From contig JBFXJL010000002.1 in NCBI GenBank assembly GCA_050174915.1, positions 325,553 to 389,552 of the forward strand: a stretch of 64,000 nt of DNA, given 5' to 3'. The notes below the pieces were generated by a model, which searched no databases, was not told the DNA's origin, and saw only the letters and a list, made by a program, of their open reading frames with translations. This DNA is from Elusimicrobiales bacterium. GTDB lineage: Bacteria; Elusimicrobiota; Elusimicrobia; Elusimicrobiales; UBA9959. Positions 1-64,000 of the stretch are shown one piece after another. Every line of letters begins with the position of its first letter. The stretch's first letter is position 1. A program made the translations under genes and the position numbers.

Positions 1-4
1 CACG

Positions 5-3000
5 ATGCAGCCGGCCATACACCAGCTGCGCGTCAACCCGGCCCAGGTGGCCAAGGTCGCCTTCGGCAACGACCCCAGGTCCATGACCGCCGGCAAACTG
101 ACCGACAGGTTCGGCGAACTGCAGGTCTTTAAGGCGGAACTGCGGGACATGTTCGACAACCCGGCCGTCGCCACGGCCCCGGTGCAGGTGGCCCTGTCTA
201 CCCATACCCGCCAGCCCTCGCTGATCAACGACTCCTTCGCGTTCTCCACGGCCAGCGCGCTGTCCGGCGCCTTCCCGCCTGTGTTCGCCTCCACGGTCTC
301 CGCTATCCAGATCCCGCTGGACGGCTACACGGCCACTTTCTATTACCTCGACACCACCGCCTCTTCGGTCTACGCCTCGTCGATGACGCCGGTGCGGCCC
401 ATCGTCAAGGTGGAGGTGCCGGAGCGCGAGGGCTGGGCTTCTTCCACCCAGTCCGTGACCATCATGCCCGACCTGACCTATCGCGTGAATGTCAGCTACA
501 ACGCCGGGCAGGTACTCACGGCCGGCGCCACCTCGCAGATGTTCCAACTGTCGATAGAGGATCATTACGGCAATCCTACCCCGGTGGCCAGCGGCCAGGA
601 GGACGCCCTGGGCGCCGGTATAGCCTTCTCGCTGGCCTCCGACTCGGCCGGCCAAGTAAAGTTCTCCTCTCCGGACCCCGACGCCTTCGCCGCCCAGCCC
701 GGTTCGGCCAGAATGTTCCTCGGCCAAGCCACTACCAGCTTCTACCTGATAGACACCCTGGTTTCCGACCCAACGCACCAGCTGCTTATCAATACGACCC
801 AGTCCAAGGGTTGGCTGCCGGCCGTCTCTTCCTACACCGTCACCCCGGCCTCTCCGGACCATGTCCTCTTCTACACCCCGCAGCGCCGCCTGGTGGCCGG
901 CACCACGGTGCAGTACGCCGACTATACCACGGACCTTGCCACGCCTACCGTGGTCACAGTGGCTCTCAAGGACGCGTACGATAACAACACCACTACCAAT
1001 ACGCAGGTCACCGTGCGCCTGTCCGCCCTGCGCAACAGCACCTACGGCGGCATAGACCCGTCCACCGCCACCGTCTCTTCCAATCCCAGCTGGAAGCTGC
1101 TGCTGACCAACCCGCTTGACCTGGACATCCCGGCCGGCTACTCTTTCGCCAACTTCTATGTCTGGGACACGATAGTGGGCACGGCCGCCATCACGGCCAA
1201 CGCTTATATCTCCGCAGGCAATATCACCCTGCCCCAGGTTTCCCAGGACCAGTACATCACGCCCAGCACGGCCGCGTACTTCACCCTGCACCACACGTAC
1301 ACGATAGCCAGCCCGCTGCGCGTGCAGACCCCCGGTTATATAACGCTGCGCGCCCGCGACCAGTACGGCAACGTGGCAGCCGGCGACCCGGTGAACGGCC
1401 GGTACTACACCGGCAAGATCAACATGGTCACCAATTCCAAGGGGTCGGCCGACCTGCGCGACTATATCACCAACGCCACCGATTACACCTTCGTGCCGGC
1501 CGACCGCGGCGAACGCACCCTGATGCTTTACGACACGATGGTGGAGACGCTGCGTATCAACGTTACGGACTACCAGCGCCCCGGAGTCTTCGGCCACACT
1601 TCCGACAACGGCCGCGGCCTGCCGCAGGGCTCCAGCGCCGACCTGGTGCTGTCGGGCCTGGTGATCAACCCCAGGGACATGGCCCCCGAGGACCCGCTGC
1701 CCGTTTCCAAGACCTCTATCGGCATCAGCAAGAACGCCATCTACCAGGGCGACGGCGTGATAGCCGACATTCCCGCCCCCGTGCCCATGCTGCGCCTTAC
1801 GATGCAGACGCAGCCGGTGGGCTCGCCGCCCGCCTACCTCAAGTCGGTGCAGCTCAAGAGCTCCGGCACGCTGTCCTACTCCGACATCGTGGAGATCGGC
1901 ATGTACGCCGACAACCCGTCCTCCGGCCAGCTGGGCCTCTTCGACGGCGAGACCGCGCTGGGCGCCCCCCCGGTGGATATCTTCATGTCCAGCGGCACCT
2001 GGGACCCCGGCCTGATGGGCTGGAAGTTCGAGGACCTCAATACCAAGGTCTCCACCGCCGCCATCGTCTCCGACACGGCCCGCAACTTCTTCTTCGCGGT
2101 GCGCATGTCCACCGTGGCGGCCACCCCGCGCAGCTTCGCGGTGGCCCTGGACAACCCGTCGTTCGTGGTGCTCAGCTCCACGTTCGTGGGCGTCGCCTAC
2201 AACAACTTCCCGATCGTCACCGCCACCTCGCCGGTGCGCAACCAGCCCGCCACGGTGCTGGTCCAGGCCCGGGATATCGGCGCCTGGTGGCAGGCCGGCG
2301 TGGACGCGGGCCAGTACGATTACGTGGAGCAGGGCACCGAGCGCGCCGGCTTCCTGGCCATCAGCGCCTGGACCGACAATTTCATCGGCACGATCAAGTC
2401 GTTCAGGATCATCAAGACCGGCACCGGCTCCGGCCAGGACCTCAAGAGCGTGCGCCTGTTCCTCGACGACGGCGACGGGGAGTTCGGCCAGGCCATCGAT
2501 AAAGAGGTCACGGACCCGGCCAACCCGCCCACGTTCAACCCGGCCGACCCCGGCACCTATCTGCTGCCGCTCTACAACCCCGGGCTGGACGGCGCCGTCT
2601 CCATAAGCACCCGGACCTACTTCGTGGTCTACGAGTTCCAGCCCGACGCGGTCCCGAACATGACCCACGGCGCGCGCCTGGAAAACTCCGGCGTCAGCCT
2701 GATCGACGGCGTCGTGGGCGCCTTCACGCCGGTGGCCTCCTCCACCGTGCCGCTGTACGCCACCGCCGACCTGGTCAACCTGGTGGACGTTAACCGCGCG
2801 GCCCCGAACGACTTCAGCAAGCCCTCTTTCGTCACGCAGAACGACGTCAACAAGCCGGTGGCCCGCCTGACGATGAAGGTCACCGACACCATCGGCTCGG
2901 CGGTCTGGCGCGGCCTGAAGCTGGACCGCTGGGTGACCGCCTCCGAGAACGGCGGCACGGACGCCTGGAACATGGTCACCGACGTCAAGCGCATCAGCCT

Positions 3001-6000
3001 CTGGCACGATTCCACCGGCGACGGCCTGCTGCAGACCACCACCACCGTAAAAGACACCGAGGTGGTGCTGCTGGGCGCCAACACCCGCAACTTCCCCTAC
3101 GACACGCTCAAGGCGCCGCTGGTCTCCACCGACACGGTGATCCGCGTGACCGACATCCAGAAGTTCTTCCCGTCGGACAGCCCCTTCCCGATGGCGCCCG
3201 GCCGGCTGATCATCAACGACGCCCAGCCCGATCCCGCGCTCAAGGAAGTCGTCTACTACGCTTCCGTAGACGTGCTGACCAACTCTTTCGGCAACCTGAC
3301 GCGCGGCGCCGAGGGCACTACCCAGGTGGAGTGGTCCAGCGGCACCGTCATCTCGGGCCAGGCCGTGCTGCCGCTGATCGGCGACGGCACCAGCCTCGAC
3401 GGCCAGGCGATCTTCTCCGAGCCCCGCGACTATTTCATCACTTACGACATCGACCCGCTGGCCAACGTTTCCAACTTCTCCTACCTGGGCATGGCGATGC
3501 GCAGCACGGACTACTTCTATATCGAGGCGCCCAAACTGATGAGCCAGGCCAACGTGGGCGTGACGGCTCCGGGCAAGACGCTGTCGCTGGTGGGCCGCGT
3601 GAACGAGTACGCCGACTCGGTCATAGTCACGGCTTCGGACACTTTCACCGGGGATAACCTGCAGCAGCAGGCCGTCAACCAGCCTATCCTGGACTTCACC
3701 ATGAAGACGGACGTGGCCGACGCGATCTGGCGCTGGATGCTGGTCTACGCCACCGGCACCGCCGTCCGGGACGGCACCGCCGTGCCCGACGTGTCCGCCG
3801 TGAAGGTCTGGTACGACAAGGATAACAACGGCTTCCTGGGCGGCATCGACGAAGAGGTCGGCTCCGGCACCTTCGGCAACACGATCTACGGCCCGCTGGT
3901 GGCCAGGGTTGCGCTCTCCCAGGAGCAGCGCATCGTGACCTCGGAGAAGGCCTCGCTGGACAATACTTCCAGGCGCTACTTCCTGACCTACGATATCAGG
4001 GACTCCGCCATGCCCAACGACGCGCTGGGCAACCCCCGGTACCTGGGCGCCTACCTGAAGCCGGAGTCCTTCCCGCAGGGCAGCCCGAGCTTCGACGACG
4101 CGTCCAAGAACGCGCTGTCGCTGCCCAACAAGTTCTTCCCCGACGACTCCAACCTGACCTATGTCTCCAGGGTCCGGGAGATCATCTCTTCGCCCAGCAC
4201 CGTTACGGTGAATACCGAGCCGGTCTTCGCCTTCGAGGGCGGCTCCTCCTTCCCGAACCTGCGCCTCACGCAGGACGTGGTGAGCCCCGGCCCGATGGAC
4301 GCCGCCTGGCTGGTCACTTCCACCGCCGGCATCCCGTCCTCGGGTTACGCGATGGTGGACAACGAGATCGTGCAGTACGCCGGCACCGCCGCGGGCGCGC
4401 TGACCATGGTCACCCGCGGCGTCTTCAGCACGCCGGTGGTGAACCACTCCTCCGGCGCCGCCGTGGGCGGCATGGTGCGGCAGGGCTGGGACAATTATCC
4501 CTTGATGAAGATGACGCTGACCACGGCCGGCTACGGCGTGCGCTGGCGCGGCTTCCGGCTCTCGCGCATGCAGCCCTCGGGCCTCAACGGCTACGACTCC
4601 GACGTCAGCATGGTCAAGGTCTGGAAAGACAACGGCAACGGCGTCTTCGACCGCGACCCCGTGACCGGCATGAACACCTCCGACGTGCTGGTGGGCAGCG
4701 CCCGCTTCGGCGAGAACGACCCGGTAGGCAAGGCCACCGTCTACGTGGCCGACCCGGCCCTGGCCAACCAGGACTACGTCGTGGTCAGCGCTACCCCGAC
4801 CATGGTCTTCGTCACCATGGACATAGACCGGGCTTCCAGGTTCTCGCACCAGCTGCTGACGCCGCAGAACGATGTGCTGGGCGTCGAGGTGCCGTTCGAG
4901 AGCAACTTCCTCTTCGGGCCGGACAACTCGGGCCACGTCGCCGATTTCCTTAATCCCGCCGCCAGCGCCATGAACGTCATGATGCCCACGCTCAACGATG
5001 TCACCCTGGAGCCCGAGGACATCTCCCCGGTGGCCGCCGTGCAGAACGATAAGAACGTCGGCCTGCTGGCGCTGCACATGAAGGTGGACAAGACCTCGGC
5101 CCTGCTCGAGGCCGTCAAGCTGCGCCGCCTCGGCACCGCCGCGGATTCCGACATAGACCTTATCAAGGTCTGGCGGGACTCCAACGATAACTGCATCCTG
5201 GACTCCGTGGACACGGCCTCCACCACGGCCGGGCTGTATCCGAACCTGATGAGCTATGGCAACGAGGCCTATTCCTCCAGCACCATCAACGTGGTGCTCA
5301 AGACGCCTATAGTCATCACGACTTCCCCGTCCTGCGCCTTCATCAGCTATGACCTCTCCCAGTTCGCTATAGTGGGTTCCACCACGGCCCTGAACCTGGG
5401 CGGCGTCGCCGACCTGACTATCGGTATCCCCAACACGGTCACTATGACCACCTGGCCCGTCAACACGATGCCTATCAAGATCCAGGAGATAGCGTCCGAC
5501 GTCAGGCTGGGCGCCAACGACATGGCGGCCGCGCTGCTGCAGTCCGGCGGCGTAGGCCAGGCCCAGGTCGGCGTGCCCATGCTGCGCTTCAACCTGACCA
5601 CCGAAGCCGGCAACGCCCGCTGGAGCGCGGTCAAGGTACAGCGCACCGGCGCCTCCAACGACCCGAACGCGCCGTTCGGCAAGAACACGGACGTCAAGTT
5701 CGTGTCCATCTATCAGGACTCCAACCAGAACGACATCTTGGACGTCAACGACGTCAACATCTCGGAGGCCCGGACCGCGCTGGCCGAAGCGCTCTCGTCC
5801 ACGGCCACGGTGCCGTTCCAGCTGGTGCTGGACTCCACCGCGGGCTTCCCTTCCGCCGGCCGGCTTTATGTCAGCGACGCCGAGCTGATGACCTACAGCG
5901 GCAGCGGCCTCTCCGCCTCCGGCAAGCCGTACCTGAACGTCACCGTCCGGGGTGAGCGCCTGGGCGACTTCATAACGCCGCTGGTCAACCATCCTGCCGG

Positions 6001-8461
6001 CGCCAGGGTGCGCAAGGTGGACCTGTTCGACCAGGAAAACGCCCTGAACACCCAGATCTCTATCAGCCTGGCCCAGACGCAGACCCTAAGCCCCCTGGCC
6101 CAGACGTTCTTCGCCGTCTACGACATCGGCGAAATGGCCGTGAAGGCCAACAAGGTGGGCCTGATGATCCGCGACCGCTCGTGGCTCACGGTCAACGTGC
6201 CGCACGACATTGCGGCGCAGGTGTACATGAACATAGACAAGGCGCTGCCGCAGGGTACCTATACCGGCGAGTACCCCGTCGCGTCCAGCCTCGTCCCCAT
6301 CCGGGCCATCACGCTGGCCGTCAGCGGCACCAACATCTCGCCCAGATCGGCCCAGAAGGACACCAGGAACGTCCCGTTGGTCACGCTCGATCTGTCCACG
6401 CTCTCGGACTTCGTGGCCATAGGCCAGGTCAATTTCACCCAGGGCGGCACCATCAGCAGCGCTACCGTGGGCCTGGGCGACGGCGACCTGACCCGGGTCT
6501 CCCTCTGGAAGGACGACGGCGACGGCGCCTTCAGCCCGATCACGGACTACCGGCTGGGTTCGGCCGTGCATTCCTCCACGAACCCCTTTGAGAGCCGGAT
6601 ACAGGTATCCATCATGGACGGCAATCTGCCTTACCTGATCGTTTCTACCTCGAGCATGATCCTGCACCTCACCTGCGACATCAGTTCCGGCACGGACCTG
6701 TCCGGCGCCGACACCCTGGGCCACCTGGCCAGCGTATCCCTGGCCGCGTTCTCGGACCTGCGCGGCCTCGGCGGGCTGCCGCTGGCCGCCGGCCAGAACT
6801 TCACCGACGTTTACCCGATCGCCTCCAACCAGGTGCTGGTCGCGCCGGCCATCATCCCGCTGACGCCGGTGTACAAGAACATCATGCTGGCCTCCAACGG
6901 CTATCCCGCCTACGCGGTGACCGATTCCAGCGGCAACGTGCTGTTGGGCGCCGGCAACCTGCCTGTGGCCGACCCGAGCTACTGGATCTATAACTACACC
7001 GCCTCCGGCTGCCGCGCCGACGAGCCGCTGATAGACATTAACGGCGACGGCCGGCCGGACAACTACGACTTCTACGGCTCCGGCAAGTGCGTCAACGTCA
7101 CGCTGAACAATTCCGGCCTGCCTTCCTTCGACATCAACGGCGACGGCCTGCTGGACTTCGAGTCCAACCTGGACTACGTGCCCGACAAGATCGTGGACGA
7201 CGGCACCGGCAAACCGCTCTACTTCATAGGCGACTTCGTGAAGAACGCTAACCTGCTGCTGGCCGTCTCCGACCTGGGCGCCGTGCCCTCGGCCTGGTCG
7301 GCCAAGACCACCGAGCTGCCGGCCCTGTGGAACCCCGCTTCCGGAGCCGTGGACTCCTACGAGGTCTCCCTGGGCGGCAATTTCGAGGACCCTACGGGCA
7401 TCAAGAATTCCTGGCAGTCCGTGGGCGCGGCCCTGGGCGGAAGCGTGACCAACGTGGCCCTGTCCCCCGGGCATATCACCAAGCTGACCAGCCGCATAGA
7501 GGTCAACACCTCCTCTTTCACGGTGCAGTCCACCGAGGGCTTCGCCACCGAAGGTATCGTCTATGTCGGCAACGAGATCATGCTGGTCAGGAAGGTCGAC
7601 GGCGTCACCTTCGCCGTGCAGCAGCGCGGCGTGCAGGGCTCGTTCAAGGGCCCGCATACGGCCTGGGGCGAGGCCGTGTCCGACCGCGGCTACGTTCTTT
7701 CCGTGCGCGGCAAGATGGCGGACGGGCGCTACGTGCCCAGCGAGAACGGCGTACCTGTGCTGATCTACCGCATCGACACTAGTTATCCGTCCGTCCCCGG
7801 CGCCCCCGAGCCCCAGGTGGCCAAGGGCGTGGCCTCGGGCCAGGTGTATACGCTCAAGTGGAACGCGGCCGACGACCCCGAGTCTAATATCATGTCCTAT
7901 GAGGTGCAGGAGCGGGAGGGCACCAGCCCCGTCTGGAAGACCATAGCGGCCATCCCCGGCTTCAAGACCGGCGGCGCCGTTAATAATATATATTCCGTGG
8001 GCGACGTCTCCGTGCCCGGAGAGACCCCGCGCAAGACCGGCACCTACTACACCTACCGGGTGCGCAGCTGGAACTTTGCCGGCATCCACTCGGAGTGGTC
8101 CACGGTCTCCACCCCGGCCGGCACCACCATAGGAGAGGAGCTGATCAGCAAGGTTTCCAGCTTCCCGAACCCCGTGGACCTGCGCAAGGGCGGCGTGGAG
8201 GGCAGGGTGGACATCACCTATACCCTTAACGATAACGCCGAAGTGACAATGACCATCTACGACCTCCTGGGTTACGTGGTCAAGGAATTCCGCTTCTCCA
8301 GCGGTTCTGACGGCGGCAAGCTGGGGCCCAACCACGTGCTGTGGGACGGCAAGAACGGCCTGGGCGGCACCGTGTCCAAGGGCGGCTATATAGTGCGCGT
8401 GAAGGCCTCCAGCCCCAAGGGCAGCAAGGTCATTCTTCGCAAGATAGGCGTTATACATTAA
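5..8461 (+). CDS. Giant (>=2818 aa) secreted surface/adhesin-like protein. It has repeated beta-rich modules with DxDxDG-like loops, one fibronectin type III domain and a C-terminal FlgD-Ig / T9SS-sorting-like domain. The true N-terminus may lie upstream of the window.
   Basis: The ORF is uninterrupted for 8.4 kb. Seven recurring '(V/I)x(V/L/I)(W/Y/F)xD..(D/N)G' motifs start at nt 2450, 2993, 3800, 4612, 5162, 5702 and 6496. 'DINGDG' loops lie at nt ~7030-7160. An FN3-like signature 'YTLKWNAADDPESNIMSYEVQ...YYTYRVRSWNFAGIHSEWS' lies at nt ~7787-8125. The C-terminal 'FPNPVDLRKGG...TMTIYDLLGYVVKEF...WDGKNGLGGTVSKGGYIVRVKA' (nt ~8152-8458) resembles FlgD-Ig / Por-secretion-tail domains. The ORF starts 4 nt from the window edge. 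Confidence 0.85.
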   Translation: MQPAIHQLRVNPAQVAKVAFGNDPRSMTAGKLTDRFGELQVFKAELRDMFDNPAVATAPVQVALSTHTRQPSLINDSFAFSTASALSGAFPPVFASTVSAIQIPLDGYTATFYYLDTTASSVYASSMTPVRPIVKVEVPEREGWASSTQSVTIMPDLTYRVNVSYNAGQVLTAGATSQMFQLSIEDHYGNPTPVASGQEDALGAGIAFSLASDSAGQVKFSSPDPDAFAAQPGSARMFLGQATTSFYLIDTLVSDPTHQLLINTTQSKGWLPAVSSYTVTPASPDHVLFYTPQRRLVAGTTVQYADYTTDLATPTVVTVALKDAYDNNTTTNTQVTVRLSALRNSTYGGIDPSTATVSSNPSWKLLLTNPLDLDIPAGYSFANFYVWDTIVGTAAITANAYISAGNITLPQVSQDQYITPSTAAYFTLHHTYTIASPLRVQTPGYITLRARDQYGNVAAGDPVNGRYYTGKINMVTNSKGSADLRDYITNATDYTFVPADRGERTLMLYDTMVETLRINVTDYQRPGVFGHTSDNGRGLPQGSSADLVLSGLVINPRDMAPEDPLPVSKTSIGISKNAIYQGDGVIADIPAPVPMLRLTMQTQPVGSPPAYLKSVQLKSSGTLSYSDIVEIGMYADNPSSGQLGLFDGETALGAPPVDIFMSSGTWDPGLMGWKFEDLNTKVSTAAIVSDTARNFFFAVRMSTVAATPRSFAVALDNPSFVVLSSTFVGVAYNNFPIVTATSPVRNQPATVLVQARDIGAWWQAGVDAGQYDYVEQGTERAGFLAISAWTDNFIGTIKSFRIIKTGTGSGQDLKSVRLFLDDGDGEFGQAIDKEVTDPANPPTFNPADPGTYLLPLYNPGLDGAVSISTRTYFVVYEFQPDAVPNMTHGARLENSGVSLIDGVVGAFTPVASSTVPLYATADLVNLVDVNRAAPNDFSKPSFVTQNDVNKPVARLTMKVTDTIGSAVWRGLKLDRWVTASENGGTDAWNMVTDVKRISLWHDSTGDGLLQTTTTVKDTEVVLLGANTRNFPYDTLKAPLVSTDTVIRVTDIQKFFPSDSPFPMAPGRLIINDAQPDPALKEVVYYASVDVLTNSFGNLTRGAEGTTQVEWSSGTVISGQAVLPLIGDGTSLDGQAIFSEPRDYFITYDIDPLANVSNFSYLGMAMRSTDYFYIEAPKLMSQANVGVTAPGKTLSLVGRVNEYADSVIVTASDTFTGDNLQQQAVNQPILDFTMKTDVADAIWRWMLVYATGTAVRDGTAVPDVSAVKVWYDKDNNGFLGGIDEEVGSGTFGNTIYGPLVARVALSQEQRIVTSEKASLDNTSRRYFLTYDIRDSAMPNDALGNPRYLGAYLKPESFPQGSPSFDDASKNALSLPNKFFPDDSNLTYVSRVREIISSPSTVTVNTEPVFAFEGGSSFPNLRLTQDVVSPGPMDAAWLVTSTAGIPSSGYAMVDNEIVQYAGTAAGALTMVTRGVFSTPVVNHSSGAAVGGMVRQGWDNYPLMKMTLTTAGYGVRWRGFRLSRMQPSGLNGYDSDVSMVKVWKDNGNGVFDRDPVTGMNTSDVLVGSARFGENDPVGKATVYVADPALANQDYVVVSATPTMVFVTMDIDRASRFSHQLLTPQNDVLGVEVPFESNFLFGPDNSGHVADFLNPAASAMNVMMPTLNDVTLEPEDISPVAAVQNDKNVGLLALHMKVDKTSALLEAVKLRRLGTAADSDIDLIKVWRDSNDNCILDSVDTASTTAGLYPNLMSYGNEAYSSSTINVVLKTPIVITTSPSCAFISYDLSQFAIVGSTTALNLGGVADLTIGIPNTVTMTTWPVNTMPIKIQEIASDVRLGANDMAAALLQSGGVGQAQVGVPMLRFNLTTEAGNARWSAVKVQRTGASNDPNAPFGKNTDVKFVSIYQDSNQNDILDVNDVNISEARTALAEALSSTATVPFQLVLDSTAGFPSAGRLYVSDAELMTYSGSGLSASGKPYLNVTVRGERLGDFITPLVNHPAGARVRKVDLFDQENALNTQISISLAQTQTLSPLAQTFFAVYDIGEMAVKANKVGLMIRDRSWLTVNVPHDIAAQVYMNIDKALPQGTYTGEYPVASSLVPIRAITLAVSGTNISPRSAQKDTRNVPLVTLDLSTLSDFVAIGQVNFTQGGTISSATVGLGDGDLTRVSLWKDDGDGAFSPITDYRLGSAVHSSTNPFESRIQVSIMDGNLPYLIVSTSSMILHLTCDISSGTDLSGADTLGHLASVSLAAFSDLRGLGGLPLAAGQNFTDVYPIASNQVLVAPAIIPLTPVYKNIMLASNGYPAYAVTDSSGNVLLGAGNLPVADPSYWIYNYTASGCRADEPLIDINGDGRPDNYDFYGSGKCVNVTLNNSGLPSFDINGDGLLDFESNLDYVPDKIVDDGTGKPLYFIGDFVKNANLLLAVSDLGAVPSAWSAKTTELPALWNPASGAVDSYEVSLGGNFEDPTGIKNSWQSVGAALGGSVTNVALSPGHITKLTSRIEVNTSSFTVQSTEGFATEGIVYVGNEIMLVRKVDGVTFAVQQRGVQGSFKGPHTAWGEAVSDRGYVLSVRGKMADGRYVPSENGVPVLIYRIDTSYPSVPGAPEPQVAKGVASGQVYTLKWNAADDPESNIMSYEVQEREGTSPVWKTIAAIPGFKTGGAVNNIYSVGDVSVPGETPRKTGTYYTYRVRSWNFAGIHSEWSTVSTPAGTTIGEELISKVSSFPNPVDLRKGGVEGRVDITYTLNDNAEVTMTIYDLLGYVVKEFRFSSGSDGGKLGPNHVLWDGKNGLGGTVSKGGYIVRVKASSPKGSKVILRKIGVIH

Positions 8462-8543
8462 GGGTTATTAGTATAAAGGGGGGGCTGGACAAGCGCCCGG
8501 CCAGGTGGTATACTATGGGTGTTGACATGTCAATGCCCTCCCC

Positions 8544-8571
8544 TTGACAAACCTGTTTAATGTGCTATAAT
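8544..8571 (+). promoter_or_regulatory. Near-consensus sigma70-type promoter (TTGACA-N16-TATAAT, with TGc immediately 5' of the -10) upstream of the OM beta-barrel gene
   Basis: TTGACA lies at 8544-8549 and TATAAT at 8566-8571, preceded by 'tgc'. This implies a ~120-nt 5' leader containing two small GC hairpins (gccgg..ccggc at ~8631-8646 and cccgct..agcggg at ~8662-8678). Confidence 0.55.
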
Positions 8572-8696
8572 ATTAATGCCGTAAATCTGTAACGAGTTTG
8601 TAATGCAGTACTGGTACGATAATAGCAAAGCCGGTGAAAGCCGGCGGCGCAAAGCTAAGACCCGCTAAGTGAGCGGGGGTCAGGCTGCCGAAAACA

Positions 8697-10313
8697 ATGA
8701 AACGCAATCTTTGTATTGCCTTTGCCCCCTTGGCTATATGGGCTGAAACGAAGCGTGTAATACGCTTCAGCCTTGCCATGGGGTTTTTTATTGCCTTTTC
8801 GGCGGCGGACGCCCTGGCCCAGGGCGGCGGCCAGCCCGGCCAGTTCATGAGCTACGGCGCCGGCGCGCGCGGCCTCGGCATGGGCGGCGCCTTCTTCGCG
8901 GTGGCCGACGACGCCTCCGCCTCCTACTGGAACCCCGCGGCCCTCACCCTGCTCGAGCGCAAAGAGTTCACCGCCATGCAGGCCACCCTGTTCGAGCAGA
9001 CCACGCTGAACTTCTTCACCTACGCGCACCCCACCAGCACCAAGGGCACCTGGGCCATCAGCATGACCCAGCTGCAGTCCACCGGCTTCGAGAAGATCTC
9101 CATAACCGCCAACCCCGGCGGAGACGAGATCATGGAGATCAAGACGCTCGGCACCTTCGACAGCACCGAGCGCGCGCTGGCCTTCTCCTGGGGCCGCGAA
9201 GTCTCCGACAAGCTGGCCTTCGGCATCATGGCCAAGAACATCAGCCGCTCGCTGGACACCTCCGTGGACTCCTTCAACGCCATCGATATAGCGATGCTCA
9301 ACAAGTTCTCCAAGACCTACCGCGCCGCGGTCGGCATCCAGAACGTCTTCTCCATGGCCTCGGGCGACACCGAGGATAAGCTGCCCCTGACCCTGAAGTT
9401 CGGCCAGGCGCTCTCCCTGTTCAAGGGCAGCCTGCTGTTCGGCTTCGACCTGAACAAGCCCCAGGGATCCTCCATGAACTGGCGCTTCGGCGGCGAGTAC
9501 TGGCTGATGTACTGGGCCGCGCTGCGCTTCGGCGTGCAGGGCGCCCCCGAGATTCAGGAGGCCGACTTCGGCCTCGGCATCAAGTACAAGAACCTCGGTT
9601 TCGACGTGGCCCAGGGCGTGCACGCGCTGGGGTCCACCACCCGCTTCTCCGTGACCCTGCGGATGGGTCAGAGCAACAAGGCCAAGCACGACCGCGAGGT
9701 GCGCGAGCTGGTGCGCCAGGCCCTGCAGTACTTCAAGAGCGGCTACTTCACCCGCGCCATGGAGAAACTGCGCGCCGCCATGGACGCCGATCCCGGCAAC
9801 CCCGAGGTGCGCCGCATGGTCACCCGCCTGCAGGGCGCCATCGACTACGTGCCGGACGCCACCGGCGGCGACGAGGTCCCCACGCTGACCCGCCGCGGCA
9901 TCATCTCCTACGTGGACGGCAAGGACCTGAAGGCCTCCGTGAACGTGCTGCGCCACGCCTTCAACAAGGACCCGAAGAACGACCGCCTGCTCTCCCTGCT
10001 GAACATGGTGGAGAAGGAAGCCGGCGTGAGCGAGCTCACCCGCAAGCCCGAGGGCCCCGAAATCTTCACCTATATCGACCAGCGCACCTACGACGCCCGC
10101 GCGGCCATCTACGACGGCAAGTACGACCTGGCCATGAAGCGCGCCCAGGACATCCTGGACCTCGAGCCCAACAACGAGACCGCCCTCGAGATCATGGGCA
10201 GCGCGTTCTACCTGATGGACCAGAAAGACAAGGCCAAGGTCATCTGGGAAAAGGTCGTGGAGATCAACCCCAACAACACGATGGTCAAGAACTTCCTGCG
10301 CCAGGTGAAATAA
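8697..10313 (+). CDS. Outer-membrane beta-barrel protein (PorV/PorQ/FadL-like N-terminal signature) fused to C-terminal TPR repeats
   Basis: The N-terminus is signal-like. The motif 'YGAGARGLGMGGAFFAVADDASASYWNPAAL' is typical of PorV/PorQ/UPF0164-type barrels as I recall them. The body alternates beta-strand-like segments rich in G, F and Y. The C-terminal ~190 aa has TPR-like repeats ('ALQYFKSGYFTRAMEKLRAAMDADPGNPE', 'AIYDGKYDLAMKRAQDILDLEPNNETA'). The start codon is uncertain (8697 or the Met at ~8778). Confidence 0.7.
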   Translation: MKRNLCIAFAPLAIWAETKRVIRFSLAMGFFIAFSAADALAQGGGQPGQFMSYGAGARGLGMGGAFFAVADDASASYWNPAALTLLERKEFTAMQATLFEQTTLNFFTYAHPTSTKGTWAISMTQLQSTGFEKISITANPGGDEIMEIKTLGTFDSTERALAFSWGREVSDKLAFGIMAKNISRSLDTSVDSFNAIDIAMLNKFSKTYRAAVGIQNVFSMASGDTEDKLPLTLKFGQALSLFKGSLLFGFDLNKPQGSSMNWRFGGEYWLMYWAALRFGVQGAPEIQEADFGLGIKYKNLGFDVAQGVHALGSTTRFSVTLRMGQSNKAKHDREVRELVRQALQYFKSGYFTRAMEKLRAAMDADPGNPEVRRMVTRLQGAIDYVPDATGGDEVPTLTRRGIISYVDGKDLKASVNVLRHAFNKDPKNDRLLSLLNMVEKEAGVSELTRKPEGPEIFTYIDQRTYDARAAIYDGKYDLAMKRAQDILDLEPNNETALEIMGSAFYLMDQKDKAKVIWEKVVEINPNNTMVKNFLRQVK

Positions 10314-10348
10314 CCCAGGCGCAGGCGGGGCGGGGAGGGCAGGCCGGT

Positions 10349-10470
10349 GAGGGTACGCCTTCTCCGGGTACGTTCGGCCACACCGTGGCCTCACTCTTTC
10401 GCTCCGGTTCGGCGCTTACGCAAGCCTCACCTCCGCGAGGCCCCTCCGAAGGCATACCCTCCCCAGCCTG
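10349..10470 (-). repeat. GC-rich palindromic intergenic repeat, copy A1. The 92-nt core is 10379-10470. A near-perfect 14-nt inverted pair (one mismatch), gagggtacgccttc / gaaggcataccctc, lies at 10349-10362 / 10448-10461, the second arm inside the core.
   Basis: The core is the reverse complement of 29127-29218 with only 3 mismatches by hand alignment. It contains the 'gcgcttacgcaagc' mini-hairpin and the 'ggccacaccgtggcc' hairpin. Confidence 0.8.
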
Positions 10471-10508
10471 CTGCCGCTATGTCTTGGCATTGGCGAAGTC
10501 AGCGGAAG

Positions 10509-10624
10509 CCGTACGGGCAGGGTTAGCAAAACCTTCATGAGGGCGAGGCTTGCGTAGCGCCGAGCCCGATTGATGAGCGAGCGCACGGTGTGCGCGAGCG
10601 CGTTTTGCGTTCCTGCCCGTACGG
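10509..10624 (+). repeat. Degenerate copy A2 of the same repeat family, enclosed by a perfect 13-bp stem
   Basis: ccgtacgggcagg (10509-10521) is exactly complementary to cctgcccgtacgg (10612-10624). The interior 'gaggcttgcgtagcgccgag...gcgcacggtgtg' matches copy D at an estimated ~75% identity, in the same orientation as D. Confidence 0.65.
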
Positions 10625-10733
10625 TGATCCGCCAAGGCCCCTAACGCGGTAGGCCGTGGGAACCGGAGAGGTTTTAATAAGTGAATGTTTTTGAAACTAT
10701 TCTGTAATACGATAAAGTTAGAATAAATGTGAT

Positions 10734-12680
10734 ATGAAAAGGTTTTTAGCCGCCCTAGCGCTCGTTGCGAGCCTGTGGACGCCCCGGGTATCTGCCCAGA
10801 GCGCCGCGCTCGACAATCCCATGATGGAGACCTCGCTGATGCAGAAGCAGGACTCCATGCGCCGCGAGGCGGAGACCAAGGTCAAGAAGGAGATCCTCGA
10901 CCCCATCCTCGGGGCCGACAAGTCCTTCGTGTTCGCCGACGTCGAGCTGGAGGTCATCTCCAAGAAGGCCGAGCAGAGCAAGGAAGGCCTGGGCGTGATG
11001 CAGAAGTACAAGGAGAAGGGCGCCAGCGACGAGGCCGCCGACACCGACTTCATCCTGCCCGGCATCCCCAAGCCCCGCTCCGTACTGGGCGGCGAGAACA
11101 AGCGCCCCGAGGCGGCCCAGGGCCAGCAGGCCCAGCAGGCCAAGGGCGTGCAGGAGATCCGCTACGGCCTCGAGACCGAGATCACCCGCTTCCAGCTGAC
11201 CGTCATCCACGACGAACAGCTCGCCCCGGCCTCCATCGCGCTGGCCCGCGAGCGCATAGACGATTTCCTGGTGCCCTACAAGATCCGCAAGACCGGCGCG
11301 CCCACTGTGGTGTTCAAGCCCACCAAGTTCAAGGCCGGCAACCCGCTCGACGACCTCAAGAAGCCGTCCGTCTACCTGCCCCTGCTTTACGCGCTGCTGT
11401 TCCTGCTGCTGCTGCTGTTCCTGTTCGGCCCGCTGTGGGGCTTCTTCCGCAAGTACATCAAGGCGCTGATGGCAAAGCCCGGCGCCGAGGTGAACATAGA
11501 GGACAAGCGCGAGGAGGGCGGGGGAGGCGGCGGCGAGGACGAGGGCAAGCAGGAGACCGAGGGTCACCAGAGCATAGACATGAACTTCCTTCAGAAGGAG
11601 GAGGAGAAGAAGGAAGACGAGGACGACCTTATGAAGAAATTCGAGCCTTTCACCTATTTGAACGAGGAGAACCTCAAGCGGCTGATCTACCTGTTCCTGC
11701 TCCGGAAGGAGGACCCGTGGGTCATCGCGGTGGTGCTGAGCTACCTCAAGCCCGACCTGAGCCGGCAGGCCCTCTCCATGCTGCCGGTGGAGATGCAGAG
11801 CCGCGTGGCGCTGGAGGCCCTGACCGTGCGCCAGGCCACCCGCGAGCAGATAGAGGCCATAGACAAGGATATCCGCGAGAACGTGGACTTCGTGATGGGC
11901 GGCATAGAGCGCCTGGTGAAGATGCTCGACGACTCCGACCCGGCCACCCGCAAGAACATCATAGAGTACCTCAAGACCCAGAAGCCCGACGTCTACGCCA
12001 AGGTGCGCCAGATCGTGCTGATGTTCGAGGACATCATCAATTTCGCCGACCGCGACATGCAGTCCATCATCCGCAACCTCAACAACGAGGACGTGGCGAA
12101 GGCGCTGGCCAAGGCCGACCCGGCCATCGTCAACAAGTTCTTCACCAACATGTCGCAGGGCGCCGTGAACTCCGTCAAGGAGATCATGGAGTACTCCGGC
12201 GAGGTCAGCCTGGCCCAGTCGGACGAGGCGCAGATGAAGATCCTGGACGCTATCAAGACGCTGGAGTCCGAGGGCAAGATCGCCTCGCGCGGCGGCAACT
12301 CGCAGGAAGTCTATATGATAGAAGGGGGAGAGATGTCCTCCGGCGACGAGCGCCGCAAGAAATTCGAGAGCCTGTCCGGTTCCGCCCCGGCCCCCGCCGC
12401 CAGCCCCACTCCGGAGCAGGCCGAGCAGGCCAGGCAGTACGCCGCGGCCGGCGCCAACATGTACAATCAGGGCCAGGTGCAGGAGAGCCTGCAGTACCTG
12501 GAATACGCTTCCTCTCTGAACCCCGGAGACGCCTCTACCTGGCAGTACCTGGGCGCGGCCTACTACGGCCTGCAGCGCGTGGACGAGGCGGTGGCCGCCT
12601 ACGAGAAGTACGCCACCCTGTCCGGCGACCCGGCCGCTTCCGAATGGCTGGCCGGCTTCAAAGCCAGCGTGGGTCGCTGA
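10734..12680 (+). CDS. Membrane-anchored FliG-like protein: signal peptide, ~190-aa periplasmic domain, one TM helix, acidic linker, FliG middle/C-terminal-like domains and a C-terminal TPR
   Basis: 'MKRFLAALALVASLWTPRVSAQ' looks like a signal peptide. The TM helix is 'VYLPLLYALLFLLLLLFLFGPLWGFF' followed by RKYIK (positive-inside). The segment 'LMFEDIINFADRDMQSIIRNLNNEDVAKALAKADPAIVNKFFTNMSQGAVNSVKEIMEYSGEVSLAQSDEAQMKILDAIKTLESEGKI' aligns by eye with the FliG C-terminal domain (MFxF motif and torque-helix region). The C-terminus has TPR-like repeats ('ASTWQYLGAAYYGLQRVDEAVAAYEKY'). Confidence 0.75.
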   Translation: MKRFLAALALVASLWTPRVSAQSAALDNPMMETSLMQKQDSMRREAETKVKKEILDPILGADKSFVFADVELEVISKKAEQSKEGLGVMQKYKEKGASDEAADTDFILPGIPKPRSVLGGENKRPEAAQGQQAQQAKGVQEIRYGLETEITRFQLTVIHDEQLAPASIALARERIDDFLVPYKIRKTGAPTVVFKPTKFKAGNPLDDLKKPSVYLPLLYALLFLLLLLFLFGPLWGFFRKYIKALMAKPGAEVNIEDKREEGGGGGGEDEGKQETEGHQSIDMNFLQKEEEKKEDEDDLMKKFEPFTYLNEENLKRLIYLFLLRKEDPWVIAVVLSYLKPDLSRQALSMLPVEMQSRVALEALTVRQATREQIEAIDKDIRENVDFVMGGIERLVKMLDDSDPATRKNIIEYLKTQKPDVYAKVRQIVLMFEDIINFADRDMQSIIRNLNNEDVAKALAKADPAIVNKFFTNMSQGAVNSVKEIMEYSGEVSLAQSDEAQMKILDAIKTLESEGKIASRGGNSQEVYMIEGGEMSSGDERRKKFESLSGSAPAPAASPTPEQAEQARQYAAAGANMYNQGQVQESLQYLEYASSLNPGDASTWQYLGAAYYGLQRVDEAVAAYEKYATLSGDPAASEWLAGFKASVGR

Positions 12681-12721
12681 GGGTTCCAGCCGGGGACGGC
12701 CCCGTCAGGCACGGGGTCTCG

Positions 12722-12804
12722 CACACCGTGCTCGCCCCTCCTCACTCGGCCTCCGCGCTTACGCAAGCGTCGGCCTCCGTGAGGGCCTTCCGGAACCATC
12801 CCCG
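12722..12804 (-). repeat. Divergent copy B of the GC-rich palindromic repeat family
   Basis: 'cacaccgtg...gcgcttacgcaagcg...cctccgtgagggccttccggaaccatcccc' is collinear with copy A1 at an estimated ~65-70% identity. Confidence 0.55.
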
Positions 12805-12976
12805 GCCGGATCCCATGCTAAGTAGTATTAAGAGTAGGAGGGGAGAAACTTAGGAGAAAGCACACCCTTGCCGGGCAGAGCGGTTATAAAGTTGTTAACA
12901 ATCCTGTAACGAAAGTGAAACCGCGTTTTTTTAGAATATAGAGGCAGCAAGACGGTCAGCGACTAAACTTAAATTT

Positions 12977-15406
12977 ATGGCAGACGAGAAGAAAATACCC
13001 AAGATGCCCCCGCTTCCCCCGGGGATGCTCAAACCTGGTATGCCGCCGGCGCCTCCTGCCGGCAGGCCTCCTCTGCCGTCCATGCCTGGCATGCCGCAGG
13101 CCGGTTTTCCTTCCCTGCCCCAGGGCTTCGGCCAGCCGGCCGCCGCCCCCCAGCCCGCCGCCAAGGACGACGCCGAAGAGCGCCGCCTGCAGGAAGAAAA
13201 GGACAAGCTGGAGCGCAAGATCTCCGACATGGAGAAGCTGCTCTCGGCCGAGAAAGAGAAGGCGCTGCTCGCCACGCTCAAGAACCAGCAGGACGAGGCT
13301 CTCTCCTCCCGCGTGGAGTCTTCGCTTAAAGATATACAGGACAAAATGCGCCGCGACCGCCGCGACCACGAGGTCGAGGAAGAGCGCCTCACGCTGAAGT
13401 CAAAGATCAAAGAGATGGAAACCCGCCTCGCGCAGGAGCGCGAGACCTGGATGACCACGCTCAAGAACCAGATGTCCGAGCGCGAGGTGCAGGGCCGGGA
13501 CGTGGAAGGGCACTTCATTTACAGGCTCCAGGAGATGGAGCGCCGCTGGCTGGACGAAAAGGCCCAGTGGCAGAAAGAGATCACCTCCCGCGAGGAGACC
13601 ATCCGCTCGCTCAAGTCCGCCTCCGAGAAGCTGCGCGACACCGAGGACGAGCTGCGCAAGATCTCGCTGGAAAAGACGATGTCGGACCGCGAGGTCTCCA
13701 GGCTGCGCGACGACGTGGCCCGCGCCGAGCGCGAGAAGGCCTCGGTCGAGACCTATATCAAGATGATCCCCGAGAAGGAACGCGAGATAGCGGACCTCAG
13801 GAGCGAGAACATCTCCCTGCGCGGCCGCGAGGAGAAGGCCCGCCTCGAGGAGAAGCACAACGCCGAGAAACAGGCTTTCGAACTGGAGAAGATGCAGAAG
13901 GAGATAGGCCGCCTGCAGGCCGAGATCGGCGCCATCTCCGACCGCAAGAACGAGGAGAAGAACGAGGCCCTGCGCAAGCAGGCCGAGCGCTACGACGCCG
14001 CGCTGCTGGAGAAGGAGAAGGCCCTGGCCGACGTGAACGGCGAGAAGGTGCGCGCCATCTCCGAACTCGTCAAGATCAAAGGCTTCGTGTCCCGGGTGCA
14101 GGCCATCAACGCCGTGCTCGACAAGGAACGCGGCCAGCTGCGGCTCGAGAAGATGCAGCTCGCCCAGAACATGGCCGCGCAACTCGAAGAGATACGCCGC
14201 CAGAAGGCTGAACTGGACACCATCAAGGCCGCTCACCAGAGCGAGCTGGAAGCCCAGGCCACCGGCTACAAGGCCGAAATAGCCCGGGTGAAGAACGGCT
14301 ACGGGGCCGAACTGGCCGCCAGGCACGCCGAGGAACTGGCCGAGGCCTCCCGCAGGAACCAGGAGGAGCTGTCCAGGCTGGCCGCGGTGCATCAGGCCGA
14401 GCTGGCCAACGCCGCCTCTTCCCACCAGGCAGAGCTCGCCAGGCTGGAATCGGTACGCCGCGAGGAGGCTTCCAGAGCCGCCGCCGCCCACCAGGCGGAA
14501 CTCGCCAAGGTTTCCGCCGAGCGCCAGGAGGAGGTCTCCAGGATCTCCGACGAGCGCCAGGCCGAAGTCGCTAAAATATCCGCCGAAGCCCAGGCCGAGG
14601 TCGCCAGGATCTCCGCCGAGCGCCAGGCCGAGCTGGACGCCAAGGTCTCCCAGCTGCGCATGCAGTACGAGTCCTCCTCCGAAGAGGAGAAGGCCGCCGT
14701 GCGCAAGCAGCTCGAGACGGCCCACGCCGCCCAGCTGGGTACCGCCAGGGCGGAAGCCTCCGCCGCCATGGATTCGCTGGTCAGGCTGGAAGCCGAGAAC
14801 CGCCGCCTCGCCGCCGAGAGCGCCGTGTTCGAGAAGACCATAGCCGCCAGGACCAAGGATTTCGAGGACAGGCTGGTGCGCGCCGAGGCAGAGGCCAAGC
14901 GCCGCGACGAGCAGGCTTCCCGTGCCGAGGCCCAGCTCTCCGAGTCCCTCGCCCGCGCCGCCGAGGCCGCCAAGGCCGCCCAGGCCGTGGAGACGGAGCG
15001 CCAGCGCCTGTCGGCAGAGTACGCCGCCCTGCGCGAGAAATATTCAGTGATAGAATCCCGCAAAGCCGCCGAGGAAGCCGAACTGGCCCGCCTGACGGAG
15101 AGCTTCAAGGCCCAGGCCGAGAACCTTCGGCTGGAGAGCGAGAACCGCACCCGCTTCGAATCCGAGCTGCTGTTCCTCAAGCAGAAGCTGCAGCAGATGG
15201 AACTGCAGGCCCAGGAGACCGCCGCGCTGCTAGATGAGGAGCGCAACGCCGCCGCCGCGCAGGCCCAGGCCGCCGCCGACCAGGCCGCCGCCGACGCCGC
15301 CCGCCTGGCGGAGGCCTCCGCCGAACTGGAGAAATACCGCGCGCTCGAGGCTTCCTTCGCCGAGCGCCTGAAGTGGGCCCTCAAGGGGAAAAAACAGGAA
15401 GAGTGA
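12977..15406 (+). CDS. 809-aa protein with a proline-rich N-terminus followed by a very long coiled-coil containing 11-residue (hendecad) tandem repeats
   Basis: The N-terminus reads 'PPLPPGMLKPGMPPAPPAGRPPLPSMPGMPQAGFPSLPQGF'. The remainder is E/K/R/A/L/Q-rich with heptad or hendecad character and has no TM helix. Its codon usage resembles that of its neighbours. Confidence 0.8.
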   Translation: MADEKKIPKMPPLPPGMLKPGMPPAPPAGRPPLPSMPGMPQAGFPSLPQGFGQPAAAPQPAAKDDAEERRLQEEKDKLERKISDMEKLLSAEKEKALLATLKNQQDEALSSRVESSLKDIQDKMRRDRRDHEVEEERLTLKSKIKEMETRLAQERETWMTTLKNQMSEREVQGRDVEGHFIYRLQEMERRWLDEKAQWQKEITSREETIRSLKSASEKLRDTEDELRKISLEKTMSDREVSRLRDDVARAEREKASVETYIKMIPEKEREIADLRSENISLRGREEKARLEEKHNAEKQAFELEKMQKEIGRLQAEIGAISDRKNEEKNEALRKQAERYDAALLEKEKALADVNGEKVRAISELVKIKGFVSRVQAINAVLDKERGQLRLEKMQLAQNMAAQLEEIRRQKAELDTIKAAHQSELEAQATGYKAEIARVKNGYGAELAARHAEELAEASRRNQEELSRLAAVHQAELANAASSHQAELARLESVRREEASRAAAAHQAELAKVSAERQEEVSRISDERQAEVAKISAEAQAEVARISAERQAELDAKVSQLRMQYESSSEEEKAAVRKQLETAHAAQLGTARAEASAAMDSLVRLEAENRRLAAESAVFEKTIAARTKDFEDRLVRAEAEAKRRDEQASRAEAQLSESLARAAEAAKAAQAVETERQRLSAEYAALREKYSVIESRKAAEEAELARLTESFKAQAENLRLESENRTRFESELLFLKQKLQQMELQAQETAALLDEERNAAAAQAQAAADQAAADAARLAEASAELEKYRALEASFAERLKWALKGKKQEE
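14381..14644 (+). repeat. About eight tandem 33-nt (11-aa) repeats inside the coiled-coil gene
   Basis: The units are AAVHQAELANA / ASSHQAELARL / ESVRREEASRA / AAAHQAELAKV / SAERQEEVSRI / SDERQAEVAKI / SAEAQAEVARI / SAERQAELDAK. Confidence 0.8.
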
Positions 15407-15490
15407 CGCGCCCGGGCAGGGTACGCGGGGCGGGGGGAACCAGGGTTGCCGCCGCCCGCGCTCATTGGCAATAAAGTATAATTTAAAACG

Positions 15491-15715
15491 ATGATCAAGC
15501 TAGAAAAACTCAACGGGGCGCTGGTGGTGGTGAACGCCGAACTCATAGAGAGCGTAGAGGCCGGGCCGGACACCGTGATAAACCTGGCCACCGGCAACCG
15601 GTACCTGGTGCGTAACCCGGTGGACGAGGTCGTGGCCCTGGTGGTGGAGTACAAAAGGAAGGTCTACGCCGAGCGAAAATGCGTGAATCCGATCGAGGGG
15701 CTGGAACGGAAATAG
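15491..15715 (+). CDS. flbD: Flagellar protein FlbD family (small stator-associated protein)
   Basis: The 74-aa product 'MIKLEKLNGALVVVNAELIESVEAGPDTVINLATGNRYLVRNPVDEVVALVVEYKRKV' matches the FlbD pattern (MI.L..LNG..F.LN..LIE.IE..PDT.I.L..G.K..V.ES..EV). The gene lies directly upstream of motA/motB. Confidence 0.8.
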   Translation: MIKLEKLNGALVVVNAELIESVEAGPDTVINLATGNRYLVRNPVDEVVALVVEYKRKVYAERKCVNPIEGLERK

Positions 15716-15731
15716 TTTTCGGAGATCTTAC

Positions 15732-16520
15732 ATGGATATAGCTACATTCAGCGGCATCATAGTCTTCGGCGGCTTCGTATTCGCGGCCATCTATCTCGGA
15801 GAGGGCATACACGGGTTCAAGCCCTTCCTTAACGCCGAAGCTTTCCTTATCGTGATGGGCGGCACGTTCTGCGCGCTGCTGGTCAATTTCCCGCTCTCGT
15901 CGGTGATCAACTCCACGAAAGTGCTGAAAAAGGTGCTGACTACCAAGGGCGAGGATACCTCCAAGCTGGTGTCCACCTTCGTCTCGCTGTCGCAGAAGGC
16001 CAAGAAAGAGGGCTTCCTGGCGCTGCAGGGCGACGTGCAGACCATCGACAACGATTTCCTCAAGCGCGGCGTGCAGCTGGTCATCGACGGCGCCGACCAC
16101 GAGTTCATCCGCAACATGCTCGAGACCGAGATCGACTTCATCACGGAGCGCCACAAGGCCGGCCGCGAGATCTTTAACGCCCTGGGTACCTACGCCCCGG
16201 CCTTCGGCATCATCGGCACCGTGCTGGGCATGATCATGATGCTTTCCTCCATCGACGATGTGGCACAGGTGCCCCGCCGCATGGCCCTCGCCCTGGCCGC
16301 CGCGTTCTACGGTATGGGAGCCGGCTACTGGCTTTTCATGCCGATGGCCGGCAAGCTGAAGCACCGCTCCGAAGAGGAACTTTTCGTGAAAGAGATCATC
16401 ATCCGCGGCGTGCTGCTGCTGCAGAGCGGCGCCACGCCCAGCGTGGTGGAGGCCAACCTGAAAGCCTACCTCGAGCCCGGCAAGCGGAAGAACGTGGCGA
16501 AAGAGGGCGCCGCGGCTTAA
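15732..16520 (+). CDS. motA: MotA/PomA-family flagellar-type stator protein (proton channel A subunit)
   Basis: The 262-aa product has a 4-TM layout, a large cytoplasmic loop between TM2 and TM3, and 'YAPAFGIIGTVLGMIMML' and 'ALALAAAFYGMGAGYWLFMPMAGKL' motifs typical of MotA/PomA. An SD-like 'ggag' lies upstream. Confidence 0.85.
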   Translation: MDIATFSGIIVFGGFVFAAIYLGEGIHGFKPFLNAEAFLIVMGGTFCALLVNFPLSSVINSTKVLKKVLTTKGEDTSKLVSTFVSLSQKAKKEGFLALQGDVQTIDNDFLKRGVQLVIDGADHEFIRNMLETEIDFITERHKAGREIFNALGTYAPAFGIIGTVLGMIMMLSSIDDVAQVPRRMALALAAAFYGMGAGYWLFMPMAGKLKHRSEEELFVKEIIIRGVLLLQSGATPSVVEANLKAYLEPGKRKNVAKEGAAA

Positions 16521-16547
16521 CGGCCGGCGGGACGAGACTTAAACTTT

Positions 16548-17351
16548 ATGCGGAAAAGAGTCAAAGGCATGATCCCGGAGGACGACAGGCGGGTATCCCC
16601 GATGGGAGAGCCCGCGCCCCCGTTCATGGTCAACTATGCCGACCTCATGACGGAGCTGGTCTGCTTCTTTGTCATCCTTTACGCCCTGTCCGCCGCCCTG
16701 AACAAGGATATGCAGAAGGCCCAGCAGGAAGTTCAGGAGATGATCAAAGAGGGCAAGATGGCCGGCCAGGTGCAGATAGACAAGGAAGGCATGCGCATCA
16801 CGCTCGAGGAACAGAGCGATATGGCTTTCTTCGAGAGCGGCAAGGCCGAACTGACCGACCAGATGCGCACCCAGATGGACAAGCTGTCCCCGGTGCTGCT
16901 GAAGCTGGCCGAGAAGCACGACATCGTGGTGGAAGGCCACACCGATAATATCCCTATAGCCACCCAGCAGTTCGCCTCCAACTGGGAGCTGTCCACCGCG
17001 CGCGCCACCAGCGTGGTGAAATCCATGCTTGAGAGTAAGTTCGCGCCCAAGCGGCTGTCGGCCGTGGGCTACGGCGAATACCACCCCAAAGTCCCCAACA
17101 CTTCGAGCGTCAACCGCAAGACCAACCGCCGCGTGGTGTTCTTCATCAAGAACAATCCTTATCCCGACCCGACCGGTCCCCCGGGACCGGACGGCAAGCC
17201 CCTTCCGGCCGCTCCGGAGGGTGGCGCGCCGGCCGTGCCTGAGCAGGCTCCGGCCGCTCCGGAGGGCGCCGCCGAACTTCCGGTTGAGGCGGTCCCCGCC
17301 CCGGAGACGCCCTCCCCGGCCGGAGACGCGCCCGCGGAAGACGGGCAGTAA
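16548..17351 (+). CDS. motB: MotB-family stator protein (OmpA-like peptidoglycan-binding domain) with a Pro/Ala-rich C-terminal tail
   Basis: 'NYADLMTELVCFFVILY' carries the conserved TM-proximal Asp. The OmpA-like core reads 'VVEGHTDNIPI..FASNWELSTARATSVV...AVGYGEYHP...NRRVVF'. The start could instead be the ATG at 16569. Confidence 0.85.
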   Translation: MRKRVKGMIPEDDRRVSPMGEPAPPFMVNYADLMTELVCFFVILYALSAALNKDMQKAQQEVQEMIKEGKMAGQVQIDKEGMRITLEEQSDMAFFESGKAELTDQMRTQMDKLSPVLLKLAEKHDIVVEGHTDNIPIATQQFASNWELSTARATSVVKSMLESKFAPKRLSAVGYGEYHPKVPNTSSVNRKTNRRVVFFIKNNPYPDPTGPPGPDGKPLPAAPEGGAPAVPEQAPAAPEGAAELPVEAVPAPETPSPAGDAPAEDGQ

Positions 17352-17364
17352 CAGGAAGGAATTT

Positions 17365-18105
17365 ATGAAGAGAGAACTGATCCGCATACTGGCCGTCACC
17401 CTGCTGGCCGCGCCGCTGGCCGGCTGCTTCGGCGGCATGAGGCATTTGAAGGTGGTGGATTACACCGACTCGCGCGTGGGCGACCTGTCGCTGACCAAGA
17501 AGGTCACCGGCAAGCGTGAGTTCCTGTTCTTCTCCACCACCAAGATGAGCGTCTTCCTGGACGGCAACATCCAGGGCGTGATCACCGATTACCAGGGCAA
17601 CCCCATAGAGGGCGTCACCGTGAAGGTCATGCCCGATACCGCCCGGCAGGGCGCCGGCGGCGGGGACGGCGGAGACGTGTTTGCGTTGGATGAGAACGCC
17701 GGCGCGGCCATCAACCTCTCCTTCGCGCCCGGCATCACGGACACCATGGGCCTGTACAAGATACATTTCTCGCTGCCGGTCACCGACGAGGAGGTGGACG
17801 TGCGCGGCAAACTGGTCTACAACCCGGGCTGGGACCAGCAGCGCCTGAACCTGGGCAAGGCCTACGAGCCCCAGATGAAGGAATCCCCTTTTCGCCTCTA
17901 TTTCAATATCGACACCGGTTTCCTGGCCTTCGCCGAGGGCGTGCGCAAGGTCATAGTGCAGCCCGTGGGCGAGGGCAAGGGGCGCATGGAAAACCTGCCG
18001 GGCGCACAGGCCCCGCAGCCCGTTGCCAGGCCCGACGCAACAGCTCCCGCCGGGGGCGCGCAGGCCGAGGAAGATCTTTTCAAGGGCTTCGACTTCGGTC
18101 AATAA
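17365..18105 (+). CDS. Lipoprotein with a carboxypeptidase-regulatory-like (CarboxypepD_reg) beta-sandwich segment
   Basis: The start was re-set inside track ORF 17029..18105 to the ATG at 17365, which follows the SD 'aggaagga'. The lipobox is 'LLAAPLAGC'. 'GVITDYQGNPIEGVTVKV' is CarboxypepD_reg-like. Confidence 0.7.
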   Translation: MKRELIRILAVTLLAAPLAGCFGGMRHLKVVDYTDSRVGDLSLTKKVTGKREFLFFSTTKMSVFLDGNIQGVITDYQGNPIEGVTVKVMPDTARQGAGGGDGGDVFALDENAGAAINLSFAPGITDTMGLYKIHFSLPVTDEEVDVRGKLVYNPGWDQQRLNLGKAYEPQMKESPFRLYFNIDTGFLAFAEGVRKVIVQPVGEGKGRMENLPGAQAPQPVARPDATAPAGGAQAEEDLFKGFDFGQ

Positions 18106-18122
18106 AAGCCTCTGCCGCCGCG

Positions 18123-18151
18123 AAAAAGAGGGCCCCGCGCCCTCTTTTTTC
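18123..18151 (+). terminator. Rho-independent terminator ending the motor block
   Basis: The stem agagggc / gccctct (18127-18145) is followed by a T run ending at 18150. Confidence 0.75.
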
Positions 18152-18188
18152 ATTTATAGCGGGGACGGCAAAATAATAGAATACTAGC

Positions 18189-19268
18189 ATGAAGAAGAAG
18201 GTCGTAGTCGCGATGTCCGGCGGGGTGGATTCATCCGCCGCCGCGGCCCTGTTGCTGAGGCAGGGCTACGAGGTCATCGGCGTCACGCTTCGCCTGTTCG
18301 CCGAGCGCCGCGGCGCGGTGAAATGCTGCGGCGGCGCCGAGAGCGCCGACAAGGCCCGCGCCTCGGCCCAGGCGCTGGGCATCAGGCATTATTTCAAGAG
18401 CGCGCAAGAATTGTTCGGGAAACACGTGATAGGGGATTTTGTGGAGGGCTACCTGGCCGGGCGTACGCCCAACCCCTGCGTGGAGTGCAACCGGCACCTT
18501 AAATTTTCCTACCTGTTCGACCTGGCCGTTTCGCTGGGCGCGGATTACCTGGCTACCGGCCATTACGCCGTGATAAAAGAGGAGGCGGGGGAGTACGGCC
18601 TCTACCGCGGGGCGGACCCGCTGAAGGACCAGAGCTATTTCCTCTACTGCCTGAAGCGCGAACAATTGGACCGACTGCTGTTTCCGCTCGGCGCCATGAC
18701 CAAGAAAGAAGTGCGCGCAGTCGCGTCCACGCTGCACCTGCCGTCGGCCGCCGCCCCTGAATCGCACGATATCTGCTTCGTCACCGAGGGGGACTACGCC
18801 CATTACCTTCGCCGCTCCGGCGTAAAGCCCCGCCACGGCTATATCGTGGACGCCGCAGGCAAGCGGCTGGGCCGGCATAACGGCTTCTTCAATTTCACGG
18901 TAGGCCAGCGGCGCGGCACCGGCGTCTACGGCGGCGGCCGCCTCTATGTCACCGAATTGCGGCCGGAGACCAACGAGGTGGTGCTGGGCCCGCTGGGCGC
19001 GGCGCAGAGCCTGAGTTTTGAATTATCCGGTCTGAACTGGCTGGCGGCGCCGGCTGCCGGCGAGCTGCGCTGCGCGGCGCAGATCCGCTACCGCCACAAG
19101 CCCGAGCCCTGCCTGTTGCGCCCGGGACGGGGCGGCCGGGCGGAGGTGACGCTGGACAGGCCGCAGTTCGCGGTGGCGCCGGGGCAGGCCGCGGTCTTCT
19201 ACGACGGAGACCGGGTACTGGGCGGGGGGATCATCGGTAAAACCAGATCGGCCGCGGAGGGCCTGTAA
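18189..19268 (+). CDS. mnmA: tRNA 2-thiouridine(34) synthase MnmA
   Basis: A PP-loop 'VVVAMSGGVDSS', 'RTPNPCVECNRHLKF' and 'ATGHYA' are present. Confidence 0.9.
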   Translation: MKKKVVVAMSGGVDSSAAAALLLRQGYEVIGVTLRLFAERRGAVKCCGGAESADKARASAQALGIRHYFKSAQELFGKHVIGDFVEGYLAGRTPNPCVECNRHLKFSYLFDLAVSLGADYLATGHYAVIKEEAGEYGLYRGADPLKDQSYFLYCLKREQLDRLLFPLGAMTKKEVRAVASTLHLPSAAAPESHDICFVTEGDYAHYLRRSGVKPRHGYIVDAAGKRLGRHNGFFNFTVGQRRGTGVYGGGRLYVTELRPETNEVVLGPLGAAQSLSFELSGLNWLAAPAAGELRCAAQIRYRHKPEPCLLRPGRGGRAEVTLDRPQFAVAPGQAAVFYDGDRVLGGGIIGKTRSAAEGL

Positions 19269-19271
19269 ATT

Positions 19272-20351
19272 ATGAAAAAAAAGATAGCTGTCATTTTCGG
19301 CGGGAAGTCGCCGGAGCACGAGGTGTCCATAGAGTCGGCCAAGACCGTCTGCGCGAAGCTGCGGCAGGCCGGCTTCGCGGTACTGCCGTTCTACGCGCCC
19401 CGCGAGGGCGCCTGGCGCCTGGTGGGCCTGTCCGACCTGCTGGCCGGCCGGCCCCTGAAGGGCCCCGCCCTGGAGCCGCTGCTGGGCGCCGCCTGCTTCC
19501 TGAAAGCCGGCGGCGGCCGGGTGAGGCCCGACGCCGCTTTTCCCATCATCCACGGTTCCACCGGGGAGGACGGGGTGCTGCAGGGCTTCCTGGAGCTGCT
19601 GGGCCTGCCCTATACCGGCTGCGGCGTGACCGCCTCGGCGGTGGGCATGGACAAGATAATCTCGAAAGAGCTGGCCGCCCTGGACGGCGTGCCGGTGCTG
19701 CCGCACGTGGTAATAAGGGCGCATCAGAAAGCGGCCATGGGCCCGCTGCTCAAGCGCGCGGCCCGGCTCGGCTTCCCGCTGTTCGTCAAGCCGGTGGCGC
19801 AGGGGTCCTCGGTGGGCGTGGCCAAGGTGAAGACCGCCGCCGCGCTGAAGCCCGCCGTGCTGAACGCTTTCCGCTTCGACAACGCGGTGATGATAGAGAA
19901 GGGCGTGGACCGGGCCAGGGAGATCGTGGTGGGAGTGCTGGGCTCGCACGAGGGGGCTGCGGCCAGCGTCTGCGGCGAGGTGGTGCCGCAGGGCAAGCAC
20001 GAGTTCTACGATTACGAGGCCAAGTATCTCGACGATAACGGCATGCAGCTGCGCCTGCCGGCGCCGCTGCCGGCCGCGGTCTCCAATAAACTGCGCGACC
20101 TGGCCGTAAAGATCTTCATGGCCCTGGGCGGTTCGGGCCAGGCCCGTATAGATTTCTTCGTGGATCCGAAGAACGACAGGAAAGTCTATTTCTGCGAGAT
20201 CAACACGCTGCCGGGTTTTACGTCCCACAGCCTGTACCCGCGCCTATGGGAGCGGACCGGCCTCAAGCCGGAGCAGGTGCTGGAGCAGCTGGTAGATACG
20301 GCGCTGCGTTCCGCCGAGGCCCGCCGCCGGCTGACCACTGCCCGCAAGTAA
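19272..20351 (+). CDS. ddl: D-alanine--D-alanine ligase
   Basis: 'KIAVIFGGKSPEHEVSIESAKTV', 'HGSTGEDGVLQGFLELLGLPYTG' and 'EINTLPGFTSHSLYPRLW' are present. Confidence 0.9.
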   Translation: MKKKIAVIFGGKSPEHEVSIESAKTVCAKLRQAGFAVLPFYAPREGAWRLVGLSDLLAGRPLKGPALEPLLGAACFLKAGGGRVRPDAAFPIIHGSTGEDGVLQGFLELLGLPYTGCGVTASAVGMDKIISKELAALDGVPVLPHVVIRAHQKAAMGPLLKRAARLGFPLFVKPVAQGSSVGVAKVKTAAALKPAVLNAFRFDNAVMIEKGVDRAREIVVGVLGSHEGAAASVCGEVVPQGKHEFYDYEAKYLDDNGMQLRLPAPLPAAVSNKLRDLAVKIFMALGGSGQARIDFFVDPKNDRKVYFCEINTLPGFTSHSLYPRLWERTGLKPEQVLEQLVDTALRSAEARRRLTTARK

Positions 20352-20367
20352 ACTTAAAAAATAAAAA

Positions 20368-20401
20368 GGCCGGGAGCTTAAAGGGCTCCCGGCCTTTTTT
20401 T
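20368..20401. terminator. Bidirectional rho-independent terminator between convergent ddl and the GYF-domain gene
   Basis: A perfect 10-bp stem ggccgggagc / gctcccggcc is flanked by an A run on the 5' side and a T run on the 3' side. Confidence 0.8.
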
Positions 20402-20412
20402 GCCGCGGCCGC

Positions 20413-22266
20413 TTATTCAATCTCGTCCTCGTAGACGTACTCGTATTCTTCCTCAGTTCCCTCCGCCGCAGGGGCTGGCTTAGGGGCCGGCTTGGGCGCG
20501 GTTTTCTGGACCGCCGGCCGCTTCGCGGGCGCTTTTTTCGCCGCGCTCTTGCGCGCCGGCGGGGCTGCGGCTAAGGCCGCCATGGCCGCGTCGTTAATGG
20601 GGGACACGGTTTTCTGGGCTCTGTCCACCAGGAAGGTGTAAGTCAGCTTTCCGGTCCTGGACGGGATGACCGCGTCGATTTCAAACTTGCCTTCAGGGGC
20701 GGCCCTTACCTCCCAGGCGGTATTATTTGGATTGCCGCCCGCCTTGGTGGCGTGGTCGTACACCCTGTTCTCAAGGCTGGCGCCGGAGGCGGTCTTGAAG
20801 GTTCGGGCTATGTATGTGACTTCGGGAGCGGCATCCTGGACTGCCTGCTCGGGAGATTTTGTCTCGGCGGCGGGCACCGGCTGCGCTGCGGGCGCGGCCT
20901 GCGCGCTTTCTCCGGCGGGCTGGCCGGCCTGCTCCGGCGCGGCTCCCTGCCCTCCGGGGAGCGCCCCGGCCTCAGCCTGCGCGGGCTGTTGCGGGGCGGA
21001 AACGAAGGGAAGCGGGAACGGTATGAACATTGTGGCGTCGAAGATGCCGAAAGTTTTCAGGCCTATCACCGTGCCCAGCAGCACGGCGGCCAAAAGCGCC
21101 AGCGTGAGGATAAGCTTAAAGACCTTCTTAAGCGCCATGCCGATATTGGACTTCTTGGTGCCGATATCCTTGGGTTCCTCTTTGACGGGTTCCTTGGCCG
21201 GTTCCGCCTTGGCTTTTTCCGGTTCTCTGGCGGCCCGCTGGGGCTCCACGCCGAAGACGGTGTCGGAATTGCGCTCTATCTTTAACTCATGAGCGGGGGC
21301 GGGCGCGGCGGCGGGGGCCGGGTTGCGCAGGGCCGCCTTCACGTCGCCGATGGCGCTCTCCAGGTAGGCCAGCTTGTCGGTCACTTCGCGCTGGAACTGG
21401 GAGTTCTTGATGGACGAAACCACCTCTCCCATCTGGTCCAGTTTGATCCGGATGGGGTCCACCGCGTTGTCCACGTCCTTGCGGCTGACGGAATTGGCCG
21501 AGATCTCGTCTAGACGGCGCAGCAGTTTCTCAAGGCCGGCCGTGTCCACTACGGGCGCGGCGGCCGCGGGCGCGGCGGCGCGGGGGAAATTCTCGGGTTC
21601 GAACTGCGCGGGCGCGGCGGCGGCCGGCGGCGTGTAGGCCGCCGGTTCGGGGGCCGGCGCGGGCTCGGCAGCGGGGGCCGGGTCCGGCTCGAAAGCCTGC
21701 GCCGGGGAGGGCTGGAACTGGTCATTGCGCGGTTCCAGGGCCAGGCCCTGCGCCGGGGTTTCCGGTTCAATGTTCTCCGTGCGGCGCACTATCTGCGAGA
21801 GGCTGATGGGGTCGAAGCCTGAGGAGGCCTGCGCCACCGGTTCGGGGGCAGGGGCTGCCGCGGCGGCGCCGCCGCCCAGGCGGTTTACCGCTATGTCGGC
21901 CATGCCGTCTGTATGGGTGGGCGGGGGCACAGGGTCTATGGACTGCGCGGCCCGCAGGGGCTTGAAGCTGAGGCTGGTTGTTTCTATGGCGGGTTGGGGA
22001 AAGGACTGTCGGGCCGGCTCAGGGGCGGAGACGGGTTCGGGCTGGAAAGCGGGTTGCGGCGCCGGTTCCGGGGCGGGGGCGGCCTGCGCGGCCCCGCCGG
22101 CCGAAAGTTCGGGGTAGGTGGAGGCTTCCTTCCAGTCTTCCGTCTTCTCTCCTACAGGGGTCTGGGGGCAGACCAGCATGGAGGGTGAAAAAGAGGGCAG
22201 CTCGCGGAGCTTGTCTTTTTCGAAGGGGCCGAGGATCTCGTTGTTAACGTACGCCCAATATTTCAT
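20413..22266 (-). CDS. GYF_2 (DUF4339)-like N-terminal domain protein with long Pro/Ala-rich regions and one TM helix
   Basis: 'MKYWAYVNNEILGPFEKDKLRELPSF' is GYF_2-like. The TM helix is 'LILTLALLAAVLLGTVIGL'. The SD 'aggaagg' precedes the start. Confidence 0.6.
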   Translation of the reverse strand: MKYWAYVNNEILGPFEKDKLRELPSFSPSMLVCPQTPVGEKTEDWKEASTYPELSAGGAAQAAPAPEPAPQPAFQPEPVSAPEPARQSFPQPAIETTSLSFKPLRAAQSIDPVPPPTHTDGMADIAVNRLGGGAAAAAPAPEPVAQASSGFDPISLSQIVRRTENIEPETPAQGLALEPRNDQFQPSPAQAFEPDPAPAAEPAPAPEPAAYTPPAAAAPAQFEPENFPRAAAPAAAAPVVDTAGLEKLLRRLDEISANSVSRKDVDNAVDPIRIKLDQMGEVVSSIKNSQFQREVTDKLAYLESAIGDVKAALRNPAPAAAPAPAHELKIERNSDTVFGVEPQRAAREPEKAKAEPAKEPVKEEPKDIGTKKSNIGMALKKVFKLILTLALLAAVLLGTVIGLKTFGIFDATMFIPFPLPFVSAPQQPAQAEAGALPGGQGAAPEQAGQPAGESAQAAPAAQPVPAAETKSPEQAVQDAAPEVTYIARTFKTASGASLENRVYDHATKAGGNPNNTAWEVRAAPEGKFEIDAVIPSRTGKLTYTFLVDRAQKTVSPINDAAMAALAAAPPARKSAAKKAPAKRPAVQKTAPKPAPKPAPAAEGTEEEYEYVYEDEIE

Positions 22267-22438
22267 ATCGCCTTCCTGTCCCGGTTTGATCGTTCCGCGT
22301 TACTGCGCCCCAGGGCCGCGGGCATATATATGGTGTTTAGGAAATAGAAATTAAAACGCATATGTACGTATAAATTCTACCTTTGGGCTGTTACAGAAAT
22401 AATAACTAATAATTAAATCCTTTTTGTATACTTTAGCA

Positions 22439-23263
22439 ATGGACGCAAGGGCGATACGCGCGCTGATATACATGTTTAGCGGGTTGATAGTCATTTTCTT
22501 CCTGCTAATGCTGGCCAATTTTATAGGCAGTTTCTCCGGCGCCAGGCTGGACGCGGACGGCCAGGAGATCTCGGACGAGAAACCGGAAAGCGCCGAGACC
22601 GTTGCGCAGCAGGCCATGTCCGCCGCGCGGGCCGGCGTCGTCCCCAGCGCTTCCATGATCCCGGCCGCCAGGCAGGGCCTCTCCACAGCGGCCGTCACCT
22701 CCAACGGCGCCATCCAGCTGGTAAAAGAAAAAGATTTTGACGGCGTAGCCGAAAAGCCCAAGGACATGATGTCCATGCTCAGCGACATGGCCGGCGGCGA
22801 CAGGCGCAAGCCGGCCCCGGTACGCCTCAGCGACGCCGACCTGGACCGCAAGCTGCGCGACCTTGGCGGTAAAAGACCCGGCGAGCAGGGCGTAAAGACC
22901 TCCAGCATGCCCGAGCTGGGCCGCGGCAGCGGACAGGAGGGGGTTACCATGCTGGCCGCCCCGGTGGATTATAAGGTGTTCAAGAGCTCGGAAACCTGGT
23001 GGGCTTTCGCCAATTCCCGCAAGCTCAAGCCGGAGCCGCACGATTTCGGCGCCTTCGACCTGGTGATACTCGTCTCGCTCTCGGATTTTCCCAGCGGCAT
23101 CTTCAGCGTGGCCGGCGTGGAGCCGGGGCGGAAAGAGACCCTGGTGAAGTACCGCGTGAACCCGCTGGCTATGGCCGCCGGTACCGATCCTGGCAGCCGG
23201 GATGCCTACGCCAGCGCGCCGGTGCCCAAAGGGCGCCCCGTGCGCCTGCAGCAAATCCCCTGA
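22439..23263 (+). CDS. Hypothetical membrane-anchored protein
   Basis: The track ORF starts at the TTG at 22424. I prefer the ATG at 22439 ('MDARAIRALIYMFSGLIVIFFLLMLANF', an N-terminal TM helix) because TATACT at 22427-22432 looks like a -10 element. Confidence 0.55.
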   Translation: MDARAIRALIYMFSGLIVIFFLLMLANFIGSFSGARLDADGQEISDEKPESAETVAQQAMSAARAGVVPSASMIPAARQGLSTAAVTSNGAIQLVKEKDFDGVAEKPKDMMSMLSDMAGGDRRKPAPVRLSDADLDRKLRDLGGKRPGEQGVKTSSMPELGRGSGQEGVTMLAAPVDYKVFKSSETWWAFANSRKLKPEPHDFGAFDLVILVSLSDFPSGIFSVAGVEPGRKETLVKYRVNPLAMAAGTDPGSRDAYASAPVPKGRPVRLQQIP

Positions 23264-23293
23264 TATTTTAGAACCAGCCGCGGACGCGGCCGG

Positions 23294-23905
23294 CTAGATC
23301 TTCTTCCTGAAGAAGCCTTTTTTTCCCCCGTCTTCCTCGAACCCCAGCTTTAGCAGATATTGCGCGTGCTTGGGCGAGCCGCTGGCCGCCGTGAAGTGCG
23401 TGAAGCCGGCGAAGATCTCCGGGTTGCGCTGCCTGTTGAAGAGGAAGCGCGCGCTCTTGAGGTCGCGGTAGTCCTCGGCCACGTAGTCCAGGTGCACGCG
23501 CAGCTCGCTCCCCTCCTCGGTGTAGATGAAGAGCCCTACCGGCAGCAAATTGCGCAGGATGAAGACGCAGCGGGGCGCCCCCAGCGCAGCGAGGTCGAAT
23601 TCGGGGAAGAATTGCCAGATGCCCCGCGCGTGGTAGGCCAGGAAGTTGGCCAGCAACGGATCGGCGCCGTCTACGGGCATCAGCTTGAAAATATCGCGCT
23701 TGGATTTCAGCGCGATTATGTGCCACAGGTCTATACAGGCCACGAACAGGTTCACCGCCAGCACCGGCCAGGCCTGCGCCAGCGCCGCGTAAACCACGAA
23801 TACTACCGCCCCGGCGAGGTTGAGCACCCGCAGGCGCAGCACATTGCTGGTAAGCAGCGACACCGCCACCAGTACCGAGGCCGCGTAGCCGATAAGTTCT
23901 ATCAT
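23294..23905 (-). CDS. Hypothetical inner-membrane protein (YgjV-like N-terminal TM helices)
   Basis: Three N-terminal TM helices ('IGYAASVLVAVSLLTSN...') are present. The ORF abuts the pdxA stop. Confidence 0.5.
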   Translation of the reverse strand: MIELIGYAASVLVAVSLLTSNVLRLRVLNLAGAVVFVVYAALAQAWPVLAVNLFVACIDLWHIIALKSKRDIFKLMPVDGADPLLANFLAYHARGIWQFFPEFDLAALGAPRCVFILRNLLPVGLFIYTEEGSELRVHLDYVAEDYRDLKSARFLFNRQRNPEIFAGFTHFTAASGSPKHAQYLLKLGFEEDGGKKGFFRKKI

Positions 23906-24861
23906 TACTTTTTCCTCTTGGCCGCCAGCCTGGCGGCGAACAGCAAGGCGGCCCGCATGCCGGCCGGGTCGGCGTTGTTCTTCCAGGCTATGTCGAAAGC
24001 CGTGCCGTGGGCCGGCGAGGTGCGGGGGAAACTGAGGCCCCAGGTCCAGTGCACGGCCGGGGCGGCGCCGGGAGCCACCTTGAGCGGAGCCAGGGCCTGG
24101 TCGTGGTAGAGGCAGAGCAGGCCGTCGCTGGCGCCGGCCAGGTGGGCGGCCCAGGCGGCGTCGGAAGGCAGCGGCCCGGAGGCGCGCAGGCCGCGGGCCC
24201 GCAGTTCTTTCAGGGCCGGCCGTATGGCGTCTATTTCCTCGCGGCCTATCACGCCGCCGTCGCCGGCATGCGGGTTGAGCGCGCAGACCGCTATGGAGGG
24301 GCGGCGCAGGCCCAGCGCCTCCAGCGCGGAGGCGAAGAGCAGCGCCTTTTCCTTTATCAATCTTTTGGTGAGCGCCCGGGACAGGTTCTTCACCGGCAAA
24401 TGCTCGGTGACTAGCGCGGCGTTGATCCGCCCGCGGGAGAAGAGCATCAGCGGCTCGCGGCGTTCCAGCAGGCGGAACAGGTCCGTATGGGCCGGAGCTG
24501 GGGCCCCGGCCAGGGCCCAGGCTTCCTTGGATACCGGCGCGGTGACCAGCGCCCTGAACAGGCCGCTCTTGAGCAGGCAGTAGGCCCCGGTGACGGCCCG
24601 TAGGGAGGCGGCGCCGCCGGCCTCTGTGGGCCCGGGCCGCCTGAAGTCCAATTTGCCCGCGTCCTCTGGCAGCAGCGGGCAGAGCCCGGTGGTCCAGCCG
24701 GCCCGCTTCAGCGCGGCCGTGTCTCCTATTATGGTCGGGCGGCAGGCGCGGCGCACGGCCGGGTCCAGCAGGGCCTTGACCGTTATCTCCGGCCCTATGC
24801 CCAGCGGGTCGCCGGCGGTTATGAGTATGTCTGGTTTCACGGTAGGGTAAAAGAAAGCCAC
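23905..24861 (-). CDS. pdxA: 4-hydroxythreonine-4-phosphate dehydrogenase PdxA
   Basis: 'ITAGDPLGIGPEI', 'LNPHAGDGG' and 'RTSPAHGTAFDIAWKNNADP' are present. Confidence 0.85.
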   Translation of the reverse strand: MAFFYPTVKPDILITAGDPLGIGPEITVKALLDPAVRRACRPTIIGDTAALKRAGWTTGLCPLLPEDAGKLDFRRPGPTEAGGAASLRAVTGAYCLLKSGLFRALVTAPVSKEAWALAGAPAPAHTDLFRLLERREPLMLFSRGRINAALVTEHLPVKNLSRALTKRLIKEKALLFASALEALGLRRPSIAVCALNPHAGDGGVIGREEIDAIRPALKELRARGLRASGPLPSDAAWAAHLAGASDGLLCLYHDQALAPLKVAPGAAPAVHWTWGLSFPRTSPAHGTAFDIAWKNNADPAGMRAALLFAARLAAKRKK

Positions 24862-24895
24862 GGGAAAGAGACTCCCGTGGCTCTCGCGGCGGGCT

Positions 24896-25999
24896 TTAGT
24901 TCTTGCCGGTCTCGGTAAATATCTGTATCTTGGCGTCCTTGCGCAGTTCCTTGATGTACTTGCCGAGTTCTTCGGCGAAGGAGTTCTGCGCGAGCACCTG
25001 CTCCAGGTCGTCCCGGACGGTCTCGTAGCGCAGGCGCTGGGCCGCGCGTTTCTCTTCCAGGCGCAGGATATGCCAGCCGAACTTGCTTTCCACCGGCTGG
25101 GAGTTCTCGCCTACCTGCAGTTTGAAAGCCACGGCCTCCACTTCCTCCGGCAGCATGCCCCGGATGATATAGCCGAGGTCTCCGCCGCGGCGGGCGCTCT
25201 CCTGGTCGTCGGAGCTCTTTTCGGCCGCCTCGTCGAAGTCCAGCGCGCCGTCCAGGTCCTTGCGCAGCGCGGCGGCCCGGGTCATGGCCGCTTTCTTCTG
25301 CTCGGGCGTGGCGCCCTCGGCCACCTTCACCAGGATATGGCGCAGACGCAGGCGCTCGGCGGTGATCTCCTTGAACTTGCCGGCCACGGCCAGCAGGTCC
25401 TGCCGGGCCTCCTCGTCGAGGCCCTTGAGCTCCGCCTCCCGGCCCTTGAGGACCAGGCTGATATTGTCGAAATAGGCCTTGGTCTCGGCCTCGCCGGGGA
25501 TCCTGGCCCGGGCTTTCACGGTCTCCTGCACCAGCTTCTGCACCATCAGCTGCTTGCGGATGCGCTCGCGGAATTCCTCCATCGTCACGCCTTCGCGCTT
25601 GAGCTCCTCGCGGAAGGCCGCCTCGGCCTTTTCGGGGGGCAGGGCGCCGCCCTCGGGGGTGCGGGCGAAGCGCTTCTTGATCTCGCCCACGCCGCCCTCG
25701 AGCTCGCGTTCATAAACCTTCAGCTTCAGGGCCTCGGCCTTCTGCCGCAGCAGGGCCTCGTCCACCAGCTTGTCCAGCGCGGCTTTTTCGATCTGCTGCC
25801 CGGCGTCGGGCTGCTTGAAGAAGTCCGGCATGGCCGCCGCGTACTGTTCGGTCATCGCGTCCTTGGCCTTCTTGTATTCGGAGACGGTTATGGGCTCGTT
25901 GTTCACCCGTGCCGCCAGTTCGTCCACCACCGCGGCCCGCGCCGGGGCGGCCAGCGCGCACAGGGCGGCTATCGCCGCAAATTTATTTATAGTCCGCAT
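24896..25999 (-). CDS. surA: Periplasmic peptidyl-prolyl isomerase, SurA-like (parvulin domain)
   Basis: A signal peptide 'AAIAALCALAAPARA' is present. The PpiC motif reads 'GGDLGYIIRGMLPEEVEAVAFKLQVGENSQPVESKFGWHILRLEE'. Confidence 0.7.
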   Translation of the reverse strand: MRTINKFAAIAALCALAAPARAAVVDELAARVNNEPITVSEYKKAKDAMTEQYAAAMPDFFKQPDAGQQIEKAALDKLVDEALLRQKAEALKLKVYERELEGGVGEIKKRFARTPEGGALPPEKAEAAFREELKREGVTMEEFRERIRKQLMVQKLVQETVKARARIPGEAETKAYFDNISLVLKGREAELKGLDEEARQDLLAVAGKFKEITAERLRLRHILVKVAEGATPEQKKAAMTRAAALRKDLDGALDFDEAAEKSSDDQESARRGGDLGYIIRGMLPEEVEAVAFKLQVGENSQPVESKFGWHILRLEEKRAAQRLRYETVRDDLEQVLAQNSFAEELGKYIKELRKDAKIQIFTETGKN

Positions 26000-26786
26000 C
26001 TAATACCTCCACTTTGTTCTTTTCCTGGAACTTGGCCAGGTAAGCGTCGAACTTCTTCTTCTCCAGTATCTTGCGCACCCGCTCCCGGGCCTCAGGCTGC
26101 TCCACCCGGGCCTGGCCGAGCTTCTTGAGGATGTGGAAACCCATCGGGGTCTTCACGATGCCCTGCGTCTCGCCCTGCTTCATCTTGAAGGCCATGTCCT
26201 CGAGCTCGGGCATGAACTCGCCGTACATTACCGGCGGCAGGCGCACGGTCTCCTTGTCCAGCGAGTACTCCTTGGCCGTCCGGTCGAAGTCAGCGCCGGC
26301 CTTGAGCTTGCGCACCACCTTCTCCGCTTCCTCGTAGCTGGGCATAAGGATGTGGGCCAGGGACACCTTGTACGGGTACTTCTGATAATACTCGGCCACT
26401 TCCTCGTCGCTGACCTTGAGCTCGTTGCCGCGCATGTCCTCTATCCACATGCGGGTCAGCATGAAATCCTTGTAATCTTCCATGGTCTGCTTGATCTCGG
26501 CTTCCTTCTCGCGGATGCGGGCTTTGTAGTCGTCGCCGGAGGCCACGCGGCTCTTGCGGGCCGCCAGCAGCATCAGGCGCTCGTGAATGAGCACGTCCAG
26601 GAACTGCTTGCGGCCGGGCTTGGAGGCCAGGTATTCCTGGGCCGCGGGACTGATCTCGGCGAATTTCGCCTGCAGGTAAGACTCCGTGATCTTTTCCGAG
26701 CCTATTTTGGCTATGACCTTGTTGTCCTGTTTGGAGCAGGCGGACAGGAAAATGGCCGCCGCGAGCAGTGGTAAAAGTTTGTTCAT
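25983..26786 (-). CDS. Lipoprotein peptidyl-prolyl isomerase (PrsA/PpiC-type)
   Basis: The lipobox is 'FLSAC'. The parvulin domain reads 'VSLAHILMPS...GETQGIVKTPMGFHILK'. Confidence 0.7.
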   Translation of the reverse strand: MNKLLPLLAAAIFLSACSKQDNKVIAKIGSEKITESYLQAKFAEISPAAQEYLASKPGRKQFLDVLIHERLMLLAARKSRVASGDDYKARIREKEAEIKQTMEDYKDFMLTRMWIEDMRGNELKVSDEEVAEYYQKYPYKVSLAHILMPSYEEAEKVVRKLKAGADFDRTAKEYSLDKETVRLPPVMYGEFMPELEDMAFKMKQGETQGIVKTPMGFHILKKLGQARVEQPEARERVRKILEKKKFDAYLAKFQEKNKVEVLDADYK

Positions 26787-26862
26787 AATAGGAATGTATC
26801 ATTTTTCACGGGGAGCGGCAAAGCCGGGCCGCCCGCTCTAAAGATTTAATATAATCAATGAT

Positions 26863-29010
26863 ATGAACATCGTCCGCAGGTTCCTGGATTACCTGGACGG
26901 GCTCTCGGCGCGCGAGTTGGTGCTGAAGGCCGTCTACACGGCAGGCGTCCTTTTCGCCGTCTGCATTCTGGCCGCCTCGCTGCTGATGCGCAAGATCCTC
27001 GCGGACATCCCCTCGGTGGACAAGCTGGACGAATATACCCCGTCGCTGACCACCTACGTCTACGACATCAACAACAACGTCATAGCCGAATTCTCCGTGG
27101 AGAAGCGGGCCATGCTGCCGCTCTCCAAGATCCCTGTGGACATGCAGAACGCCGTGATCGCCATGGAGGACCGGAACTTTTTCCGCCATTGGGGCATCTC
27201 GCCGCGCGGCATCATGCGCGCCCAACTGCGCAACATCATCGCCCACCGGCGCGCCGCCGGCGGCTCCACTATCACGCAGCAGCTGTCGCGCGGCATCTTT
27301 CTGAAGCCGGAAAAGTCCTATGTCCGCAAGATCAAGGAAATAGTGCTGGGGCTGCAGATCGAGCGCAACTTCTCCAAGCCGGAGATCCTCGCCCTCTACC
27401 TTAACCAGATCTTTTTCGGGCACGGCGTCTACGGCGTGCAGTCGGCCTCCAAGCTGTATTTCGGCAAGGACGTTTCGGAAATGACGCTGGGCGAATGCGC
27501 GCTGCTGACGGGCCTGATCCCGTCTCCCGGCAACTACTCGCCCTTTGTCAACCCGGAGATAGCCCGCCAGCGCCGCCGGCTGGTGCTGCAGCGCATGGTG
27601 GCCGAAAAATATATCACGCCGCCCGAAGCCGAGGCCGCCGCGGCCGAGCCCATACCCACCGAGAAATCCACGCTGTTCGCCAGCCACGCGGCTTATTTTG
27701 TGGAGTACGTGCGCCAGCAGCTGGAGCCCAAGTACGGCATCGCCCAGTTGTGGAAGGGCGGCATGAAGATCTATACCACGCTGGACCTTTCCATGCAGAT
27801 CCCCGCCGAGGAGATCATGGAGAAGAACCTGGCCAAGTTCGACGAGGCCGCCGCCAAGCTGGCGGCCGAGGCGCCCAAGCCGGAGACCGATGGGGAGGAA
27901 CCGGAGGTGGTTAAGGCCACCGCGCCGCTGCAGGGCGCCTTCCTGATCCTCGACACCAGGACCGGGGCTATCAAGGCCATGATAGGCGGCCGCAACTTCC
28001 GCGACAGCAAGTTCAACCGAGCCACGCAGTCGGCCCGCCAGGCCGGCTCCACGTTCAAGCCTTTCGTCTGGATGGCCGCGCTGATGAGCGGCTACACCCC
28101 GGCCAGCCTCGTCGACGACTCGCCGATGGCCTACTATTACGACGGCAAGGACTGGCGCCTGCTGGAAGGCGCCACCGACCAGTATTCCATCGACATGGCC
28201 ATCCAGCCCTTCCTGGGCGACAAGGATTTCAAGATCTGGGTGCCCAACAATTACGACGGGAAGTTCCGGGGCAAGATCACCGCCCGCCACGGCCTGGAGG
28301 CCTCGCGCAACCTGGCCTCCATCTTCCTCGTGACGCGCATCGGCCCCACGCTGGTGGCCGACGTGGGCCACCGGGCCGGCATCAAGCGCCACCTGGAAGC
28401 CGTGCCGTCCATCGGTCTCGGCACCTCGCTGGTCAGCACCATAGAGATGGCCAGCGCCTTCTCCACTTTCGCCAACGGCGGCATACACGCCGCTCCCTTC
28501 GGCGTGCTGCGCGTCACCGACAACGGCGGCCGCGTGCTGGAGGAAGCCGTGCCCGAGGAGACCGAGGCCTTCTCGCCGCAGCTCTCCTACGTGCTGGTCA
28601 ACATGATGAAGGGCGTGGTGCAGCGCGGCACCGGCGCCTACGCCAGCCGCCTCAAGCGCCCCATCGCCGGCAAGACCGGTACCAGCCAGGACTCCAAGGA
28701 CATGTGGTTCATCGGCATGACGCCGGACATGACCGCCGCGGCCTGGATGGGCTACGATGACATGAGTTCGCTGACCATGCAGGACTGGACCGGCGGCGGC
28801 ACCGTGGTGCCGTGGTGGACCGAGATCATGGAAACCGTGCTCAAGGACCAGCCGGTGCGCGACTTCCAGGTGCCCGAGGGCGTGGTTTTTGTGACGGTGG
28901 ACCGCGAGACCGGCAAACTGGCCCTGCCCACCTGCCCCGCCAAGAACAAACTGCTCGAGGCCTTCATCAAGGGCACCGAGCCCAAAGAATTCTGCGACGC
29001 CGTCCACTGA
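26863..29010 (+). CDS. mrcA: Class A penicillin-binding protein (PBP1A; glycosyltransferase plus transpeptidase)
   Basis: The GT51 motifs 'EDRNFFRHWGISPRGI' and 'GGSTITQQL' are present. The transpeptidase motifs are 'STFKP', 'SRN' and 'KTGTS'. Confidence 0.9.
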   Translation: MNIVRRFLDYLDGLSARELVLKAVYTAGVLFAVCILAASLLMRKILADIPSVDKLDEYTPSLTTYVYDINNNVIAEFSVEKRAMLPLSKIPVDMQNAVIAMEDRNFFRHWGISPRGIMRAQLRNIIAHRRAAGGSTITQQLSRGIFLKPEKSYVRKIKEIVLGLQIERNFSKPEILALYLNQIFFGHGVYGVQSASKLYFGKDVSEMTLGECALLTGLIPSPGNYSPFVNPEIARQRRRLVLQRMVAEKYITPPEAEAAAAEPIPTEKSTLFASHAAYFVEYVRQQLEPKYGIAQLWKGGMKIYTTLDLSMQIPAEEIMEKNLAKFDEAAAKLAAEAPKPETDGEEPEVVKATAPLQGAFLILDTRTGAIKAMIGGRNFRDSKFNRATQSARQAGSTFKPFVWMAALMSGYTPASLVDDSPMAYYYDGKDWRLLEGATDQYSIDMAIQPFLGDKDFKIWVPNNYDGKFRGKITARHGLEASRNLASIFLVTRIGPTLVADVGHRAGIKRHLEAVPSIGLGTSLVSTIEMASAFSTFANGGIHAAPFGVLRVTDNGGRVLEEAVPEETEAFSPQLSYVLVNMMKGVVQRGTGAYASRLKRPIAGKTGTSQDSKDMWFIGMTPDMTAAAWMGYDDMSSLTMQDWTGGGTVVPWWTEIMETVLKDQPVRDFQVPEGVVFVTVDRETGKLALPTCPAKNKLLEAFIKGTEPKEFCDAVH

Positions 29011-29034
29011 GTATTCAGGATCCCATAAATAACT

Positions 29035-29066
29035 AAAACCGCCGGCCTTCGCCGGCGGTTTTAATT
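29035..29066 (+). terminator. Rho-independent terminator after PBP1A
   Basis: The stem aaaaccgccggc / gccggcggtttt with loop cttc is followed by T/A-rich sequence. Confidence 0.75.
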
Positions 29067-29126
29067 TACGGAGGAGCGGCCGCTAAGGCCTCCGTTCGAC
29101 ATATGTGAACCGGGTAAGTAAGACGG

Positions 29127-29218
29127 CAGGCTGGGGAGGGTATGCCTTCGGAGGGGCCTCGCGTAGGTGAGGCTTGCGTAAGCGCCGAACCGAAGCGAAA
29201 GAGCGAGGCCACGGTGTG
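29127..29218 (+). repeat. GC-rich palindromic intergenic repeat, copy D (reference orientation)
   Basis: This 92-nt stretch is the reverse complement of 10379-10470 with 3 mismatches by hand alignment. Confidence 0.8.
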
Positions 29219-29391
29219 AGGCCCGGCTTTAGAGCGAGGCATAATTATGCCTCGCGTCCGGGCCGCAAGGGCGGAGGCAATTTTTACAGCGAAAAATTGC
29301 CGAGCCGGGGTCGCGGAAAACCGCTATGCGGTTTATCCGTGACGCCGAAACCGGTTTTGCATTCCGGTTGGCCGGGCAGGTTTGTGTGGAA

Positions 29392-30465
29392 CTATTTGTA
29401 GACGCGGGGGAGGTTGGCGTTCGCGGCAGTCCTGCGGACATGAAGCGCTACGGGCGTGCCGGGCCTGGCTTCGGGGATGGCCGTGACGTCGAGCAGGGTA
29501 TGCGCTATGCCGGTCTTGCCGGTGAAGAAAGCCTTCTTGCCGTTGATGACGCCCCAGTAGCGGAAGCCCGCCGTCAGGCGGATCTTGTTCTCGGTGGGCT
29601 CCATCGTCAGGCCGTCCGAATAGCCGGCCGGGATGGTGGCCAGGCGCATGGCGCGGGGCGCGGTGAACTCGCCGGCGTAGCCGAGCGACTCGCCCTTCTT
29701 AACGTCCCGCACCGAGATGATGCGCGCGTAGAACTGCCAGGGGCGGCCCAGGCCGGGCAGCGGCGGGCCCTGCCGGCGCTTCTTGTACACGTCGGTGGGG
29801 TAGATGCCGTAGAGCAGGTTGCCGATCCGCACCCGGTCCAGCTGCCAGTGGGGGAAATCGGCGAAGATGGCGCTGTTGGCGGCGTGGGCTTTCAGCCCGG
29901 GCGCCAGGGCGCGCAGCTTGCCGGCCAGGGCGCTGAAAGAGGAGAGCTTCTCCTCGGCTTCTATCATGTTCTGCGGCGGCCGGTAGGCCAGGTGGGCCGA
30001 AACGGCGGCGGGCCGCGCCTTCTTGACGGCCAGCGCTCCAGCCAGGAATTTTTCCGCGTCCGCGGGCTTCACGCCCCAGCGGCCCAGGCCCAGATCAATG
30101 TCGAGCGTATAGGGCGCCGGCTTTTTGGCGGCGCGGTCCAGCGCCTTTATGAAAGCGAGAGAGTCGGCCGTGGGCACCAGGCCGTTTTTTACTATGGCCG
30201 GGGCCTCTTCGGGCAGGGAGGGGGCCAGCAGGTGTATGGGCGTGCGGGGGAAACTCGCGCGCAGGAGGCAGCCCTCATCGGCGGTCAGTACGCCCAGGCA
30301 GTCGGCCCCGCCGGCCAGCGCCGCGCGGGAGACCTCGGCCGCGCCGTGGCCGTAGCCGTCGGCCTTCACCACGGCCATGAAAGAGACCCCCGGGCGCAGG
30401 GCGCGCTTGATGGCCCGGGCATTGCCGGCCAGCGTTTTCAGATCTATTTCAACCCATTTCAGCAT
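29392..30465 (-). CDS. alr: Alanine racemase
   Basis: 'AVVKADGYGHG' is the PLP-lysine motif. The start was re-set from the TTG at 30483 to the ATG at 30465 ('MLKWVEIDLKTL'). Confidence 0.85.
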   Translation of the reverse strand: MLKWVEIDLKTLAGNARAIKRALRPGVSFMAVVKADGYGHGAAEVSRAALAGGADCLGVLTADEGCLLRASFPRTPIHLLAPSLPEEAPAIVKNGLVPTADSLAFIKALDRAAKKPAPYTLDIDLGLGRWGVKPADAEKFLAGALAVKKARPAAVSAHLAYRPPQNMIEAEEKLSSFSALAGKLRALAPGLKAHAANSAIFADFPHWQLDRVRIGNLLYGIYPTDVYKKRRQGPPLPGLGRPWQFYARIISVRDVKKGESLGYAGEFTAPRAMRLATIPAGYSDGLTMEPTENKIRLTAGFRYWGVINGKKAFFTGKTGIAHTLLDVTAIPEARPGTPVALHVRRTAANANLPRVYK

Positions 30466-30495
30466 AGAGGTACCCAGCGACAAAATTATATCATT

Positions 30496-33400
30496 ATGGC
30501 GATGCTAGCTAAGGCCGTCAAAGGCGTCCCCAACATAAGCGCCAAAGCCTGGTTCGCGCTCAAGGAGTACGAGCGGGAGCCCGGCCATTTGCTGGTGGCG
30601 GCCGCCGGCGACGACGCCCTGTCCTCCTGGCAGCACGCCTTCAATTCCCTGGCCGGCCTGCTGCCCGGCCTGCCGCCTTTCCAGGTCTGCCTGTGGGGCG
30701 GCGACCTGTCCGAGCGCTCCAAGTCCATGCGGGCGCTGTACTCTCCAGAGGCGGGAGTTAACTATGTCCACATAGCCTCGCCGGAGGCCCTCGCCGAGGC
30801 GCTGATGCCGGAGTCGGCCTACGCCGACCTGAGCTTCGTCTTCAAGCAGGGCTACTCCTACGAGCGCGCCGTGGCGCTGGACCTGTTCATCAAGGCCGGC
30901 TACGAGCGCGTCTCTTTCGTCGAGGAGAAAGGCCAGTTCGCGGCGCGCGGCTCGGTACTGGACTTCTACGCGCCCGGTTTCGACCGGCCCATCCGTTTGT
31001 TCTTCTCGGACAAGAAGCTGGAAAGCATCAGGCATTTCGAGATAGACACCCAGCATACCTCCGGCTTTCTGGAGAAGGTGGAGGTGTCCCCCAATATCTT
31101 CGGCGGGCCCGGCAAGCCGCTCTACGCCCTGGCCGGGGCCGACTGGAAAGGATTTCTGGACGCGCCGGCGGACGGTGATTTCGCGGGGCGGGCCCTCTAC
31201 TCCTTCGGCTTCGCGGCCGGCGAGGACGCGCTGGACTTCGGCGCCGCCTCCAACCTGAACTTCAATTCCGACATCAAGCTGCTGGCCGGCGAGCTGGCCC
31301 GCCTCAAGCGCGACGGCGTTTCGGCGCGGCTCTTCTGCATCAACCGCGGCGAGACCGAGCGCCTGGCCGAGTCGCTGGCCGACGCCGGGGCCGGCGGGCA
31401 GGTCTCCATCCTCACCGGCTACATCGAGGAAGGCTTTGTCCACGCCCCGTCGCGGACGGCGGTGATCACCTCCTCCGAGCTGTTCCGCCGGCGCTACCGC
31501 TTCGACCCGGCCTCGATCAAGCCCAAGAACAAGTTCTTCAAGTGGACCGACCTGAAAGTGGGAGATTTCATAGTGCACGAGGACTACGGCGTGGGCCGCT
31601 ACCTCGGCATCCGCAAGGCCTATTTCCGCAACGCCTACGGCGAGCAGGTGGAGGACTCCGACTGCCTGTCGCTAGAATACGCGCGCGGCGACCGGCTGCT
31701 GGTGCCGCTGCACGATTTCAGCCGCGTGCAGAAATACATCAGCTCCGAGGGCAAGGCCCCGCGCCTCTCCCACATGGACACCAAGACCTGGACCGAGATG
31801 AAGACCCGGGTCAAGGCCGAGGTGGAGGCGCTGGCGCTGGACATTTTAAAGCTCGAGGCAGAACGCGCCGCGCTCAAAACCGCCGCGCTGCCGCACGGCG
31901 GCCACCTGGAGGACGAGTTCGCCGCCTCCTTCCCTTTCGACGAGACGCCCGACCAGGCCCGCGCCATCGCCGAGGTGACGGCCGACCTGGAGAAGGAGCT
32001 GCCCATGAACCGGCTGGTGGCCGGCGACGTGGGCTTCGGCAAGACCGAGGTGGCCATGCGCGCCGCCATGCGCGCGGTGGCCAACGGCCGCCAGGCCGCG
32101 GTGCTGGTGCCTACCACCATCCTCGCCGACCAGCACTTTCATAATTTCTCCAAGCGCTTCGCCGGCTTCCCGATCAATATCCGCGTGATCTCGCGCTTCG
32201 TGTCCAAGGCCGACCAGAAGAAGATCCTGGCCGACCTGGCGCTCGGCAAGATAGACATCATAGTGGGCACGCACCGCCTGCTGCAGAAAGACGTAAAGTT
32301 CGCCGCGCTGGGCGTGATGATAGCCGACGAGGAACACCGCTTCGGCGTCAAGGACAAGGACAAGATCAAGGCCGCCGCAAAGGGCGTGCACTGCCTGCTG
32401 ATGAGCGCCACGCCCATACCGCGCACGCTCTACCAGTCGCTGTCGTCGCTGAAATCCATGTCCGTCATCGAGAGCGCCCCCGTCGGGCGGCAGGCCATCT
32501 CCACCTTCGTGCGGCCCTTCACCGAGAAGGGAGCGGCCGAGGCCGTCACCTACGAGCTGGCCCGCGGCGGGCAGGTGTACTACGTGCATAACCGCGTGCA
32601 GACCATAGACAGCCGGGCCGCCTACTTAAAGCGCCTGATGCCCGAGCTGCGCGTGGCGGTGATACACGGCCAGATGAAGGCCGAGGCCGTGGAGCAGGCC
32701 ATGTGGGATTTCCTCAACCGCAAGTACGACGTGCTGATGGCCACCACCATTATCGAGTCCGGCCTGGACATACCGACGGTGAACACGATGATAGTGGAGA
32801 ACGCCCACGAGATGGGCCTGGCGCAGCTCTACCAGCTGCGCGGGCGCATAGGCCGCGAGAAGCAGAAGGCCTACTGCTACCTGTATTTTCCGAGCTGGAT
32901 GCGGCGCGGCGGGGAAAAGCTCATGAAGAAAGCGGAGCTGATCTCGCCGGACGACCATCCCGAGAAAGAGATCAGCGAGGACGCGGTGCGGCGCCTCTCG
33001 GCTCTGGAGGAGTTCACCGAGCTGGGCAGCGGCTTCCGCCTGGCCATGCGCGACCTGGAGATACGCGGCGCCGGCGAACTGCTGGGCCTGCGGCAGCACG
33101 GCTTCATCAATTCCATCGGCCTCGAGATGTACATCAAGCTCCTCAACGGCGAGATAGACCGCATCAAGGGCCGCGCCGGCGCGGCCGAGCTGCCCGAACC
33201 CAAAATGGACCTGCTGGTGCCGGCCTTCATTCCCGAGGATTATGTGGGCGACGACATGGAGCGGCTGAACTTCTACAAGAAACTGCTCAACGCCAGGGAG
33301 GCCGACCTGCCGGCGCTGCTGCGGGGCTTCGAGGATATTTCCGGCCCGGCCCCCGCGCAGCTGAAGAATTTGGTGGAGATCATCAGGCTCAAGAAAATGC

Positions 33401-33621
33401 TGGCGCGCAAGTCGGTGCGGGCGGTCACGCAGAAAGAGGACGAGCTGGAGATCTTCTTCCTGCCCGGCGCCGTGGTGGACCAGGGCGTGATAGGCCGCTG
33501 GCGCAAGGCTTTCGGCCAGCGCCTCTCCTTCCTGCCCTCCAAGGGCGGCGACGGCATACGCATAGCCGCGGTGGCCGACCCGCTGGAGGATATCTCCCTG
33601 GCGGCCGCCGGCTTTGTATAA
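30496..33621 (+). CDS. mfd: Transcription-repair coupling factor Mfd
   Basis: The track ORF 29326..33621 is antisense to alr in its first 1.1 kb. The real start is the ATG at 30496 ('MAMLAKAV...'). Helicase motifs 'GDVGFGKTEVA', 'DEEHRFGV' and 'QLYQLRGRIGR' are present, together with a C-terminal TRCF domain. Confidence 0.9.
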   Translation: MAMLAKAVKGVPNISAKAWFALKEYEREPGHLLVAAAGDDALSSWQHAFNSLAGLLPGLPPFQVCLWGGDLSERSKSMRALYSPEAGVNYVHIASPEALAEALMPESAYADLSFVFKQGYSYERAVALDLFIKAGYERVSFVEEKGQFAARGSVLDFYAPGFDRPIRLFFSDKKLESIRHFEIDTQHTSGFLEKVEVSPNIFGGPGKPLYALAGADWKGFLDAPADGDFAGRALYSFGFAAGEDALDFGAASNLNFNSDIKLLAGELARLKRDGVSARLFCINRGETERLAESLADAGAGGQVSILTGYIEEGFVHAPSRTAVITSSELFRRRYRFDPASIKPKNKFFKWTDLKVGDFIVHEDYGVGRYLGIRKAYFRNAYGEQVEDSDCLSLEYARGDRLLVPLHDFSRVQKYISSEGKAPRLSHMDTKTWTEMKTRVKAEVEALALDILKLEAERAALKTAALPHGGHLEDEFAASFPFDETPDQARAIAEVTADLEKELPMNRLVAGDVGFGKTEVAMRAAMRAVANGRQAAVLVPTTILADQHFHNFSKRFAGFPINIRVISRFVSKADQKKILADLALGKIDIIVGTHRLLQKDVKFAALGVMIADEEHRFGVKDKDKIKAAAKGVHCLLMSATPIPRTLYQSLSSLKSMSVIESAPVGRQAISTFVRPFTEKGAAEAVTYELARGGQVYYVHNRVQTIDSRAAYLKRLMPELRVAVIHGQMKAEAVEQAMWDFLNRKYDVLMATTIIESGLDIPTVNTMIVENAHEMGLAQLYQLRGRIGREKQKAYCYLYFPSWMRRGGEKLMKKAELISPDDHPEKEISEDAVRRLSALEEFTELGSGFRLAMRDLEIRGAGELLGLRQHGFINSIGLEMYIKLLNGEIDRIKGRAGAAELPEPKMDLLVPAFIPEDYVGDDMERLNFYKKLLNAREADLPALLRGFEDISGPAPAQLKNLVEIIRLKKMLARKSVRAVTQKEDELEIFFLPGAVVDQGVIGRWRKAFGQRLSFLPSKGGDGIRIAAVADPLEDISLAAAGFV

Positions 33622-33628
33622 TGAATTC

Positions 33629-34540
33629 ATGACGGAGGAGACTGAGGACGCAGTTAAGGCCCGCAACGACGCCTGCGATTTCGCGGTGGACGTGGGGCTG
33701 TACTCCAATATTCTTCTCGCGCTGCTCAAGACCACCGTCGGCATAGTCGGCCACAGCGCCGCGCTGCTCGCCGACGGCATCAACTCCACTTCCGATTTCG
33801 TCTACTACGTGGCGGTGAAGATCTTCGTGCGGCTGTCGCGCATGCCGCCCGACGACGAGCATCCTTACGGCCATAGCCAGTTCGAGACCATCGCCGCCCT
33901 GGTGGTGGGCGCTTTTATCATCACCACCGGCGTGGCTATCTTCTGGGAGTCGGCCGACAGGGGCTGGCACCTCTACGCCGGCACGGCCGAAGCCGCCGCT
34001 ATCTCCATCTACGCCCTCTGGACGGCGCTGTTCACCATAGCCCTGAAGATAGGCCTGGCCGTGAAGACCAGGCGCATCGGTGACACGACGCGCAACCCGG
34101 TGGTGATGGCTCTGGCCAAGGACCATGTCAACGACGTCATGGCTTCCGCCGCGGCCGCCACAGGCATCATTCTTGCCCTGTTTGGGTACGCCTGGGTGGA
34201 CCCGCTGGCCGGCGCCGTGGTGGCGCTGTTCATTCTCAAGACCGGCGTGGGCATACTCAGGGAATCGGCGATGGAGCTGATGGACACAGTACCCGGCAAA
34301 GAACTGGACGCCGAGATCCGCGCGGCGCTGGCCGGCGTACCGGGCATAAAGGCCGTGGAGGAGGTGCGCGCGCACCGCTTCGGGCCGCACTTCATAGTCA
34401 ATTTGAAATTTTGCGTGGACGGCAGCCTGCCGGTGAGCGATGGCGACCGCATAGCCACCCTGGCCGAAAAGACCCTCTACGAGAAGTTCCACCACATCCG
34501 CAAAGTCTACACCCACTATCACCCCGAAAAGCGCGCCTGA
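33629..34540 (+). CDS. Cation diffusion facilitator (CDF) family metal efflux transporter
   Basis: 'LLADGINSTSDFV' and 'HPYGHSQFETIAALVVGAFII' are present, with six TM helices and a C-terminal cytoplasmic domain. I prefer the ATG at 33629 over the track TTG at 33614. Confidence 0.8.
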   Translation: MTEETEDAVKARNDACDFAVDVGLYSNILLALLKTTVGIVGHSAALLADGINSTSDFVYYVAVKIFVRLSRMPPDDEHPYGHSQFETIAALVVGAFIITTGVAIFWESADRGWHLYAGTAEAAAISIYALWTALFTIALKIGLAVKTRRIGDTTRNPVVMALAKDHVNDVMASAAAATGIILALFGYAWVDPLAGAVVALFILKTGVGILRESAMELMDTVPGKELDAEIRAALAGVPGIKAVEEVRAHRFGPHFIVNLKFCVDGSLPVSDGDRIATLAEKTLYEKFHHIRKVYTHYHPEKRA

Positions 34541-34843
34541 CCGCTGCCGGAGGGGCCATAGGACCCTGTCCCTCCCAATGAAAAACTGCTAAAATATAAG
34601 TGTAGCATTGCTCTTTGAGAACCCTTTTGTCACAGTACTAAACTTCGCGAGTGCGGGGCGCGGTACCGATTTGATAAGGAAATTTCATCTTCGGGAGGTT
34701 CAGCGCAGCGACCAAGCGCAGCGCAGGGAGCAAGCGACGATGAAAGGGAGGGCAGAGCCCTCCTTGTAGAGCACCCGGCCGTCGACAGGCCGGGCCGCTA
34801 ATCGGCCCCGCGCGCAGTGCGGCGCGCGCGGGGTGCGACAGAC

Positions 34844-35194
34844 GGGGGCGAATAGGTTCGACGTTAACTTGTTCTGCAGGATCAGCAGGTCATGGTTGAC
34901 CAGGCCATGTAAAACAGGGTCAAAAAAACAAAAGCCAACTCCAACGAGCTGGCCTGGGCGCACGCCTAAGTGTGCCTCGCTTATAGTCTGCCCGCCTGAG
35001 CGGACTGTACTGCGTTAAATTCAGGCTGCTGTCGCCGGGGGCGCGCTTCGTCCCGCGTCGGCAAAAGATAAGACGGAGCTGGGCCGGCATTGTCGCCTTG
35101 AACTTATGCCGTCCGAGACAAACTCAGGGCTAAGCCTGTAGCGGTTCCTGCAAGCGGTTTACGGACCCGGGTGCGAATCCCGGCGCCTCCACCA
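34844..35194 (+). ncRNA. ssrA: tmRNA (SsrA), with proposed tag ANSNELAWAHA
   Basis: The 5' 'gggggcgaataggttcgacg' resembles the tmRNA 5' end. The 3' 'ggacccgggtgcgaatcccggcgcctccacca' forms the T-arm, acceptor stem and CCA. The acceptor stem GGGGGCG/CGCCTCC contains the G3:U pair. An A-rich tract precedes a resume codon GCC at 34934, 91 nt from the 5' end, and the TAA stop is at 34967-34969. Confidence 0.9.
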
Positions 35195-35202
35195 TATTAA
35201 TT

Positions 35203-35229
35203 AGCCGGTCTCTACGAGACCGGCTTTTT
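35203..35229 (+). terminator. Rho-independent terminator of ssrA
   Basis: The stem agccggtctc / gagaccggct is followed by TTTTT. Confidence 0.85.
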
Positions 35230-35369
35230 AATTTAAAACCGCGAGAAGCCCAGTCGGCGCCGGTGCCCGGCGTCGCCGCGAGAAGTGGCGCGTAGCGCGG
35301 TGAATTTTGTTATTATTCTGTTCTAGAGCCGGTTTGCGGGAGCCGCCAACGGGCATAGGGGGTAAAATA

Positions 35370-35705
35370 ATGAAAACACTTATTTTCGCGTTCAAGCGCC
35401 GCCGCGGCGCGGCTCTGACTCAGATCCTCATTTGGGGGTTGATCATACTCGGCCTGGCCACGGCGGTAATCCGCTGGCAGTTGCAGCGCCACCGGCAGGC
35501 CGCCAATAACATGGCGGACGCCCAGTTGAAAGGTGACGCAGAACTGGCGCGCGGACCCCTTATGTCCTGTCTCGAAGCAGCGGGCTATCCGTCGGGGTCC
35601 TGCACTCCTACCCCGGCCCAGGCCGCCTGCGTGCCGGCCGGGGTGGGGGTCGCTTTCGGCGGCACACCGCCCTCCTGCACGGTAAGACTGGTGCTCTCCA
35701 GGTAG
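35370..35705 (+). CDS. Small (111 aa) membrane-anchored, Cys-containing hypothetical protein (possibly PilX_N-like N-terminus)
   Basis: The ATG at 35370 follows 'gggggtaaaata'. 'RRGAALTQILIWGLIILGLATAV' is a hydrophobic anchor. Four Cys residues occur in the C-terminal half. The functional call is weak. Confidence 0.45.
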   Translation: MKTLIFAFKRRRGAALTQILIWGLIILGLATAVIRWQLQRHRQAANNMADAQLKGDAELARGPLMSCLEAAGYPSGSCTPTPAQAACVPAGVGVAFGGTPPSCTVRLVLSR

Positions 35706-35825
35706 CCGCGGCGACCTGTAACTATTGGCATCTGACAGGGGGCTGCTGGGGATGAAAAAGCGCCGGCGGCCTGCCCGCCGCCTCCCGCCGTTGAAACCAG
35801 GCCCATAATATAATATTGTTATACT

Positions 35826-37172
35826 GTGAACGCCATCCGGACCAATGTTTTCGCCAAGGTCGCCGGCCCAACCGCCATCCTGGGCGCGGTCGGCTGGGCG
35901 CTCTGGCTGTGGCCCGCGCATTTCCTTTGGGTCTACCCCGCCTCCGGGACGCTGTTCCTCTGGTTCTCCTGGACCGGAGAAAAAGAGATCAAATATATCT
36001 TCCTGTTCCTGCTCACCGCCGCCGGCTTCCTGCTGCCGCGGCTTTTCAGCCAGGGTGACGCGGTGTTCCTGTTCGCCGGGGCCATGGCGGAAGTGCTGGT
36101 CCTGTGGCTGCTCTTCCTGGCGCTGTCGAGTTCTGAGAATTCGCGCAAGGCGTCCCGAGAACGCCTGGCCGCCGAGGAGGCTGCCGCCCGGGAGCGGGTG
36201 AAAGACCTCGAGGACGAACTCGCCCGCTACCGTATGCACCTCGACAGCACGCTGGCCCGCATCCGGGATAAGGGCGCGTTGGCCGAAGCCGTGCAGGACA
36301 TGGGGCTTGCCGCCGCCCCCGACGAAGTGAAGGCCAGGCTGGAGACGCTGCTCAAGAATTATTTCCCGGGCGCCGCCGTGGAACTGCGCACGGGCGCCCC
36401 GCGCGACTTCGCCGACAACTGGGTGGCCGAGCGCAAGATCCCGCTGCTGGTGCGCGATTCCTCCACCGACAGCCGTCTGCCGCGCGGTTCGCTGGGGCCC
36501 GCAGAGCGTTCGCTGATGACGCTGCCGCTGCACTTGTTCGGGCGGCTGGTGGGTTTCGTGCGCGCCTCCGCCCCCGAGCCGGAGCGCTTCCGGGCCGAGG
36601 ACCTGCGCGGCGCCGAGCTGGCCTGCACGCTGGCCGGCGTCAGCATGGAGAACATCTATCTCTTCGAGAAGGTCAACGAGCTGGCCATCAAGGACGGCCT
36701 GACCGGCCTCTATACCCACCGGGCCTTCCAGACCCGACTGCAGGAGGAGATCCTGCGCGCCGCCCGCGCCAAGGTGCCCTTCTGCGTGGTCATGGCGGAT
36801 ATAGATCATTTCAAGTCCTATAACGACACCTTCGGCCACCAGGCCGGCGACGCCGTGCTCAAGGCCGTGGCCGAGACCGTGCTCGCCGGCGTGCGCGACA
36901 TAGATTTCGCCGCCCGCTACGGCGGCGAGGAATTCGCCCTGGTGATCACCGGGGCCGGCAAGGAGCAGGCCGTCGCCGCCGCCGAGCGGATACGCGCCGC
37001 CCTGGAGGCCAGGTCCTTCGTCTTCGGCGGCAAACCTTCGCGCGTTACGGCCAGCTTCGGCGTGGCCGAGTTCCCGGCCGAGGCGGCCGCCGCGGGCCAG
37101 CTGGTGCGCGCCGCCGACGAGCGCCTGTACCGCGCCAAGCAGGGCGGCCGCAACAGGGTGGTGGCCGCATGA
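35826..37172 (+). CDS. Diguanylate cyclase (TM helices, coiled coil, GAF-like domain and GGDEF domain) with an intact I-site
   Basis: The 'GGEEF' active site is present and 'RDID' lies 5 residues upstream (RxxD I-site). 'DIDHFKSYNDTFGHQAGD' is also present. The start is a GTG. Confidence 0.85.
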   Translation: MNAIRTNVFAKVAGPTAILGAVGWALWLWPAHFLWVYPASGTLFLWFSWTGEKEIKYIFLFLLTAAGFLLPRLFSQGDAVFLFAGAMAEVLVLWLLFLALSSSENSRKASRERLAAEEAAARERVKDLEDELARYRMHLDSTLARIRDKGALAEAVQDMGLAAAPDEVKARLETLLKNYFPGAAVELRTGAPRDFADNWVAERKIPLLVRDSSTDSRLPRGSLGPAERSLMTLPLHLFGRLVGFVRASAPEPERFRAEDLRGAELACTLAGVSMENIYLFEKVNELAIKDGLTGLYTHRAFQTRLQEEILRAARAKVPFCVVMADIDHFKSYNDTFGHQAGDAVLKAVAETVLAGVRDIDFAARYGGEEFALVITGAGKEQAVAAAERIRAALEARSFVFGGKPSRVTASFGVAEFPAEAAAAGQLVRAADERLYRAKQGGRNRVVAA

Positions 37173-38407
37173 ACAGGCCGGAGCTCTGGACCGCCGCCGC
37201 GGCCGCCGCGCCGCTGCTCTCCTATTTCCTGGGCCGCTGGCACCGCTGGGCAGGCTTAGCCGCCGGCGTTGCCGCCTTCGCCGTGGCCTCCTATATGCTC
37301 TCGGCCGAGATCGCCGCCGGCGCGCCTTACGCGGCCCTGGCCCTGTGGACGGCCGCCGCCCTGACGCACTCGGCGCTGCTCAACGGCCGCGCCGGCGCCG
37401 CGCCGGACCGCTCCGCCCTGCAGGGGACGCTTGCCCGCGCCGCCGAACTGCAGGCAGAACTCGCCCTGATAAAAAAGGAAACCACCCTCAACGCCGCCGG
37501 AGAGAAAAAGTCGCTTGCGGTCTATTCCGCCGTTAAATTGCTCTCCGAAACGGTGGAGCCGCAGGCCGCCGGCAAGCAGCTGGGCAAATACCTGGCCGAT
37601 TATTTCGGCACCGATGAGGCCGCCCTGTACATGGCGGCCGTGCCCGGCGGGCCCCTGGAGATCTTTTCTCAAGCCGCGCGCGCCGCCGCGCTGCCGCCTT
37701 ACGCGGCGCTGCCGCTGGCCGGAGGTCTGCCTTCGGCCCCTCTGGCCGCCGCTGGCCTGGTGCTGGCGCCGGTGACCGCCGGCGGGGAAACGCTGGGCCT
37801 GCTGGTGCTGCGCGGGGGGGAGAGCGCCGCCGGGGACGCCGGCAGGTTCGCCGCCGAGATAGCTTTCGCGCTCAAGCGCGTGATGCTGTTCCGCCGCGTG
37901 GAGTGGCTCTCGCTGACCGACGGCCTGACCGGCCTGTGGCGCCGCAGCGCGCTCGACGAGAAGGTGCGCGAAGAAATGCGCCGCGCCGCCGCGTTCAAGA
38001 CCTCGATGGGGTTCATGATAGCCGACATCGACCATTTTAAACACCTCAACGACACCTACGGCCACCAGTTCGGCGACGCGGTGCTGCGGCGCGTGGCCGA
38101 GCTGCTGCGCTCCGGCGTCTACGAGACCGACTTCGTGGGCCGCTACGGAGGAGAGGAGTTCGGCATCGTGCTGCCGCGGGCCGATTCGGCCGGCGTGCTG
38201 CGCAAGGCCGAGACCATCCGCGCGCGCATAGAGGCCGAGCCCTTCGCGCAGGGCCTGGAGCGGGTGCGCCTGACCGTCTCTATCGGCATAGCCCATTTCC
38301 CGCGCGACGGCCGGACCCCGGAGGAGATCATCGCCAGGGCCGACTCAGCGCTTTACGCCGCCAAGGAAGGCGGACGCAACCGCGTGATGGACGCGGGCAG
38401 CCTGTAA
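37169..38407 (+). CDS. Diguanylate cyclase (TM helices, GAF-like domain and GGDEF domain) lacking the RxxD I-site
   Basis: 'GGEEF' and 'DIDHFKHLNDTYGHQFGD' are present. The I-site position reads 'YETD'. The ATGA start/stop overlaps the upstream cyclase gene. Confidence 0.85.
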   Translation: MNRPELWTAAAAAAPLLSYFLGRWHRWAGLAAGVAAFAVASYMLSAEIAAGAPYAALALWTAAALTHSALLNGRAGAAPDRSALQGTLARAAELQAELALIKKETTLNAAGEKKSLAVYSAVKLLSETVEPQAAGKQLGKYLADYFGTDEAALYMAAVPGGPLEIFSQAARAAALPPYAALPLAGGLPSAPLAAAGLVLAPVTAGGETLGLLVLRGGESAAGDAGRFAAEIAFALKRVMLFRRVEWLSLTDGLTGLWRRSALDEKVREEMRRAAAFKTSMGFMIADIDHFKHLNDTYGHQFGDAVLRRVAELLRSGVYETDFVGRYGGEEFGIVLPRADSAGVLRKAETIRARIEAEPFAQGLERVRLTVSIGIAHFPRDGRTPEEIIARADSALYAAKEGGRNRVMDAGSL

Positions 38408-38419
38408 CCGGAGGAACAA

Positions 38420-39481
38420 ATGGAAGAACAAAACAACAGCGGCTCGGAGACTAACGGCCGGCAGCCGCAGCAGGCGGCCCAGTCAGTCCAGCCGGTCCGG
38501 CAGGAGCCGGCGGCCTCAAAAGGCGGCACGGCCATGTGGCTGAAGATCATCGCGGTGCTCTACGGCCTCTCGCTGATAGCCGCCTTCGCGGTGGTCAACC
38601 GGGCCGACACCGCGCGCAAGGCCAGGACCAAGGACATGGACCTGTCCAAACTGACCGGCCTGCAGAAGAAGAAGGACGCGGTGGCCGTCATCCCGATCTA
38701 CGGCGTTATCTCGCAGGGCGCCTCGTCGCGTTCGTGGGACCGCGGCAGCCAGCAGACCGCCAAGCGTATACGCACCCTGGCCGCCAAGAAAGAGGTGAAG
38801 GCCATCGTGCTCGACATCAATTCCCCGGGCGGCACGGTGGGCGCGGTGCAGGAGATCTACTCCGCCGTGCTCAAGGCCAGGGCCGAGACCAAGAAGCCCT
38901 TTATCGCCCGCTTCGGCGAGGTGTCGGCCAGCGGCGGCTACTACGTGGGCGCCGCCTGCGACCAGATCGTCTCGCACCCCGGCACGATCACCGGCTCCAT
39001 CGGCGTCATCTTCAGCGTCAGCAATATCGAAGGCCTGATGAAGAAAGTCGGCCTGCGCAGCGAAGCCATCAAGTCCGGCAAGTTCAAGGACATCGGCTCG
39101 ATGACGCGCGAGATGAGCCCCGAGGAGCGCCGCCTGCTGCAGAGCATGATAGACGATTCCTACGACCAGTTCGTGACGGCCGTCGCGCAGGGCCGCAAGA
39201 TGACCGTCGAGCAGGTCAAGCCGCTGGCCGACGGGCGCATCTATACCGGCAGGCAGGCCAAGGAGGCCGGCCTGGTGGACAAGTTCGGCGACCTGCAGGA
39301 CGCGGTGGACGCGGCCGGCGTAGCCGGCGGCCTGGGCAAGAACCCGCGCGTGCTGTCCGACGGCGATCCCTTCGAGAACCTGATGTCGCTGCTCGAGACC
39401 AAGCTCTCCCTGCGCAGCAGCGCGGTGGAGCAGGCGCTCGACGCCACTCCCAGGGTGGAATACCGCTGGTCGGGGCGCTAG
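38420..39481 (+). CDS. sppA: Signal peptide peptidase SppA (36K type)
   Basis: 'AIVLDINSPGGTVGAVQEI', 'SASGGYYVGAACD' and 'GSIGV' are present, with an N-terminal TM anchor. Confidence 0.85.
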   Translation: MEEQNNSGSETNGRQPQQAAQSVQPVRQEPAASKGGTAMWLKIIAVLYGLSLIAAFAVVNRADTARKARTKDMDLSKLTGLQKKKDAVAVIPIYGVISQGASSRSWDRGSQQTAKRIRTLAAKKEVKAIVLDINSPGGTVGAVQEIYSAVLKARAETKKPFIARFGEVSASGGYYVGAACDQIVSHPGTITGSIGVIFSVSNIEGLMKKVGLRSEAIKSGKFKDIGSMTREMSPEERRLLQSMIDDSYDQFVTAVAQGRKMTVEQVKPLADGRIYTGRQAKEAGLVDKFGDLQDAVDAAGVAGGLGKNPRVLSDGDPFENLMSLLETKLSLRSSAVEQALDATPRVEYRWSGR

Positions 39482-39482
39482 C

Positions 39483-40028
39483 ATGAACCCGATCAATACC
39501 CTCGCGGCGCTGATAGATAAACCGGAGCTCCTCGCGGCCGCCGACCGGCCGGAGGGGCTGGGCCGGACGGGCATGCTGGGCTACCTGGCCGGGACCCTGG
39601 GCATCTTCGCCTGGTTGCGCATGTACTCGGCGGTGCCGCCGGGGTTCATGTCCTTTGCGGCCGTGCTGCTGTGCCTGCTGGGTCTGAACTTCCTGATGGC
39701 GGCCCTGCTGCACCTGTTCATGGACCTCACCGGCGCCCGGGGCGGCGCCGGACGGCTCTTCCTGGCCTTCGGTTGCACCGACTACCTGATGTCGCTGCTG
39801 ATCCCGATGGCTTTCTTCTCAAAGCTCAACCTGATCGGCGGTTTCGTGGCCTATGCGGCCTGCGTGGCGCTGCTGGTCTATGCCCGCGTGCGCATCGTCA
39901 GGCGCGTCTACGCGGTCTCGGCCAACAAGGCCGCCTTGGGCGTGCTGCTGCCCTACGCCTGGATCGGCGCGGCCGCTTTCGTCGCGTCCGTCTATTCCCT
40001 GGCCTGGCTGGTCTGGCTGGTGATCTGA
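39483..40028 (+). CDS. Multi-pass membrane protein (Yip1-like)
   Basis: The product has about five hydrophobic helices and the gene is tightly coupled to both neighbours. The family assignment is tentative. Confidence 0.5.
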   Translation: MNPINTLAALIDKPELLAAADRPEGLGRTGMLGYLAGTLGIFAWLRMYSAVPPGFMSFAAVLLCLLGLNFLMAALLHLFMDLTGARGGAGRLFLAFGCTDYLMSLLIPMAFFSKLNLIGGFVAYAACVALLVYARVRIVRRVYAVSANKAALGVLLPYAWIGAAAFVASVYSLAWLVWLVI

Positions 40029-40756
40029 TGTCCAAGATCCCGCAGGTTAAGGAATACGACGGCTTTCCCGTGGTGACGGCGGAGAAGATGAAATACCTGG
40101 ATATGAAGGCTTCCAGGGAATATTCCATACCGCCTGCCGACCTGATGGAGAACGCGGGCCGCGCCATAGCGGAGGCCGCGCAGGAGTTCGCGGCGCTAGA
40201 GACGGGCAAAAAGCCCGAAGTGCTGAAGGTCGTGGTCTGCTGCGGCAAGGGCAATAACGGAGGCGACGGCCTGGTGGCCGCCCGCTACCTGCGGCAGGCG
40301 GGGGCGGACGTTAAGGTTTTCATCCTGCCGCCCAAGGAAGAAGGTTACGGCGAGCTGGTGGTGGCCAACCTGGCCGCCGCCAAGACGGCCGGCGTGCCGG
40401 TGGCGATGACGCGCAAGGAGGACCTGGACATCCTGGCGGCCGAGTTTGCCGGCGCCGACCTGCTGCTCGACGCGCTGCTGGGAGTCAGCGCGGTGGGCAA
40501 GCCCACCGGCCCGGTGCACCGCGTCATACAGCTGATGAACAAGAGCGCCCGCCCGATCATCGCCGTGGATATACCGTCGGGCCTGAGCCCGGATACCGGG
40601 CACCACAGCGGCGTTTTCATCATCGCTAAACTTACGCTCACGCTGGGCTTCGCCAAGAGCGGCCTGATGGCCGCCCACGCGCAGAAAAATACCGGCGTCA
40701 TCAAGGTGCTGCCCATCGGCTACCCGCCGGGGCTGATAGAAGAAGCCCGCCGCTAG
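40028..40756 (+). CDS. nnrE: NAD(P)H-hydrate epimerase (YjeF N-terminal domain only)
   Basis: The start was re-set to the ATG at 40028, which overlaps the upstream TGA. 'VVVCCGKGNNGGDGLVAARYL' and 'IIAVDIPSGL' are present. Confidence 0.8.
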   Translation: MSKIPQVKEYDGFPVVTAEKMKYLDMKASREYSIPPADLMENAGRAIAEAAQEFAALETGKKPEVLKVVVCCGKGNNGGDGLVAARYLRQAGADVKVFILPPKEEGYGELVVANLAAAKTAGVPVAMTRKEDLDILAAEFAGADLLLDALLGVSAVGKPTGPVHRVIQLMNKSARPIIAVDIPSGLSPDTGHHSGVFIIAKLTLTLGFAKSGLMAAHAQKNTGVIKVLPIGYPPGLIEEARR

Positions 40757-40761
40757 GCGAC

Positions 40762-40797
40762 AAAAAAAGAACCGGGGCCGCCCCGGTTCTTTTTTTT
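40762..40797. terminator. Bidirectional rho-independent terminator
   Basis: The stem agaaccgggg / ccccggttct is flanked by A7 on the 5' side and T8 on the 3' side, between convergent genes. Confidence 0.8.
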
Positions 40798-40808
40798 GCG
40801 CTCCGCTG

Positions 40809-42497
40809 CTACTTCAGGCCCACTACCGCCTCAACCACGTTTACGGCGTGGTCGCCCATCTTCTCGAAACTGTTAAGCAGATCCGAATAGAGCGGGCCGA
40901 CTCCCGCGGCGCAGCTGCCGCTGGAGATGCGAGACATGTGTTTTTCACGGTACTCGTTGCGCAGGCGGTTCAGCTCGTTCTCCAGCTCCCAGACCCGGGC
41001 CATGATGTCGCCCTCGGGCTTGAGGATGAAGCCGCGGGTCTCTTCCAGCATGCCGCGCGCGTGCGAGGCTATCTTTATCAGGTCGGCGTAGGCCTCTTTT
41101 GTGAGGGCCAGGGCGGGTTCCCTGGTGCGGCCCAGCAGGTTCGCTATTTTCTCGCCGTAATCGCCCATCTTCTCGAAATCGTTGATCATGCTCATCAGCG
41201 AGAGCACCTCGCGGCTGGTTTTGTTGGAAAGCCGTTCGTGCACCAGCGCCGCCAGGTAGTCGTTGATCTTGTGCTCCAGCACGTCGGTGGTCTTCTCGTC
41301 GGCCCTGATGGCGGCTATCTCGTGGTCCTCTATCTTGCCGTCGGCCAGCGCGGCGGCTATCTTGGCCATCATCCCGGTCACCACCCCGGCCATGTTGTCG
41401 ATCTCCTTGCGGCCCGCGTCGATGGCCAGCTCGGGCGTCCTGGCGAAGGGCGTGGTGAGGTAGATCAGCTCATGTTCTTTGGGCCCTGTCACCGCTTGGT
41501 CGGGCATTATCAGCAGCACCAGCCGCTCGAACTGGTTGATGAAGGGCAGCATCACGGAAGTGTTGATCACGTTGAACACCGTGTGGAAGGCGGAGATATG
41601 CAGGGGTATCGCCACCAGCAGCGCCGCCTCTGAAACCCCGTAGGGAGAGCCCGGCACCAGCCAGTCCACCAGGCTGATTATCAGCGAGAAGAGCAGCGTC
41701 GCCCAGAGCACGCCCAGCACGTTGAAGAGGAAATGGCCGATGGCCGCCTGCTTGGCGGTGCGCGAGGCGCCTATGGCCGCCAGGTTGGCGGTGATGGTGG
41801 TGCCGATATTCTCACCCAGCACCAGCGCGGCGGCGGCCGGGAAATCAATAATGCCCTTGGCCGCGGCGGCTATGGTGACCGCCATCACGGCGCTGGAGGA
41901 CTGGAAGATGACCGTAAGGATGGTGCCTACCGCTATCAGGCCCAGCCGCGGCAGTATGTCCGACGGCGAGAACCTGGCTATCCAGGCCAGCACCTCGGGA
42001 GAATTCTGCAGGTTGGGGATGCCGTCCTTGATGAGCTCCAGGCCAAAGAACAGCAGGCCGAAGCCCACCATCACCTCGCCTACGCGGTGCGGCCACTTCC
42101 AGCGCTTGATGAAGCGCGAGAAGAAACCTATGCCTATCATGGGCAGGGCGAAGGCTGAGATCTTTATCTTGAAGCCCAGCAAGCTGACTATCCAGGCCGT
42201 GACCGTGGTGCCGATATTGGCGCCGAAAATGACGCCCAGCGACTGGCCCAGCGTCAGCAGCCCGGCGCTGGCGAAGCCCACCACCATGACGGTGGTGGCG
42301 CTGGAAGACTGGATTATGGAGGTTACGACGAAGCCGGAGAAGGTGCCGGCCAGCCTGTTGGTGGTGGCTTTAGCGAGCATTTTGCGCAAGCCCTGCCCCG
42401 CGCTTTTCTGCAGGCCCTCGCTCATGATCTCCAGGCCCAGCAGGAAAACGCCCAGGCCGCCCAGGAGGTAGAGGAACATTTCAAGACCTTTCAGCAT
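40809..42497 (-). CDS. Na+/phosphate cotransporter family protein with C-terminal PhoU-like domains (NptA/YjbB-like)
   Basis: Duplicated 'GANIGTTVTAW' / 'GENIGTTITAN' motifs are present, and the C-terminal PhoU-like repeats contain 'FEKMGDY' / 'FEKMGDH'. Confidence 0.85.
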   Translation of the reverse strand: MLKGLEMFLYLLGGLGVFLLGLEIMSEGLQKSAGQGLRKMLAKATTNRLAGTFSGFVVTSIIQSSSATTVMVVGFASAGLLTLGQSLGVIFGANIGTTVTAWIVSLLGFKIKISAFALPMIGIGFFSRFIKRWKWPHRVGEVMVGFGLLFFGLELIKDGIPNLQNSPEVLAWIARFSPSDILPRLGLIAVGTILTVIFQSSSAVMAVTIAAAAKGIIDFPAAAALVLGENIGTTITANLAAIGASRTAKQAAIGHFLFNVLGVLWATLLFSLIISLVDWLVPGSPYGVSEAALLVAIPLHISAFHTVFNVINTSVMLPFINQFERLVLLIMPDQAVTGPKEHELIYLTTPFARTPELAIDAGRKEIDNMAGVVTGMMAKIAAALADGKIEDHEIAAIRADEKTTDVLEHKINDYLAALVHERLSNKTSREVLSLMSMINDFEKMGDYGEKIANLLGRTREPALALTKEAYADLIKIASHARGMLEETRGFILKPEGDIMARVWELENELNRLRNEYREKHMSRISSGSCAAGVGPLYSDLLNSFEKMGDHAVNVVEAVVGLK

Positions 42498-42574
42498 GTT
42501 ATTAGCCCTTGTTTGTTATGGATACCGGCGCGCTGGCCGGTATAAAATTATACCAGTCCCAAGCGGCGCGGGGG

Positions 42575-42591
42575 TGTAAAGTCTGTGTAAA
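42575..42591 (-). promoter_or_regulatory. Pho-box-like direct repeats (TTTACA-N5-TTTACA) upstream of the Na/Pi transporter gene, with a TATAAT 22 nt downstream
   Basis: On the minus strand TTTACA lies at 42591-42586 and 42580-42575, an 11-bp period. TATAAT on the minus strand lies at 42552-42547. Confidence 0.55.
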
Positions 42592-42593
42592 AA

Positions 42594-43352
42594 TTAAAGC
42601 GGCGGGCGCGGCAGCAGGGGGGCCAGTTTGGCCGAGAGCTCGGCCAGGTGCTCGCGCAGGCGCGGCTGCTTCTTGAGCATCAGCGGCAGCAGCGTCTTGC
42701 GTATCCAGTTGCGCGTGTAGTATTCGTCGTCGTTGGTGTGATCTTTTCTGGAGGGGAGCGCGTTGAGCTTTATATATTCCTCTATCTCCCGGCGCGAGAC
42801 GGCCAAGAGCGGCCGGACCAGGTCCACCCTGGCCCTGCCCTTCCGGCAGAGTTCCCGCTTTTCGGGGATGCCCAGCAGACCCTTGGGCTCGGTGCCGCGC
42901 AGCAGGTTGAGGATTATCGTTTCGGCGTGGTCGTCCGCGTGGTGGGCCGTGGCCACCAGGGAACACTTCTTTTTGAGCGCCGTGGCCGAGAGCAGGCGGT
43001 AGCGGGCGTTGCGGGCGGCGTGCTCCACGCTGCTGCCGTGTTTTTTCGCCAGGGCCCGCACGTCGGCGGAAAGGATGGAGGAGGGGAGGCCGTAGCCCGC
43101 GGCCAGCTTTTTCACGAAGGCCGCGTCGGCGTCAGCCAGGCGGCCGCGCAGCTTGTGGTTGACGTGGCAGACGTGCAGCCGCAGCCGGTGCGCGCGGGCC
43201 TGCCCCGCGAAATAGTCCAGCAGCACCACGGAATCCGGCCCGCCGGACACGGCCAGCAGGATGGCGTCCCCGTCCCGGAACAGGCCGCGGCGCCGGGCGT
43301 TGGCGTTCACGCGGTTCCAGAGCTGCAGGGTCACGGCCTTCCTGTCTTCCAT
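42594..43352 (-). CDS. tilS: tRNA(Ile)-lysidine synthase TilS (short form)
   Basis: The PP-loop 'LAVSGGPDSVVLL' and 'ATAHHADDHAETIILNLLRG' are present. Confidence 0.85.
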   Translation of the reverse strand: MEDRKAVTLQLWNRVNANARRRGLFRDGDAILLAVSGGPDSVVLLDYFAGQARAHRLRLHVCHVNHKLRGRLADADAAFVKKLAAGYGLPSSILSADVRALAKKHGSSVEHAARNARYRLLSATALKKKCSLVATAHHADDHAETIILNLLRGTEPKGLLGIPEKRELCRKGRARVDLVRPLLAVSRREIEEYIKLNALPSRKDHTNDDEYYTRNWIRKTLLPLMLKKQPRLREHLAELSAKLAPLLPRPPL

Positions 43353-43384
43353 ACCGAGATTATAGCAAAGCCCGGCCGCGCTGA

Positions 43385-43402
43385 TTTTACAGGGATTTTA
43401 CA
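43385..43402 (+). promoter_or_regulatory. Pho-box-like direct repeats (TTTTACA x2, 11-bp period) upstream of the phoB-like gene
   Basis: TTTTACA lies at 43385-43391 and 43396-43402. TATAAT lies at 43435-43440. Confidence 0.5.
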
Positions 43403-43446
43403 GCCCGCCCTGCCCGCCGCGCGGGGCCTATTTGTATAATTCCAGT

Positions 43447-44145
43447 ATGAACGAAAAGATCCTGGTGGTCGAGGACGAGCGGGACATCGCCCGCATGATA
43501 GAGTACAACCTCAAGAAGGACGGCTACCGGCCGGTCCTCGTTCACGACGGGTCCTTCGCCGCCGCGGCGGCCGCCAAAGAAAATCCCGCCCTCATACTTC
43601 TGGACCTGATGCTGCCCGGCCTGGACGGCCTGGAGGTCTGCCGCCGCCTCAAGGCCGACGCCAAAACTTCCGCCATCCCCATCATCATGCTTACCGCCAA
43701 GGGCGAGGAGTCGGACAAGGTGCTGGGCCTGGGCCTGGGCGCGGACGATTATGTCACCAAGCCGTTCAGCCTGAAAGAGCTGCTGGCCCGCGTGGGAGCC
43801 GTGCTGCGCCGCAGCTCCGTGAAGGCCGCCGCGGGGGAAGCCCCGGGCAAGCTAAAGGCCGGGACGCTGGAACTGGACGCGGCCAAGGTGCAGGCCCGCC
43901 TGAAGGGCGAGCCGCTGGAACTTACTTCCAAGGAATTCGAGCTGCTCAAGGCGCTGATGGCCTGCGGCGACCGCGTGCTGAAGCGCGAGGAACTGCTGGA
44001 GAAGGCCTGGGGCATGGACGCTTCGCTCGAGGTGGAGACGCGCACTGTGGATGTGCATATAGGCACACTGCGCAAGAAATTAGGCAAAGAAGGGAGCCGC
44101 ATAGTCACCGTCAAGAACTACGGTTACCGCTTCGAGGCCGAATGA
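43447..44145 (+). CDS. phoB: OmpR/PhoB-family response regulator
   Basis: The receiver domain ('ILVVEDERDI...LLDLMLPGLDG') is followed by a winged-helix domain ('TVDVHIGTLRKKL...YGYRF'). The gene sits in a Pho context. I prefer the ATG at 43447 over the track TTG at 43432. Confidence 0.75.
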   Translation: MNEKILVVEDERDIARMIEYNLKKDGYRPVLVHDGSFAAAAAAKENPALILLDLMLPGLDGLEVCRRLKADAKTSAIPIIMLTAKGEESDKVLGLGLGADDYVTKPFSLKELLARVGAVLRRSSVKAAAGEAPGKLKAGTLELDAAKVQARLKGEPLELTSKEFELLKALMACGDRVLKREELLEKAWGMDASLEVETRTVDVHIGTLRKKLGKEGSRIVTVKNYGYRFEAE

Positions 44146-45524
44146 ACTTCTTTTCCACGCTTAAATTCCGCATACTGCTCTCCTACGTGCTGGTAGTGTT
44201 GTTCGCGCTGGCGGTGACGCTGTACCTGCTGGACCGCTCCGGCGCGCTGCCGCTGCACGGGGTGCCCGGCGGCGCCGCCCAGGCGTTCGCGCTGTCCGCC
44301 GTCTTCGCGCTGGGCGTGGGCTGGCTGGTGACGGCCCTGCTGGCCCGGCAGTTCGGTGAGATAGTAGCCGGCTCCAAGCGCTTCGCCGCCGGCGATTTCG
44401 GCTACCGCATCCCGGTCGGCTCCTCCGGCGAGCTTAGGAAGCTTTCGGAAACCCTTAACTACATGGCCGGGGAGCTCGGGGCCAAGGCGCGCGACGCCGA
44501 GCTGCGCCGCCTGGAGCTGGAGGCCGCTTTTCGCGACATGCCGGAGGCCATCCTGGTCGCCGACGGCGCCGGCGTGATCACCCACATCAACGACCGCGCC
44601 CGCCAGCTGATGGGCGTGAAAGGTTTCGAGCCGGAGGGCATGCGCCTCTCCGGTATGCCGGCCGGCCCCGAGCTCTCCTCGGCCGCCATCAAAGCCCTGT
44701 CCAGCGGCCAGCCGGTGCAGCTGGAGGTGGAGCCGGCCTCCGCTCCGGGTATGGTGCTCGGGATCAGCGCTTCGCCGTTAGTGGCGGGCGGCGCGGTGCG
44801 CGGCTGCGTGCTGGTGGCGCGCGACGTCACCGGCCCCCGCCGGCTGGAGAACCTGCGCAGGGATTTCGTGGCCAACGTCTCGCACGAGCTCAAGACGCCG
44901 CTGACCGTCATAAAGGGAAGCGCCGAGACGCTGCTCTCCGGCGCGCTGGAGGACAGGGAGCACGGCCCGGCCTTCGCCCGCAGCATCTACGAGCAGGCCG
45001 TGCGCCTGGAGAAACTGGTGGCGGACCTGCTGAACATCTCCTACGCCGAGTCCGGGCGCGCCGTACCGGAGGCTGCGGCGCTGCGCCTCGACGAACTCGT
45101 GGCCGGCACCGCCGCCGGCCTGGCCGCGCTGTTCGCGGCCCGCGGGGTCTTCCTGGTCAACGCGGTGCCAGCCGGGCTGGAGGCGCGGGCCGACCGCGAC
45201 AAGCTTTCGCAGGTGCTCATCAACCTGCTGGATAATGCCGCCAAGTTCAACCGCGAGGGGGGGGCCGTAAAGGTCACCGCCGCGCGGGACGGCGGCTTCG
45301 TTAAAGTGACAGTCGAGGACGAGGGCCCGGGCATCCCGGCCCGCCACCTGCCGCATATCTTCGAGCGCTTCTACCGGGTGGACAAGGCCCGCTCTAGAGA
45401 GCTGGGCGGCACCGGCCTGGGCCTCTCCATAGTAAAGCATCTCGTGGAGCTGCACGGCGGCTCCGTGGGGGTGGACAGCGCCGAGGGGCGCGGGTCCTCC
45501 TTCTGGTTCACGCTGCCGGCCTGA
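44142..45524 (+). CDS. phoR: Sensor histidine kinase (HAMP-PAS-HisKA-HATPase), PhoR-like
   Basis: The H-box 'SHELKTPLT', 'NLLDNAAKF' and 'GTGLGLSIVKH' are present. The ATGA start/stop overlaps the regulator gene. Confidence 0.75.
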   Translation: MNFFSTLKFRILLSYVLVVLFALAVTLYLLDRSGALPLHGVPGGAAQAFALSAVFALGVGWLVTALLARQFGEIVAGSKRFAAGDFGYRIPVGSSGELRKLSETLNYMAGELGAKARDAELRRLELEAAFRDMPEAILVADGAGVITHINDRARQLMGVKGFEPEGMRLSGMPAGPELSSAAIKALSSGQPVQLEVEPASAPGMVLGISASPLVAGGAVRGCVLVARDVTGPRRLENLRRDFVANVSHELKTPLTVIKGSAETLLSGALEDREHGPAFARSIYEQAVRLEKLVADLLNISYAESGRAVPEAAALRLDELVAGTAAGLAALFAARGVFLVNAVPAGLEARADRDKLSQVLINLLDNAAKFNREGGAVKVTAARDGGFVKVTVEDEGPGIPARHLPHIFERFYRVDKARSRELGGTGLGLSIVKHLVELHGGSVGVDSAEGRGSSFWFTLPA

Positions 45525-45654
45525 CTCCCTTAACCTGGCCATGCCCAGGCCCGGCCTGGGCCCTCTTTCACCGGGGGCCTGGGCCTTTAGCCTCATCCGC
45601 CGCGGCCGCCCCGTTGCTACACTATAGGTATAGACGGCGGTACAAGGTGAAAAA

Positions 45655-46848
45655 ATGAACAAGATTTTCCATCTGGCGGTTGCGGCGGCGATAGCCCTGG
45701 CTTATGCCGGTTCCCTGGGCGCGGCAGAACCCGTCTCTCCTTTCGACGGCGGCGGCCTCTCGTTCTCCGGCCAGAACGCCGAGCTGCCCGCGGTGCCGGC
45801 CCCGGCCAGCGCCGAGCCCGAACTTGAACAGGCCCCGGTACCCGCCCACGGCTTCAGCGCCGGCCAGCTCGGCGAGATGCGCGCCCATAACGCGGGCCTG
45901 CTGGGCGCCCATAACAAAGGCCTCTCCTTGGGGGACGAGGACCGCGCGGTGCGCAAGTACCGCCCCTACGCCGACTACGAAGCCCCCGGCTACCTGATCA
46001 TGAGCGCCGATTTTAATTTCAACTCCCGCCAGGCCAAGCTGCTGATGGCCAGCAAGCTGCCGGCCGACGCCACCCTGGTCATCTTCACCGATTACGACGA
46101 CGCCTCCGTCAAGGAGAACATCCTGCGCGCCTACGAGAGCGTGATCCCCCGCTCCCGCGTGAAAGTTATCGCGCTGCGCGGCGCCAGACAGGGCTTCTGG
46201 GCGCGCGACGGCATCCCGGTGCCCGCCATCGACGGGGCCGGCCGGCTGGTGGTGGTGGACGCCGTGTACGGCCACCGCTTCGAGCCCGACGCCCAGATCT
46301 CGCAGCTCTTCGGCGCCGGCCTCGAGAAGCACCAGTATTATTACGAAGGCGGCAACTACATGGCCAACGCCGCCGGCGACTGCATCATGGTCAACCACGG
46401 CTACCACACCCAGATCCCCGACAGCGTTTTCACGGGCCAGTACGGCTGCAGCCGCATGATACGCCTGCCCTTCGTGGACGGCATCGGCCACATCGACGAG
46501 CACGTGCGCTTCATCAGCGAAAAAGTGCTGGTCACCGACCTGCCCCAGTACAAGGACACCCTGCAGGGCCTGGGCTTCACCGTGCACATGCTGCCCAAGC
46601 CCAGCGGCCCCTATGAGACCTACGTGAACTCGCTGCTGATGAACGACCAGATCATAGTGCCGGTGTTCAACCGCGCCAGCGACGCGCAGGCCCTGGCCGT
46701 TTACGAGAGCCTCGGCCTCAAGGCCAGCGGCGCCGATTCCCGCTCCCTCTCCAACCAGGGCCAGGGCTCGGTGCACTGCATCACGATGACCTACCCCAAA
46801 GTGCCGATGACCAACCTGCTCAAGGCCCTGGGCGCCAGGGAAATCTAA
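45655..46848 (+). CDS. Agmatine deiminase / Porphyromonas-type peptidyl-arginine deiminase family protein with a signal peptide
   Basis: 'MNKIFHLAVAAAIALAYAGSLGAAEP' is a signal-like N-terminus. The C-terminal catalytic-Cys motif reads 'GQGSVHCITM'. 'WARDGIP' and 'DEHVRF' motifs are also present. Confidence 0.7.
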   Translation: MNKIFHLAVAAAIALAYAGSLGAAEPVSPFDGGGLSFSGQNAELPAVPAPASAEPELEQAPVPAHGFSAGQLGEMRAHNAGLLGAHNKGLSLGDEDRAVRKYRPYADYEAPGYLIMSADFNFNSRQAKLLMASKLPADATLVIFTDYDDASVKENILRAYESVIPRSRVKVIALRGARQGFWARDGIPVPAIDGAGRLVVVDAVYGHRFEPDAQISQLFGAGLEKHQYYYEGGNYMANAAGDCIMVNHGYHTQIPDSVFTGQYGCSRMIRLPFVDGIGHIDEHVRFISEKVLVTDLPQYKDTLQGLGFTVHMLPKPSGPYETYVNSLLMNDQIIVPVFNRASDAQALAVYESLGLKASGADSRSLSNQGQGSVHCITMTYPKVPMTNLLKALGAREI

Positions 46849-46867
46849 ACTTCCTCAGGCAAGAGAG

Positions 46868-46898
46868 TGCGCGGGCCCGGGTGCCCGCGCATTTTTTT
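46868..46898 (+). terminator. Rho-independent terminator
   Basis: The stem tgcgcgggc / gcccgcgca is followed by T7. Confidence 0.8.
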
Positions 46899-46908
46899 GT
46901 CCCGGTTC

Positions 46909-46962
46909 TTTACACGGACTTTACACGGGCTTTAACCGGCCTTGACCGGCTTTGTTTAAACT
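46909..46962 (+). promoter_or_regulatory. Array of four Pho-box-like direct repeats at 11-bp period plus a candidate -10 (TAAACT) upstream of DUF47-pit
   Basis: TTTACA lies at 46909 and 46920, TTTAAC at 46931, TTGACC at 46942 and TAAACT at 46957-46962. Confidence 0.55.
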
Positions 46963-46993
46963 ATGGCCAGACCGAGAGCGAAAGGAGAGAATC

Positions 46994-47620
46994 ATGAGCT
47001 TCAATTTTCTGCCGAAAGAAGAGAGGTTCTTCGACTTCCTCACCCAGCAGGCCGAGAACCTGATGAAGGCCGCGGAGTTTTTTAAGGCCGCCATCAAGGA
47101 CGGCCGCCTGGACGAGGACGAGGTGAAGAAGATCCACGCGCTGGAGCAGGAGGGCGACACCCTGGCCCACGAGATCACGGACATGCTCAACCGCACCTTC
47201 ATCACCCCCATAGACCGAGAGGACATCTACGCGCTGGCCAACCAGCTTGACGACGTGCTGGACATGCTCAACGCAATGGCCGGCCGCATGAAACTCTACA
47301 AGCTCAACCCCTCGGACGAGTATTTCGCCCAGTTCATAGACCTCATCGACCAGGCCGCGGCCGCGCTGGCCAACGCCGTCAAGCACATGTCCGACACCAA
47401 GCGGCAGCGCCGCGTGCTGGACTACTGCATAGAGATCAACCGCCTTGAGAACCTCGGCGACGCCGTGCGCGAGAAGGCCATCGGCAACCTCTTCGAGAAT
47501 GAGAAAGATCCGATGCAGGTCATCAAGTGGAAGGAGATCTACGAGGTGGCCGAAGGCACGCTGGACAAATGCGAGCACGTTGCCAAGGTGATCGAGTCCA
47601 TTTTGGTGAAGCATGGATAG
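46994..47620 (+). CDS. DUF47 / PhoU-like phosphate-transport accessory protein (YkaA family)
   Basis: The ATG at 46994 follows the SD 'aaaggagag'. 'FFDFLTQQAENL' and 'HALEQEGDTLAHEI' are present, and the gene pairs with a Pit transporter gene. Confidence 0.8.
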   Translation: MSFNFLPKEERFFDFLTQQAENLMKAAEFFKAAIKDGRLDEDEVKKIHALEQEGDTLAHEITDMLNRTFITPIDREDIYALANQLDDVLDMLNAMAGRMKLYKLNPSDEYFAQFIDLIDQAAAALANAVKHMSDTKRQRRVLDYCIEINRLENLGDAVREKAIGNLFENEKDPMQVIKWKEIYEVAEGTLDKCEHVAKVIESILVKHG

Positions 47621-48611
47621 CACGCTGCTGGCCATAATCGCGCTGGTCGGCCTGGCGCTGTTCTTCGACTTCCTCAACGGCTTCCACGACGCGGCCAACT
47701 CGATAGCCACCATCGTCGCCACCCGCGTGCTGTCCCCCAAGTACGCCGTCATCTGGGCCGCTTTCTTCAACTTCATCGCCTTCCTGTTCTTCGGCCTGCA
47801 TGTGGCCGGCACGATAGGCAAGGGGATAATCGATATAGGCCAGGTGGACGCTTTCGTCATCTTCGGCGCCCTGATAGGCGCCTGCGCCTGGAATATCATA
47901 ACCTGGTATTACGGCATCCCGTCCAGCTCCTCGCACGCGCTGGTGGGAGGCCTGATAGGCGCCGCCCTGGTGAAAGCCGGGCCGCAGATGCTGGTGATGA
48001 GCGGCATCATCAAGACGGTGGCGTTCATCTTCATCTCGCCGATGGTCGGCTTCCTGCTGGCGCTGGTCATCGGGGTGCTGGTGTATAACCTCTTCGCCCG
48101 GTCCACGCCGGCCAAGGTGGATCATATCTTCCGCAAGGGGCAGCTGGTCAGCGCGGCGCTCTACAGCCTCGGCCACGGCGGCAACGACGCCCAGAAGACC
48201 ATGGGCATCATCGCCGGCCTGCTGTTCAGCGCCGGTTACCTGCAGGGCGAGTTCCACATCCCCCTCTGGGTGGTGCTGTCCGCCCAGGCGGCCATAGCGC
48301 TGGGCACCATGAGCGGCGGCTGGCGCATAGTGAAGACCATGGGCGACAAGCTTTCCAAGCTGCGCCCGGTGGACGGCTTCTGCGCCGAGGGCGCCGCCTC
48401 GCTGGTGCTCTTCGGGGCCAACGCGATGGGCGTGCCGATAAGCACCACGCATACCATCACCGGCGCCATAGTGGGCGTCGGCACGATTAAAAACGCGAAG
48501 GCGGTAAAATGGGGCGTGGCCGGCAACATAGTCTGGGCCTGGGTCATCACCATCCCGGCCGCGGCCGCCATCTCGGCTGGCTCCTACTGGCTGGCCGTCA
48601 GGTTATTCTAA
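47613..48611 (+). CDS. pitA: Inorganic phosphate transporter, PiT (PHO4) family
   Basis: 'FLNGFHDAANSIAT' and 'GHGGNDAQKTMG' signatures are present. The gene overlaps the DUF47 gene by 8 nt. Confidence 0.9.
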   Translation: MDSTLLAIIALVGLALFFDFLNGFHDAANSIATIVATRVLSPKYAVIWAAFFNFIAFLFFGLHVAGTIGKGIIDIGQVDAFVIFGALIGACAWNIITWYYGIPSSSSHALVGGLIGAALVKAGPQMLVMSGIIKTVAFIFISPMVGFLLALVIGVLVYNLFARSTPAKVDHIFRKGQLVSAALYSLGHGGNDAQKTMGIIAGLLFSAGYLQGEFHIPLWVVLSAQAAIALGTMSGGWRIVKTMGDKLSKLRPVDGFCAEGAASLVLFGANAMGVPISTTHTITGAIVGVGTIKNAKAVKWGVAGNIVWAWVITIPAAAAISAGSYWLAVRLF

Positions 48612-48627
48612 ACGGTCGCGGGCGAAG

Positions 48628-48664
48628 GAAGGCGGAGCCGGACGGCTCCGCCTTCTTTATTTAT
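48628..48664 (+). terminator. Rho-independent terminator
   Basis: A 12-bp stem gaaggcggagcc / ggctccgccttc is followed by tttattt. Confidence 0.75.
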
Positions 48665-48711
48665 TATAAAATATAGGACTGGAGCGCGCCGCGCAAGGGA
48701 CCGGTCCCGAC

Positions 48712-49440
48712 ATGAAAGTTTTTGTAATAATACCGACCTACAATGAAAAAGAGAACATAGGCGGCCTCGTGAAGAGGGTTTTGGCGCTGCCTGTCTCCGC
48801 CGAGGCCGTGGTGGTGGACGATAATTCGCCGGACGGCACCGGAGCGCTGCTGGATTCTTTGGCCGCGGGCGAGCCGCGCCTGCACGTGCTGCACCGCCCC
48901 GGCAAACTGGGACTGGGCACCGCCCACGTGGCGGGGCTGCGCTACGCGCTGGGCAAAGGCGCGGACCTGCTGGTGACCATGGACGCGGACCTGTCGCACG
49001 ACCCCGCCTATATCCCGGCCATGCTGGAGGCCGCCGCCGGCTGCGACCTGGTTATAGGGTCGCGCTATACCGCGGGCGGCGGGGCCGTGAACTCGCCCCT
49101 GCCGCGGCGCGCGCTGTCGCGCGGGGCCAACCTGTTCGCCAAGATCATGCTGGGCCTCAGGGCCGGCGACTGCACGGCGGGCTTCCGCTGCTACCGCGCC
49201 GCGGTGCTCCGCGCCCTTGACCTGGACGCCATAGTGGCGGACGGCTATTCTTTCCTGATAGAAATCCTGAGCGCCATAGAGGCCCGGGGCTTCACGGTGG
49301 GCGAAGTGCCTATAAAATTCATGGACCGGGAACTTGGCGCCTCCAAGATCTCCAGGAAAGAGATCAGCAAGGCGGTATATACGGTGCTGCGGCTGGCTTT
49401 TCGTCCGGCTTCGGCGAGAGAGGGGGGGAAACGTGCCTGA
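48712..49440 (+). CDS. GT2 polyprenol-phosphate mannose/glucose synthase (Dpm1-like)
   Basis: 'VIIPTYNEKENI', 'VVVDDNSPDGT' and 'MDADLSHDP' are present. Confidence 0.8.
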   Translation: MKVFVIIPTYNEKENIGGLVKRVLALPVSAEAVVVDDNSPDGTGALLDSLAAGEPRLHVLHRPGKLGLGTAHVAGLRYALGKGADLLVTMDADLSHDPAYIPAMLEAAAGCDLVIGSRYTAGGGAVNSPLPRRALSRGANLFAKIMLGLRAGDCTAGFRCYRAAVLRALDLDAIVADGYSFLIEILSAIEARGFTVGEVPIKFMDRELGASKISRKEISKAVYTVLRLAFRPASAREGGKRA

Positions 49441-50032
49441 AGAAGCCGCCAAGCCGGAAAATTTCAAGGACATCTTCCGGGCCTCCGGCCCGCTGAGCCG
49501 CCTGCGGATAGCCTTTCATACGGACCGTTACCGCAAAGTTGTCGCGATGCTCAACCCCGGCCGCGTGCTGGACATAGGCTGCGGCAGGCCGTGCGAGGTC
49601 CTGCCTGACCAGGCTTTCCTGCGCTTCCTCGGCCGCCCCGGCTCAGTCGGGCTGGATCTTAAGAGGATAGAAGGTCCCTACGAATTCCGCCAGGGCAGCG
49701 TGCTCGCCCTGCCGTTCGGGGACGGCGAACTCGACAATGTCACGGCGATGGAGATCCTCGAGCATATCACGGAGGTCCGCGGGGCGCTGAAGGAAATAAA
49801 GCGCGTGCTGCGGCCCGGGGGCGTGCTGGTGATGTCCACCCCGGACAACAGCCCGCTCTGGAACCTTATTTGGGGCGTCTGGTCCGCCACGGTGGGCCGC
49901 ATGTGGCACCACGAGCACGTGATCTCCTATAACGCCGGGCAATGGCGGGCGCTGTTGGAAGAGCAGTTCTCCGTCACCGAGTTCAAGCGGAACTGGCGCT
50001 TCGACCTGGTCTTCCGCTGCGTGCCGCGCTAA
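49433..50032 (+). CDS. Class I SAM-dependent methyltransferase
   Basis: 'VLDIGCG' and 'LDNVTAMEILEHI' are present. The proposed GTG start at 49433 follows 'gagagaggggggg' and overlaps the upstream stop; the start is uncertain. Confidence 0.65.
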   Translation: MPEEAAKPENFKDIFRASGPLSRLRIAFHTDRYRKVVAMLNPGRVLDIGCGRPCEVLPDQAFLRFLGRPGSVGLDLKRIEGPYEFRQGSVLALPFGDGELDNVTAMEILEHITEVRGALKEIKRVLRPGGVLVMSTPDNSPLWNLIWGVWSATVGRMWHHEHVISYNAGQWRALLEEQFSVTEFKRNWRFDLVFRCVPR

Positions 50033-50044
50033 CGCTCCGCGAGA

Positions 50045-51427
50045 ATGGAAAACAATAAAAAATTCACCGCCGCCCTGGGCCTTGTGCTGTTACTGGCCGC
50101 CGGCTTGCGCCTGGTGCCGCTGCTTGCGCTCGGCCCTCAGGTAGAGCCGGATACGCGGCCTTACCTGCAGGTGGCCGGAATCCTGGCCGAAACCGGGGAT
50201 TTTTCCTGGGTGGACGACGTCACCGGCCGGCTGGAGCCCTACGCCTACCGCATGCCGCTTTTTCATCTTTTTACGGCCGGGCTTATGAAAGTTTTCGGCC
50301 CGGAAGTTTCCGCGCAGCTGGCCGCGGCTAACGTCCTGCTTTCCCTGCTGGTCGTGCTTATGACCGGCCTGTTTTTCCGCTCTGTCGCCGGCGCCCCCGC
50401 CGGGCTGTTGGCCGCCGGGCTGGCCGCGCTGAACCCGAACGCTATTTTTAACTCGGCCCTGCTGCTTACCGACAGCTACTTCGCCGTCTTCGTCCTTCTC
50501 TCGGCGGTCGCCGGCCTGGCCGCCCTGCGCCGCCGCTCCGGCGCGGCCTTCTTCCTGTGGGGCCTCTCCATAGGGTTGTGCTCCATGGTCAGGCCCATCA
50601 TGAAATTCTACTGGCCGGTGCCGTTGCTGCTGGTGCTGCTGCCCTGGTTCAGGGCCTCGCTGCGGGAGAAGGCGCGGCTGGGCCTGCTGTGCGCCGCCGG
50701 GGCCGGGCTGCTGCTGCTGCCCTGGGCCGCGCGGAATTACAGCCGGCTGGGTTTTTTCGGGCTGGAACTCAACCAGGGCGTGAACACTCTCTGGTCCACT
50801 ATCGACATGGTGCGGCCCTCCACGCCGGAACAGGCGGCGGCCGACCCGTTGCAGGCCCGGGTGAGGGACATAGTGGCGAACAGCGCCGGTCCCCTGCCGG
50901 CCGAAACCGAGATACGAGTGCGGCTGGGCCTCTCCCTGCCGGAAACCAGCGCCGCGATGTCGCGCCTGGGCGTAGAGACCGTGCTGAACAACCCCGGCGG
51001 TTTCCTGCTGCGTTTCCTGCGGAACGCCGCCAATATCGCCACTTCTCCCAGCGCCGTGCTGGAACTGGCCGGCCGCCTGGCCGGCGGCGGCGCCGAATCC
51101 TTGCCGGGCCTCGCGGAGGCGGCAAAGGAGCGGCACTGGTTCTCCCTGGCCTTGAATCTCGGGACCAGGGCCGTGCTGGCCGTTATCTTTTTTGTACTCG
51201 CCCCGCTGGGAGCGCTGCTGCTGTGGCGCCGCGCCGGCGACACGGGCAGGCTGGAACTGCTCATGCTGGTTTCGGTGGTAGGCTACACCATAACTCTTAC
51301 GGCGATGGTGGCCGGGTATGACCGGTACCGCCTGCCGCTCGACCCGCTGCTTTTCGGCTTTGCCGCCGCCTGGCTCGTGGAAAAACTGCGCGGTCCCGCC
51401 CGGGGCCTGCCGGGCAAAATTGTATAA
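50045..51427 (+). CDS. Polytopic membrane glycosyltransferase, GT39/ArnT/PMT_2-like
   Basis: The product has about 10-12 TM helices. The N-terminal loop 'EPDTRPYLQVAGILAETGDF' resembles the DxD/ExD loop of GT-C enzymes. The gene is adjacent to the Dpm1-like synthase gene. Confidence 0.65.
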   Translation: MENNKKFTAALGLVLLLAAGLRLVPLLALGPQVEPDTRPYLQVAGILAETGDFSWVDDVTGRLEPYAYRMPLFHLFTAGLMKVFGPEVSAQLAAANVLLSLLVVLMTGLFFRSVAGAPAGLLAAGLAALNPNAIFNSALLLTDSYFAVFVLLSAVAGLAALRRRSGAAFFLWGLSIGLCSMVRPIMKFYWPVPLLLVLLPWFRASLREKARLGLLCAAGAGLLLLPWAARNYSRLGFFGLELNQGVNTLWSTIDMVRPSTPEQAAADPLQARVRDIVANSAGPLPAETEIRVRLGLSLPETSAAMSRLGVETVLNNPGGFLLRFLRNAANIATSPSAVLELAGRLAGGGAESLPGLAEAAKERHWFSLALNLGTRAVLAVIFFVLAPLGALLLWRRAGDTGRLELLMLVSVVGYTITLTAMVAGYDRYRLPLDPLLFGFAAAWLVEKLRGPARGLPGKIV

Positions 51428-51469
51428 TTGTATACCGATTTTAGCGCTTAAAAGGACCTCCGGAGCAAT

Positions 51470-54118
51470 ATGAAAAGCCACCAGATACGCAAGAGTTTCC
51501 TAGATTTTTTCGCCAGACAGGACCACCCTGTCGTTAAATCCAGCCCGCTGATCCCCGAGGGCGACCCCTCCCTGCTGTTCACCTCGGCCGGCATGGTGCA
51601 GTTCAAGCCCTACTACCTCGGCCTCAAGACCGACATGAAGCGGGCCGCTTCCTGCCAGAAATCTTTCCGCACCACCGACATAGACAATGTCGGCAAGACC
51701 ATACGACACCTGACCTTCTTCGAGATGCTCGGCAACTTCTCCTTCGGCGACTATTTCAAGAAGGAATCCATCGCCTGGGGCTGGGAATTTCTGACCAAGG
51801 ATATGGGGCTGGACCCCAAGCGCCTTTATCCGTCCATCTACAAGGGCGGCGTGGCCCCTCGCGACGCCGAGGCCCGCGGCATCTGGGAGGCTATCCTTCC
51901 CAAGGACATGCACTCCCATATCATAGAGCTGGGCGACAAGGATAATTTCTGGGCCATGGGCGACACCGGCCCGTCGGGCCCCTGCTCGGAGATCTACTGG
52001 GACCGCGGCGAGAAGTACGACCACAAGGGCTGTGAAGGCCCCGGCGCCTGCTCCTGCGACCGCTACATAGAGATCTGGAACCACGTGTTCACCCAGTTCG
52101 ACAAGCAGCCCGGCGGCGTGTACAACCCGCTGCCCAAGAAGAACATCGACACTGGCATGGGCCTGGAGCGCCTCACCTTCATCGTGGAAGGGAAAGAGTC
52201 GCCGTTCGAGACTTCGCTGTTCCACCCCGTTATCGAGGCCGCCCAGGACCTGCTCGGCACCGACTACCGCGCCTCCGGCGAGTCCGTCTCGGCCTACCGC
52301 ATCATCGCCGAGCATTTGCGCGCCTCGTCTTTCCTGATCTCAGAGGGCATCATCCCGTCCAACGAGGGCCGCGGCTACGTGCTGCGCCGCCTGATCCGCC
52401 GGGCCAGCCGCTACGGCCGCATCCTGGGCGCCAGGGACCCCTTCCTGCATAAGCTCACCCCGTCGGTCTTCTCCATCTTCAAAGGCGTCTACCCCGAGGT
52501 GGAGGCCGCCGCCAAACAGATCGGCGAAACGCTTAAATTCGAGGAGCAGGGCTTCATAGAAACGCTGGAGACCGGCGAGAAATTCCTCGCCGACCTGCAG
52601 GAGAAATACCCCGGCGGCATTCCCGGCGCCGAGGCCTTCAGCCTTTACGAGACCTACGGCTTTCCCTTCGAGCTGACCCGCGAGCTGGCCGCCAAGAAAG
52701 GCGTGGAAGTGGATGAAAAAGGTTTTAACGAGGCCCGCAAGGCCGCGCAGAGCGTGGCCAAGGCCGGCTGGAAAGATTCCGGCGAGAAGAACGCTTTCAT
52801 CTTCCAGACCGCCGAGGAGAAGCTGCCCGCCACCGTCTTCAAGGGCTACGAGACCACCGAGCACGACGCGGAGATAATCGCCCTGCTCGACGGCAAAGGC
52901 CACATGGCGGAGCGCCTGGAAGCCGGCGCGGAGGGCTACGCCGTGCTCGACGCCACGCCCTTCTACGCCCAGAGCGGCGGCCAGGCCGGCGACACCGGTT
53001 CGCTCGTCTTCGAAGGCTCCGAGCTGGCTTCGGTCACCGACACGCAGAAGCCGGTGGCGAAGGTCTACTTCCATTCCATCCGCGCCCATGCCGGCCTCAA
53101 GACCGGCATGCGGGTGAGCGCGCGCGTCTCCGGCGACAGGTTCCGCACGGCCTGCAACCATACCGCTACGCATGTGATCAACGCCGCCCTTAAACAGGTG
53201 TTCGGCGACACCACCCGCCAGGCCGGTTCCGAGGTGGACCCGGTCAGGTTCCGCTTCGACTATACCGTCACCCGGGCCCCGACCAAGGAAGAGATAGCCC
53301 GCATCGAGGACATAGCCAACGCCGCCGTGCGCGAGGATTACCTGGTCTCCAAGTCCCTGCGCCCGCTGGCCGACGCCGCAAAGTTCGGCGCCACCACGCT
53401 GCTGGGCGAGAAGTACGCCGACCCGGCGCGCTTCATCCTGATAAACCGCGGCGGTTTCGAAACGGCCAAGGAACGCTACAGCCTTGAGCTGTGCGGCGGC
53501 ACGCACATCGACCGCACCGGCGAGCTGCTGGTGATAAAGATACTCAAGGATTCTTCCGTCTCGCGCGGCGTGCGCCGCATAGAGGGCGTGGCCGGCCCGG
53601 CCGCCGTGGCCTATCTCAGCGGCCTGGCCCGCGTCACCGAGACGCTGGCCGCTAAACTTTCCGTGCCGCCGCAGGAAGTGGCGGCGCGCGTGGACCAGCT
53701 GCTCGAGAACCTCAAGGAACTCAAGAGCGGCAAGGCCAAGGCCGCCCCGGCCGCCGCGCCCAAGGACGGCAAAAAACTCCTGTCCGGCGGCATAGATGGT
53801 TCGGGCTCGAGCCTGGTGGCCTACGACGCCGGCGCCCTGGACATGAAGGACCTGCGCGGCTTCTCGGACGAGGTCAAGAAGGACCTGAAGTCCACCCTGC
53901 TGTTCATCTATTCCCGCTCGGCCGGCAAGTTCTCTTTCATCGTGACGCATACCGGCGACGTGCACGCCGACGCCTCGGCCATCGCCAAGGGCGTGGCCGC
54001 GGTGGTGAACGGTTCCGGCGGCGGCCGCAAGGATTTCGCACAGGGCGGCGGCGAGGTGCCGGCCGACATGAGCGCCTTCGAGGCCCAGCTGGTGGAGCTG
54101 GCCCGGAAGCACATATAG
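51470..54118 (+). CDS. alaS: Alanine--tRNA ligase
   Basis: 'FFEMLGNFSFGDYFK' and 'DNFWAMGDTGPSGPCSEIY' are present, along with the editing-domain motif 'HTATHVINAAL' and 'CGGTHI'. Confidence 0.95.
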   Translation: MKSHQIRKSFLDFFARQDHPVVKSSPLIPEGDPSLLFTSAGMVQFKPYYLGLKTDMKRAASCQKSFRTTDIDNVGKTIRHLTFFEMLGNFSFGDYFKKESIAWGWEFLTKDMGLDPKRLYPSIYKGGVAPRDAEARGIWEAILPKDMHSHIIELGDKDNFWAMGDTGPSGPCSEIYWDRGEKYDHKGCEGPGACSCDRYIEIWNHVFTQFDKQPGGVYNPLPKKNIDTGMGLERLTFIVEGKESPFETSLFHPVIEAAQDLLGTDYRASGESVSAYRIIAEHLRASSFLISEGIIPSNEGRGYVLRRLIRRASRYGRILGARDPFLHKLTPSVFSIFKGVYPEVEAAAKQIGETLKFEEQGFIETLETGEKFLADLQEKYPGGIPGAEAFSLYETYGFPFELTRELAAKKGVEVDEKGFNEARKAAQSVAKAGWKDSGEKNAFIFQTAEEKLPATVFKGYETTEHDAEIIALLDGKGHMAERLEAGAEGYAVLDATPFYAQSGGQAGDTGSLVFEGSELASVTDTQKPVAKVYFHSIRAHAGLKTGMRVSARVSGDRFRTACNHTATHVINAALKQVFGDTTRQAGSEVDPVRFRFDYTVTRAPTKEEIARIEDIANAAVREDYLVSKSLRPLADAAKFGATTLLGEKYADPARFILINRGGFETAKERYSLELCGGTHIDRTGELLVIKILKDSSVSRGVRRIEGVAGPAAVAYLSGLARVTETLAAKLSVPPQEVAARVDQLLENLKELKSGKAKAAPAAAPKDGKKLLSGGIDGSGSSLVAYDAGALDMKDLRGFSDEVKKDLKSTLLFIYSRSAGKFSFIVTHTGDVHADASAIAKGVAAVVNGSGGGRKDFAQGGGEVPADMSAFEAQLVELARKHI

Positions 54119-54151
54119 TTTAATTTGGCTATAATATAGGCTTGGTCTTGC

Positions 54152-54226
54152 GCGCCCGTAGTGAAATGGATATCACGGGAGCCTCCGAAGCTCTAAGTGC
54201 AGGTTCGATTCCTGCCGGGCGCACCA
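54152..54226 (+). tRNA. tRNA-Arg (anticodon CCG), with CCA encoded
   Basis: The hand-folded cloverleaf has acceptor gcgcccg/cgggcgc, D stem gtga/tcac, anticodon stem ggagc/gctct with loop ctCCGaa, and T arm gcagg-ttcgatt-cctgc. A TATAAT lies at 54130-54135. Confidence 0.85.
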
Positions 54227-54272
54227 GCTTTTCGCTTGTCCTTGGGGGGACGCGCCGCAGTTCCTGCCTATA

Positions 54273-55751
54273 ATGAATTTCGAAGAAGAAATAGCCCTGC
54301 TGATCAAATCCCGCTACCCGCTGCTGGTGGTGGACACTATCGACGAGGAATACGTGCTGCGCCAGCTGGGCGACGTGGCCGCGGCCCAGGGGCTGCAGTT
54401 CTACTCCTGGTCGCTCACCCAGGGCCTGCGGGTGGGTAAAAACCAAAACTCCTTCTACAAGACCAACGACGCCGTGGCCATGCTGCGCGTGGTAAACGAC
54501 CTGGTGGGCGACCCGCACGCCGCCGTGTTCGCCCTCTCCGATTTCGACCGCTACCTGGGCGACGCCGCCGCTTCGCGTTTCTTCAAGGACATCCTCAACC
54601 GCATCAAGGGCTCGCCAGCCACCGTGGTGCTGCTGGGCTCCGAGGGCAAGTTGCCGCCCGACATAGCCCCGCTGGCCGCCCGCATACAGGGCGGCTATCC
54701 CAACGAGCGCCAGATCCTCGACGAGGTCAACCGGGCCGTGGCGCAGTTCAAGCTGACCGCGGCCCACCTGCACGTGGACCTGCCGGGCGAGTCGCTGCGC
54801 CGCATGGTCAAGACTCTCAAGGGCCTGTCGCTGCAGCAGGTGCGCAACGCGCTCAACCTCTGCCTGCTCAAGGATCTCCGCTTCGACCACTCCGACATCA
54901 AGGAGATAGAGAAGTTCAAGAAGGCGGCCTTCGACCGCGAGGGCATCCTGGAGTACTTCGGCTCCGAGACCGAGACCGGCATAGCCGGATTCGACAACCT
55001 GAAGCGTTGGGTGCGCGACCGCCGCAACTCCTTCTTCTCCGACGGCCCGCTGCCGCCGCCCAAGGGCCTGCTGCTGCTGGGCGTGCAGGGCTGCGGCAAG
55101 TCGCTCGCCGCCAAGGTGATAGCCGGCGAGCTGGGCATCCCGCTCTACCGCTTGGACCTCACCCGCCTCTACTCCAAATATATCGGCGAGACAGAAGAGA
55201 ATTTGCGAAAGGCCCTGGCCACCGTGGAGCGGCTGGCCCCGGTCTGCCTGTGGATAGACGAGATCGAGAAGATCTTCGCCTCCTCCTCCGGCGACATCGA
55301 CGGCGGCGTGAGTAAGCGCGTGCTGGGCACCATGCTGACCTGGATGCAGGAGCGCAAGGACCGCTCCTTCATCGCCGCCACCTCCAACGACATCAACAAC
55401 CTGCCGGCCGAGCTGCTGCGCAAGGGCCGCTTCGACGAGATCTTCTTCGCCGACCTGCCCGACGCGGCCGGCCGCATGGAGATCGCCCGCATCCACCTGG
55501 CCAAGCGCGACCTGGCCCCGGCCGACTTCGACGTGGCCGCGCTGGCCAAGGCCAGCGAGGGCTTCAGCGGCGCCGAGATAGAGCAGGCCGTGATCTCGGC
55601 GCTCTACAGCGCCTCCGGCGCCAACGAGAAAATTTCCACCCGGCACGTGCTCGAGCAGCTGCGGCTCACGCGCCCGCTCTCCGTCATCAAGGCCGAGGCC
55701 GTGGACTTCATCCGCGGCTGGGCCCGCGAGCGCAACATCCTCCCGGTCTGA
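54273..55751 (+). CDS. AAA+ ATPase, Ycf46-like
   Basis: Walker A is 'GVQGCGKS' and Walker B is 'LWIDEIEK'. The ~230-aa N-terminal domain begins 'LIKSRYPLLVVDTIDEE', which resembles the Ycf46 family as I recall it. Confidence 0.7.
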   Translation: MNFEEEIALLIKSRYPLLVVDTIDEEYVLRQLGDVAAAQGLQFYSWSLTQGLRVGKNQNSFYKTNDAVAMLRVVNDLVGDPHAAVFALSDFDRYLGDAAASRFFKDILNRIKGSPATVVLLGSEGKLPPDIAPLAARIQGGYPNERQILDEVNRAVAQFKLTAAHLHVDLPGESLRRMVKTLKGLSLQQVRNALNLCLLKDLRFDHSDIKEIEKFKKAAFDREGILEYFGSETETGIAGFDNLKRWVRDRRNSFFSDGPLPPPKGLLLLGVQGCGKSLAAKVIAGELGIPLYRLDLTRLYSKYIGETEENLRKALATVERLAPVCLWIDEIEKIFASSSGDIDGGVSKRVLGTMLTWMQERKDRSFIAATSNDINNLPAELLRKGRFDEIFFADLPDAAGRMEIARIHLAKRDLAPADFDVAALAKASEGFSGAEIEQAVISALYSASGANEKISTRHVLEQLRLTRPLSVIKAEAVDFIRGWARERNILPV

Positions 55752-55778
55752 CAGCCATCGCCGGGAAAGGCATGGTTC

Positions 55779-57680
55779 ATGACCACTAAAACCGAAAAAA
55801 AAGAACGCAGGAAAAAGATGGAGGATTTCTTCCGCCTCTTCTGGCTGCCGCTGGCGCTTAGCGTGATCGGTTCCTCTTTCCTGGACATGGCGCTGGCCGC
55901 GTTCGGGGTTCCCGGTTCCTCCGCCAGGTTCGGCCACGATTTGAGCGGGCTCAAGTTGGGCTATTCCACCGGCCTGATGTTCCTGCTGGTCTACCTCTGG
56001 GGCCGGCCCGCCTTCAAATACGCCGACAGGCCCGACGAAAAATTGCGCGATCAGATGCGCGGCCGCATCGCCAACATGTACCGCGACGCCTTCATAATGC
56101 TGGCCGCCGTGCAGGCGGTTTCCCTGGCGCTTCTGGCGATCGGCCCCGGCAGGCTGACCTGGGCGGAACTTACCGCCGTGGCTTTGTCCCTGCTGGCGCA
56201 GGCCGCGCTGCTGGTGGTCTACATAGATTCCGGCCTGGCCAAGCAACGGGGCCTGATGGAGCTTCTCTATTCTCCGGAGGAGTTGGTCCGCGCCAAGGGC
56301 GGTTTCACCATTCCCGTGTATATCAAAGTTTCCATGCTGGTCGTGGCTTTCGCGATAGTCCCGTTCGTGCTGGTCTGGACGGCTTCCTACAACCAGGTGC
56401 CGTGGAAGATCCTGTCCGGCAGGCTGCTGATGATGCTCCTGATGTCCGGCATAGCGCTGCTGCACGGTGTGAACAACATATACACCGGCATACAAATTCC
56501 GCTGGACGGCCTGATAGCCAGGATGCGCAGGGTCTCCTCGGGGGACTACTCCAAAACCCGTATTTTCTTTTCCGACGAGGTGGCCCGCCTGAAGGCCGGC
56601 TTCAACGAGATGGTGGACGGGCTGCGGGAACGCGAGGAAAAATTAGACGGGGCGCTGCGCAAGAACGCGGCCCTGGAGAGCGAGCTGGCGGTGGCCAGGG
56701 CCACCGCGGACCTGGCCGCCCAGGTGGCGCACGACATCCGCTCCCCGCTGGCCTCGCTGGCCGCGGCCGCGCGGGGCCTGGAGATGCCGGATGAGCAGCG
56801 CGTTCTGGTGCAGACTTCCGTGGCGCGCATGCAGGGGATAGCGGACGACTTGCTGCGGCGCTACAGGGCCCCGGACCCGGCATTGCCGGCCCGGGGGCCG
56901 TGCCTCCTCGCCGCCGCTATAGAGGCGGTGATGGGGGAAAAGCGGCTGCAGTACTCCGGCCGGAAAGGGCTCAGCCTCTCGTTCGTCGCCGGGTTCGACG
57001 CCGAGGCGGATATCGCAGCGGGAGAACTGCAGCGGGTGGTCTCCAACCTGGTCAACAACTCCGTGGAGGCCCTGGCCGGCGGCGGTTCGGTGGAAGTTGC
57101 GCTGCGCCGGGCCGGGGAGAAAGCCGAGATCGAGGTGCGGGACGACGGGCCCGGAATGCCGCCAGAACTGCTGGAAAAGTTGGGGACGAAAGGTTTCACC
57201 AGCGGCAAGGCCGGCGGCACGGGGCTGGGGCTTTATCATGCCCGCGCCGCGGCGGAGGCCTGGGGCGGCTCGCTGGAAATAACTTCCAGCCCCGGCACGG
57301 GCACCGTGGTGCGGCTGGCGCTGCCGGCCCGCCCGGCGGCGGCGCGGCGAAATCCGGCCCGGGCCGCGCTGCTCGACGACGACCTGCTGGTGCATATGAA
57401 CTGGCGGCTGGCCGCGCGCAGCGCGGGGGTGGAGCTGCTCTCTTTTAAAAAGCCGGAAGAGCTGCTGGCCGCCGCGCCCGGCCTGGCCGGGGACACGCCC
57501 TTGTACATAGATTCCGATCTGGGCGCCGGCGGCAGGGGGGAAGACGTAGCCGCGGCGCTCAAGGAACTGGGTTTCAGCGATATCACGATGGCCACGGGCC
57601 ACGCCCCGGGGCGCTTTGCCGCCCTGCCGTGGCTGAAAGTGGCCGGCAAGGAGCCGCCTTTCACTCCCGCCGGCCGCTGA
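55779..57680 (+). CDS. Membrane hybrid sensor histidine kinase (multi-TM sensor, HAMP, HisKA, HATPase and a receiver-like C-terminus)
   Basis: The H-box 'VAHDIRSPLASL' and 'GTGLGLYHA' are present. The C-terminus has 'ALLDDDLL...LYIDSDL...TMATGH' receiver-like motifs. Confidence 0.75.
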   Translation: MTTKTEKKERRKKMEDFFRLFWLPLALSVIGSSFLDMALAAFGVPGSSARFGHDLSGLKLGYSTGLMFLLVYLWGRPAFKYADRPDEKLRDQMRGRIANMYRDAFIMLAAVQAVSLALLAIGPGRLTWAELTAVALSLLAQAALLVVYIDSGLAKQRGLMELLYSPEELVRAKGGFTIPVYIKVSMLVVAFAIVPFVLVWTASYNQVPWKILSGRLLMMLLMSGIALLHGVNNIYTGIQIPLDGLIARMRRVSSGDYSKTRIFFSDEVARLKAGFNEMVDGLREREEKLDGALRKNAALESELAVARATADLAAQVAHDIRSPLASLAAAARGLEMPDEQRVLVQTSVARMQGIADDLLRRYRAPDPALPARGPCLLAAAIEAVMGEKRLQYSGRKGLSLSFVAGFDAEADIAAGELQRVVSNLVNNSVEALAGGGSVEVALRRAGEKAEIEVRDDGPGMPPELLEKLGTKGFTSGKAGGTGLGLYHARAAAEAWGGSLEITSSPGTGTVVRLALPARPAAARRNPARAALLDDDLLVHMNWRLAARSAGVELLSFKKPEELLAAAPGLAGDTPLYIDSDLGAGGRGEDVAAALKELGFSDITMATGHAPGRFAALPWLKVAGKEPPFTPAGR

Positions 57681-57695
57681 CCCGGCAGCGCCAAT

Positions 57696-57728
57696 AAAAA
57701 GCCCCGGCACTCGCCGGGGCTTTTTTTT
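57696..57728. terminator. Bidirectional rho-independent terminator
   Basis: The stem gccccggc / gccggggc is flanked by A5 and T8, between the convergent kinase gene and icd. Confidence 0.8.
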
Positions 57729-57741
57729 ACGTCTGGCTGAC

Positions 57742-61576
<3,835 letters not shown>

Positions 61577-61598
61577 GCGGAAAAGGTATAATTTAGTC

Positions 61599-61994
61599 AT
61601 GCAGATCACGCTGGAAGTTGATTACGCGGTACGCTGCCTGGTCTACCTCAAGGACCACCGGGACGGCGTCTGTGTGCTGGGCGACATTTCCAAGGGGACC
61701 CGCATTCCGGCCGCCTTCCTCTCCAAGATACTGCAGAAGATGATCAAGCGCGGCCTGGTCAAATCCGCCAAGGGCAAGAACGGCGGTTTCGCGCTGGCCA
61801 AAGACCCCGCCGGGATCAGCATCTACAATATTATGCAGGCCGTCTGCGGCTCCGACACCGTGATGAAGGTGGTCTGCTTTAAGAGGAAGGATCCTTGTTC
61901 TTTCCTGAAAACCTGCAAGATACACCCGATCTGGCTCAACCTGTGCAAACTCGTCCATAATGAACTGGACTCCAGGAAACTTTCCCAGCTGTAA
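61599..61994 (+). CDS. Rrf2-family transcriptional regulator
   Basis: 'EVDYAVRCLVYL' and the HTH 'ISKGTRIPAAFLSKILQKMIKRGLVKSAKGKNGGFALA' are present. The start was re-set to the ATG at 61599. Confidence 0.8.
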   Translation: MQITLEVDYAVRCLVYLKDHRDGVCVLGDISKGTRIPAAFLSKILQKMIKRGLVKSAKGKNGGFALAKDPAGISIYNIMQAVCGSDTVMKVVCFKRKDPCSFLKTCKIHPIWLNLCKLVHNELDSRKLSQL

Positions 61995-62031
61995 CCCCCG
62001 CCCGTTCTCCCCATTATTGTAAAATCTCAAG

Positions 62032-62934
62032 GTGACAGTAAGAGCTGCCTGCGCCTGCGGCGCCATCTACGACCTCAAGGACGAGTACGCCGGCCAGCGG
62101 CTGGCCTGCCCCCGCTGCGGCGCCGCCGTGGAGGCGCCCGCCCTGCCGCCCCCGCCGCCGGTGCGCCAGCAGGAGGGGGACCCCGTCTTCGCGCGGGACC
62201 TGTTCCTGCTCGACCAGCGCCACCTGGCGGTGGACGAAAAATATTCCATCACCGACGGCGAGGGCTCGCAGCTGCTGTTCGCCGAGCGCCCGGCCGGCAC
62301 CATCATCAAATCCCTTGCCGTAGTCGGCGGTCTCTTCGCCGGCGTGCTCAACTTTTTCCTGGGCCTGCTGCTGCTGGGGCTGGCCAAGCAGGCCGGCCTG
62401 CCCTTCCCGGTGCTGCTCGCGCTAGCGGTCTGGATACGCTACGGCTCGTTTTTTGTCGTAGTGGTAGCGGCCATGGCCCTGTACCCCAAGCGCCATATCA
62501 CGGTGTACCGCGACGATAACCGCAAAGAGATCGTGCTGACCGTCACGCAGGACCGCAGGGTGCAGCTGCTGACGGCGCTCTACACCGTGCACGGCGCCGA
62601 CGGCGCCCCGCTGGCCAAGCTCTACAAGAAGCGGCTGCGCAACGTCTTCCGCAAGCGCTGGTACTGCGCCTCGCTCTCCGGGGAGCTGCTCTTCATGGCG
62701 CGCGAGGACTCGCTGATACTATCCATACTGCGGCGCTTCCTGCTGGGCTTCTTCGGCCTGCTGCGCACCAACTACGTCATCTTCGGGCGCTCCGGAGTGG
62801 CCGGCGAATTCAACCGCCGCTTCACCATGCTCGATCGCTACGTGCTCGACCTGTCGGCCGACCGGCTGCGCTCCATAGACCGCCGCCACGCGCTGGCGCT
62901 GGGCATACTGCTCGACACCGGGGAGGGCCGTTGA
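62032..62934 (+). CDS. N-terminal zinc-ribbon, TM segment and scramblase/LURP-one-like (tubby-like) C-terminal domain protein
   Basis: 'CACGAIYDLKDEYAGQRLACPRCG' is a CxC...CxxC zinc-ribbon. Hydrophobic helices lie at about aa 90-150. The C-terminal pattern 'TVYRDDNRKEIVLTV..LYTVHGADGAPLAKLYKK...REDSLILSILRRF' is scramblase/LOR-like, but that call is tentative. The start is a GTG. Confidence 0.55.
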   Translation: MTVRAACACGAIYDLKDEYAGQRLACPRCGAAVEAPALPPPPPVRQQEGDPVFARDLFLLDQRHLAVDEKYSITDGEGSQLLFAERPAGTIIKSLAVVGGLFAGVLNFFLGLLLLGLAKQAGLPFPVLLALAVWIRYGSFFVVVVAAMALYPKRHITVYRDDNRKEIVLTVTQDRRVQLLTALYTVHGADGAPLAKLYKKRLRNVFRKRWYCASLSGELLFMAREDSLILSILRRFLLGFFGLLRTNYVIFGRSGVAGEFNRRFTMLDRYVLDLSADRLRSIDRRHALALGILLDTGEGR

Positions 62935-63611
62935 TGGCCGAGCCGCTGCGCAAGATCACCTCCGACATGCTGGCGGCCGATCCCTTCCGGCCGGGCCCTG
63001 TCGATTTCGAAGAGGGCATGTCGGCCGCGCCCCGCTTTGCGCTGGCGCTGATCGCCGTAAATGTGGCAGTCTTCTTCTGGGAACTGCAGGTGGGCGCGCT
63101 CAAGAGCCGCGAGGCCATCATAGCCGCCGGCGCCGTGTACGGCGAGCGGGTGATGGCCGGCGAGAGCTGGCTCCTGGGCACGGGCATGTTCATGCACGCC
63201 GGTTTTGGCCACCTGATCGGCAACTGCTTCGTGCTCTATATACTGGGCCTGGCAGCCGAGCGCGCCTGGGGCCGCGGCCGCGCGCTGTTCATCTATATGC
63301 TCAGCGGCCTCGCCGCCTCTTTCGCCACCGCTTTCCTGCAGCCTAAGCCCTCGGTGGGCGCCTCGGGCGCCATCTTCGGCCTGATGGGGGCCGTGGTGGT
63401 GTTCTTCTGGCGCTACGGCGGCGCCCTGCAGGCCCGCGACCGCCGCATAGGGGTGGTGCTGCTGGCCTGGGGCGTGCTCCAGATCCTGCTGGGGGCCATG
63501 ACCCCCTACGTGGACAATTGTGCCCACATAGGCGGCGCCCTGGCCGGCGCCATGCTGGCCCTGCTGGTGCCGGCCGCCCTCTTCGAGCGGAAAGCCTCAG
63601 TTAAGCCCTAG
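62931..63611 (+). CDS. Rhomboid-family intramembrane serine protease
   Basis: 'GASGAIFGLMGA' carries the catalytic Ser and 'AHIGGALAG' the catalytic His. 'HAGFGHLIGN' is also present. The start overlaps the upstream stop by 4 nt. Confidence 0.85.
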   Translation: MMAEPLRKITSDMLAADPFRPGPVDFEEGMSAAPRFALALIAVNVAVFFWELQVGALKSREAIIAAGAVYGERVMAGESWLLGTGMFMHAGFGHLIGNCFVLYILGLAAERAWGRGRALFIYMLSGLAASFATAFLQPKPSVGASGAIFGLMGAVVVFFWRYGGALQARDRRIGVVLLAWGVLQILLGAMTPYVDNCAHIGGALAGAMLALLVPAALFERKASVKP

Positions 63612-63893
63612 CGAAGCCGAGCGCAGCTTGCTCACCCACAGCGCTATCTCCACCAGGTCCAGATCGCCTATTTCCGGAAAGGCGGCGGCCGCCTCCAGAG
63701 CGCGCACGGTGGCCCCCTTGCCCTCGAAGCGTATGAGCGCTATGGCGGCGCGGCCGTAGCGCACCTCGTAGGCCGGCGCCCCGCCGCGGTAGAAATCAGG
63801 CCAGCGGAAAGAGCGGTAGATGTAAGCGGTCAGCGCCCCCGTCCGGCGCGCCTGGTAGCCCTCCGGTATCCATTCCTTTACCGTCCATTTCAT
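63597..63893 (-). CDS. Hypothetical 98-aa protein
   Basis: The SD 'gggagg' lies 5-6 nt upstream of the ATG on the minus strand. No recognisable motif was found. Its 3' end overlaps the rhomboid gene by 15 nt in convergent orientation. Confidence 0.45.
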   Translation of the reverse strand: MKWTVKEWIPEGYQARRTGALTAYIYRSFRWPDFYRGGAPAYEVRYGRAAIALIRFEGKGATVRALEAAAAFPEIGDLDLVEIALWVSKLRSASLGLN

Positions 63894-64000
63894 AAAGCCT
63901 CCCTTACCCTTGTCCCGCTAATAGCATAGCAGGTCAACCCGACAAGGGCCTGTCGGGTTGATTTATTCTCCGCGGCGGCCCTCTTTTTTATAGAATTAAT

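What the first reader, a model, noticed from the sequence alone, without database searches (positions are those of the whole stretch)
5..18105. Stand-alone FliG-like / FlbD-MotA-MotB module linked to a giant T9SS-tail adhesin and an OM barrel: candidate non-flagellar rotary or force-transducing apparatus
Seen in sequence:
- Eight co-directional ORFs sit in one block that ends at a clean terminator (18123-18151).
- (1) A >=2818-aa surface protein with an FN3 domain and a FlgD-Ig / Por-secretion-tail-like C-terminal domain.
- (2) An OM beta-barrel with a PorV/PorQ-like N-terminal signature fused to TPR repeats.
- (3) A signal-peptide- and TM-anchored FliG-like protein fused to TPR.
- (4) An 809-aa Pro-rich plus coiled-coil protein.
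- (5-7) FlbD, MotA and MotB.
- (8) A CarboxypepD_reg-like lipoprotein.
- No fliF, fliM/N, flhA/B, fliI, rod/hook/filament or chemotaxis genes occur anywhere in the 64 kb.

Established knowledge:
- MotAB stators exert torque on the FliG C-terminal domain.
- FlbD is a small stator-associated flagellar protein usually found next to motAB.
- FlgD-Ig-like C-terminal tails mark T9SS cargo.
- In Flavobacterium the giant adhesin SprB is propelled by the GldLM proton-driven rotary motor.

Inference: this block could encode a minimal rotor (FliG-like) and stator (MotAB/FlbD) device. Such a device might move, secrete or tension the giant surface protein through the barrel-TPR protein. That would be an alternative to GldLM-type motors. 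I am not aware of such an architecture being described.
Basis: partly seen in the sequence, partly recalled or inferred. Interest (0 to 1): 0.9.

Follow-up and report, generated by a model that had tools for sequence, protein, structure and literature searches.

The report
Flagellar-type motor without a flagellum
Free-living Elusimicrobia carry a conserved, c-di-GMP-riboswitch-controlled operon that joins a fused FliF-FliG rotor protein and MotAB stator to an outer-membrane PorV-like barrel, usually beside a 12,000-17,000-residue surface protein; it looks like a flagellar motor core re-used for a non-flagellar job that nobody has described.

Summary
The window comes from an Elusimicrobiales genome.

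**What the tools added**
- **Rotor gene.** The "FliG-like" gene is a natural FliF-FliG fusion. It reads: signal peptide, periplasmic FliF RBM3/collar-like domain, one membrane helix, FliG middle and C domains, then TPR. It has no FliG N domain.
- **Stator.** FlbD, MotA and MotB are of the true flagellar stator type, with plug, peptidoglycan-binding domain and channel Asp.
- **Outer-membrane part.** The barrel-TPR protein passes NCBIfam's PorV/PorQ family cut-off.
- **Giant gene.** It is cut by the window edge. In a close relative its product is 12,759 residues.
- **Regulation.** A c-di-GMP-I riboswitch with its own promoter and a terminator hairpin sits between the giant gene and the PorV-like gene. 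It was found in all 16 related loci tested plus the window.

**Conservation.** The riboswitch, the PorV/Q-TPR gene and the FliF-FliG-TPR gene form the invariant core across about 40 loci. MotAB, a Pro-rich coiled-coil protein and a giant gene accompany it in most.

**Literature.** One preprint notes that non-flagellated Elusimicrobiota keep motAB, flbD and fliG and calls their role enigmatic. The architecture itself is not described in the papers I could search.

**Best reading.** A non-flagellar, ion-driven rotor-stator machine that spans the envelope. Rotation and output are inferred, not shown.

The parts
1..8461 (+). 3' end of a giant surface-protein gene: the last 2818 codons, with the ORF open at the window edge. 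C-terminal FlgD-Ig / T9SS-CTD-like domain at residues about 2733-2803.
   Evidence: FlgD_ig 30.1 bits > GA 27 on the C-terminal 218 aa. TIGR04183 20 bits < 23, and weak matches to the PorZ and PorU C-terminal domains. The product is 12,759 aa in L031/L032, 14,454 aa in L035 and 17,141 aa in L039. The C-terminal FlgD_ig is above GA in orthologues L012, L021, L022 and L027.
8544..8571 (+). Sigma-70-type promoter: TTGACA, 16 nt, TG-extended TATAAT (12 of 12 matches).
8614..8692 (+). c-di-GMP-I (GEMM-I) riboswitch aptamer.
   Evidence: Rfam RF01051, 58.2 bits (gathering 35), E 1.3e-9. Found at the same place in 16 of 16 related loci.
8700..8791 (+). Expression platform: a small conserved hairpin, then a long terminator-like hairpin (about 8724-8785) followed by U6. 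It overlaps the first codons of the PorV-like gene.
   Evidence: MFE fold. Consensus fold of 10 loci: 26 pairs, 7 with compensatory changes.
8697..10313 (+). Outer-membrane PorV/PorQ-family beta-barrel (residues about 49-322) fused to a C-terminal, presumably periplasmic, TPR domain (about 337-536).
   Evidence: NF033709, 114.5 bits >= 90. TPR families. The ATG at 8697 is conserved in 10 of 10 loci. Orthologues in divergent loci score 104-132 bits.
10734..12680 (+). Rotor protein, a natural FliF-FliG fusion plus TPR. Layout by residue: signal peptide 1-21; FliF RBM3/collar-like domain 37-213; membrane helix 213-239; acidic linker; FliG_M 322-384; FliG_C 412-516; TPR 577-635.
10842..11372 (+). 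Periplasmic FliF RBM3 / beta-collar-like ring-building domain of the rotor protein.
   Evidence: The AF2 core has alpha-beta-beta-alpha-beta topology. The top 18 Foldseek PDB hits are all FliF MS-ring RBM3/collar, followed by SpoIIIAG and PrgK. hhalign against a true FliF gives 97.3% probability, E 2.7e-11, onto FliF residues 243-432. PF08345 is above GA in 6 divergent family members.
11697..12281 (+). Cytoplasmic FliG middle and C-terminal (torque) domains.
12977..15406 (+). 809-aa protein: Pro-rich N-terminus, long coiled coil, and a conserved C-terminal amphipathic motif RLKWA[IL]KGKK. No signal peptide.
   Evidence: No family match. The C-terminal motif is conserved. Homologues occur in L035, L038, L039 and L040.
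15491..15715 (+). FlbD (SwrD-type small stator-associated protein).
   Evidence: PF06289, E 5.4e-24.
15732..16520 (+). MotA/PomA-type stator A subunit (flagellar clade).
16548..17351 (+). MotB-type stator B subunit: channel Asp in 'NYADLMT', plug, and OmpA-like peptidoglycan-binding domain.
17365..18105 (+). Lipoprotein (lipobox LAGC), all-beta, family unknown. Conserved C-terminal EEDLFKGFDFG motif.
18123..18151 (+). Intrinsic terminator that closes the operon.
   Evidence: Read directly from the sequence.

Best explanation
The locus encodes a flagellum-derived but non-flagellar, ion-driven rotor-stator machine that spans the cell envelope. Its expression is gated by c-di-GMP.

Shown
- The 648-aa protein joins a periplasmic FliF RBM3/collar-like domain, one membrane helix and cytoplasmic FliG-M/C domains in a single chain.
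- FlbD, MotA and MotB are of the flagellar stator type.
- A PorV/PorQ-family barrel with a TPR tail is always encoded immediately upstream of the fusion gene, behind a c-di-GMP-I riboswitch.

Inferred
- The fusion protein assembles, as FliF RBM3 does, into a ring of about 30-35 subunits. This ring carries a FliG ring on its cytoplasmic face and needs no export gate, rod or FliM/N.
- Peptidoglycan-anchored MotA5B2 units, with FlbD, use the ion gradient to push on FliG-C and turn the ring.
- The periplasmic collar is coupled through the TPR tail to the PorV/Q-like barrel.
- By analogy with PorV-PorU and PorQ-PorZ, that barrel holds the C-terminal Ig-like domain of the neighbouring 12,000-17,000-residue surface protein.
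- The motor's work therefore moves, spins or tensions that fibre, giving surface motility or dynamic adhesion.
- The membrane-tethered coiled-coil protein and the lipoprotein are accessory scaffold parts.

My estimates
- Rotor-stator torque generation: about 0.65.
- Output through the PorV-like barrel: about 0.5.
- Output on the giant protein specifically: about 0.35.
For: - FliG-MC homology.
- FliF RBM3/collar homology from three independent lines. Foldseek's top 18 PDB hits are all FliF. hhalign gives 97.3% probability, E 2.7e-11, against a true FliF. PF08345 is above its cut-off in six divergent relatives.
- The topology fits: signal peptide, then a membrane helix followed by a K/R-rich stretch.
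- The predicted collar insertion and the membrane helix are the most conserved segments of the N-terminal half.
- Engineered FliF-FliG fusions form 34/35-mer rings, and the Salmonella fusion is functional (PMC11481574).
- The stator looks intact. MotA aligns over its full length to MotA/PomA at E 1e-47 to 1e-49. MotB keeps its plug, OmpA domain and channel Asp. The R90-equivalent is always K or R, and the E98-equivalent is E or Q.
- MotA is 84-91% identical across species whose MnmA is about 75% identical, which indicates purifying selection.
- The PorV/Q-TPR gene sits directly upstream of the fusion gene in every locus seen, and passes the PorV/PorQ cut-off wherever it was scored, including relatives only 25-45% identical in the N-terminal region.
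- The riboswitch is present in 16 of 16 loci.
- A giant gene with a FlgD-Ig/CTD-like end lies immediately upstream in the great majority of loci.
- In L037, CTD-bearing proteins are encoded in pairs with PorV genes.
- Elusimicrobiota with these genes are reported to lack flagellar structural genes.
Against: - No experiment or structure shows a ring, rotation or any contact between the parts.
- The FliG torque helix has lost three of the five classical charged residues (R281 to G, D289 to I, R297 to S). Only the D288 equivalent is kept, as E.
- The FliM-binding EHPQ motif reads EDPW.
- There is no rod-like shaft to carry torque through the peptidoglycan.
- The collar-to-TPR and barrel-to-CTD contacts are pure inference.
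- In L037 and L039 no motAB lies within 10 kb of the fusion gene.
- In L038 no giant gene is adjacent.
- A paralogous giant gene lies elsewhere without a PorV neighbour (L034).
- I could not census the whole genome for flagellar or T9SS genes.
Confidence: 0.5

Rival explanations
1. Secretion or attachment motor. The MotAB/FliF-FliG unit supplies energy, as PorLM/GldLM do in the T9SS, to export or anchor proteins that carry a C-terminal Ig-like sorting domain onto the PorV/Q-like barrel. It would not move them once they are on the surface.
For: - A PorV/PorQ family member is the invariant partner.
- The giant protein has a CTD-like end, with weak matches to the PorZ/PorU C-terminal domains and to TIGR04183.
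- In L037 the operon lies beside CTD-cargo plus PorV gene pairs, one of them under its own c-di-GMP riboswitch.
Against: - No SprA/Sov, PorU, or GldK/N-like gene is in any locus seen.
- The CTD match is below the T9SS cut-offs.
- A single OM barrel of about 270 residues is an unlikely conduit for a 12,000-residue protein.
- This reading still needs the same unproven periplasmic coupling.
Confidence: 0.2
2. Non-rotary envelope anchor or mechanosensor. The FliF-like ring and the PorV-TPR barrel form a static trans-envelope tether for a giant adhesin. MotAB would act only as a peptidoglycan-anchored, load-sensing or gating element, possibly feeding back on c-di-GMP-controlled surface behaviour.
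For: - Three classical FliG torque-helix charges and the FliM-binding motif are lost.
- Some variants have no motAB within 10 kb.
- Regulation by c-di-GMP is typical of adhesion systems.
- Two GGDEF genes lie in the window.
Against: - MotA, the MotB plug, the channel Asp and FlbD are all strongly conserved. That is hard to explain without ion-coupled work.
- The FliG-C domain as a whole is well conserved.
Confidence: 0.15
3. An ordinary part of a canonical flagellum whose other genes lie elsewhere in the genome.
For: - FliG-MC, FlbD, MotA and MotB are all bona fide flagellar families.
- A few Elusimicrobiota do have complete flagellar gene sets.
- I could not census this genome.
Against: - The fusion lacks FliG-N, FliF RBM1/2 and the first FliF membrane helix, so it cannot house an export gate.
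- The operon partners are a PorV-like barrel, a coiled-coil protein and a lipoprotein, not flagellar genes.
- No FliF, FliH, FliI or FliJ relative occurs in 756 kb around 39 loci plus the window.
- The literature reports these genes in genomes without flagellar structural genes.
Confidence: 0.05
4. A decaying relic of a lost flagellum with no present function.
For: It is flagellar gene content in lineages reported to be non-flagellated.
Against: - All ORFs are intact in about 40 loci.
- MotA is 84-91% identical and the PorV-like protein 76-97% identical across species.
- A riboswitch and attenuator are conserved with compensatory base changes.
- The family is kept at 25-45% identity with the same architecture.
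Confidence: 0.03

Closest known systems
Bacterial flagellar motor core (FliF MS-ring, FliG, MotAB/PomAB stator, FlbD/SwrD)
   Same: The parts are homologous: FliF RBM3/collar, FliG middle and C domains, flagellar-clade MotA/MotB with plug and peptidoglycan-binding domain, and FlbD. The flbD-motA-motB order matches Firmicutes- and spirochaete-type flagellar operons (own knowledge). Engineered FliF-FliG fusions form rings and the Salmonella fusion works.
   Different: - FliF and FliG are one polypeptide. It lacks FliF TM1 (replaced by a signal peptide), RBM1, RBM2, the FliF C-tail and FliG-N, and it has a C-terminal TPR added.
- No FliM/N, export apparatus, rod, hook or filament genes are nearby.
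- The FliG charge ridge and the EHPQ motif are altered.
- The partners are a PorV-like barrel, a coiled-coil protein and a giant surface protein.
- The operon is under a c-di-GMP riboswitch.
T9SS / Bacteroidota gliding machinery (GldLM or PorLM motor, PorV/PorQ, SprB adhesin)
   Same: The overall logic is similar: an ion-driven inner-membrane motor, a PorV/PorQ-family outer-membrane barrel, and a very large surface adhesin with a C-terminal Ig-like domain. In Flavobacterium the motor propels the adhesin SprB (PMC8986121, listed; otherwise own knowledge).
   Different: - The motor is MotAB plus a FliF-FliG ring, not GldL5M2 with a periplasmic GldM shaft.
- No SprA, PorU or GldK/N was seen.
- The barrel carries a TPR tail.
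- The CTD is below the T9SS cut-offs.
- The phylum is Elusimicrobiota, where no T9SS has been described (own knowledge).
Myxococcus Agl-Glt gliding complex
   Same: A MotAB-superfamily motor powers a trans-envelope complex for surface motility. Long coiled-coil cytoplasmic proteins (AglZ) and MglA/MglB polarity control are involved (own knowledge). One variant locus (L037) has an MglB/Roadblock-like gene after the coiled-coil gene.
   Different: AglRQS is TolQR-like, without a FliG partner, plug or torque interface. No Glt homologues are present here.
SpoIIIAG and injectisome SctJ/PrgK rings
   Same: These are RBM-type ring-building domains used outside the flagellum. SpoIIIAG has an RBM3-like fold with a collar insertion, and it appears directly after FliF in the fold search.
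   Different: Those rings are static channel scaffolds with no FliG domain and no stator.
Zorya (ZorAB) anti-phage system
   Same: It has a MotAB-like stator plus a long cytoplasmic coiled coil.
   Different: No ZorA, ZorC or ZorD match was found. Only a generic MotB-to-ZorB similarity appears. MotA here has the normal 262-aa flagellar architecture.

Membership tests
Canonical flagellar motor | FliG with N, middle and C domains that reaches the equivalog score | tested here: not met
   TIGR00207 scores 116.9 bits against a cut-off of 226.7. Only profile positions 124-337 are matched. A true FliG aligns only through its residues 129-360.
Canonical flagellar motor | A separate FliF with two membrane helices and RBM1, RBM2 and RBM3 | tested here: not met
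   Only an RBM3/collar-like domain and the second membrane helix are present, and they are fused to FliG. No other FliF relative occurs in 756 kb.
Canonical flagellar motor | FliM/FliN, export apparatus, rod, hook and filament genes | not testable with these tools
   They are absent from the 64-kb window and from the flanks of 39 loci. A genome-wide census was not possible. The literature reports absence in most free-living Elusimicrobiota.
Flagellar-clade stator (MotAB/PomAB) | A subunit with the cytoplasmic torque interface; B subunit with channel Asp, plug and OmpA-like domain | tested here: met
   MotA aligns over its full length to MotA/PomA structures at E 7e-49 to 4e-47. MotB_plug E 2.5e-10 and OmpA E 5.5e-18. 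The Asp is kept in all loci. NCBIfam equivalog cut-offs are not reached: 236 bits against 340-394.
Flagellar rotor-stator interface | Charged pairs MotA R90/E98 with FliG D288-D289/R281 | tested here: inconclusive
   On MotA, the R90 equivalent is always K or R, and the E98 equivalent is E in 17 loci and Q in 10. On FliG, D288 is E, but R281 is G, D289 is I and R297 is S or T.
FliF / YscJ ring-building family (PF08345) | RBM3-type domain recognised by profile or fold | tested here: met
   The window protein has no Pfam hit at E <= 10. Six relatives score 24-37 bits, above GA 23.8, over the whole profile. hhalign gives 97.3% probability. The top 18 Foldseek hits are FliF.
T9SS | PorV/PorQ-family outer-membrane barrel | tested here: met
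   NF033709 scores 114.5 bits against a cut-off of 90. The PorV and PorQ equivalog models are far below cut-off: 35.5 of 250 and 47 of 220.
T9SS | Cargo C-terminal sorting domain (TIGR04183 / PF18962) | tested here: inconclusive
   TIGR04183 scores 20 bits against 23. PF18962 E 0.03, and FlgD_ig 30.1 bits against 27.
T9SS | GldL/GldM (PorL/PorM) motor, GldK/N ring, SprA translocon, PorU sortase | tested here: not met
   No such family was found among the window proteins or in the called genes of the related loci. A genome-wide check was not possible.
c-di-GMP-I riboswitch (RF01051) | Covariance-model score at or above the gathering threshold, in a 5' leader | tested here: met
   58.2 bits against 35, with all model positions matched. 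Found in 16 of 16 related loci. Six of those score best as the GGC variant RF03167. Ligand specificity was not tested.
Zorya | ZorA with a long tail, plus ZorC/ZorD or ZorE | tested here: not met
   In PADLOC only MotB matches ZorB models. Nothing matches for the other six proteins.

The most novel reading that the evidence does not exclude
This would be a previously unrecognised kind of rotary organelle. A flagellar-type rotor-stator, with no type III export gate, rod, hook or filament, would turn an outer-membrane barrel that holds a single 12,000-17,000-residue protein fibre. That would give Elusimicrobia a c-di-GMP-gated form of surface motility or a spinning adhesin. A related reading is that the RBM3-FliG ring plus stator is a free-standing module of the kind from which flagella could have been built.
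Probability: 0.25. Interest if true: 0.95.

Novelty: new variant of a known kind. Interest (0 to 1): 0.85.

Why it matters
**For the flagellar field.** Flagellar-clade stators and FliG are treated as hallmarks of the flagellum. Here they persist under strong selection across a phylum reported to be largely non-flagellated. They are fused to a minimal FliF ring domain and wired to outer-membrane and giant surface proteins. If the machine turns, three things follow:
- the rotor-stator core can work without the export apparatus and the axial structure;
- it would be a new route from ion gradient to cell-surface work, alongside GldLM and AglRQS;
- it would be a natural minimal rotor for structural and evolutionary study.

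**For Elusimicrobia biology.**
- It gives a first functional context for some of the huge, uncharacterised proteins in which Elusimicrobiota are enriched.
- It may explain how magnetotactic Elusimicrobiota without flagella could move.

**For regulation.** The riboswitch link makes the operon's regulation directly testable in vitro.

Tried and rejected
- **Exact-sequence look-ups.** Look-ups of the window's own PorV-like protein and of P0001 found nothing. P0003 worked.
- **Homologue search with the giant fragment.** It returned only 12 mostly partial proteins. It did not give a full-length gene or its upstream context.
- **L034.** It turned out to be a paralogous giant gene followed by a HEAT-repeat gene, not an orthologous locus.
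- **Co-variation idea.** I considered whether MotA E98 to Q is compensated by FliG R281 to G. I rejected it because E is the majority state in the family while G is universal.
- **Lipoprotein.** The AF2 model was too poor to use (pLDDT 44.5). Its profile finds nothing in the PDB.
- **Coiled-coil protein.** It has no informative family or PDB match.
- **Family profile against PDB sequences.** The search was swamped by TPR hits and did not surface FliF. A local hhalign run replaced it.
- **Zorya.** Rejected.
- **Riboswitch logic.** Whether c-di-GMP switches the operon on or off could not be decided from the folds.
- **Preprint supplement.** It holds no searchable gene table.
- **Wasted search.** One literature search was lost to a wrong setting.
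- **Groundwater Elusimicrobia paper.** It does not discuss motility genes.

Full report
**1. Observation check**

The eight co-directional ORFs exist as described. Their third-position GC is 0.82-0.93, against about 65% GC overall.

| Coordinates | Family evidence |
|---|---|
| 10734-12680 | FliG_M E 5.7e-11; FliG_C E 6.9e-26; TPR |
| 15491-15715 | FlbD E 5.4e-24 |
| 15732-16520 | MotA_ExbB E 1.2e-28 |
| 16548-17351 | MotB_plug and OmpA |
| 8697-10313 | NCBIfam PorV/PorQ family, 114.5 bits vs cut-off 90; TPR tail |
| C-terminus of ORF1 | FlgD_ig, 30.1 bits vs GA 27 when scored alone |

- The terminator at 18123-18151 can be read in the sequence.
- The other roughly 30 genes of the window are housekeeping. 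They include mnmA, ddl, pdxA, surA, a class A PBP, mfd, alaS, IDH, two-component systems and two GGDEF genes. None is flagellar or chemotactic.
- Weaker points: FN3 is not recovered by Pfam, and CarboxypepD_reg on the lipoprotein is only E 0.016.

**2. Organism and conservation**

- The FliG-like protein is 100% identical to a protein of an NCBI "Elusimicrobiales bacterium" MAG. Its 120 best relatives (57-100% identity) share one architecture. Every named one is from Elusimicrobia.
- One scan of the species-representative genome collection gave 29 Elusimicrobia loci.
- tblastn shows the order giant gene, PorV-like, FliG-like, coiled coil, FlbD, MotA, MotB, lipoprotein in every locus long enough. 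Most are followed by mnmA and ddl.
- MotA is 84-91% identical and the PorV-like protein 76-97% identical across these species, whereas MnmA is mostly 75-80%. The coiled-coil protein drifts fastest, at 43-97%.

**3. The rotor gene is a natural FliF-FliG fusion**

Residues 304-526 align with T. maritima FliG middle and C domains at E about 7e-32. The FliG equivalog model is matched only from position 124 onward, so there is no FliG N domain.

Upstream of that lie, in order:
- a signal peptide;
- a domain of about 190 residues;
- a nearly invariant membrane helix followed by basic residues;
- an acidic linker.

An AlphaFold model of the N-terminal domain has an alpha-beta-beta-alpha-beta core (pLDDT about 85). 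A long insertion between the two long strands is poorly modelled. Three lines of evidence tie this domain to FliF:
- **Fold search.** Foldseek against the PDB returns FliF MS-ring RBM3/collar structures as its top 18 hits. The best E is 9e-6 and the others are 3e-3 to 4e-2, with probability mostly 0.9-1.0. SpoIIIAG and PrgK follow.
- **Exhaustive HMMER search.** A search with residues 22-300 found 68 family representatives in 1.84 billion proteins, about 30 of them full length. Nine of ten divergent members repeat the FliG_M, FliG_C and TPR architecture. Six of them hit Pfam YscJ_FliF_C above its cut-off over the whole profile.
- **Profile comparison.** hhalign of the family's N-terminal profile against a genuine FliF (Synergistales, L030) gives 97.3% probability, E 2.7e-11. 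It aligns residues 37-213 to FliF 243-432, the RBM3/collar region just before FliF's second membrane helix.

The insertion that AlphaFold leaves disordered holds many of the invariant residues. That is what one expects of a collar that folds only in the assembled ring; this last point is inference.

Engineered FliF-FliG fusions form 34/35-mer rings, and the Salmonella fusion is reported to be functional (PMC11481574).

**4. The stator**

- The MotA homologue aligns end to end with C. sporogenes MotA, Vibrio PomA and B. subtilis MotA at E 7e-49 to 1e-46. In the scheme of PMC12505986 it therefore belongs with the flagellar ion transporters.
- MotB keeps the channel Asp, the plug and the OmpA-like domain.
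- Across loci the MotA R90 equivalent is always K or R. The E98 equivalent is E in 17 loci and Q in 10.
- On FliG, only the D288 equivalent survives, as E. R281 is G, D289 is I and R297 is S or T. The FliM-binding EHPQ motif reads EDPW.
- The interface is therefore modified, not simply conserved.

**5. Outer-membrane part and giant protein**

- The window holds only the last 2818 codons of the giant gene. The called product is 12,759 aa in a relative whose FliG-like protein is 98% identical. It is 14,454 aa in L035 and 17,141 aa in L039.
- Its C-terminal Ig-like domain is above the FlgD_ig cut-off in orthologues. It matches, weakly, the retained C-terminal domains of PorZ and PorU and the T9SS type A sorting domain, at 20 bits against 23.
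- In the T9SS, PorV and PorQ hold PorU and PorZ by those domains (own knowledge). The neighbouring PorV/Q-like barrel is therefore a plausible anchor for the giant protein; this is inference.
- In L037, other CTD-bearing proteins are encoded in pairs with PorV genes. That fits the same logic.
- Elusimicrobiota are known to be enriched in proteins of 10,000 aa or more with unknown function.

**6.

- A perfect sigma-70-type promoter lies at 8544-8571.
- It is followed by a c-di-GMP-I riboswitch aptamer at 8614-8692: 58.2 bits against gathering 35, E 1.3e-9.
- Next come a conserved small hairpin and a long terminator hairpin with a U run. These overlap the first codons of the PorV-like gene. The consensus fold of ten loci has 26 pairs, seven of them with compensatory changes.
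- The aptamer was found at the same position in 16 of 16 related loci, including the most divergent.
- The giant gene is thus a separate upstream unit. The genes from PorV-like to the lipoprotein form a c-di-GMP-gated operon.
- I could not decide whether the ligand turns the operon on or off.

**7. Accessory parts**

- **Coiled-coil protein (809 aa).** It has a Pro-rich N-terminus, no signal peptide and a conserved amphipathic C-terminal motif. In one relative that motif is replaced by a membrane helix. Homologues follow the fusion gene in L035, L038, L039 and L040.
- **Lipoprotein.** It is conserved in L038, but in L035 a second MotB-like OmpA protein takes its place.
- Neither protein has an informative match.

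**8. What is invariant**

| Locus | Context |
|---|---|
| L035 | Full set with a 14,454-aa giant |
| L038 | Full operon, no adjacent giant gene |
| L040 | PorV-TPR, fusion, MotA, MotB, then three very large genes downstream |
| L039 | Giant, PorV-like, fusion, two long coiled-coil genes; no motAB within 10 kb |
| L037 | Response regulator, PorV-TPR, fusion, coiled coil, MglB-like; no motAB within 10 kb |

- The PorV-like gene exceeds its family cut-off in all divergent loci scored, at 104-132 bits.
- The constant core is riboswitch, PorV/Q-TPR and FliF-FliG-TPR, normally with the coiled-coil protein. The stator and giant genes are usual but not obligatory neighbours.

**9. Is there a flagellum?**

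- I could not census the genome.
- A preprint on magnetotactic Elusimicrobiota reports that only a few genomes of the phylum have a full flagellar set. It adds that most free-living ones lack structural flagellar genes yet keep motAB, flbD and fliG, whose role it calls unclear and enigmatic.
- Locally, canonical FliF, FliH, FliI and FliJ queries find nothing in 756 kb around 39 loci plus the window. A canonical FliG matches only the M and C domains of the fusion.
- Without RBM1/2 and FliG-N, the fusion cannot hold an export gate or bind a separate FliF (inference from the known structure).

**10. Mechanism and rivals**

The most economical reading is a flagellum-derived rotor-stator. A ring of the fusion protein would be turned by peptidoglycan-anchored MotAB/FlbD units. 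Its periplasmic collar would be linked through the TPR tail to the PorV/Q-like barrel, and through the barrel to the giant surface protein.

- The homologies, topology, synteny and riboswitch are shown.
- Ring assembly, rotation and all inter-protein contacts are inferred.

My estimates are 0.65 for torque generation, 0.5 for output through the barrel and 0.35 for action on the giant protein.

| Rival reading | Confidence |
|---|---|
| T9SS-like secretion or attachment motor | 0.2 |
| Static anchor or mechanosensor | 0.15 |
| Part of a canonical flagellum | 0.05 |
| Functionless relic | 0.03 |

**11. Comparison and novelty**

- By homology, the closest system is the flagellar motor core.
- By logic, the closest is the T9SS gliding machinery, with Agl-Glt as a further analogue. 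Zorya is excluded.
- The locus fails the membership tests for a canonical flagellum and for a T9SS. It passes those for a flagellar-type stator, a FliF-type ring domain, the PorV/PorQ family and the c-di-GMP-I riboswitch.
- No paper in the searchable library joins PorV with FliG and MotA in this sense, or describes a natural FliF-FliG fusion.
- I file it as a new variant of a known kind, the ion-driven rotor-stator machines. There is a substantial chance that it is a new kind of organelle.

Noticed in passing
window 10314-10733: There is a 421-nt GC-rich spacer between the PorV-like and fusion genes, with a weak promoter-like site at 10691-10718. The spacer ranges from 37 nt (L035) to about 470 nt (L001) in relatives. 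No Rfam match. Its origin is unexplained.
   Followed up: partly
window 11370-11480 (fusion protein residues about 213-250): The membrane helix and its juxtamembrane stretch (VYLPLLYALLFLLLLLFLFGPLWGFFRKYIKALMAKPGAEVNI) are nearly invariant across 33 relatives. That is more conserved than the flanking domains. It suggests a specific contact within the membrane.
   Followed up: no
window 35826-37172 and 37169-38407: Two overlapping tandem GGDEF (diguanylate cyclase) genes, one with a GAF domain, lie 18 kb downstream of the c-di-GMP riboswitch operon.
   Followed up: no
L037 5485-5568 (-) and 980-5327: In a divergent relative, a second c-di-GMP riboswitch precedes an operon that encodes a CTD-bearing S8 peptidase and a PorV gene. 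A Big_5/CTD protein next to it is paired with another PorV gene. An MglB/Roadblock-like gene follows the coiled-coil gene.
   Followed up: partly
window 1-8461: The giant protein fragment has no detectable internal repeats by BLASTP. It does carry a recurring motif, h-x-h-W-x-D-x(2-4)-[DN]-G, about every 180-270 residues (at 816, 997, 1266, 1537, 2165 and others). This suggests very divergent Ca-binding-like modules. Cysteine content is 0.2%.
   Followed up: partly
P0255 cluster / P0055 (MAG RIFCSPHIGHO2_02_FULL_61_10): One Elusimicrobia MAG holds two divergent paralogues of the FliF-FliG-TPR protein, so some genomes may carry more than one copy of the system. One family member sits on a 4.9-kb contig binned as 'Thermoprotei archaeon', which is probably a binning error.
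   Followed up: no
window 29326-33621: The Mfd (transcription-repair coupling factor) homologue is 1431 aa. That is roughly 250-300 residues longer than typical Mfd (own knowledge), and its first recognised domain starts only at residue about 506.
   Followed up: no
window 20413-22266 (-): A 617-aa ORF with good coding statistics and no Pfam match. It is conserved at the same position, after ddl, in close relatives (L031-L033).
   Followed up: no
window 34844-35194 and 54152-54223: A tmRNA gene (127.8 bits) and a tRNA gene. Both are ordinary.
   Followed up: no
L012, L021, L028, L029, L037, L038 riboswitches: Six of the orthologous aptamers score best as the c-di-GMP-I-GGC variant (RF03167) rather than RF01051. 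Ligand specificity across the family may not be uniform.
   Followed up: no

Follow-up and report, generated by a model that had tools for sequence, protein, structure and literature searches.

Gene content of the locus

The window, a 64-kb stretch of DNA from a contig of at least 528 kb, harbors a gene cluster that is colinear in 63 species-level Elusimicrobiota genomes. The cluster starts with a gene for a giant protein, followed by a sigma-70-type promoter and a c-di-GMP-I riboswitch, the genes for a PorV-type barrel with a TPR domain, a FliF-FliG-like fusion protein, a Pro-rich coiled-coil protein, FlbD, MotA and MotB, and finally a lipoprotein gene. The individual features are as follows:

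5..8461, + strand: C-terminal 2818 aa of a giant secreted or surface protein; the reading frame continues past the left edge of the window and has no upstream stop codon
8544..8571, + strand: sigma-70-type promoter-like site, a perfect TTGACA-16-TATAAT with extended TG (12/12 consensus match)
8614..8692, + strand: c-di-GMP-I riboswitch aptamer (RF01051, 58.2 bits with a gathering threshold of 35, E = 1.4e-9)
8697..10313, + strand: PorV/PorQ-family outer-membrane β-barrel (residues ~49-322) plus TPR (residues ~337-536)
10379..10471, no strand assigned: GC-rich palindromic dispersed repeat (REP/MITE-like) inside a 420-nt spacer
10734..12680, + strand: reading frame of the fusion protein, 648 aa
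10734..10796, + strand: predicted signal peptide of the fusion protein, residues 1-21, with putative cleavage between VSA and Q
10797..11369, + strand: periplasmic FliF RBM3-like domain, residues 22-212
11370..11447, + strand: predicted single TM helix, residues 213-238, N-out/C-in with RKYIK in the cytoplasm
11448..11642, + strand: acidic/Gly-rich cytoplasmic linker, residues 239-303
11643..11903, + strand: FliG middle domain, with EDPW (residues 326-329) in place of EHPQ
11904..12311, + strand: FliG C-terminal domain, torque helix at nt 12147-12194
12429..12677, + strand: cytoplasmic C-terminal TPR tail, residues 566-648
12977..15406, + strand: 809-aa cytoplasmic coiled-coil protein, 3' of the fusion gene in 49/50 loci
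15491..15715, + strand: FlbD/SwrD-family small protein (PF06289, E = 5.4e-24), in 43/45 loci
15732..16520, + strand: MotA/PomA-type stator A subunit, 262 aa, cytoplasmic loop KK(91-92)...Q99-G-D
16548..17351, + strand: MotB-type stator B subunit with a TM helix carrying the YADLMT Asp, a plug and an OmpA-like peptidoglycan-binding domain
17365..18105, + strand: 246-aa beta-rich lipoprotein with the lipobox LAGC, whose gene closes the cluster, in 32/35 loci

Neighbor counts refer to loci with enough flanking sequence, among which each neighbor was found in 84-98%. The PorV-like, giant-protein and MotAB neighbors recur where the fusion protein is only 25-41% identical, and several paralogous clusters are present per genome. 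None of the 38 other gene products of the window, counted without the candidates at about 49334-50032 and 59936-61576, was recognized as flagellar by Pfam.

Domain architecture of the fusion protein

From its N- to its C-terminus, the 648-aa product comprises a signal peptide, a periplasmic domain of ~190 aa, one TM helix, an acidic/Gly linker, the FliG domains FliG_M and FliG_C and a TPR tail. An earlier note on this DNA had described a signal peptide, a periplasmic stretch, a single TM helix with RKYIK and a Gly/Glu/Asp-rich linker, and hydropathy, an AxA-type site and the positive-inside rule predict the same topology. At the N-terminus (MKRFLAALALVASLWTPRVSA, followed by Q), a basic n-region and a hydrophobic core of 12 residues are found together with a cleavage-type site, V-S-A, and an N-terminal hydrophobic segment is present in many diverse members of the family. 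The only strong hydrophobic segment, residues 213-238 (Kyte-Doolittle 2.7), is followed by RKYIK, and the predicted topology places the FliG domains in the cytoplasm. Conservation within the protein is highest in the TM helix, with a mean column identity of 0.95 among 119 homologs. Behind RKYIK, the linker (EDKREEGGGGGGEDEGKQETEG) occupies the place where the C-terminal tail of FliF and the N-terminal domain of FliG (FliG_N) would be.

The homology of the cytoplasmic part to FliG, proposed in the earlier note on the basis of an alignment by eye, is far above chance in profile comparisons. Pfam detects FliG_C (PF01706) at residues 412-516 (E = 6.9e-26, 91.1 bits against a cutoff of 23.3) and FliG_M (PF14841) at residues 322-384 (E = 5.7e-11, 42.9 bits against a cutoff of 25), and residues 304-526 align with crystal structures of the middle and C-terminal domains of Thermotoga maritima FliG (1lkv/3ajc, E ~7e-32). 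FliG_M is also highly conserved (mean column identity 0.91 among the 119 homologs). FliG_N reaches 16.6 bits in Pfam, below the cutoff of 25, in a match that overlaps the middle domain, and for the NCBIfam fliG equivalog the score is 116.9 bits, where 226.7 are required. Canonical FliG is a soluble, cytoplasmic protein of ~330 aa, whereas the protein described here has 648 aa, a signal peptide and a TM helix.

The periplasmic domain is, as judged by three independent lines of sequence and model comparison, a ring-building-motif fold and specifically FliF RBM3 with a collar-type insertion. Its elements follow the order helix, long strand, conserved insert of ~60 aa, long strand, helix and strand, and the insert contains FILPGIPKP (nt 11049-11075), a motif that is almost invariant and lines up with GIPGALSNQP in Vibrio FliF, the sole FliF sequence compared. 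In an AF2 model of the domain, pLDDT values are about 81-94 for the core and below 50 for the collar insert. Foldseek searches with this model returned FliF MS-ring structures as all of the top 18 PDB matches (best E = 2.3e-7), with low TM-scores of 0.3-0.46 that rest on the core fold and its topology. A family profile searched against the PDB matched FliF chains (3.9e-6, 2.3e-5 and 2e-4) and SpoIIIAG (1e-4), and the family HMM matched the FliF part of natural FliF-FliG fusions (8e-16 and 5e-15). Lastly, the Pfam family YscJ_FliF_C (PF08345) scores above its cutoff in the distant family members P0174, P0224 and P0201, with no match in the window protein itself. The α-β-β-α-β ring-building fold is common to SctJ/PrgK/EscJ and SpoIIIAG; however, SpoIIIAG and PrgK/EscJ were weaker matches, the best and most matches being FliF RBM3, and these proteins are neither fused to FliG nor paired with MotAB. 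The ring-building-motif-like periplasmic part suspected earlier is thus supported by these comparisons. PF01514 (YscJ_FliF), which represents RBM1-RBM2, has no Pfam match in the fusion protein; only ~40 residues lie ahead of the RBM3-like fold, and a signal-peptide-like N-terminus is found where FliF has its N-terminal TM helix.

With a periplasmic homolog of FliF RBM3 that carries a collar-type insertion, the protein is, on sequence and model grounds, a natural mini-FliF/FliG fusion without FliF RBM1-2 and without FliG_N, which is newly recognized here. With RBM3 in the periplasm and FliG in the cytoplasm, the phrase 'single-polypeptide FliF-FliG-style', used in the earlier note, is therefore an accurate description. 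In engineered Salmonella FliF-FliG deletion-fusions, FliF is covalently joined to FliG and FliG_N is lost. The same holds for natural full-length fusions (P0266, P0239), of which P0266 is encoded in an operon of the order flgB-flgC-fliE-[fliF/G]-fliH-fliI-fliJ; a fusion is therefore compatible with a working flagellar motor. In contrast to the protein described here, these fusion rotors keep full-length FliF (RBM1-3, two TM helices), the canonical torque charges and EHPQ, and they belong to complete flagellar operons.

Stator genes and the putative rotor-stator interface

The MotA protein of the cluster, with a 4-TM MotA_ExbB domain and a charged loop, matches Clostridium sporogenes MotA (6ysf/8ucs, E = 7e-49) and PomA (4e-47); its best NCBIfam matches are MotP/MotA/PomA, all under the equivalog cutoffs (MotP: 236 vs 394). 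MotB possesses the TM Asp, a plug (MotB_plug, 2.5e-10) and an OmpA-like domain (5.5e-18) and matches NCBIfam MotD/MotB (8e-44). Zorya (ZorAB) was considered and rejected, as PADLOC gave MotB no more than a generic similarity to ZorB (1e-17) and MotA no match to ZorA. Members of the FlbD/SwrD family are stator-associated factors in flagellar systems. According to the summary in PMC6878767, B. subtilis SwrD, which belongs to the FlbD family, raises motor power, and its defect is rescued by overexpression of MotAB.

HMMER alignment and hmmalign with canonical FliGs assign residues A459, G476, E483, I484 and S492 of the fusion protein to E. coli K264, R281, D288, D289 and R297, exactly the register that had been read by eye, and the canonical charge set of the torque helix is thus not complete. 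At the D288 site, E483 is a conservative exchange, and a lysine, K460, is located one position past the K264 site. Among 86 diverse family members, R281 is replaced by G in 78 and R297 by T or S in 65; the D288 equivalent is E in 72 of them and E or Q throughout. In every one of the 66 related loci read this residue is E, the only one of the torque-helix charges to be kept universally. On the stator side, the equivalent of MotA R90 is K or R in 50/50 loci (K91 in the window), and the E98 equivalent is Q in the window. Because the D288 equivalent is acidic (E, 66/66) and the R90 equivalent basic (50/50), the sequences still contain one of the two charge pairs of the canonical rotor-stator interface. 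The earlier view of largely replaced torque-helix charges and a possibly different electrostatic interface is therefore only partly right: R281 and R297 are systematically lost to G and S/T, but the D288 equivalent is still acidic and has kept its basic partner in MotA.

In the FliM-binding motif EHPQR, E and P are kept family-wide, while H, Q and R160 are lost, and this loss of contacts to the switch complex agrees with a lack of FliM. Across the family, the GG linker does not vary and the MFxF hinge is preserved. Since the GG linker, the hinge, the D288/R90 pair, the Asp, plug and OmpA-like domain of MotB and the match to MotA/PomA are all preserved, a working rotor-stator interface is plausible; the absence of R281 and R297, which are important for torque in E. 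coli, argues against a rotor.

Putative outer-membrane, surface and cytoplasmic partners

The PorV-like protein matches NCBIfam NF033709 (114.5 bits at a cutoff of 90, E = 7.6e-33), and Pfam detects TPR_19/TPR_2 and, weakly, FadL/UPF0164; its C-terminal TPR domain is presumably periplasmic. The gene lies directly 5' of the fusion gene in 51 of 54 loci and is also found in the distant loci L002-L005, L071 and L073. The riboswitch is situated between the consensus promoter and the PorV-like reading frame and ends 5 nt ahead of its first ATG, and the true start of the gene may be the ATG at 8778. A riboswitch at the same position is present in L001, L012, L031 (GGC variant), L045 and the paralogous cluster L004, and the DNA of promoter and riboswitch is 77-97% identical across about 50 related loci. 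The giant-protein gene lies upstream of both elements and therefore constitutes a separate transcription unit.

At the end of the giant protein, an FN3-like region is followed by a putative sorting-like domain of the T9SS C-terminal type (about nt 8201-8413), and an FPNP...K-x-x-x-x C-terminal pattern is visible in the sequence. Its profile matches remain below the cutoffs: FlgD_ig lies just under the Pfam cutoff (E = 1e-5, 25.9 against 27), Por_Secre_tail reaches 17.5 against 23, and the matches to the C-termini of PorZ/PorU are weak. The last 1000 aa of the protein are conserved ahead of the cluster in 38 of 45 related loci as well as in the distant loci L004, L005 and L073, and orthologs can be as long as 12449 and 17141 aa. 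In L072, a neighboring gene encodes a protein with CHU_C, a type B C-terminal domain (CTD).

Within the TPR tail of the fusion protein, Pfam assigns TPR to residues 577-640. In the 809-aa protein encoded downstream, a Pro-rich stretch of ~60 aa at the N-terminus precedes about 740 aa that resemble a coiled coil, and the C-terminus is basic and contains Trp; the protein has neither a TM helix nor a Pfam match. TPR tail and coiled-coil gene are both present in the window, L001, L002, L004 and L073, where the coiled-coil partner has at least 782 and up to 1604 aa (L073), and both are missing in L005, L006 and L072. The lipoprotein at the end of the cluster, for which the reading frame listed from 17029 begins too early, has been seen in Elusimicrobia only, and its AF2 model is poor (pLDDT 50).

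Proposed function and alternatives

The conserved cluster points to a flagellar-type motor that is reused for a non-flagellar purpose. The PorV-like protein, the giant adhesin and the c-di-GMP riboswitch around the fusion gene alter its likely function compared with the earlier note, and the favored interpretation, with a probability of roughly 55%, is a proton-driven, non-flagellar rotor-stator machine, which is coupled to the outer membrane and a surface adhesin. In such a machine, the fusion protein would be a one-polypeptide rotor subunit, in which the covalent tether to FliG replaces the interaction between the FliF tail and FliG_N. The subunits may oligomerize via RBM3 and the FliG armadillo domains into an assembly resembling the MS-ring and the FliG ring, which would be driven by the peptidoglycan-anchored proton stator MotA5B2 with FlbD as stator helper, probably through the charge pair of MotA K91 (R90 equivalent) and FliG E483 (D288 equivalent). 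The collar loop with FILPGIPKP could engage the periplasmic TPR domain of the PorV-family protein, which in turn may hold the T9SS-like C-terminal domain of the giant surface protein, and the Pro-rich coiled-coil protein could bind to the cytoplasmic TPR tail and serve as scaffold or track; both pairings are putative and derive from co-occurrence in a handful of loci. Proton flow would thereby move or load the surface adhesin, resulting in gliding-type motility, adhesin deployment or secretion, and c-di-GMP might set expression through the riboswitch ahead of the PorV-like gene.

It is also conceivable, albeit unlikely, that no closed rotating ring is formed and that the cluster encodes a linear gliding motor of the rack-and-pinion or focal-adhesion type. 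Fusion proteins would then be arrayed along the cytoplasmic coiled-coil protein, held by their TPR tails, and peptidoglycan-anchored MotA5B2 units would turn against successive FliG_C domains and thereby drive a lateral movement of the array through the envelope, together with its periplasmic domain, the PorV-like protein and the adhesin. This would agree with the linkage of giant adhesin-like proteins to the cluster and with the strict pairing of TPR tail and coiled-coil gene (5/5 loci with the tail, 0/3 without). A coiled-coil partner of ~800 aa per subunit would impose a large drag on a rotor, and a static or linear arrangement therefore fits it better. In the Myxococcus Agl-Glt system, a MotAB/TolQR-family motor operates with the coiled-coil protein AglZ, the TPR protein GltI, outer-membrane barrels and an adhesin. 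The cluster resembles this system in its cytoplasmic coiled-coil and TPR parts, barrel and adhesin; however, the sequence relationship is limited to the motor superfamily, and Agl-Glt has no FliF or FliG domains. There is also a resemblance to the Flavobacterium conveyor-belt model in the form outlined in PMC8986121 and bioRxiv 10.1101/2024.09.23.614571. The linear arrangement is difficult to reconcile with a periplasmic domain that is homologous to the closed-ring formers FliF RBM3 and SpoIIIAG, and short members without TPR tail or coiled-coil gene are still paired with MotAB (L006, L072).

A low probability is likewise given to a static force transducer or secretion energizer, in which the FliG domains only recruit MotAB and stator rotation does conformational work across the TM helix in the manner of TonB/TolA or GldM. 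Rather than motility, this work would serve to secrete the giant CTD protein, attach it to the surface or release it via the PorV-like protein, in a T9SS-like fashion. The invariant PorV-family upstream neighbor, the T9SS-type CTDs on neighboring cargo, including CHU_C in L072, and the loss of both torque-helix arginines are in line with this proposal, and the TM helix is most conserved, as expected for a force-transmitting or stator-contacting element. As in T9SS and Bacteroidota gliding (GldLM, PorV shuttle, SprB), a proton-driven 5:2-type inner-membrane motor is genetically linked to a PorV-family barrel and to giant surface proteins with T9SS-type or T9SS-like CTDs (PMC8986121), but the motor here consists of MotAB and a FliF/FliG rotor instead of GldL/GldM, the PorV-like protein has an additional TPR, and the phylum is Elusimicrobiota, not Bacteroidota. 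No GldL/M (PorL/M), GldK/N, SprA or PorU was seen within the cluster, and the absence of SprA, PorU and GldK-N homologs from it speaks against a static energizer. Moreover, the FliG hinge, GG linker and RBM3 ring fold would be superfluous for a simple adaptor, and MotB carries a full peptidoglycan-binding domain and a plug like torque-generating stators.

It is improbable that the fusion protein serves a genuine but reduced or divergent flagellum as its rotor, or acts as an accessory or second rotor, with the flagellar genes located elsewhere in the genome. All motor-related parts are of flagellar descent: RBM3, FliG_M, FliG_C, MotA, MotB and FlbD are homologous to those of the flagellar motor core, the topology corresponds to the C-terminal half of FliF followed by FliG, and the GG linker, MFxF hinge, MotB Asp/plug/OmpA and the MotA-R90/FliG-D288 pair are kept. 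In addition, a natural FliF-FliG fusion is the rotor gene of a flagellar operon elsewhere, and a few Elusimicrobiota carry complete sets of flagellar genes (Uzun et al. 2022, bioRxiv 10.1101/2022.07.08.499144). In contrast to the flagellar core, one polypeptide is present instead of two, a signal peptide replaces the N-terminal TM helix of FliF, a TPR tail is added, and RBM1-2, FliG_N, EHPQR, R281 and R297 are absent, which means that the FliF domains seating the export gate and the FliM-binding residues are both lost. Neighbors in the 63 loci are never export, rod or hook genes but genes for the PorV-like barrel, coiled-coil proteins and lipoproteins, and no filament or FliM/FliN genes adjoin the cluster in the related loci examined. 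Several paralogous clusters per genome also argue against a flagellar rotor, and homologs of motAB, flbD and fliG occur in most free-living Elusimicrobiota lacking flagellar structural genes, where their role has been called enigmatic (Uzun et al. 2022, bioRxiv 10.1101/2022.07.08.499144). A decaying, functionless relic of a lost flagellum, as the loss of R281, R297, EHPQR and whole domains might suggest, is effectively refuted by the strong conservation over at least 60 species (TM helix 0.95, FliG_M 0.91), intact reading frames, the kept gene order, the conserved promoter and riboswitch, paralogous expansion and an unchanged architecture down to 25% identity.

Dispersed repeats

The 420-nt spacer between the PorV-like gene and the fusion gene has a fold z-score of -4.4. 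Copies of the palindromic repeat that it contains are also located at 12722-12803 and 29126-29218, the latter being 96.8% identical and on the opposite strand, and further copies are found in both orientations in spacers of related loci.

Architecture of the fusion protein

The gene at 10734-12680 lies in a cluster whose genes (5-18105) are all encoded on the + strand:

Features of the gene cluster
5-8461, +: giant protein extending beyond the window, with FN3 and a T9SS-like C-terminal domain (FlgD_ig / Por_Secre_tail, sub-threshold)
8544-8571, +: perfect sigma-70 promoter-like site, TTGACA-16-TATAAT
8614-8692, +: c-di-GMP-I riboswitch RF01051 (58.2 bits, gathering score 35)
8697-10313, +: PorV/PorQ-family barrel with C-terminal TPR domain (NF033709, 114.5 bits, cutoff 90)
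10734-12680, +: ORF of the fusion protein, 648 aa
12977-15406, +: Pro-rich coiled-coil protein, 809 aa
15491-15715, +: FlbD
15732-16520, +: MotA
16548-17351, +: MotB
17365-18105, +: lipoprotein (LAGC), 246 aa

The housekeeping genes mnmA and ddl follow the cluster, and no paralogs are present within the window. An ORF of 358 aa, which was listed mechanically at 17029-18105 (+), overlaps motB and starts too early; the true start of the lipoprotein is at 17365 (MKRELIRILAVTLLAAPLAGC, lipobox). This lipoprotein has been seen only in Elusimicrobia, its AF2 model has a pLDDT of 50, and its only Pfam match, CarboxypepD_reg, is sub-threshold.

The fusion gene lies exactly at the position given in the earlier note, whose description of the product, namely a signal peptide, a transmembrane (TM) helix, a linker, an alignment with FliG and exchanged charged residues, holds on all points. 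The N-terminus (MKRFLAALALVASLWTPRVSA, followed by Q) has the n/h/c arrangement of a cleavable signal peptide. The sole strong hydrophobic segment comprises residues 213-238 (Kyte-Doolittle 2.7), precedes RKYIK and a linker rich in Gly and acidic residues, and is the best conserved segment of the protein, with a mean column identity of 0.95 among 119 homologs. Hydropathy and the positive-inside rule, from which the topology was derived, place the FliG part of this membrane-spanning fusion on the predicted cytoplasmic side. The resemblance to FliG, previously seen by eye, is borne out by matches to both Pfam domains, FliG_M (residues 322-384, E 5.7e-11) and FliG_C (residues 412-516, E 6.9e-26), and residues 304-526 align to structures of the middle and C-terminal domains of Thermotoga maritima FliG (E ~7e-32). 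TPR repeats are found at residues 577-640.

Pfam yields no match in residues 1-300; for the periplasmic part of this stretch, the earlier note had considered that segments might be ring-building-motif-like. Here, a structural model, profiles and Pfam matches in distant family members converge on FliF. An AlphaFold2 model of residues 22-212, built from 31 homologs, consists of a helix, a long strand, a low-confidence insert of around 60 residues, a second long strand, a helix and a strand, and its core reaches block-mean pLDDT values of ~81-94. In a Foldseek search of the PDB with this model, the 18 best matches are all MS-ring structures of FliF, from Bacillus, Salmonella and Vibrio (lowest E 2.3e-7); PrgK and EscJ are among the far weaker ones that come next. 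The flexible insert keeps the TM-scores low (0.3-0.46). When 24 diverse members of the family are combined in a profile, the first matches in the PDB are FliF chains (3.9e-6, 2.3e-5 and 2e-4) and SpoIIIAG (1e-4). Furthermore, in two naturally occurring FliF-FliG fusions of full length, an HMM of 86 members matches residues 227-408 and 234-410 (8e-16 and 5e-15), which largely overlap the Pfam YscJ_FliF_C regions of the same two proteins (245-400 and 258-403), and YscJ_FliF_C scores above the gathering score in the distant members P0174, P0224 and P0201, which are 25-30% identical. The insert sits at the position of the FliF beta-collar and contains the most invariant motif of the family, FILPGIPKP, which is aligned to the GIPGALSNQP stretch of Vibrio FliF; the collar-loop peptide of the fusion reads DTDFILPGIPKPRSVLG. 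The protein is thus of the type FliF(RBM3)-FliG(MC)-TPR. Its layout is signal peptide, FliF RBM3 with a collar-type insert, TM helix, linker, FliG_M, FliG_C and TPR; in other words, the C-terminal half of FliF is covalently joined to FliG, and FliF RBM1-2 and FliG_N are absent.

The full-length FliF-FliG fusions P0266 (locus L070, 8001-10364) and P0239, proteins of 787 and 774 aa, respectively, contain YscJ_FliF, YscJ_FliF_C, FliG_M and FliG_C, lack FliG_N and have canonical torque-helix charges. P0266 is encoded inside a genuine flagellar operon of a metagenomic organism, flgB-flgC-fliE-[fliF/G]-fliH-fliI-fliJ, and covalent tethering is thus compatible with motor function. Unusual FliG_MC fusions of 560-996 aa that have no TM helix were also seen (P0207, P0227, P0236, P0251 and P0254); their N-termini resemble FliM/CheC-type sequences (e.g. 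MTEVLTQDEIDELLTAINAGD).

Charged residues of rotor and stator

The torque-helix positions were surveyed in 86 diverse family members and in 22 FliGs whose length (325-350 aa) is canonical, among them at least one fragment from the fusion family.

Residues at E. coli FliG positions in the window protein, the family (n=86) and canonical FliG (n=22)
K264: window A459 (K460 adjacent); family K/R in 56; canonical FliG K/R in 20/22
R281: window G476; family G in 78/86; canonical FliG R in 19/22
D288: window E483; family E in 72, Q in 13; canonical FliG acidic (E/D) in 21/22
D289: window I484; family E in 56, I in the clade of the window; canonical FliG acidic (E/D) in 19/22
R297: window S492; family T/S in 65/86; canonical FliG R/K in 18/22

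The GG linker is invariant in the fusion family and the MFxF hinge is retained. E and P of the EHPQR motif are kept, and the FliM contacts H, Q and R160 are lost.

The MotA protein of the window belongs to the flagellar MotA/PomA clade (E 7e-49 to 6ysf/8ucs), and MotB possesses the Asp of the YADLMT motif, the plug and the OmpA domain. An assignment to Zorya or another defense system was rejected, as PADLOC gave no ZorA match and the similarity of MotB is only generic. The classical rotor-stator charge pairs are R90/D288-D289 and E98/R281 (PMC12505986). In the 50 loci with both genes, the equivalent of MotA R90 is K in 49 and R in one (K91 in the window), and the equivalent of FliG D288 is E in all 50. 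The position of MotA E98 is occupied by E in 38, by Q in 11, including the window (Q99), and by A in one. The R90/D288-D289 pair is therefore kept universally, whereas the E98/R281 pair has lost its rotor residue and is relaxed in the stator. A joint loss of FliG R281 and MotA E98, as the combination of G476 and Q99 might suggest, was rejected: FliG has G in 50/50 pairs and MotA retains E in 38, and this contrast points to relaxation, with no covariation between the two positions among the 50 paired loci. R is found at the FliG R281 position in L056, a locus without a readable MotA.

Conservation and gene neighborhood

GTDB species representatives were scanned with the closer alignment A1, since the diverse alignment A2 contains no stretch that is conserved enough; the resulting 63 loci thus cover no more than the nearer part of the family, that of the Elusimicrobiota. 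Sixty of them are titled Elusimicrobia, Elusimicrobiota, Elusimicrobiales or Elusimicrobiaceae and three 'bacterium' only. Among loci with sufficient flank, the neighbors are colinear in 51/54 (PorV-like protein), 38/45 (C-terminus of the giant protein), 49/50 (coiled coil), 43/45 (FlbD), 40/42 (MotA), 38/40 (MotB) and 32/35 cases (lipoprotein), and this gene order firmly ties the fusion gene to those of a flagellar-type stator, a lipoprotein, a coiled coil, a PorV-family outer-membrane protein and a giant protein with a putative CTD. An exhaustive HMMER search returned 81 clusters (50% identity) below 1e-30, including full-length relatives with the same architecture down to 25-30% identity, and several paralogs of the fusion can occur in one genome. 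One family member, P0411 (cluster of P0175), comes from a 4.9-kb contig whose entry is named 'Thermoprotei archaeon'; this is probably a binning error, not an archaeal FliF/FliG fusion.

In the distant branches of the family, the partners of the fusion are found again. L002/L003 encode the PorV-like protein, the fusion and a coiled coil of 1190 aa, with FlbD-MotA-MotB nearby, and L004 combines the riboswitch, PorV-like protein, fusion, a 1196-aa coiled coil, FlbD-MotA-MotB and the lipoprotein with a giant C-terminus upstream. L073 contains a giant protein of 17141 aa, the PorV-like protein, the fusion and long coiled coils. Shorter fusions without TPR tail are found in L005, L006 and L072, which have no coiled-coil gene; overall, TPR tail and coiled-coil gene occur together in 5/5 loci and are both missing in 3/3. 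In L006 and L072, the short fusion is paired with one MotA followed by two MotB paralogs. A TolB-like Tricorn_N/PD40/fn3 beta-propeller gene is located directly upstream of the fusion in L005 (2643-4391) and L072 (8409-9980), and a CHU_C (T9SS type B CTD) protein also adjoins the short fusion of L072. The giant-protein orthologs called in L001 (1-7792; 12,449 residues) and L073 (1-7241; 17,141 residues) rank among the largest bacterial proteins and can be aligned to the window copy only over the C-terminal ~1000 aa.

c-di-GMP controls the expression of many motility and adhesion genes, and the cluster operon carries a c-di-GMP riboswitch. DNA of promoter and riboswitch is 77-97% identical across ~50 loci, and of seven related loci that were searched with Rfam, five have the riboswitch (L001, L004, L012, L031 as a GGC variant, and L045); that of L004 belongs to a paralogous cluster. 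In the window, the first ATG of the PorV-like gene follows 5 nt after the aptamer end (8692). A hairpin at ~8742-8771 may be the expression platform, with the second ATG at 8778 as the true start. Downstream of the cluster, at a distance of 18 kb, are two overlapping tandem genes for GGDEF diguanylate cyclases (35826-37172 and 37169-38407, +), one of them with a GAF domain.

A proposed envelope-spanning rotary machine

The best explanation as a whole, to which we assign a probability of roughly 55%, is a stator-driven ring of fusion subunits whose output is passed through the envelope to an adhesin; that the subunits form a ring, that it rotates, and each contact with a partner are what we infer here. 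The subunits would assemble via RBM3 into an MS-ring-like ring bearing a 1:1 FliG ring, which PG-anchored MotA5B2, aided by FlbD, would rotate via the retained K91-E483-type contact. In place of an export gate or rod, the conserved collar loop may engage a periplasmic partner. The top candidate is the TPR domain in the PorV-like protein, and this protein in turn would bind the giant surface protein via the latter's C-terminal domain. The flow of protons would thereby move or load the adhesin and result in secretion, deployment of the adhesin or motility of the gliding type. The coiled-coil protein would be docked by the cytoplasmic TPR tail, and c-di-GMP would set the expression of the cluster.

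The 30-odd coiled coils would put drag on a spinning ring, which speaks for a linear array of the rack-and-pinion type that runs along the coiled coil, a reading that we nevertheless consider unlikely; a non-rotary force transducer or secretion energizer appears no more probable. A divergent true flagellar rotor is more improbable still. Outside the cluster, the gene products of the window that were searched with Pfam include no flagellar protein and are housekeeping or without assignment. A relic is excluded by conservation.

It is only a tentative proposal that the stator-driven ring belongs to an undescribed envelope-spanning rotary machine of Elusimicrobiota, in which a one-polypeptide MS-ring/FliG rotor is spun by MotAB/FlbD without a type III core or filament and torque is transmitted via the PorV-like/TPR protein to adhesins of up to ~17,000 aa with T9SS-type CTDs, resulting in c-di-GMP-controlled surface motility or adhesin actuation. 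Depending on the polarity, such a machine would be either the earliest example on record of an exapted flagellar rotor-stator pair or a surviving relative of a pre-flagellar rotor predating recruitment of the export apparatus.

Comparison with known systems

To our knowledge, FliF and FliG are known solely as parts of the flagellum, and flagellar-clade MotAB-type stators are thought to act solely on flagellar C-rings. The fusion module probably descends from the flagellar rotor-stator core and would work like it. The protein differs from FliG as defined in being membrane-anchored and in lacking FliG_N, the EHPQR motif and R281/R297, and from FliF in lacking RBM1-2 and the N-terminal TM helix. 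The cluster parallels T9SS/gliding in its partners, PorV and giant adhesins with putative CTDs, and Agl-Glt in its cytoplasmic coiled-coil and TPR parts; however, the motor differs from both.

A conserved FliF(RBM3)-FliG fusion that works with MotAB in bacteria reportedly devoid of flagella would provide a rotor-stator pair that is minimal and compact in genetic terms. Structural and single-molecule torque studies could profit from it because one charge pair is kept, a switch complex is absent and the fused design imposes a 1:1 stoichiometry. Beside Ton/Tol, GldLM/T9SS, Agl-Glt and Zorya, it would be a new means of coupling ion flow across the inner membrane to proteins of the outer membrane and the surface, and it would offer a direct handle on flagellar motor evolution, namely on whether rotor and stator existed, or can exist, without the type III export apparatus. 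It would likewise predict c-di-GMP-regulated surface behavior in the largely uncultured Elusimicrobiota and account for the 'enigmatic' motAB, flbD and fliG genes of non-flagellated and magnetotactic members.

A full-text literature search revealed no account of the fusion architecture or the cluster; the sole relevant text is a passing remark by Uzun et al. 2022 (bioRxiv 10.1101/2022.07.08.499144). According to KEGG profiles, most free-living Elusimicrobiota lack flagellar structural genes but have motAB, flbD and fliG homologs, whose role is described there as unclear or 'enigmatic'. SwrD of B. subtilis, a member of the FlbD family, raises the power to flagellar motors and can be bypassed by MotAB overexpression, as summarized in PMC6878767.

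Other elements of the window

The window contains a tmRNA gene (34844-35194, +, 127.8 bits) and a tRNA gene (54152-54223, +). The 420-nt spacer upstream of the fusion (10314-10733) has a fold z of -4.4. A GC-rich palindromic repeat of ~93 nt is found in intergenic spacers at 10379-10471, 12722-12803 and 29126-29218 (-), the first and last copies being 96.8% identical. It is present in both orientations in spacers of related Elusimicrobia loci, and this dispersal suggests a REP/MITE-like element.
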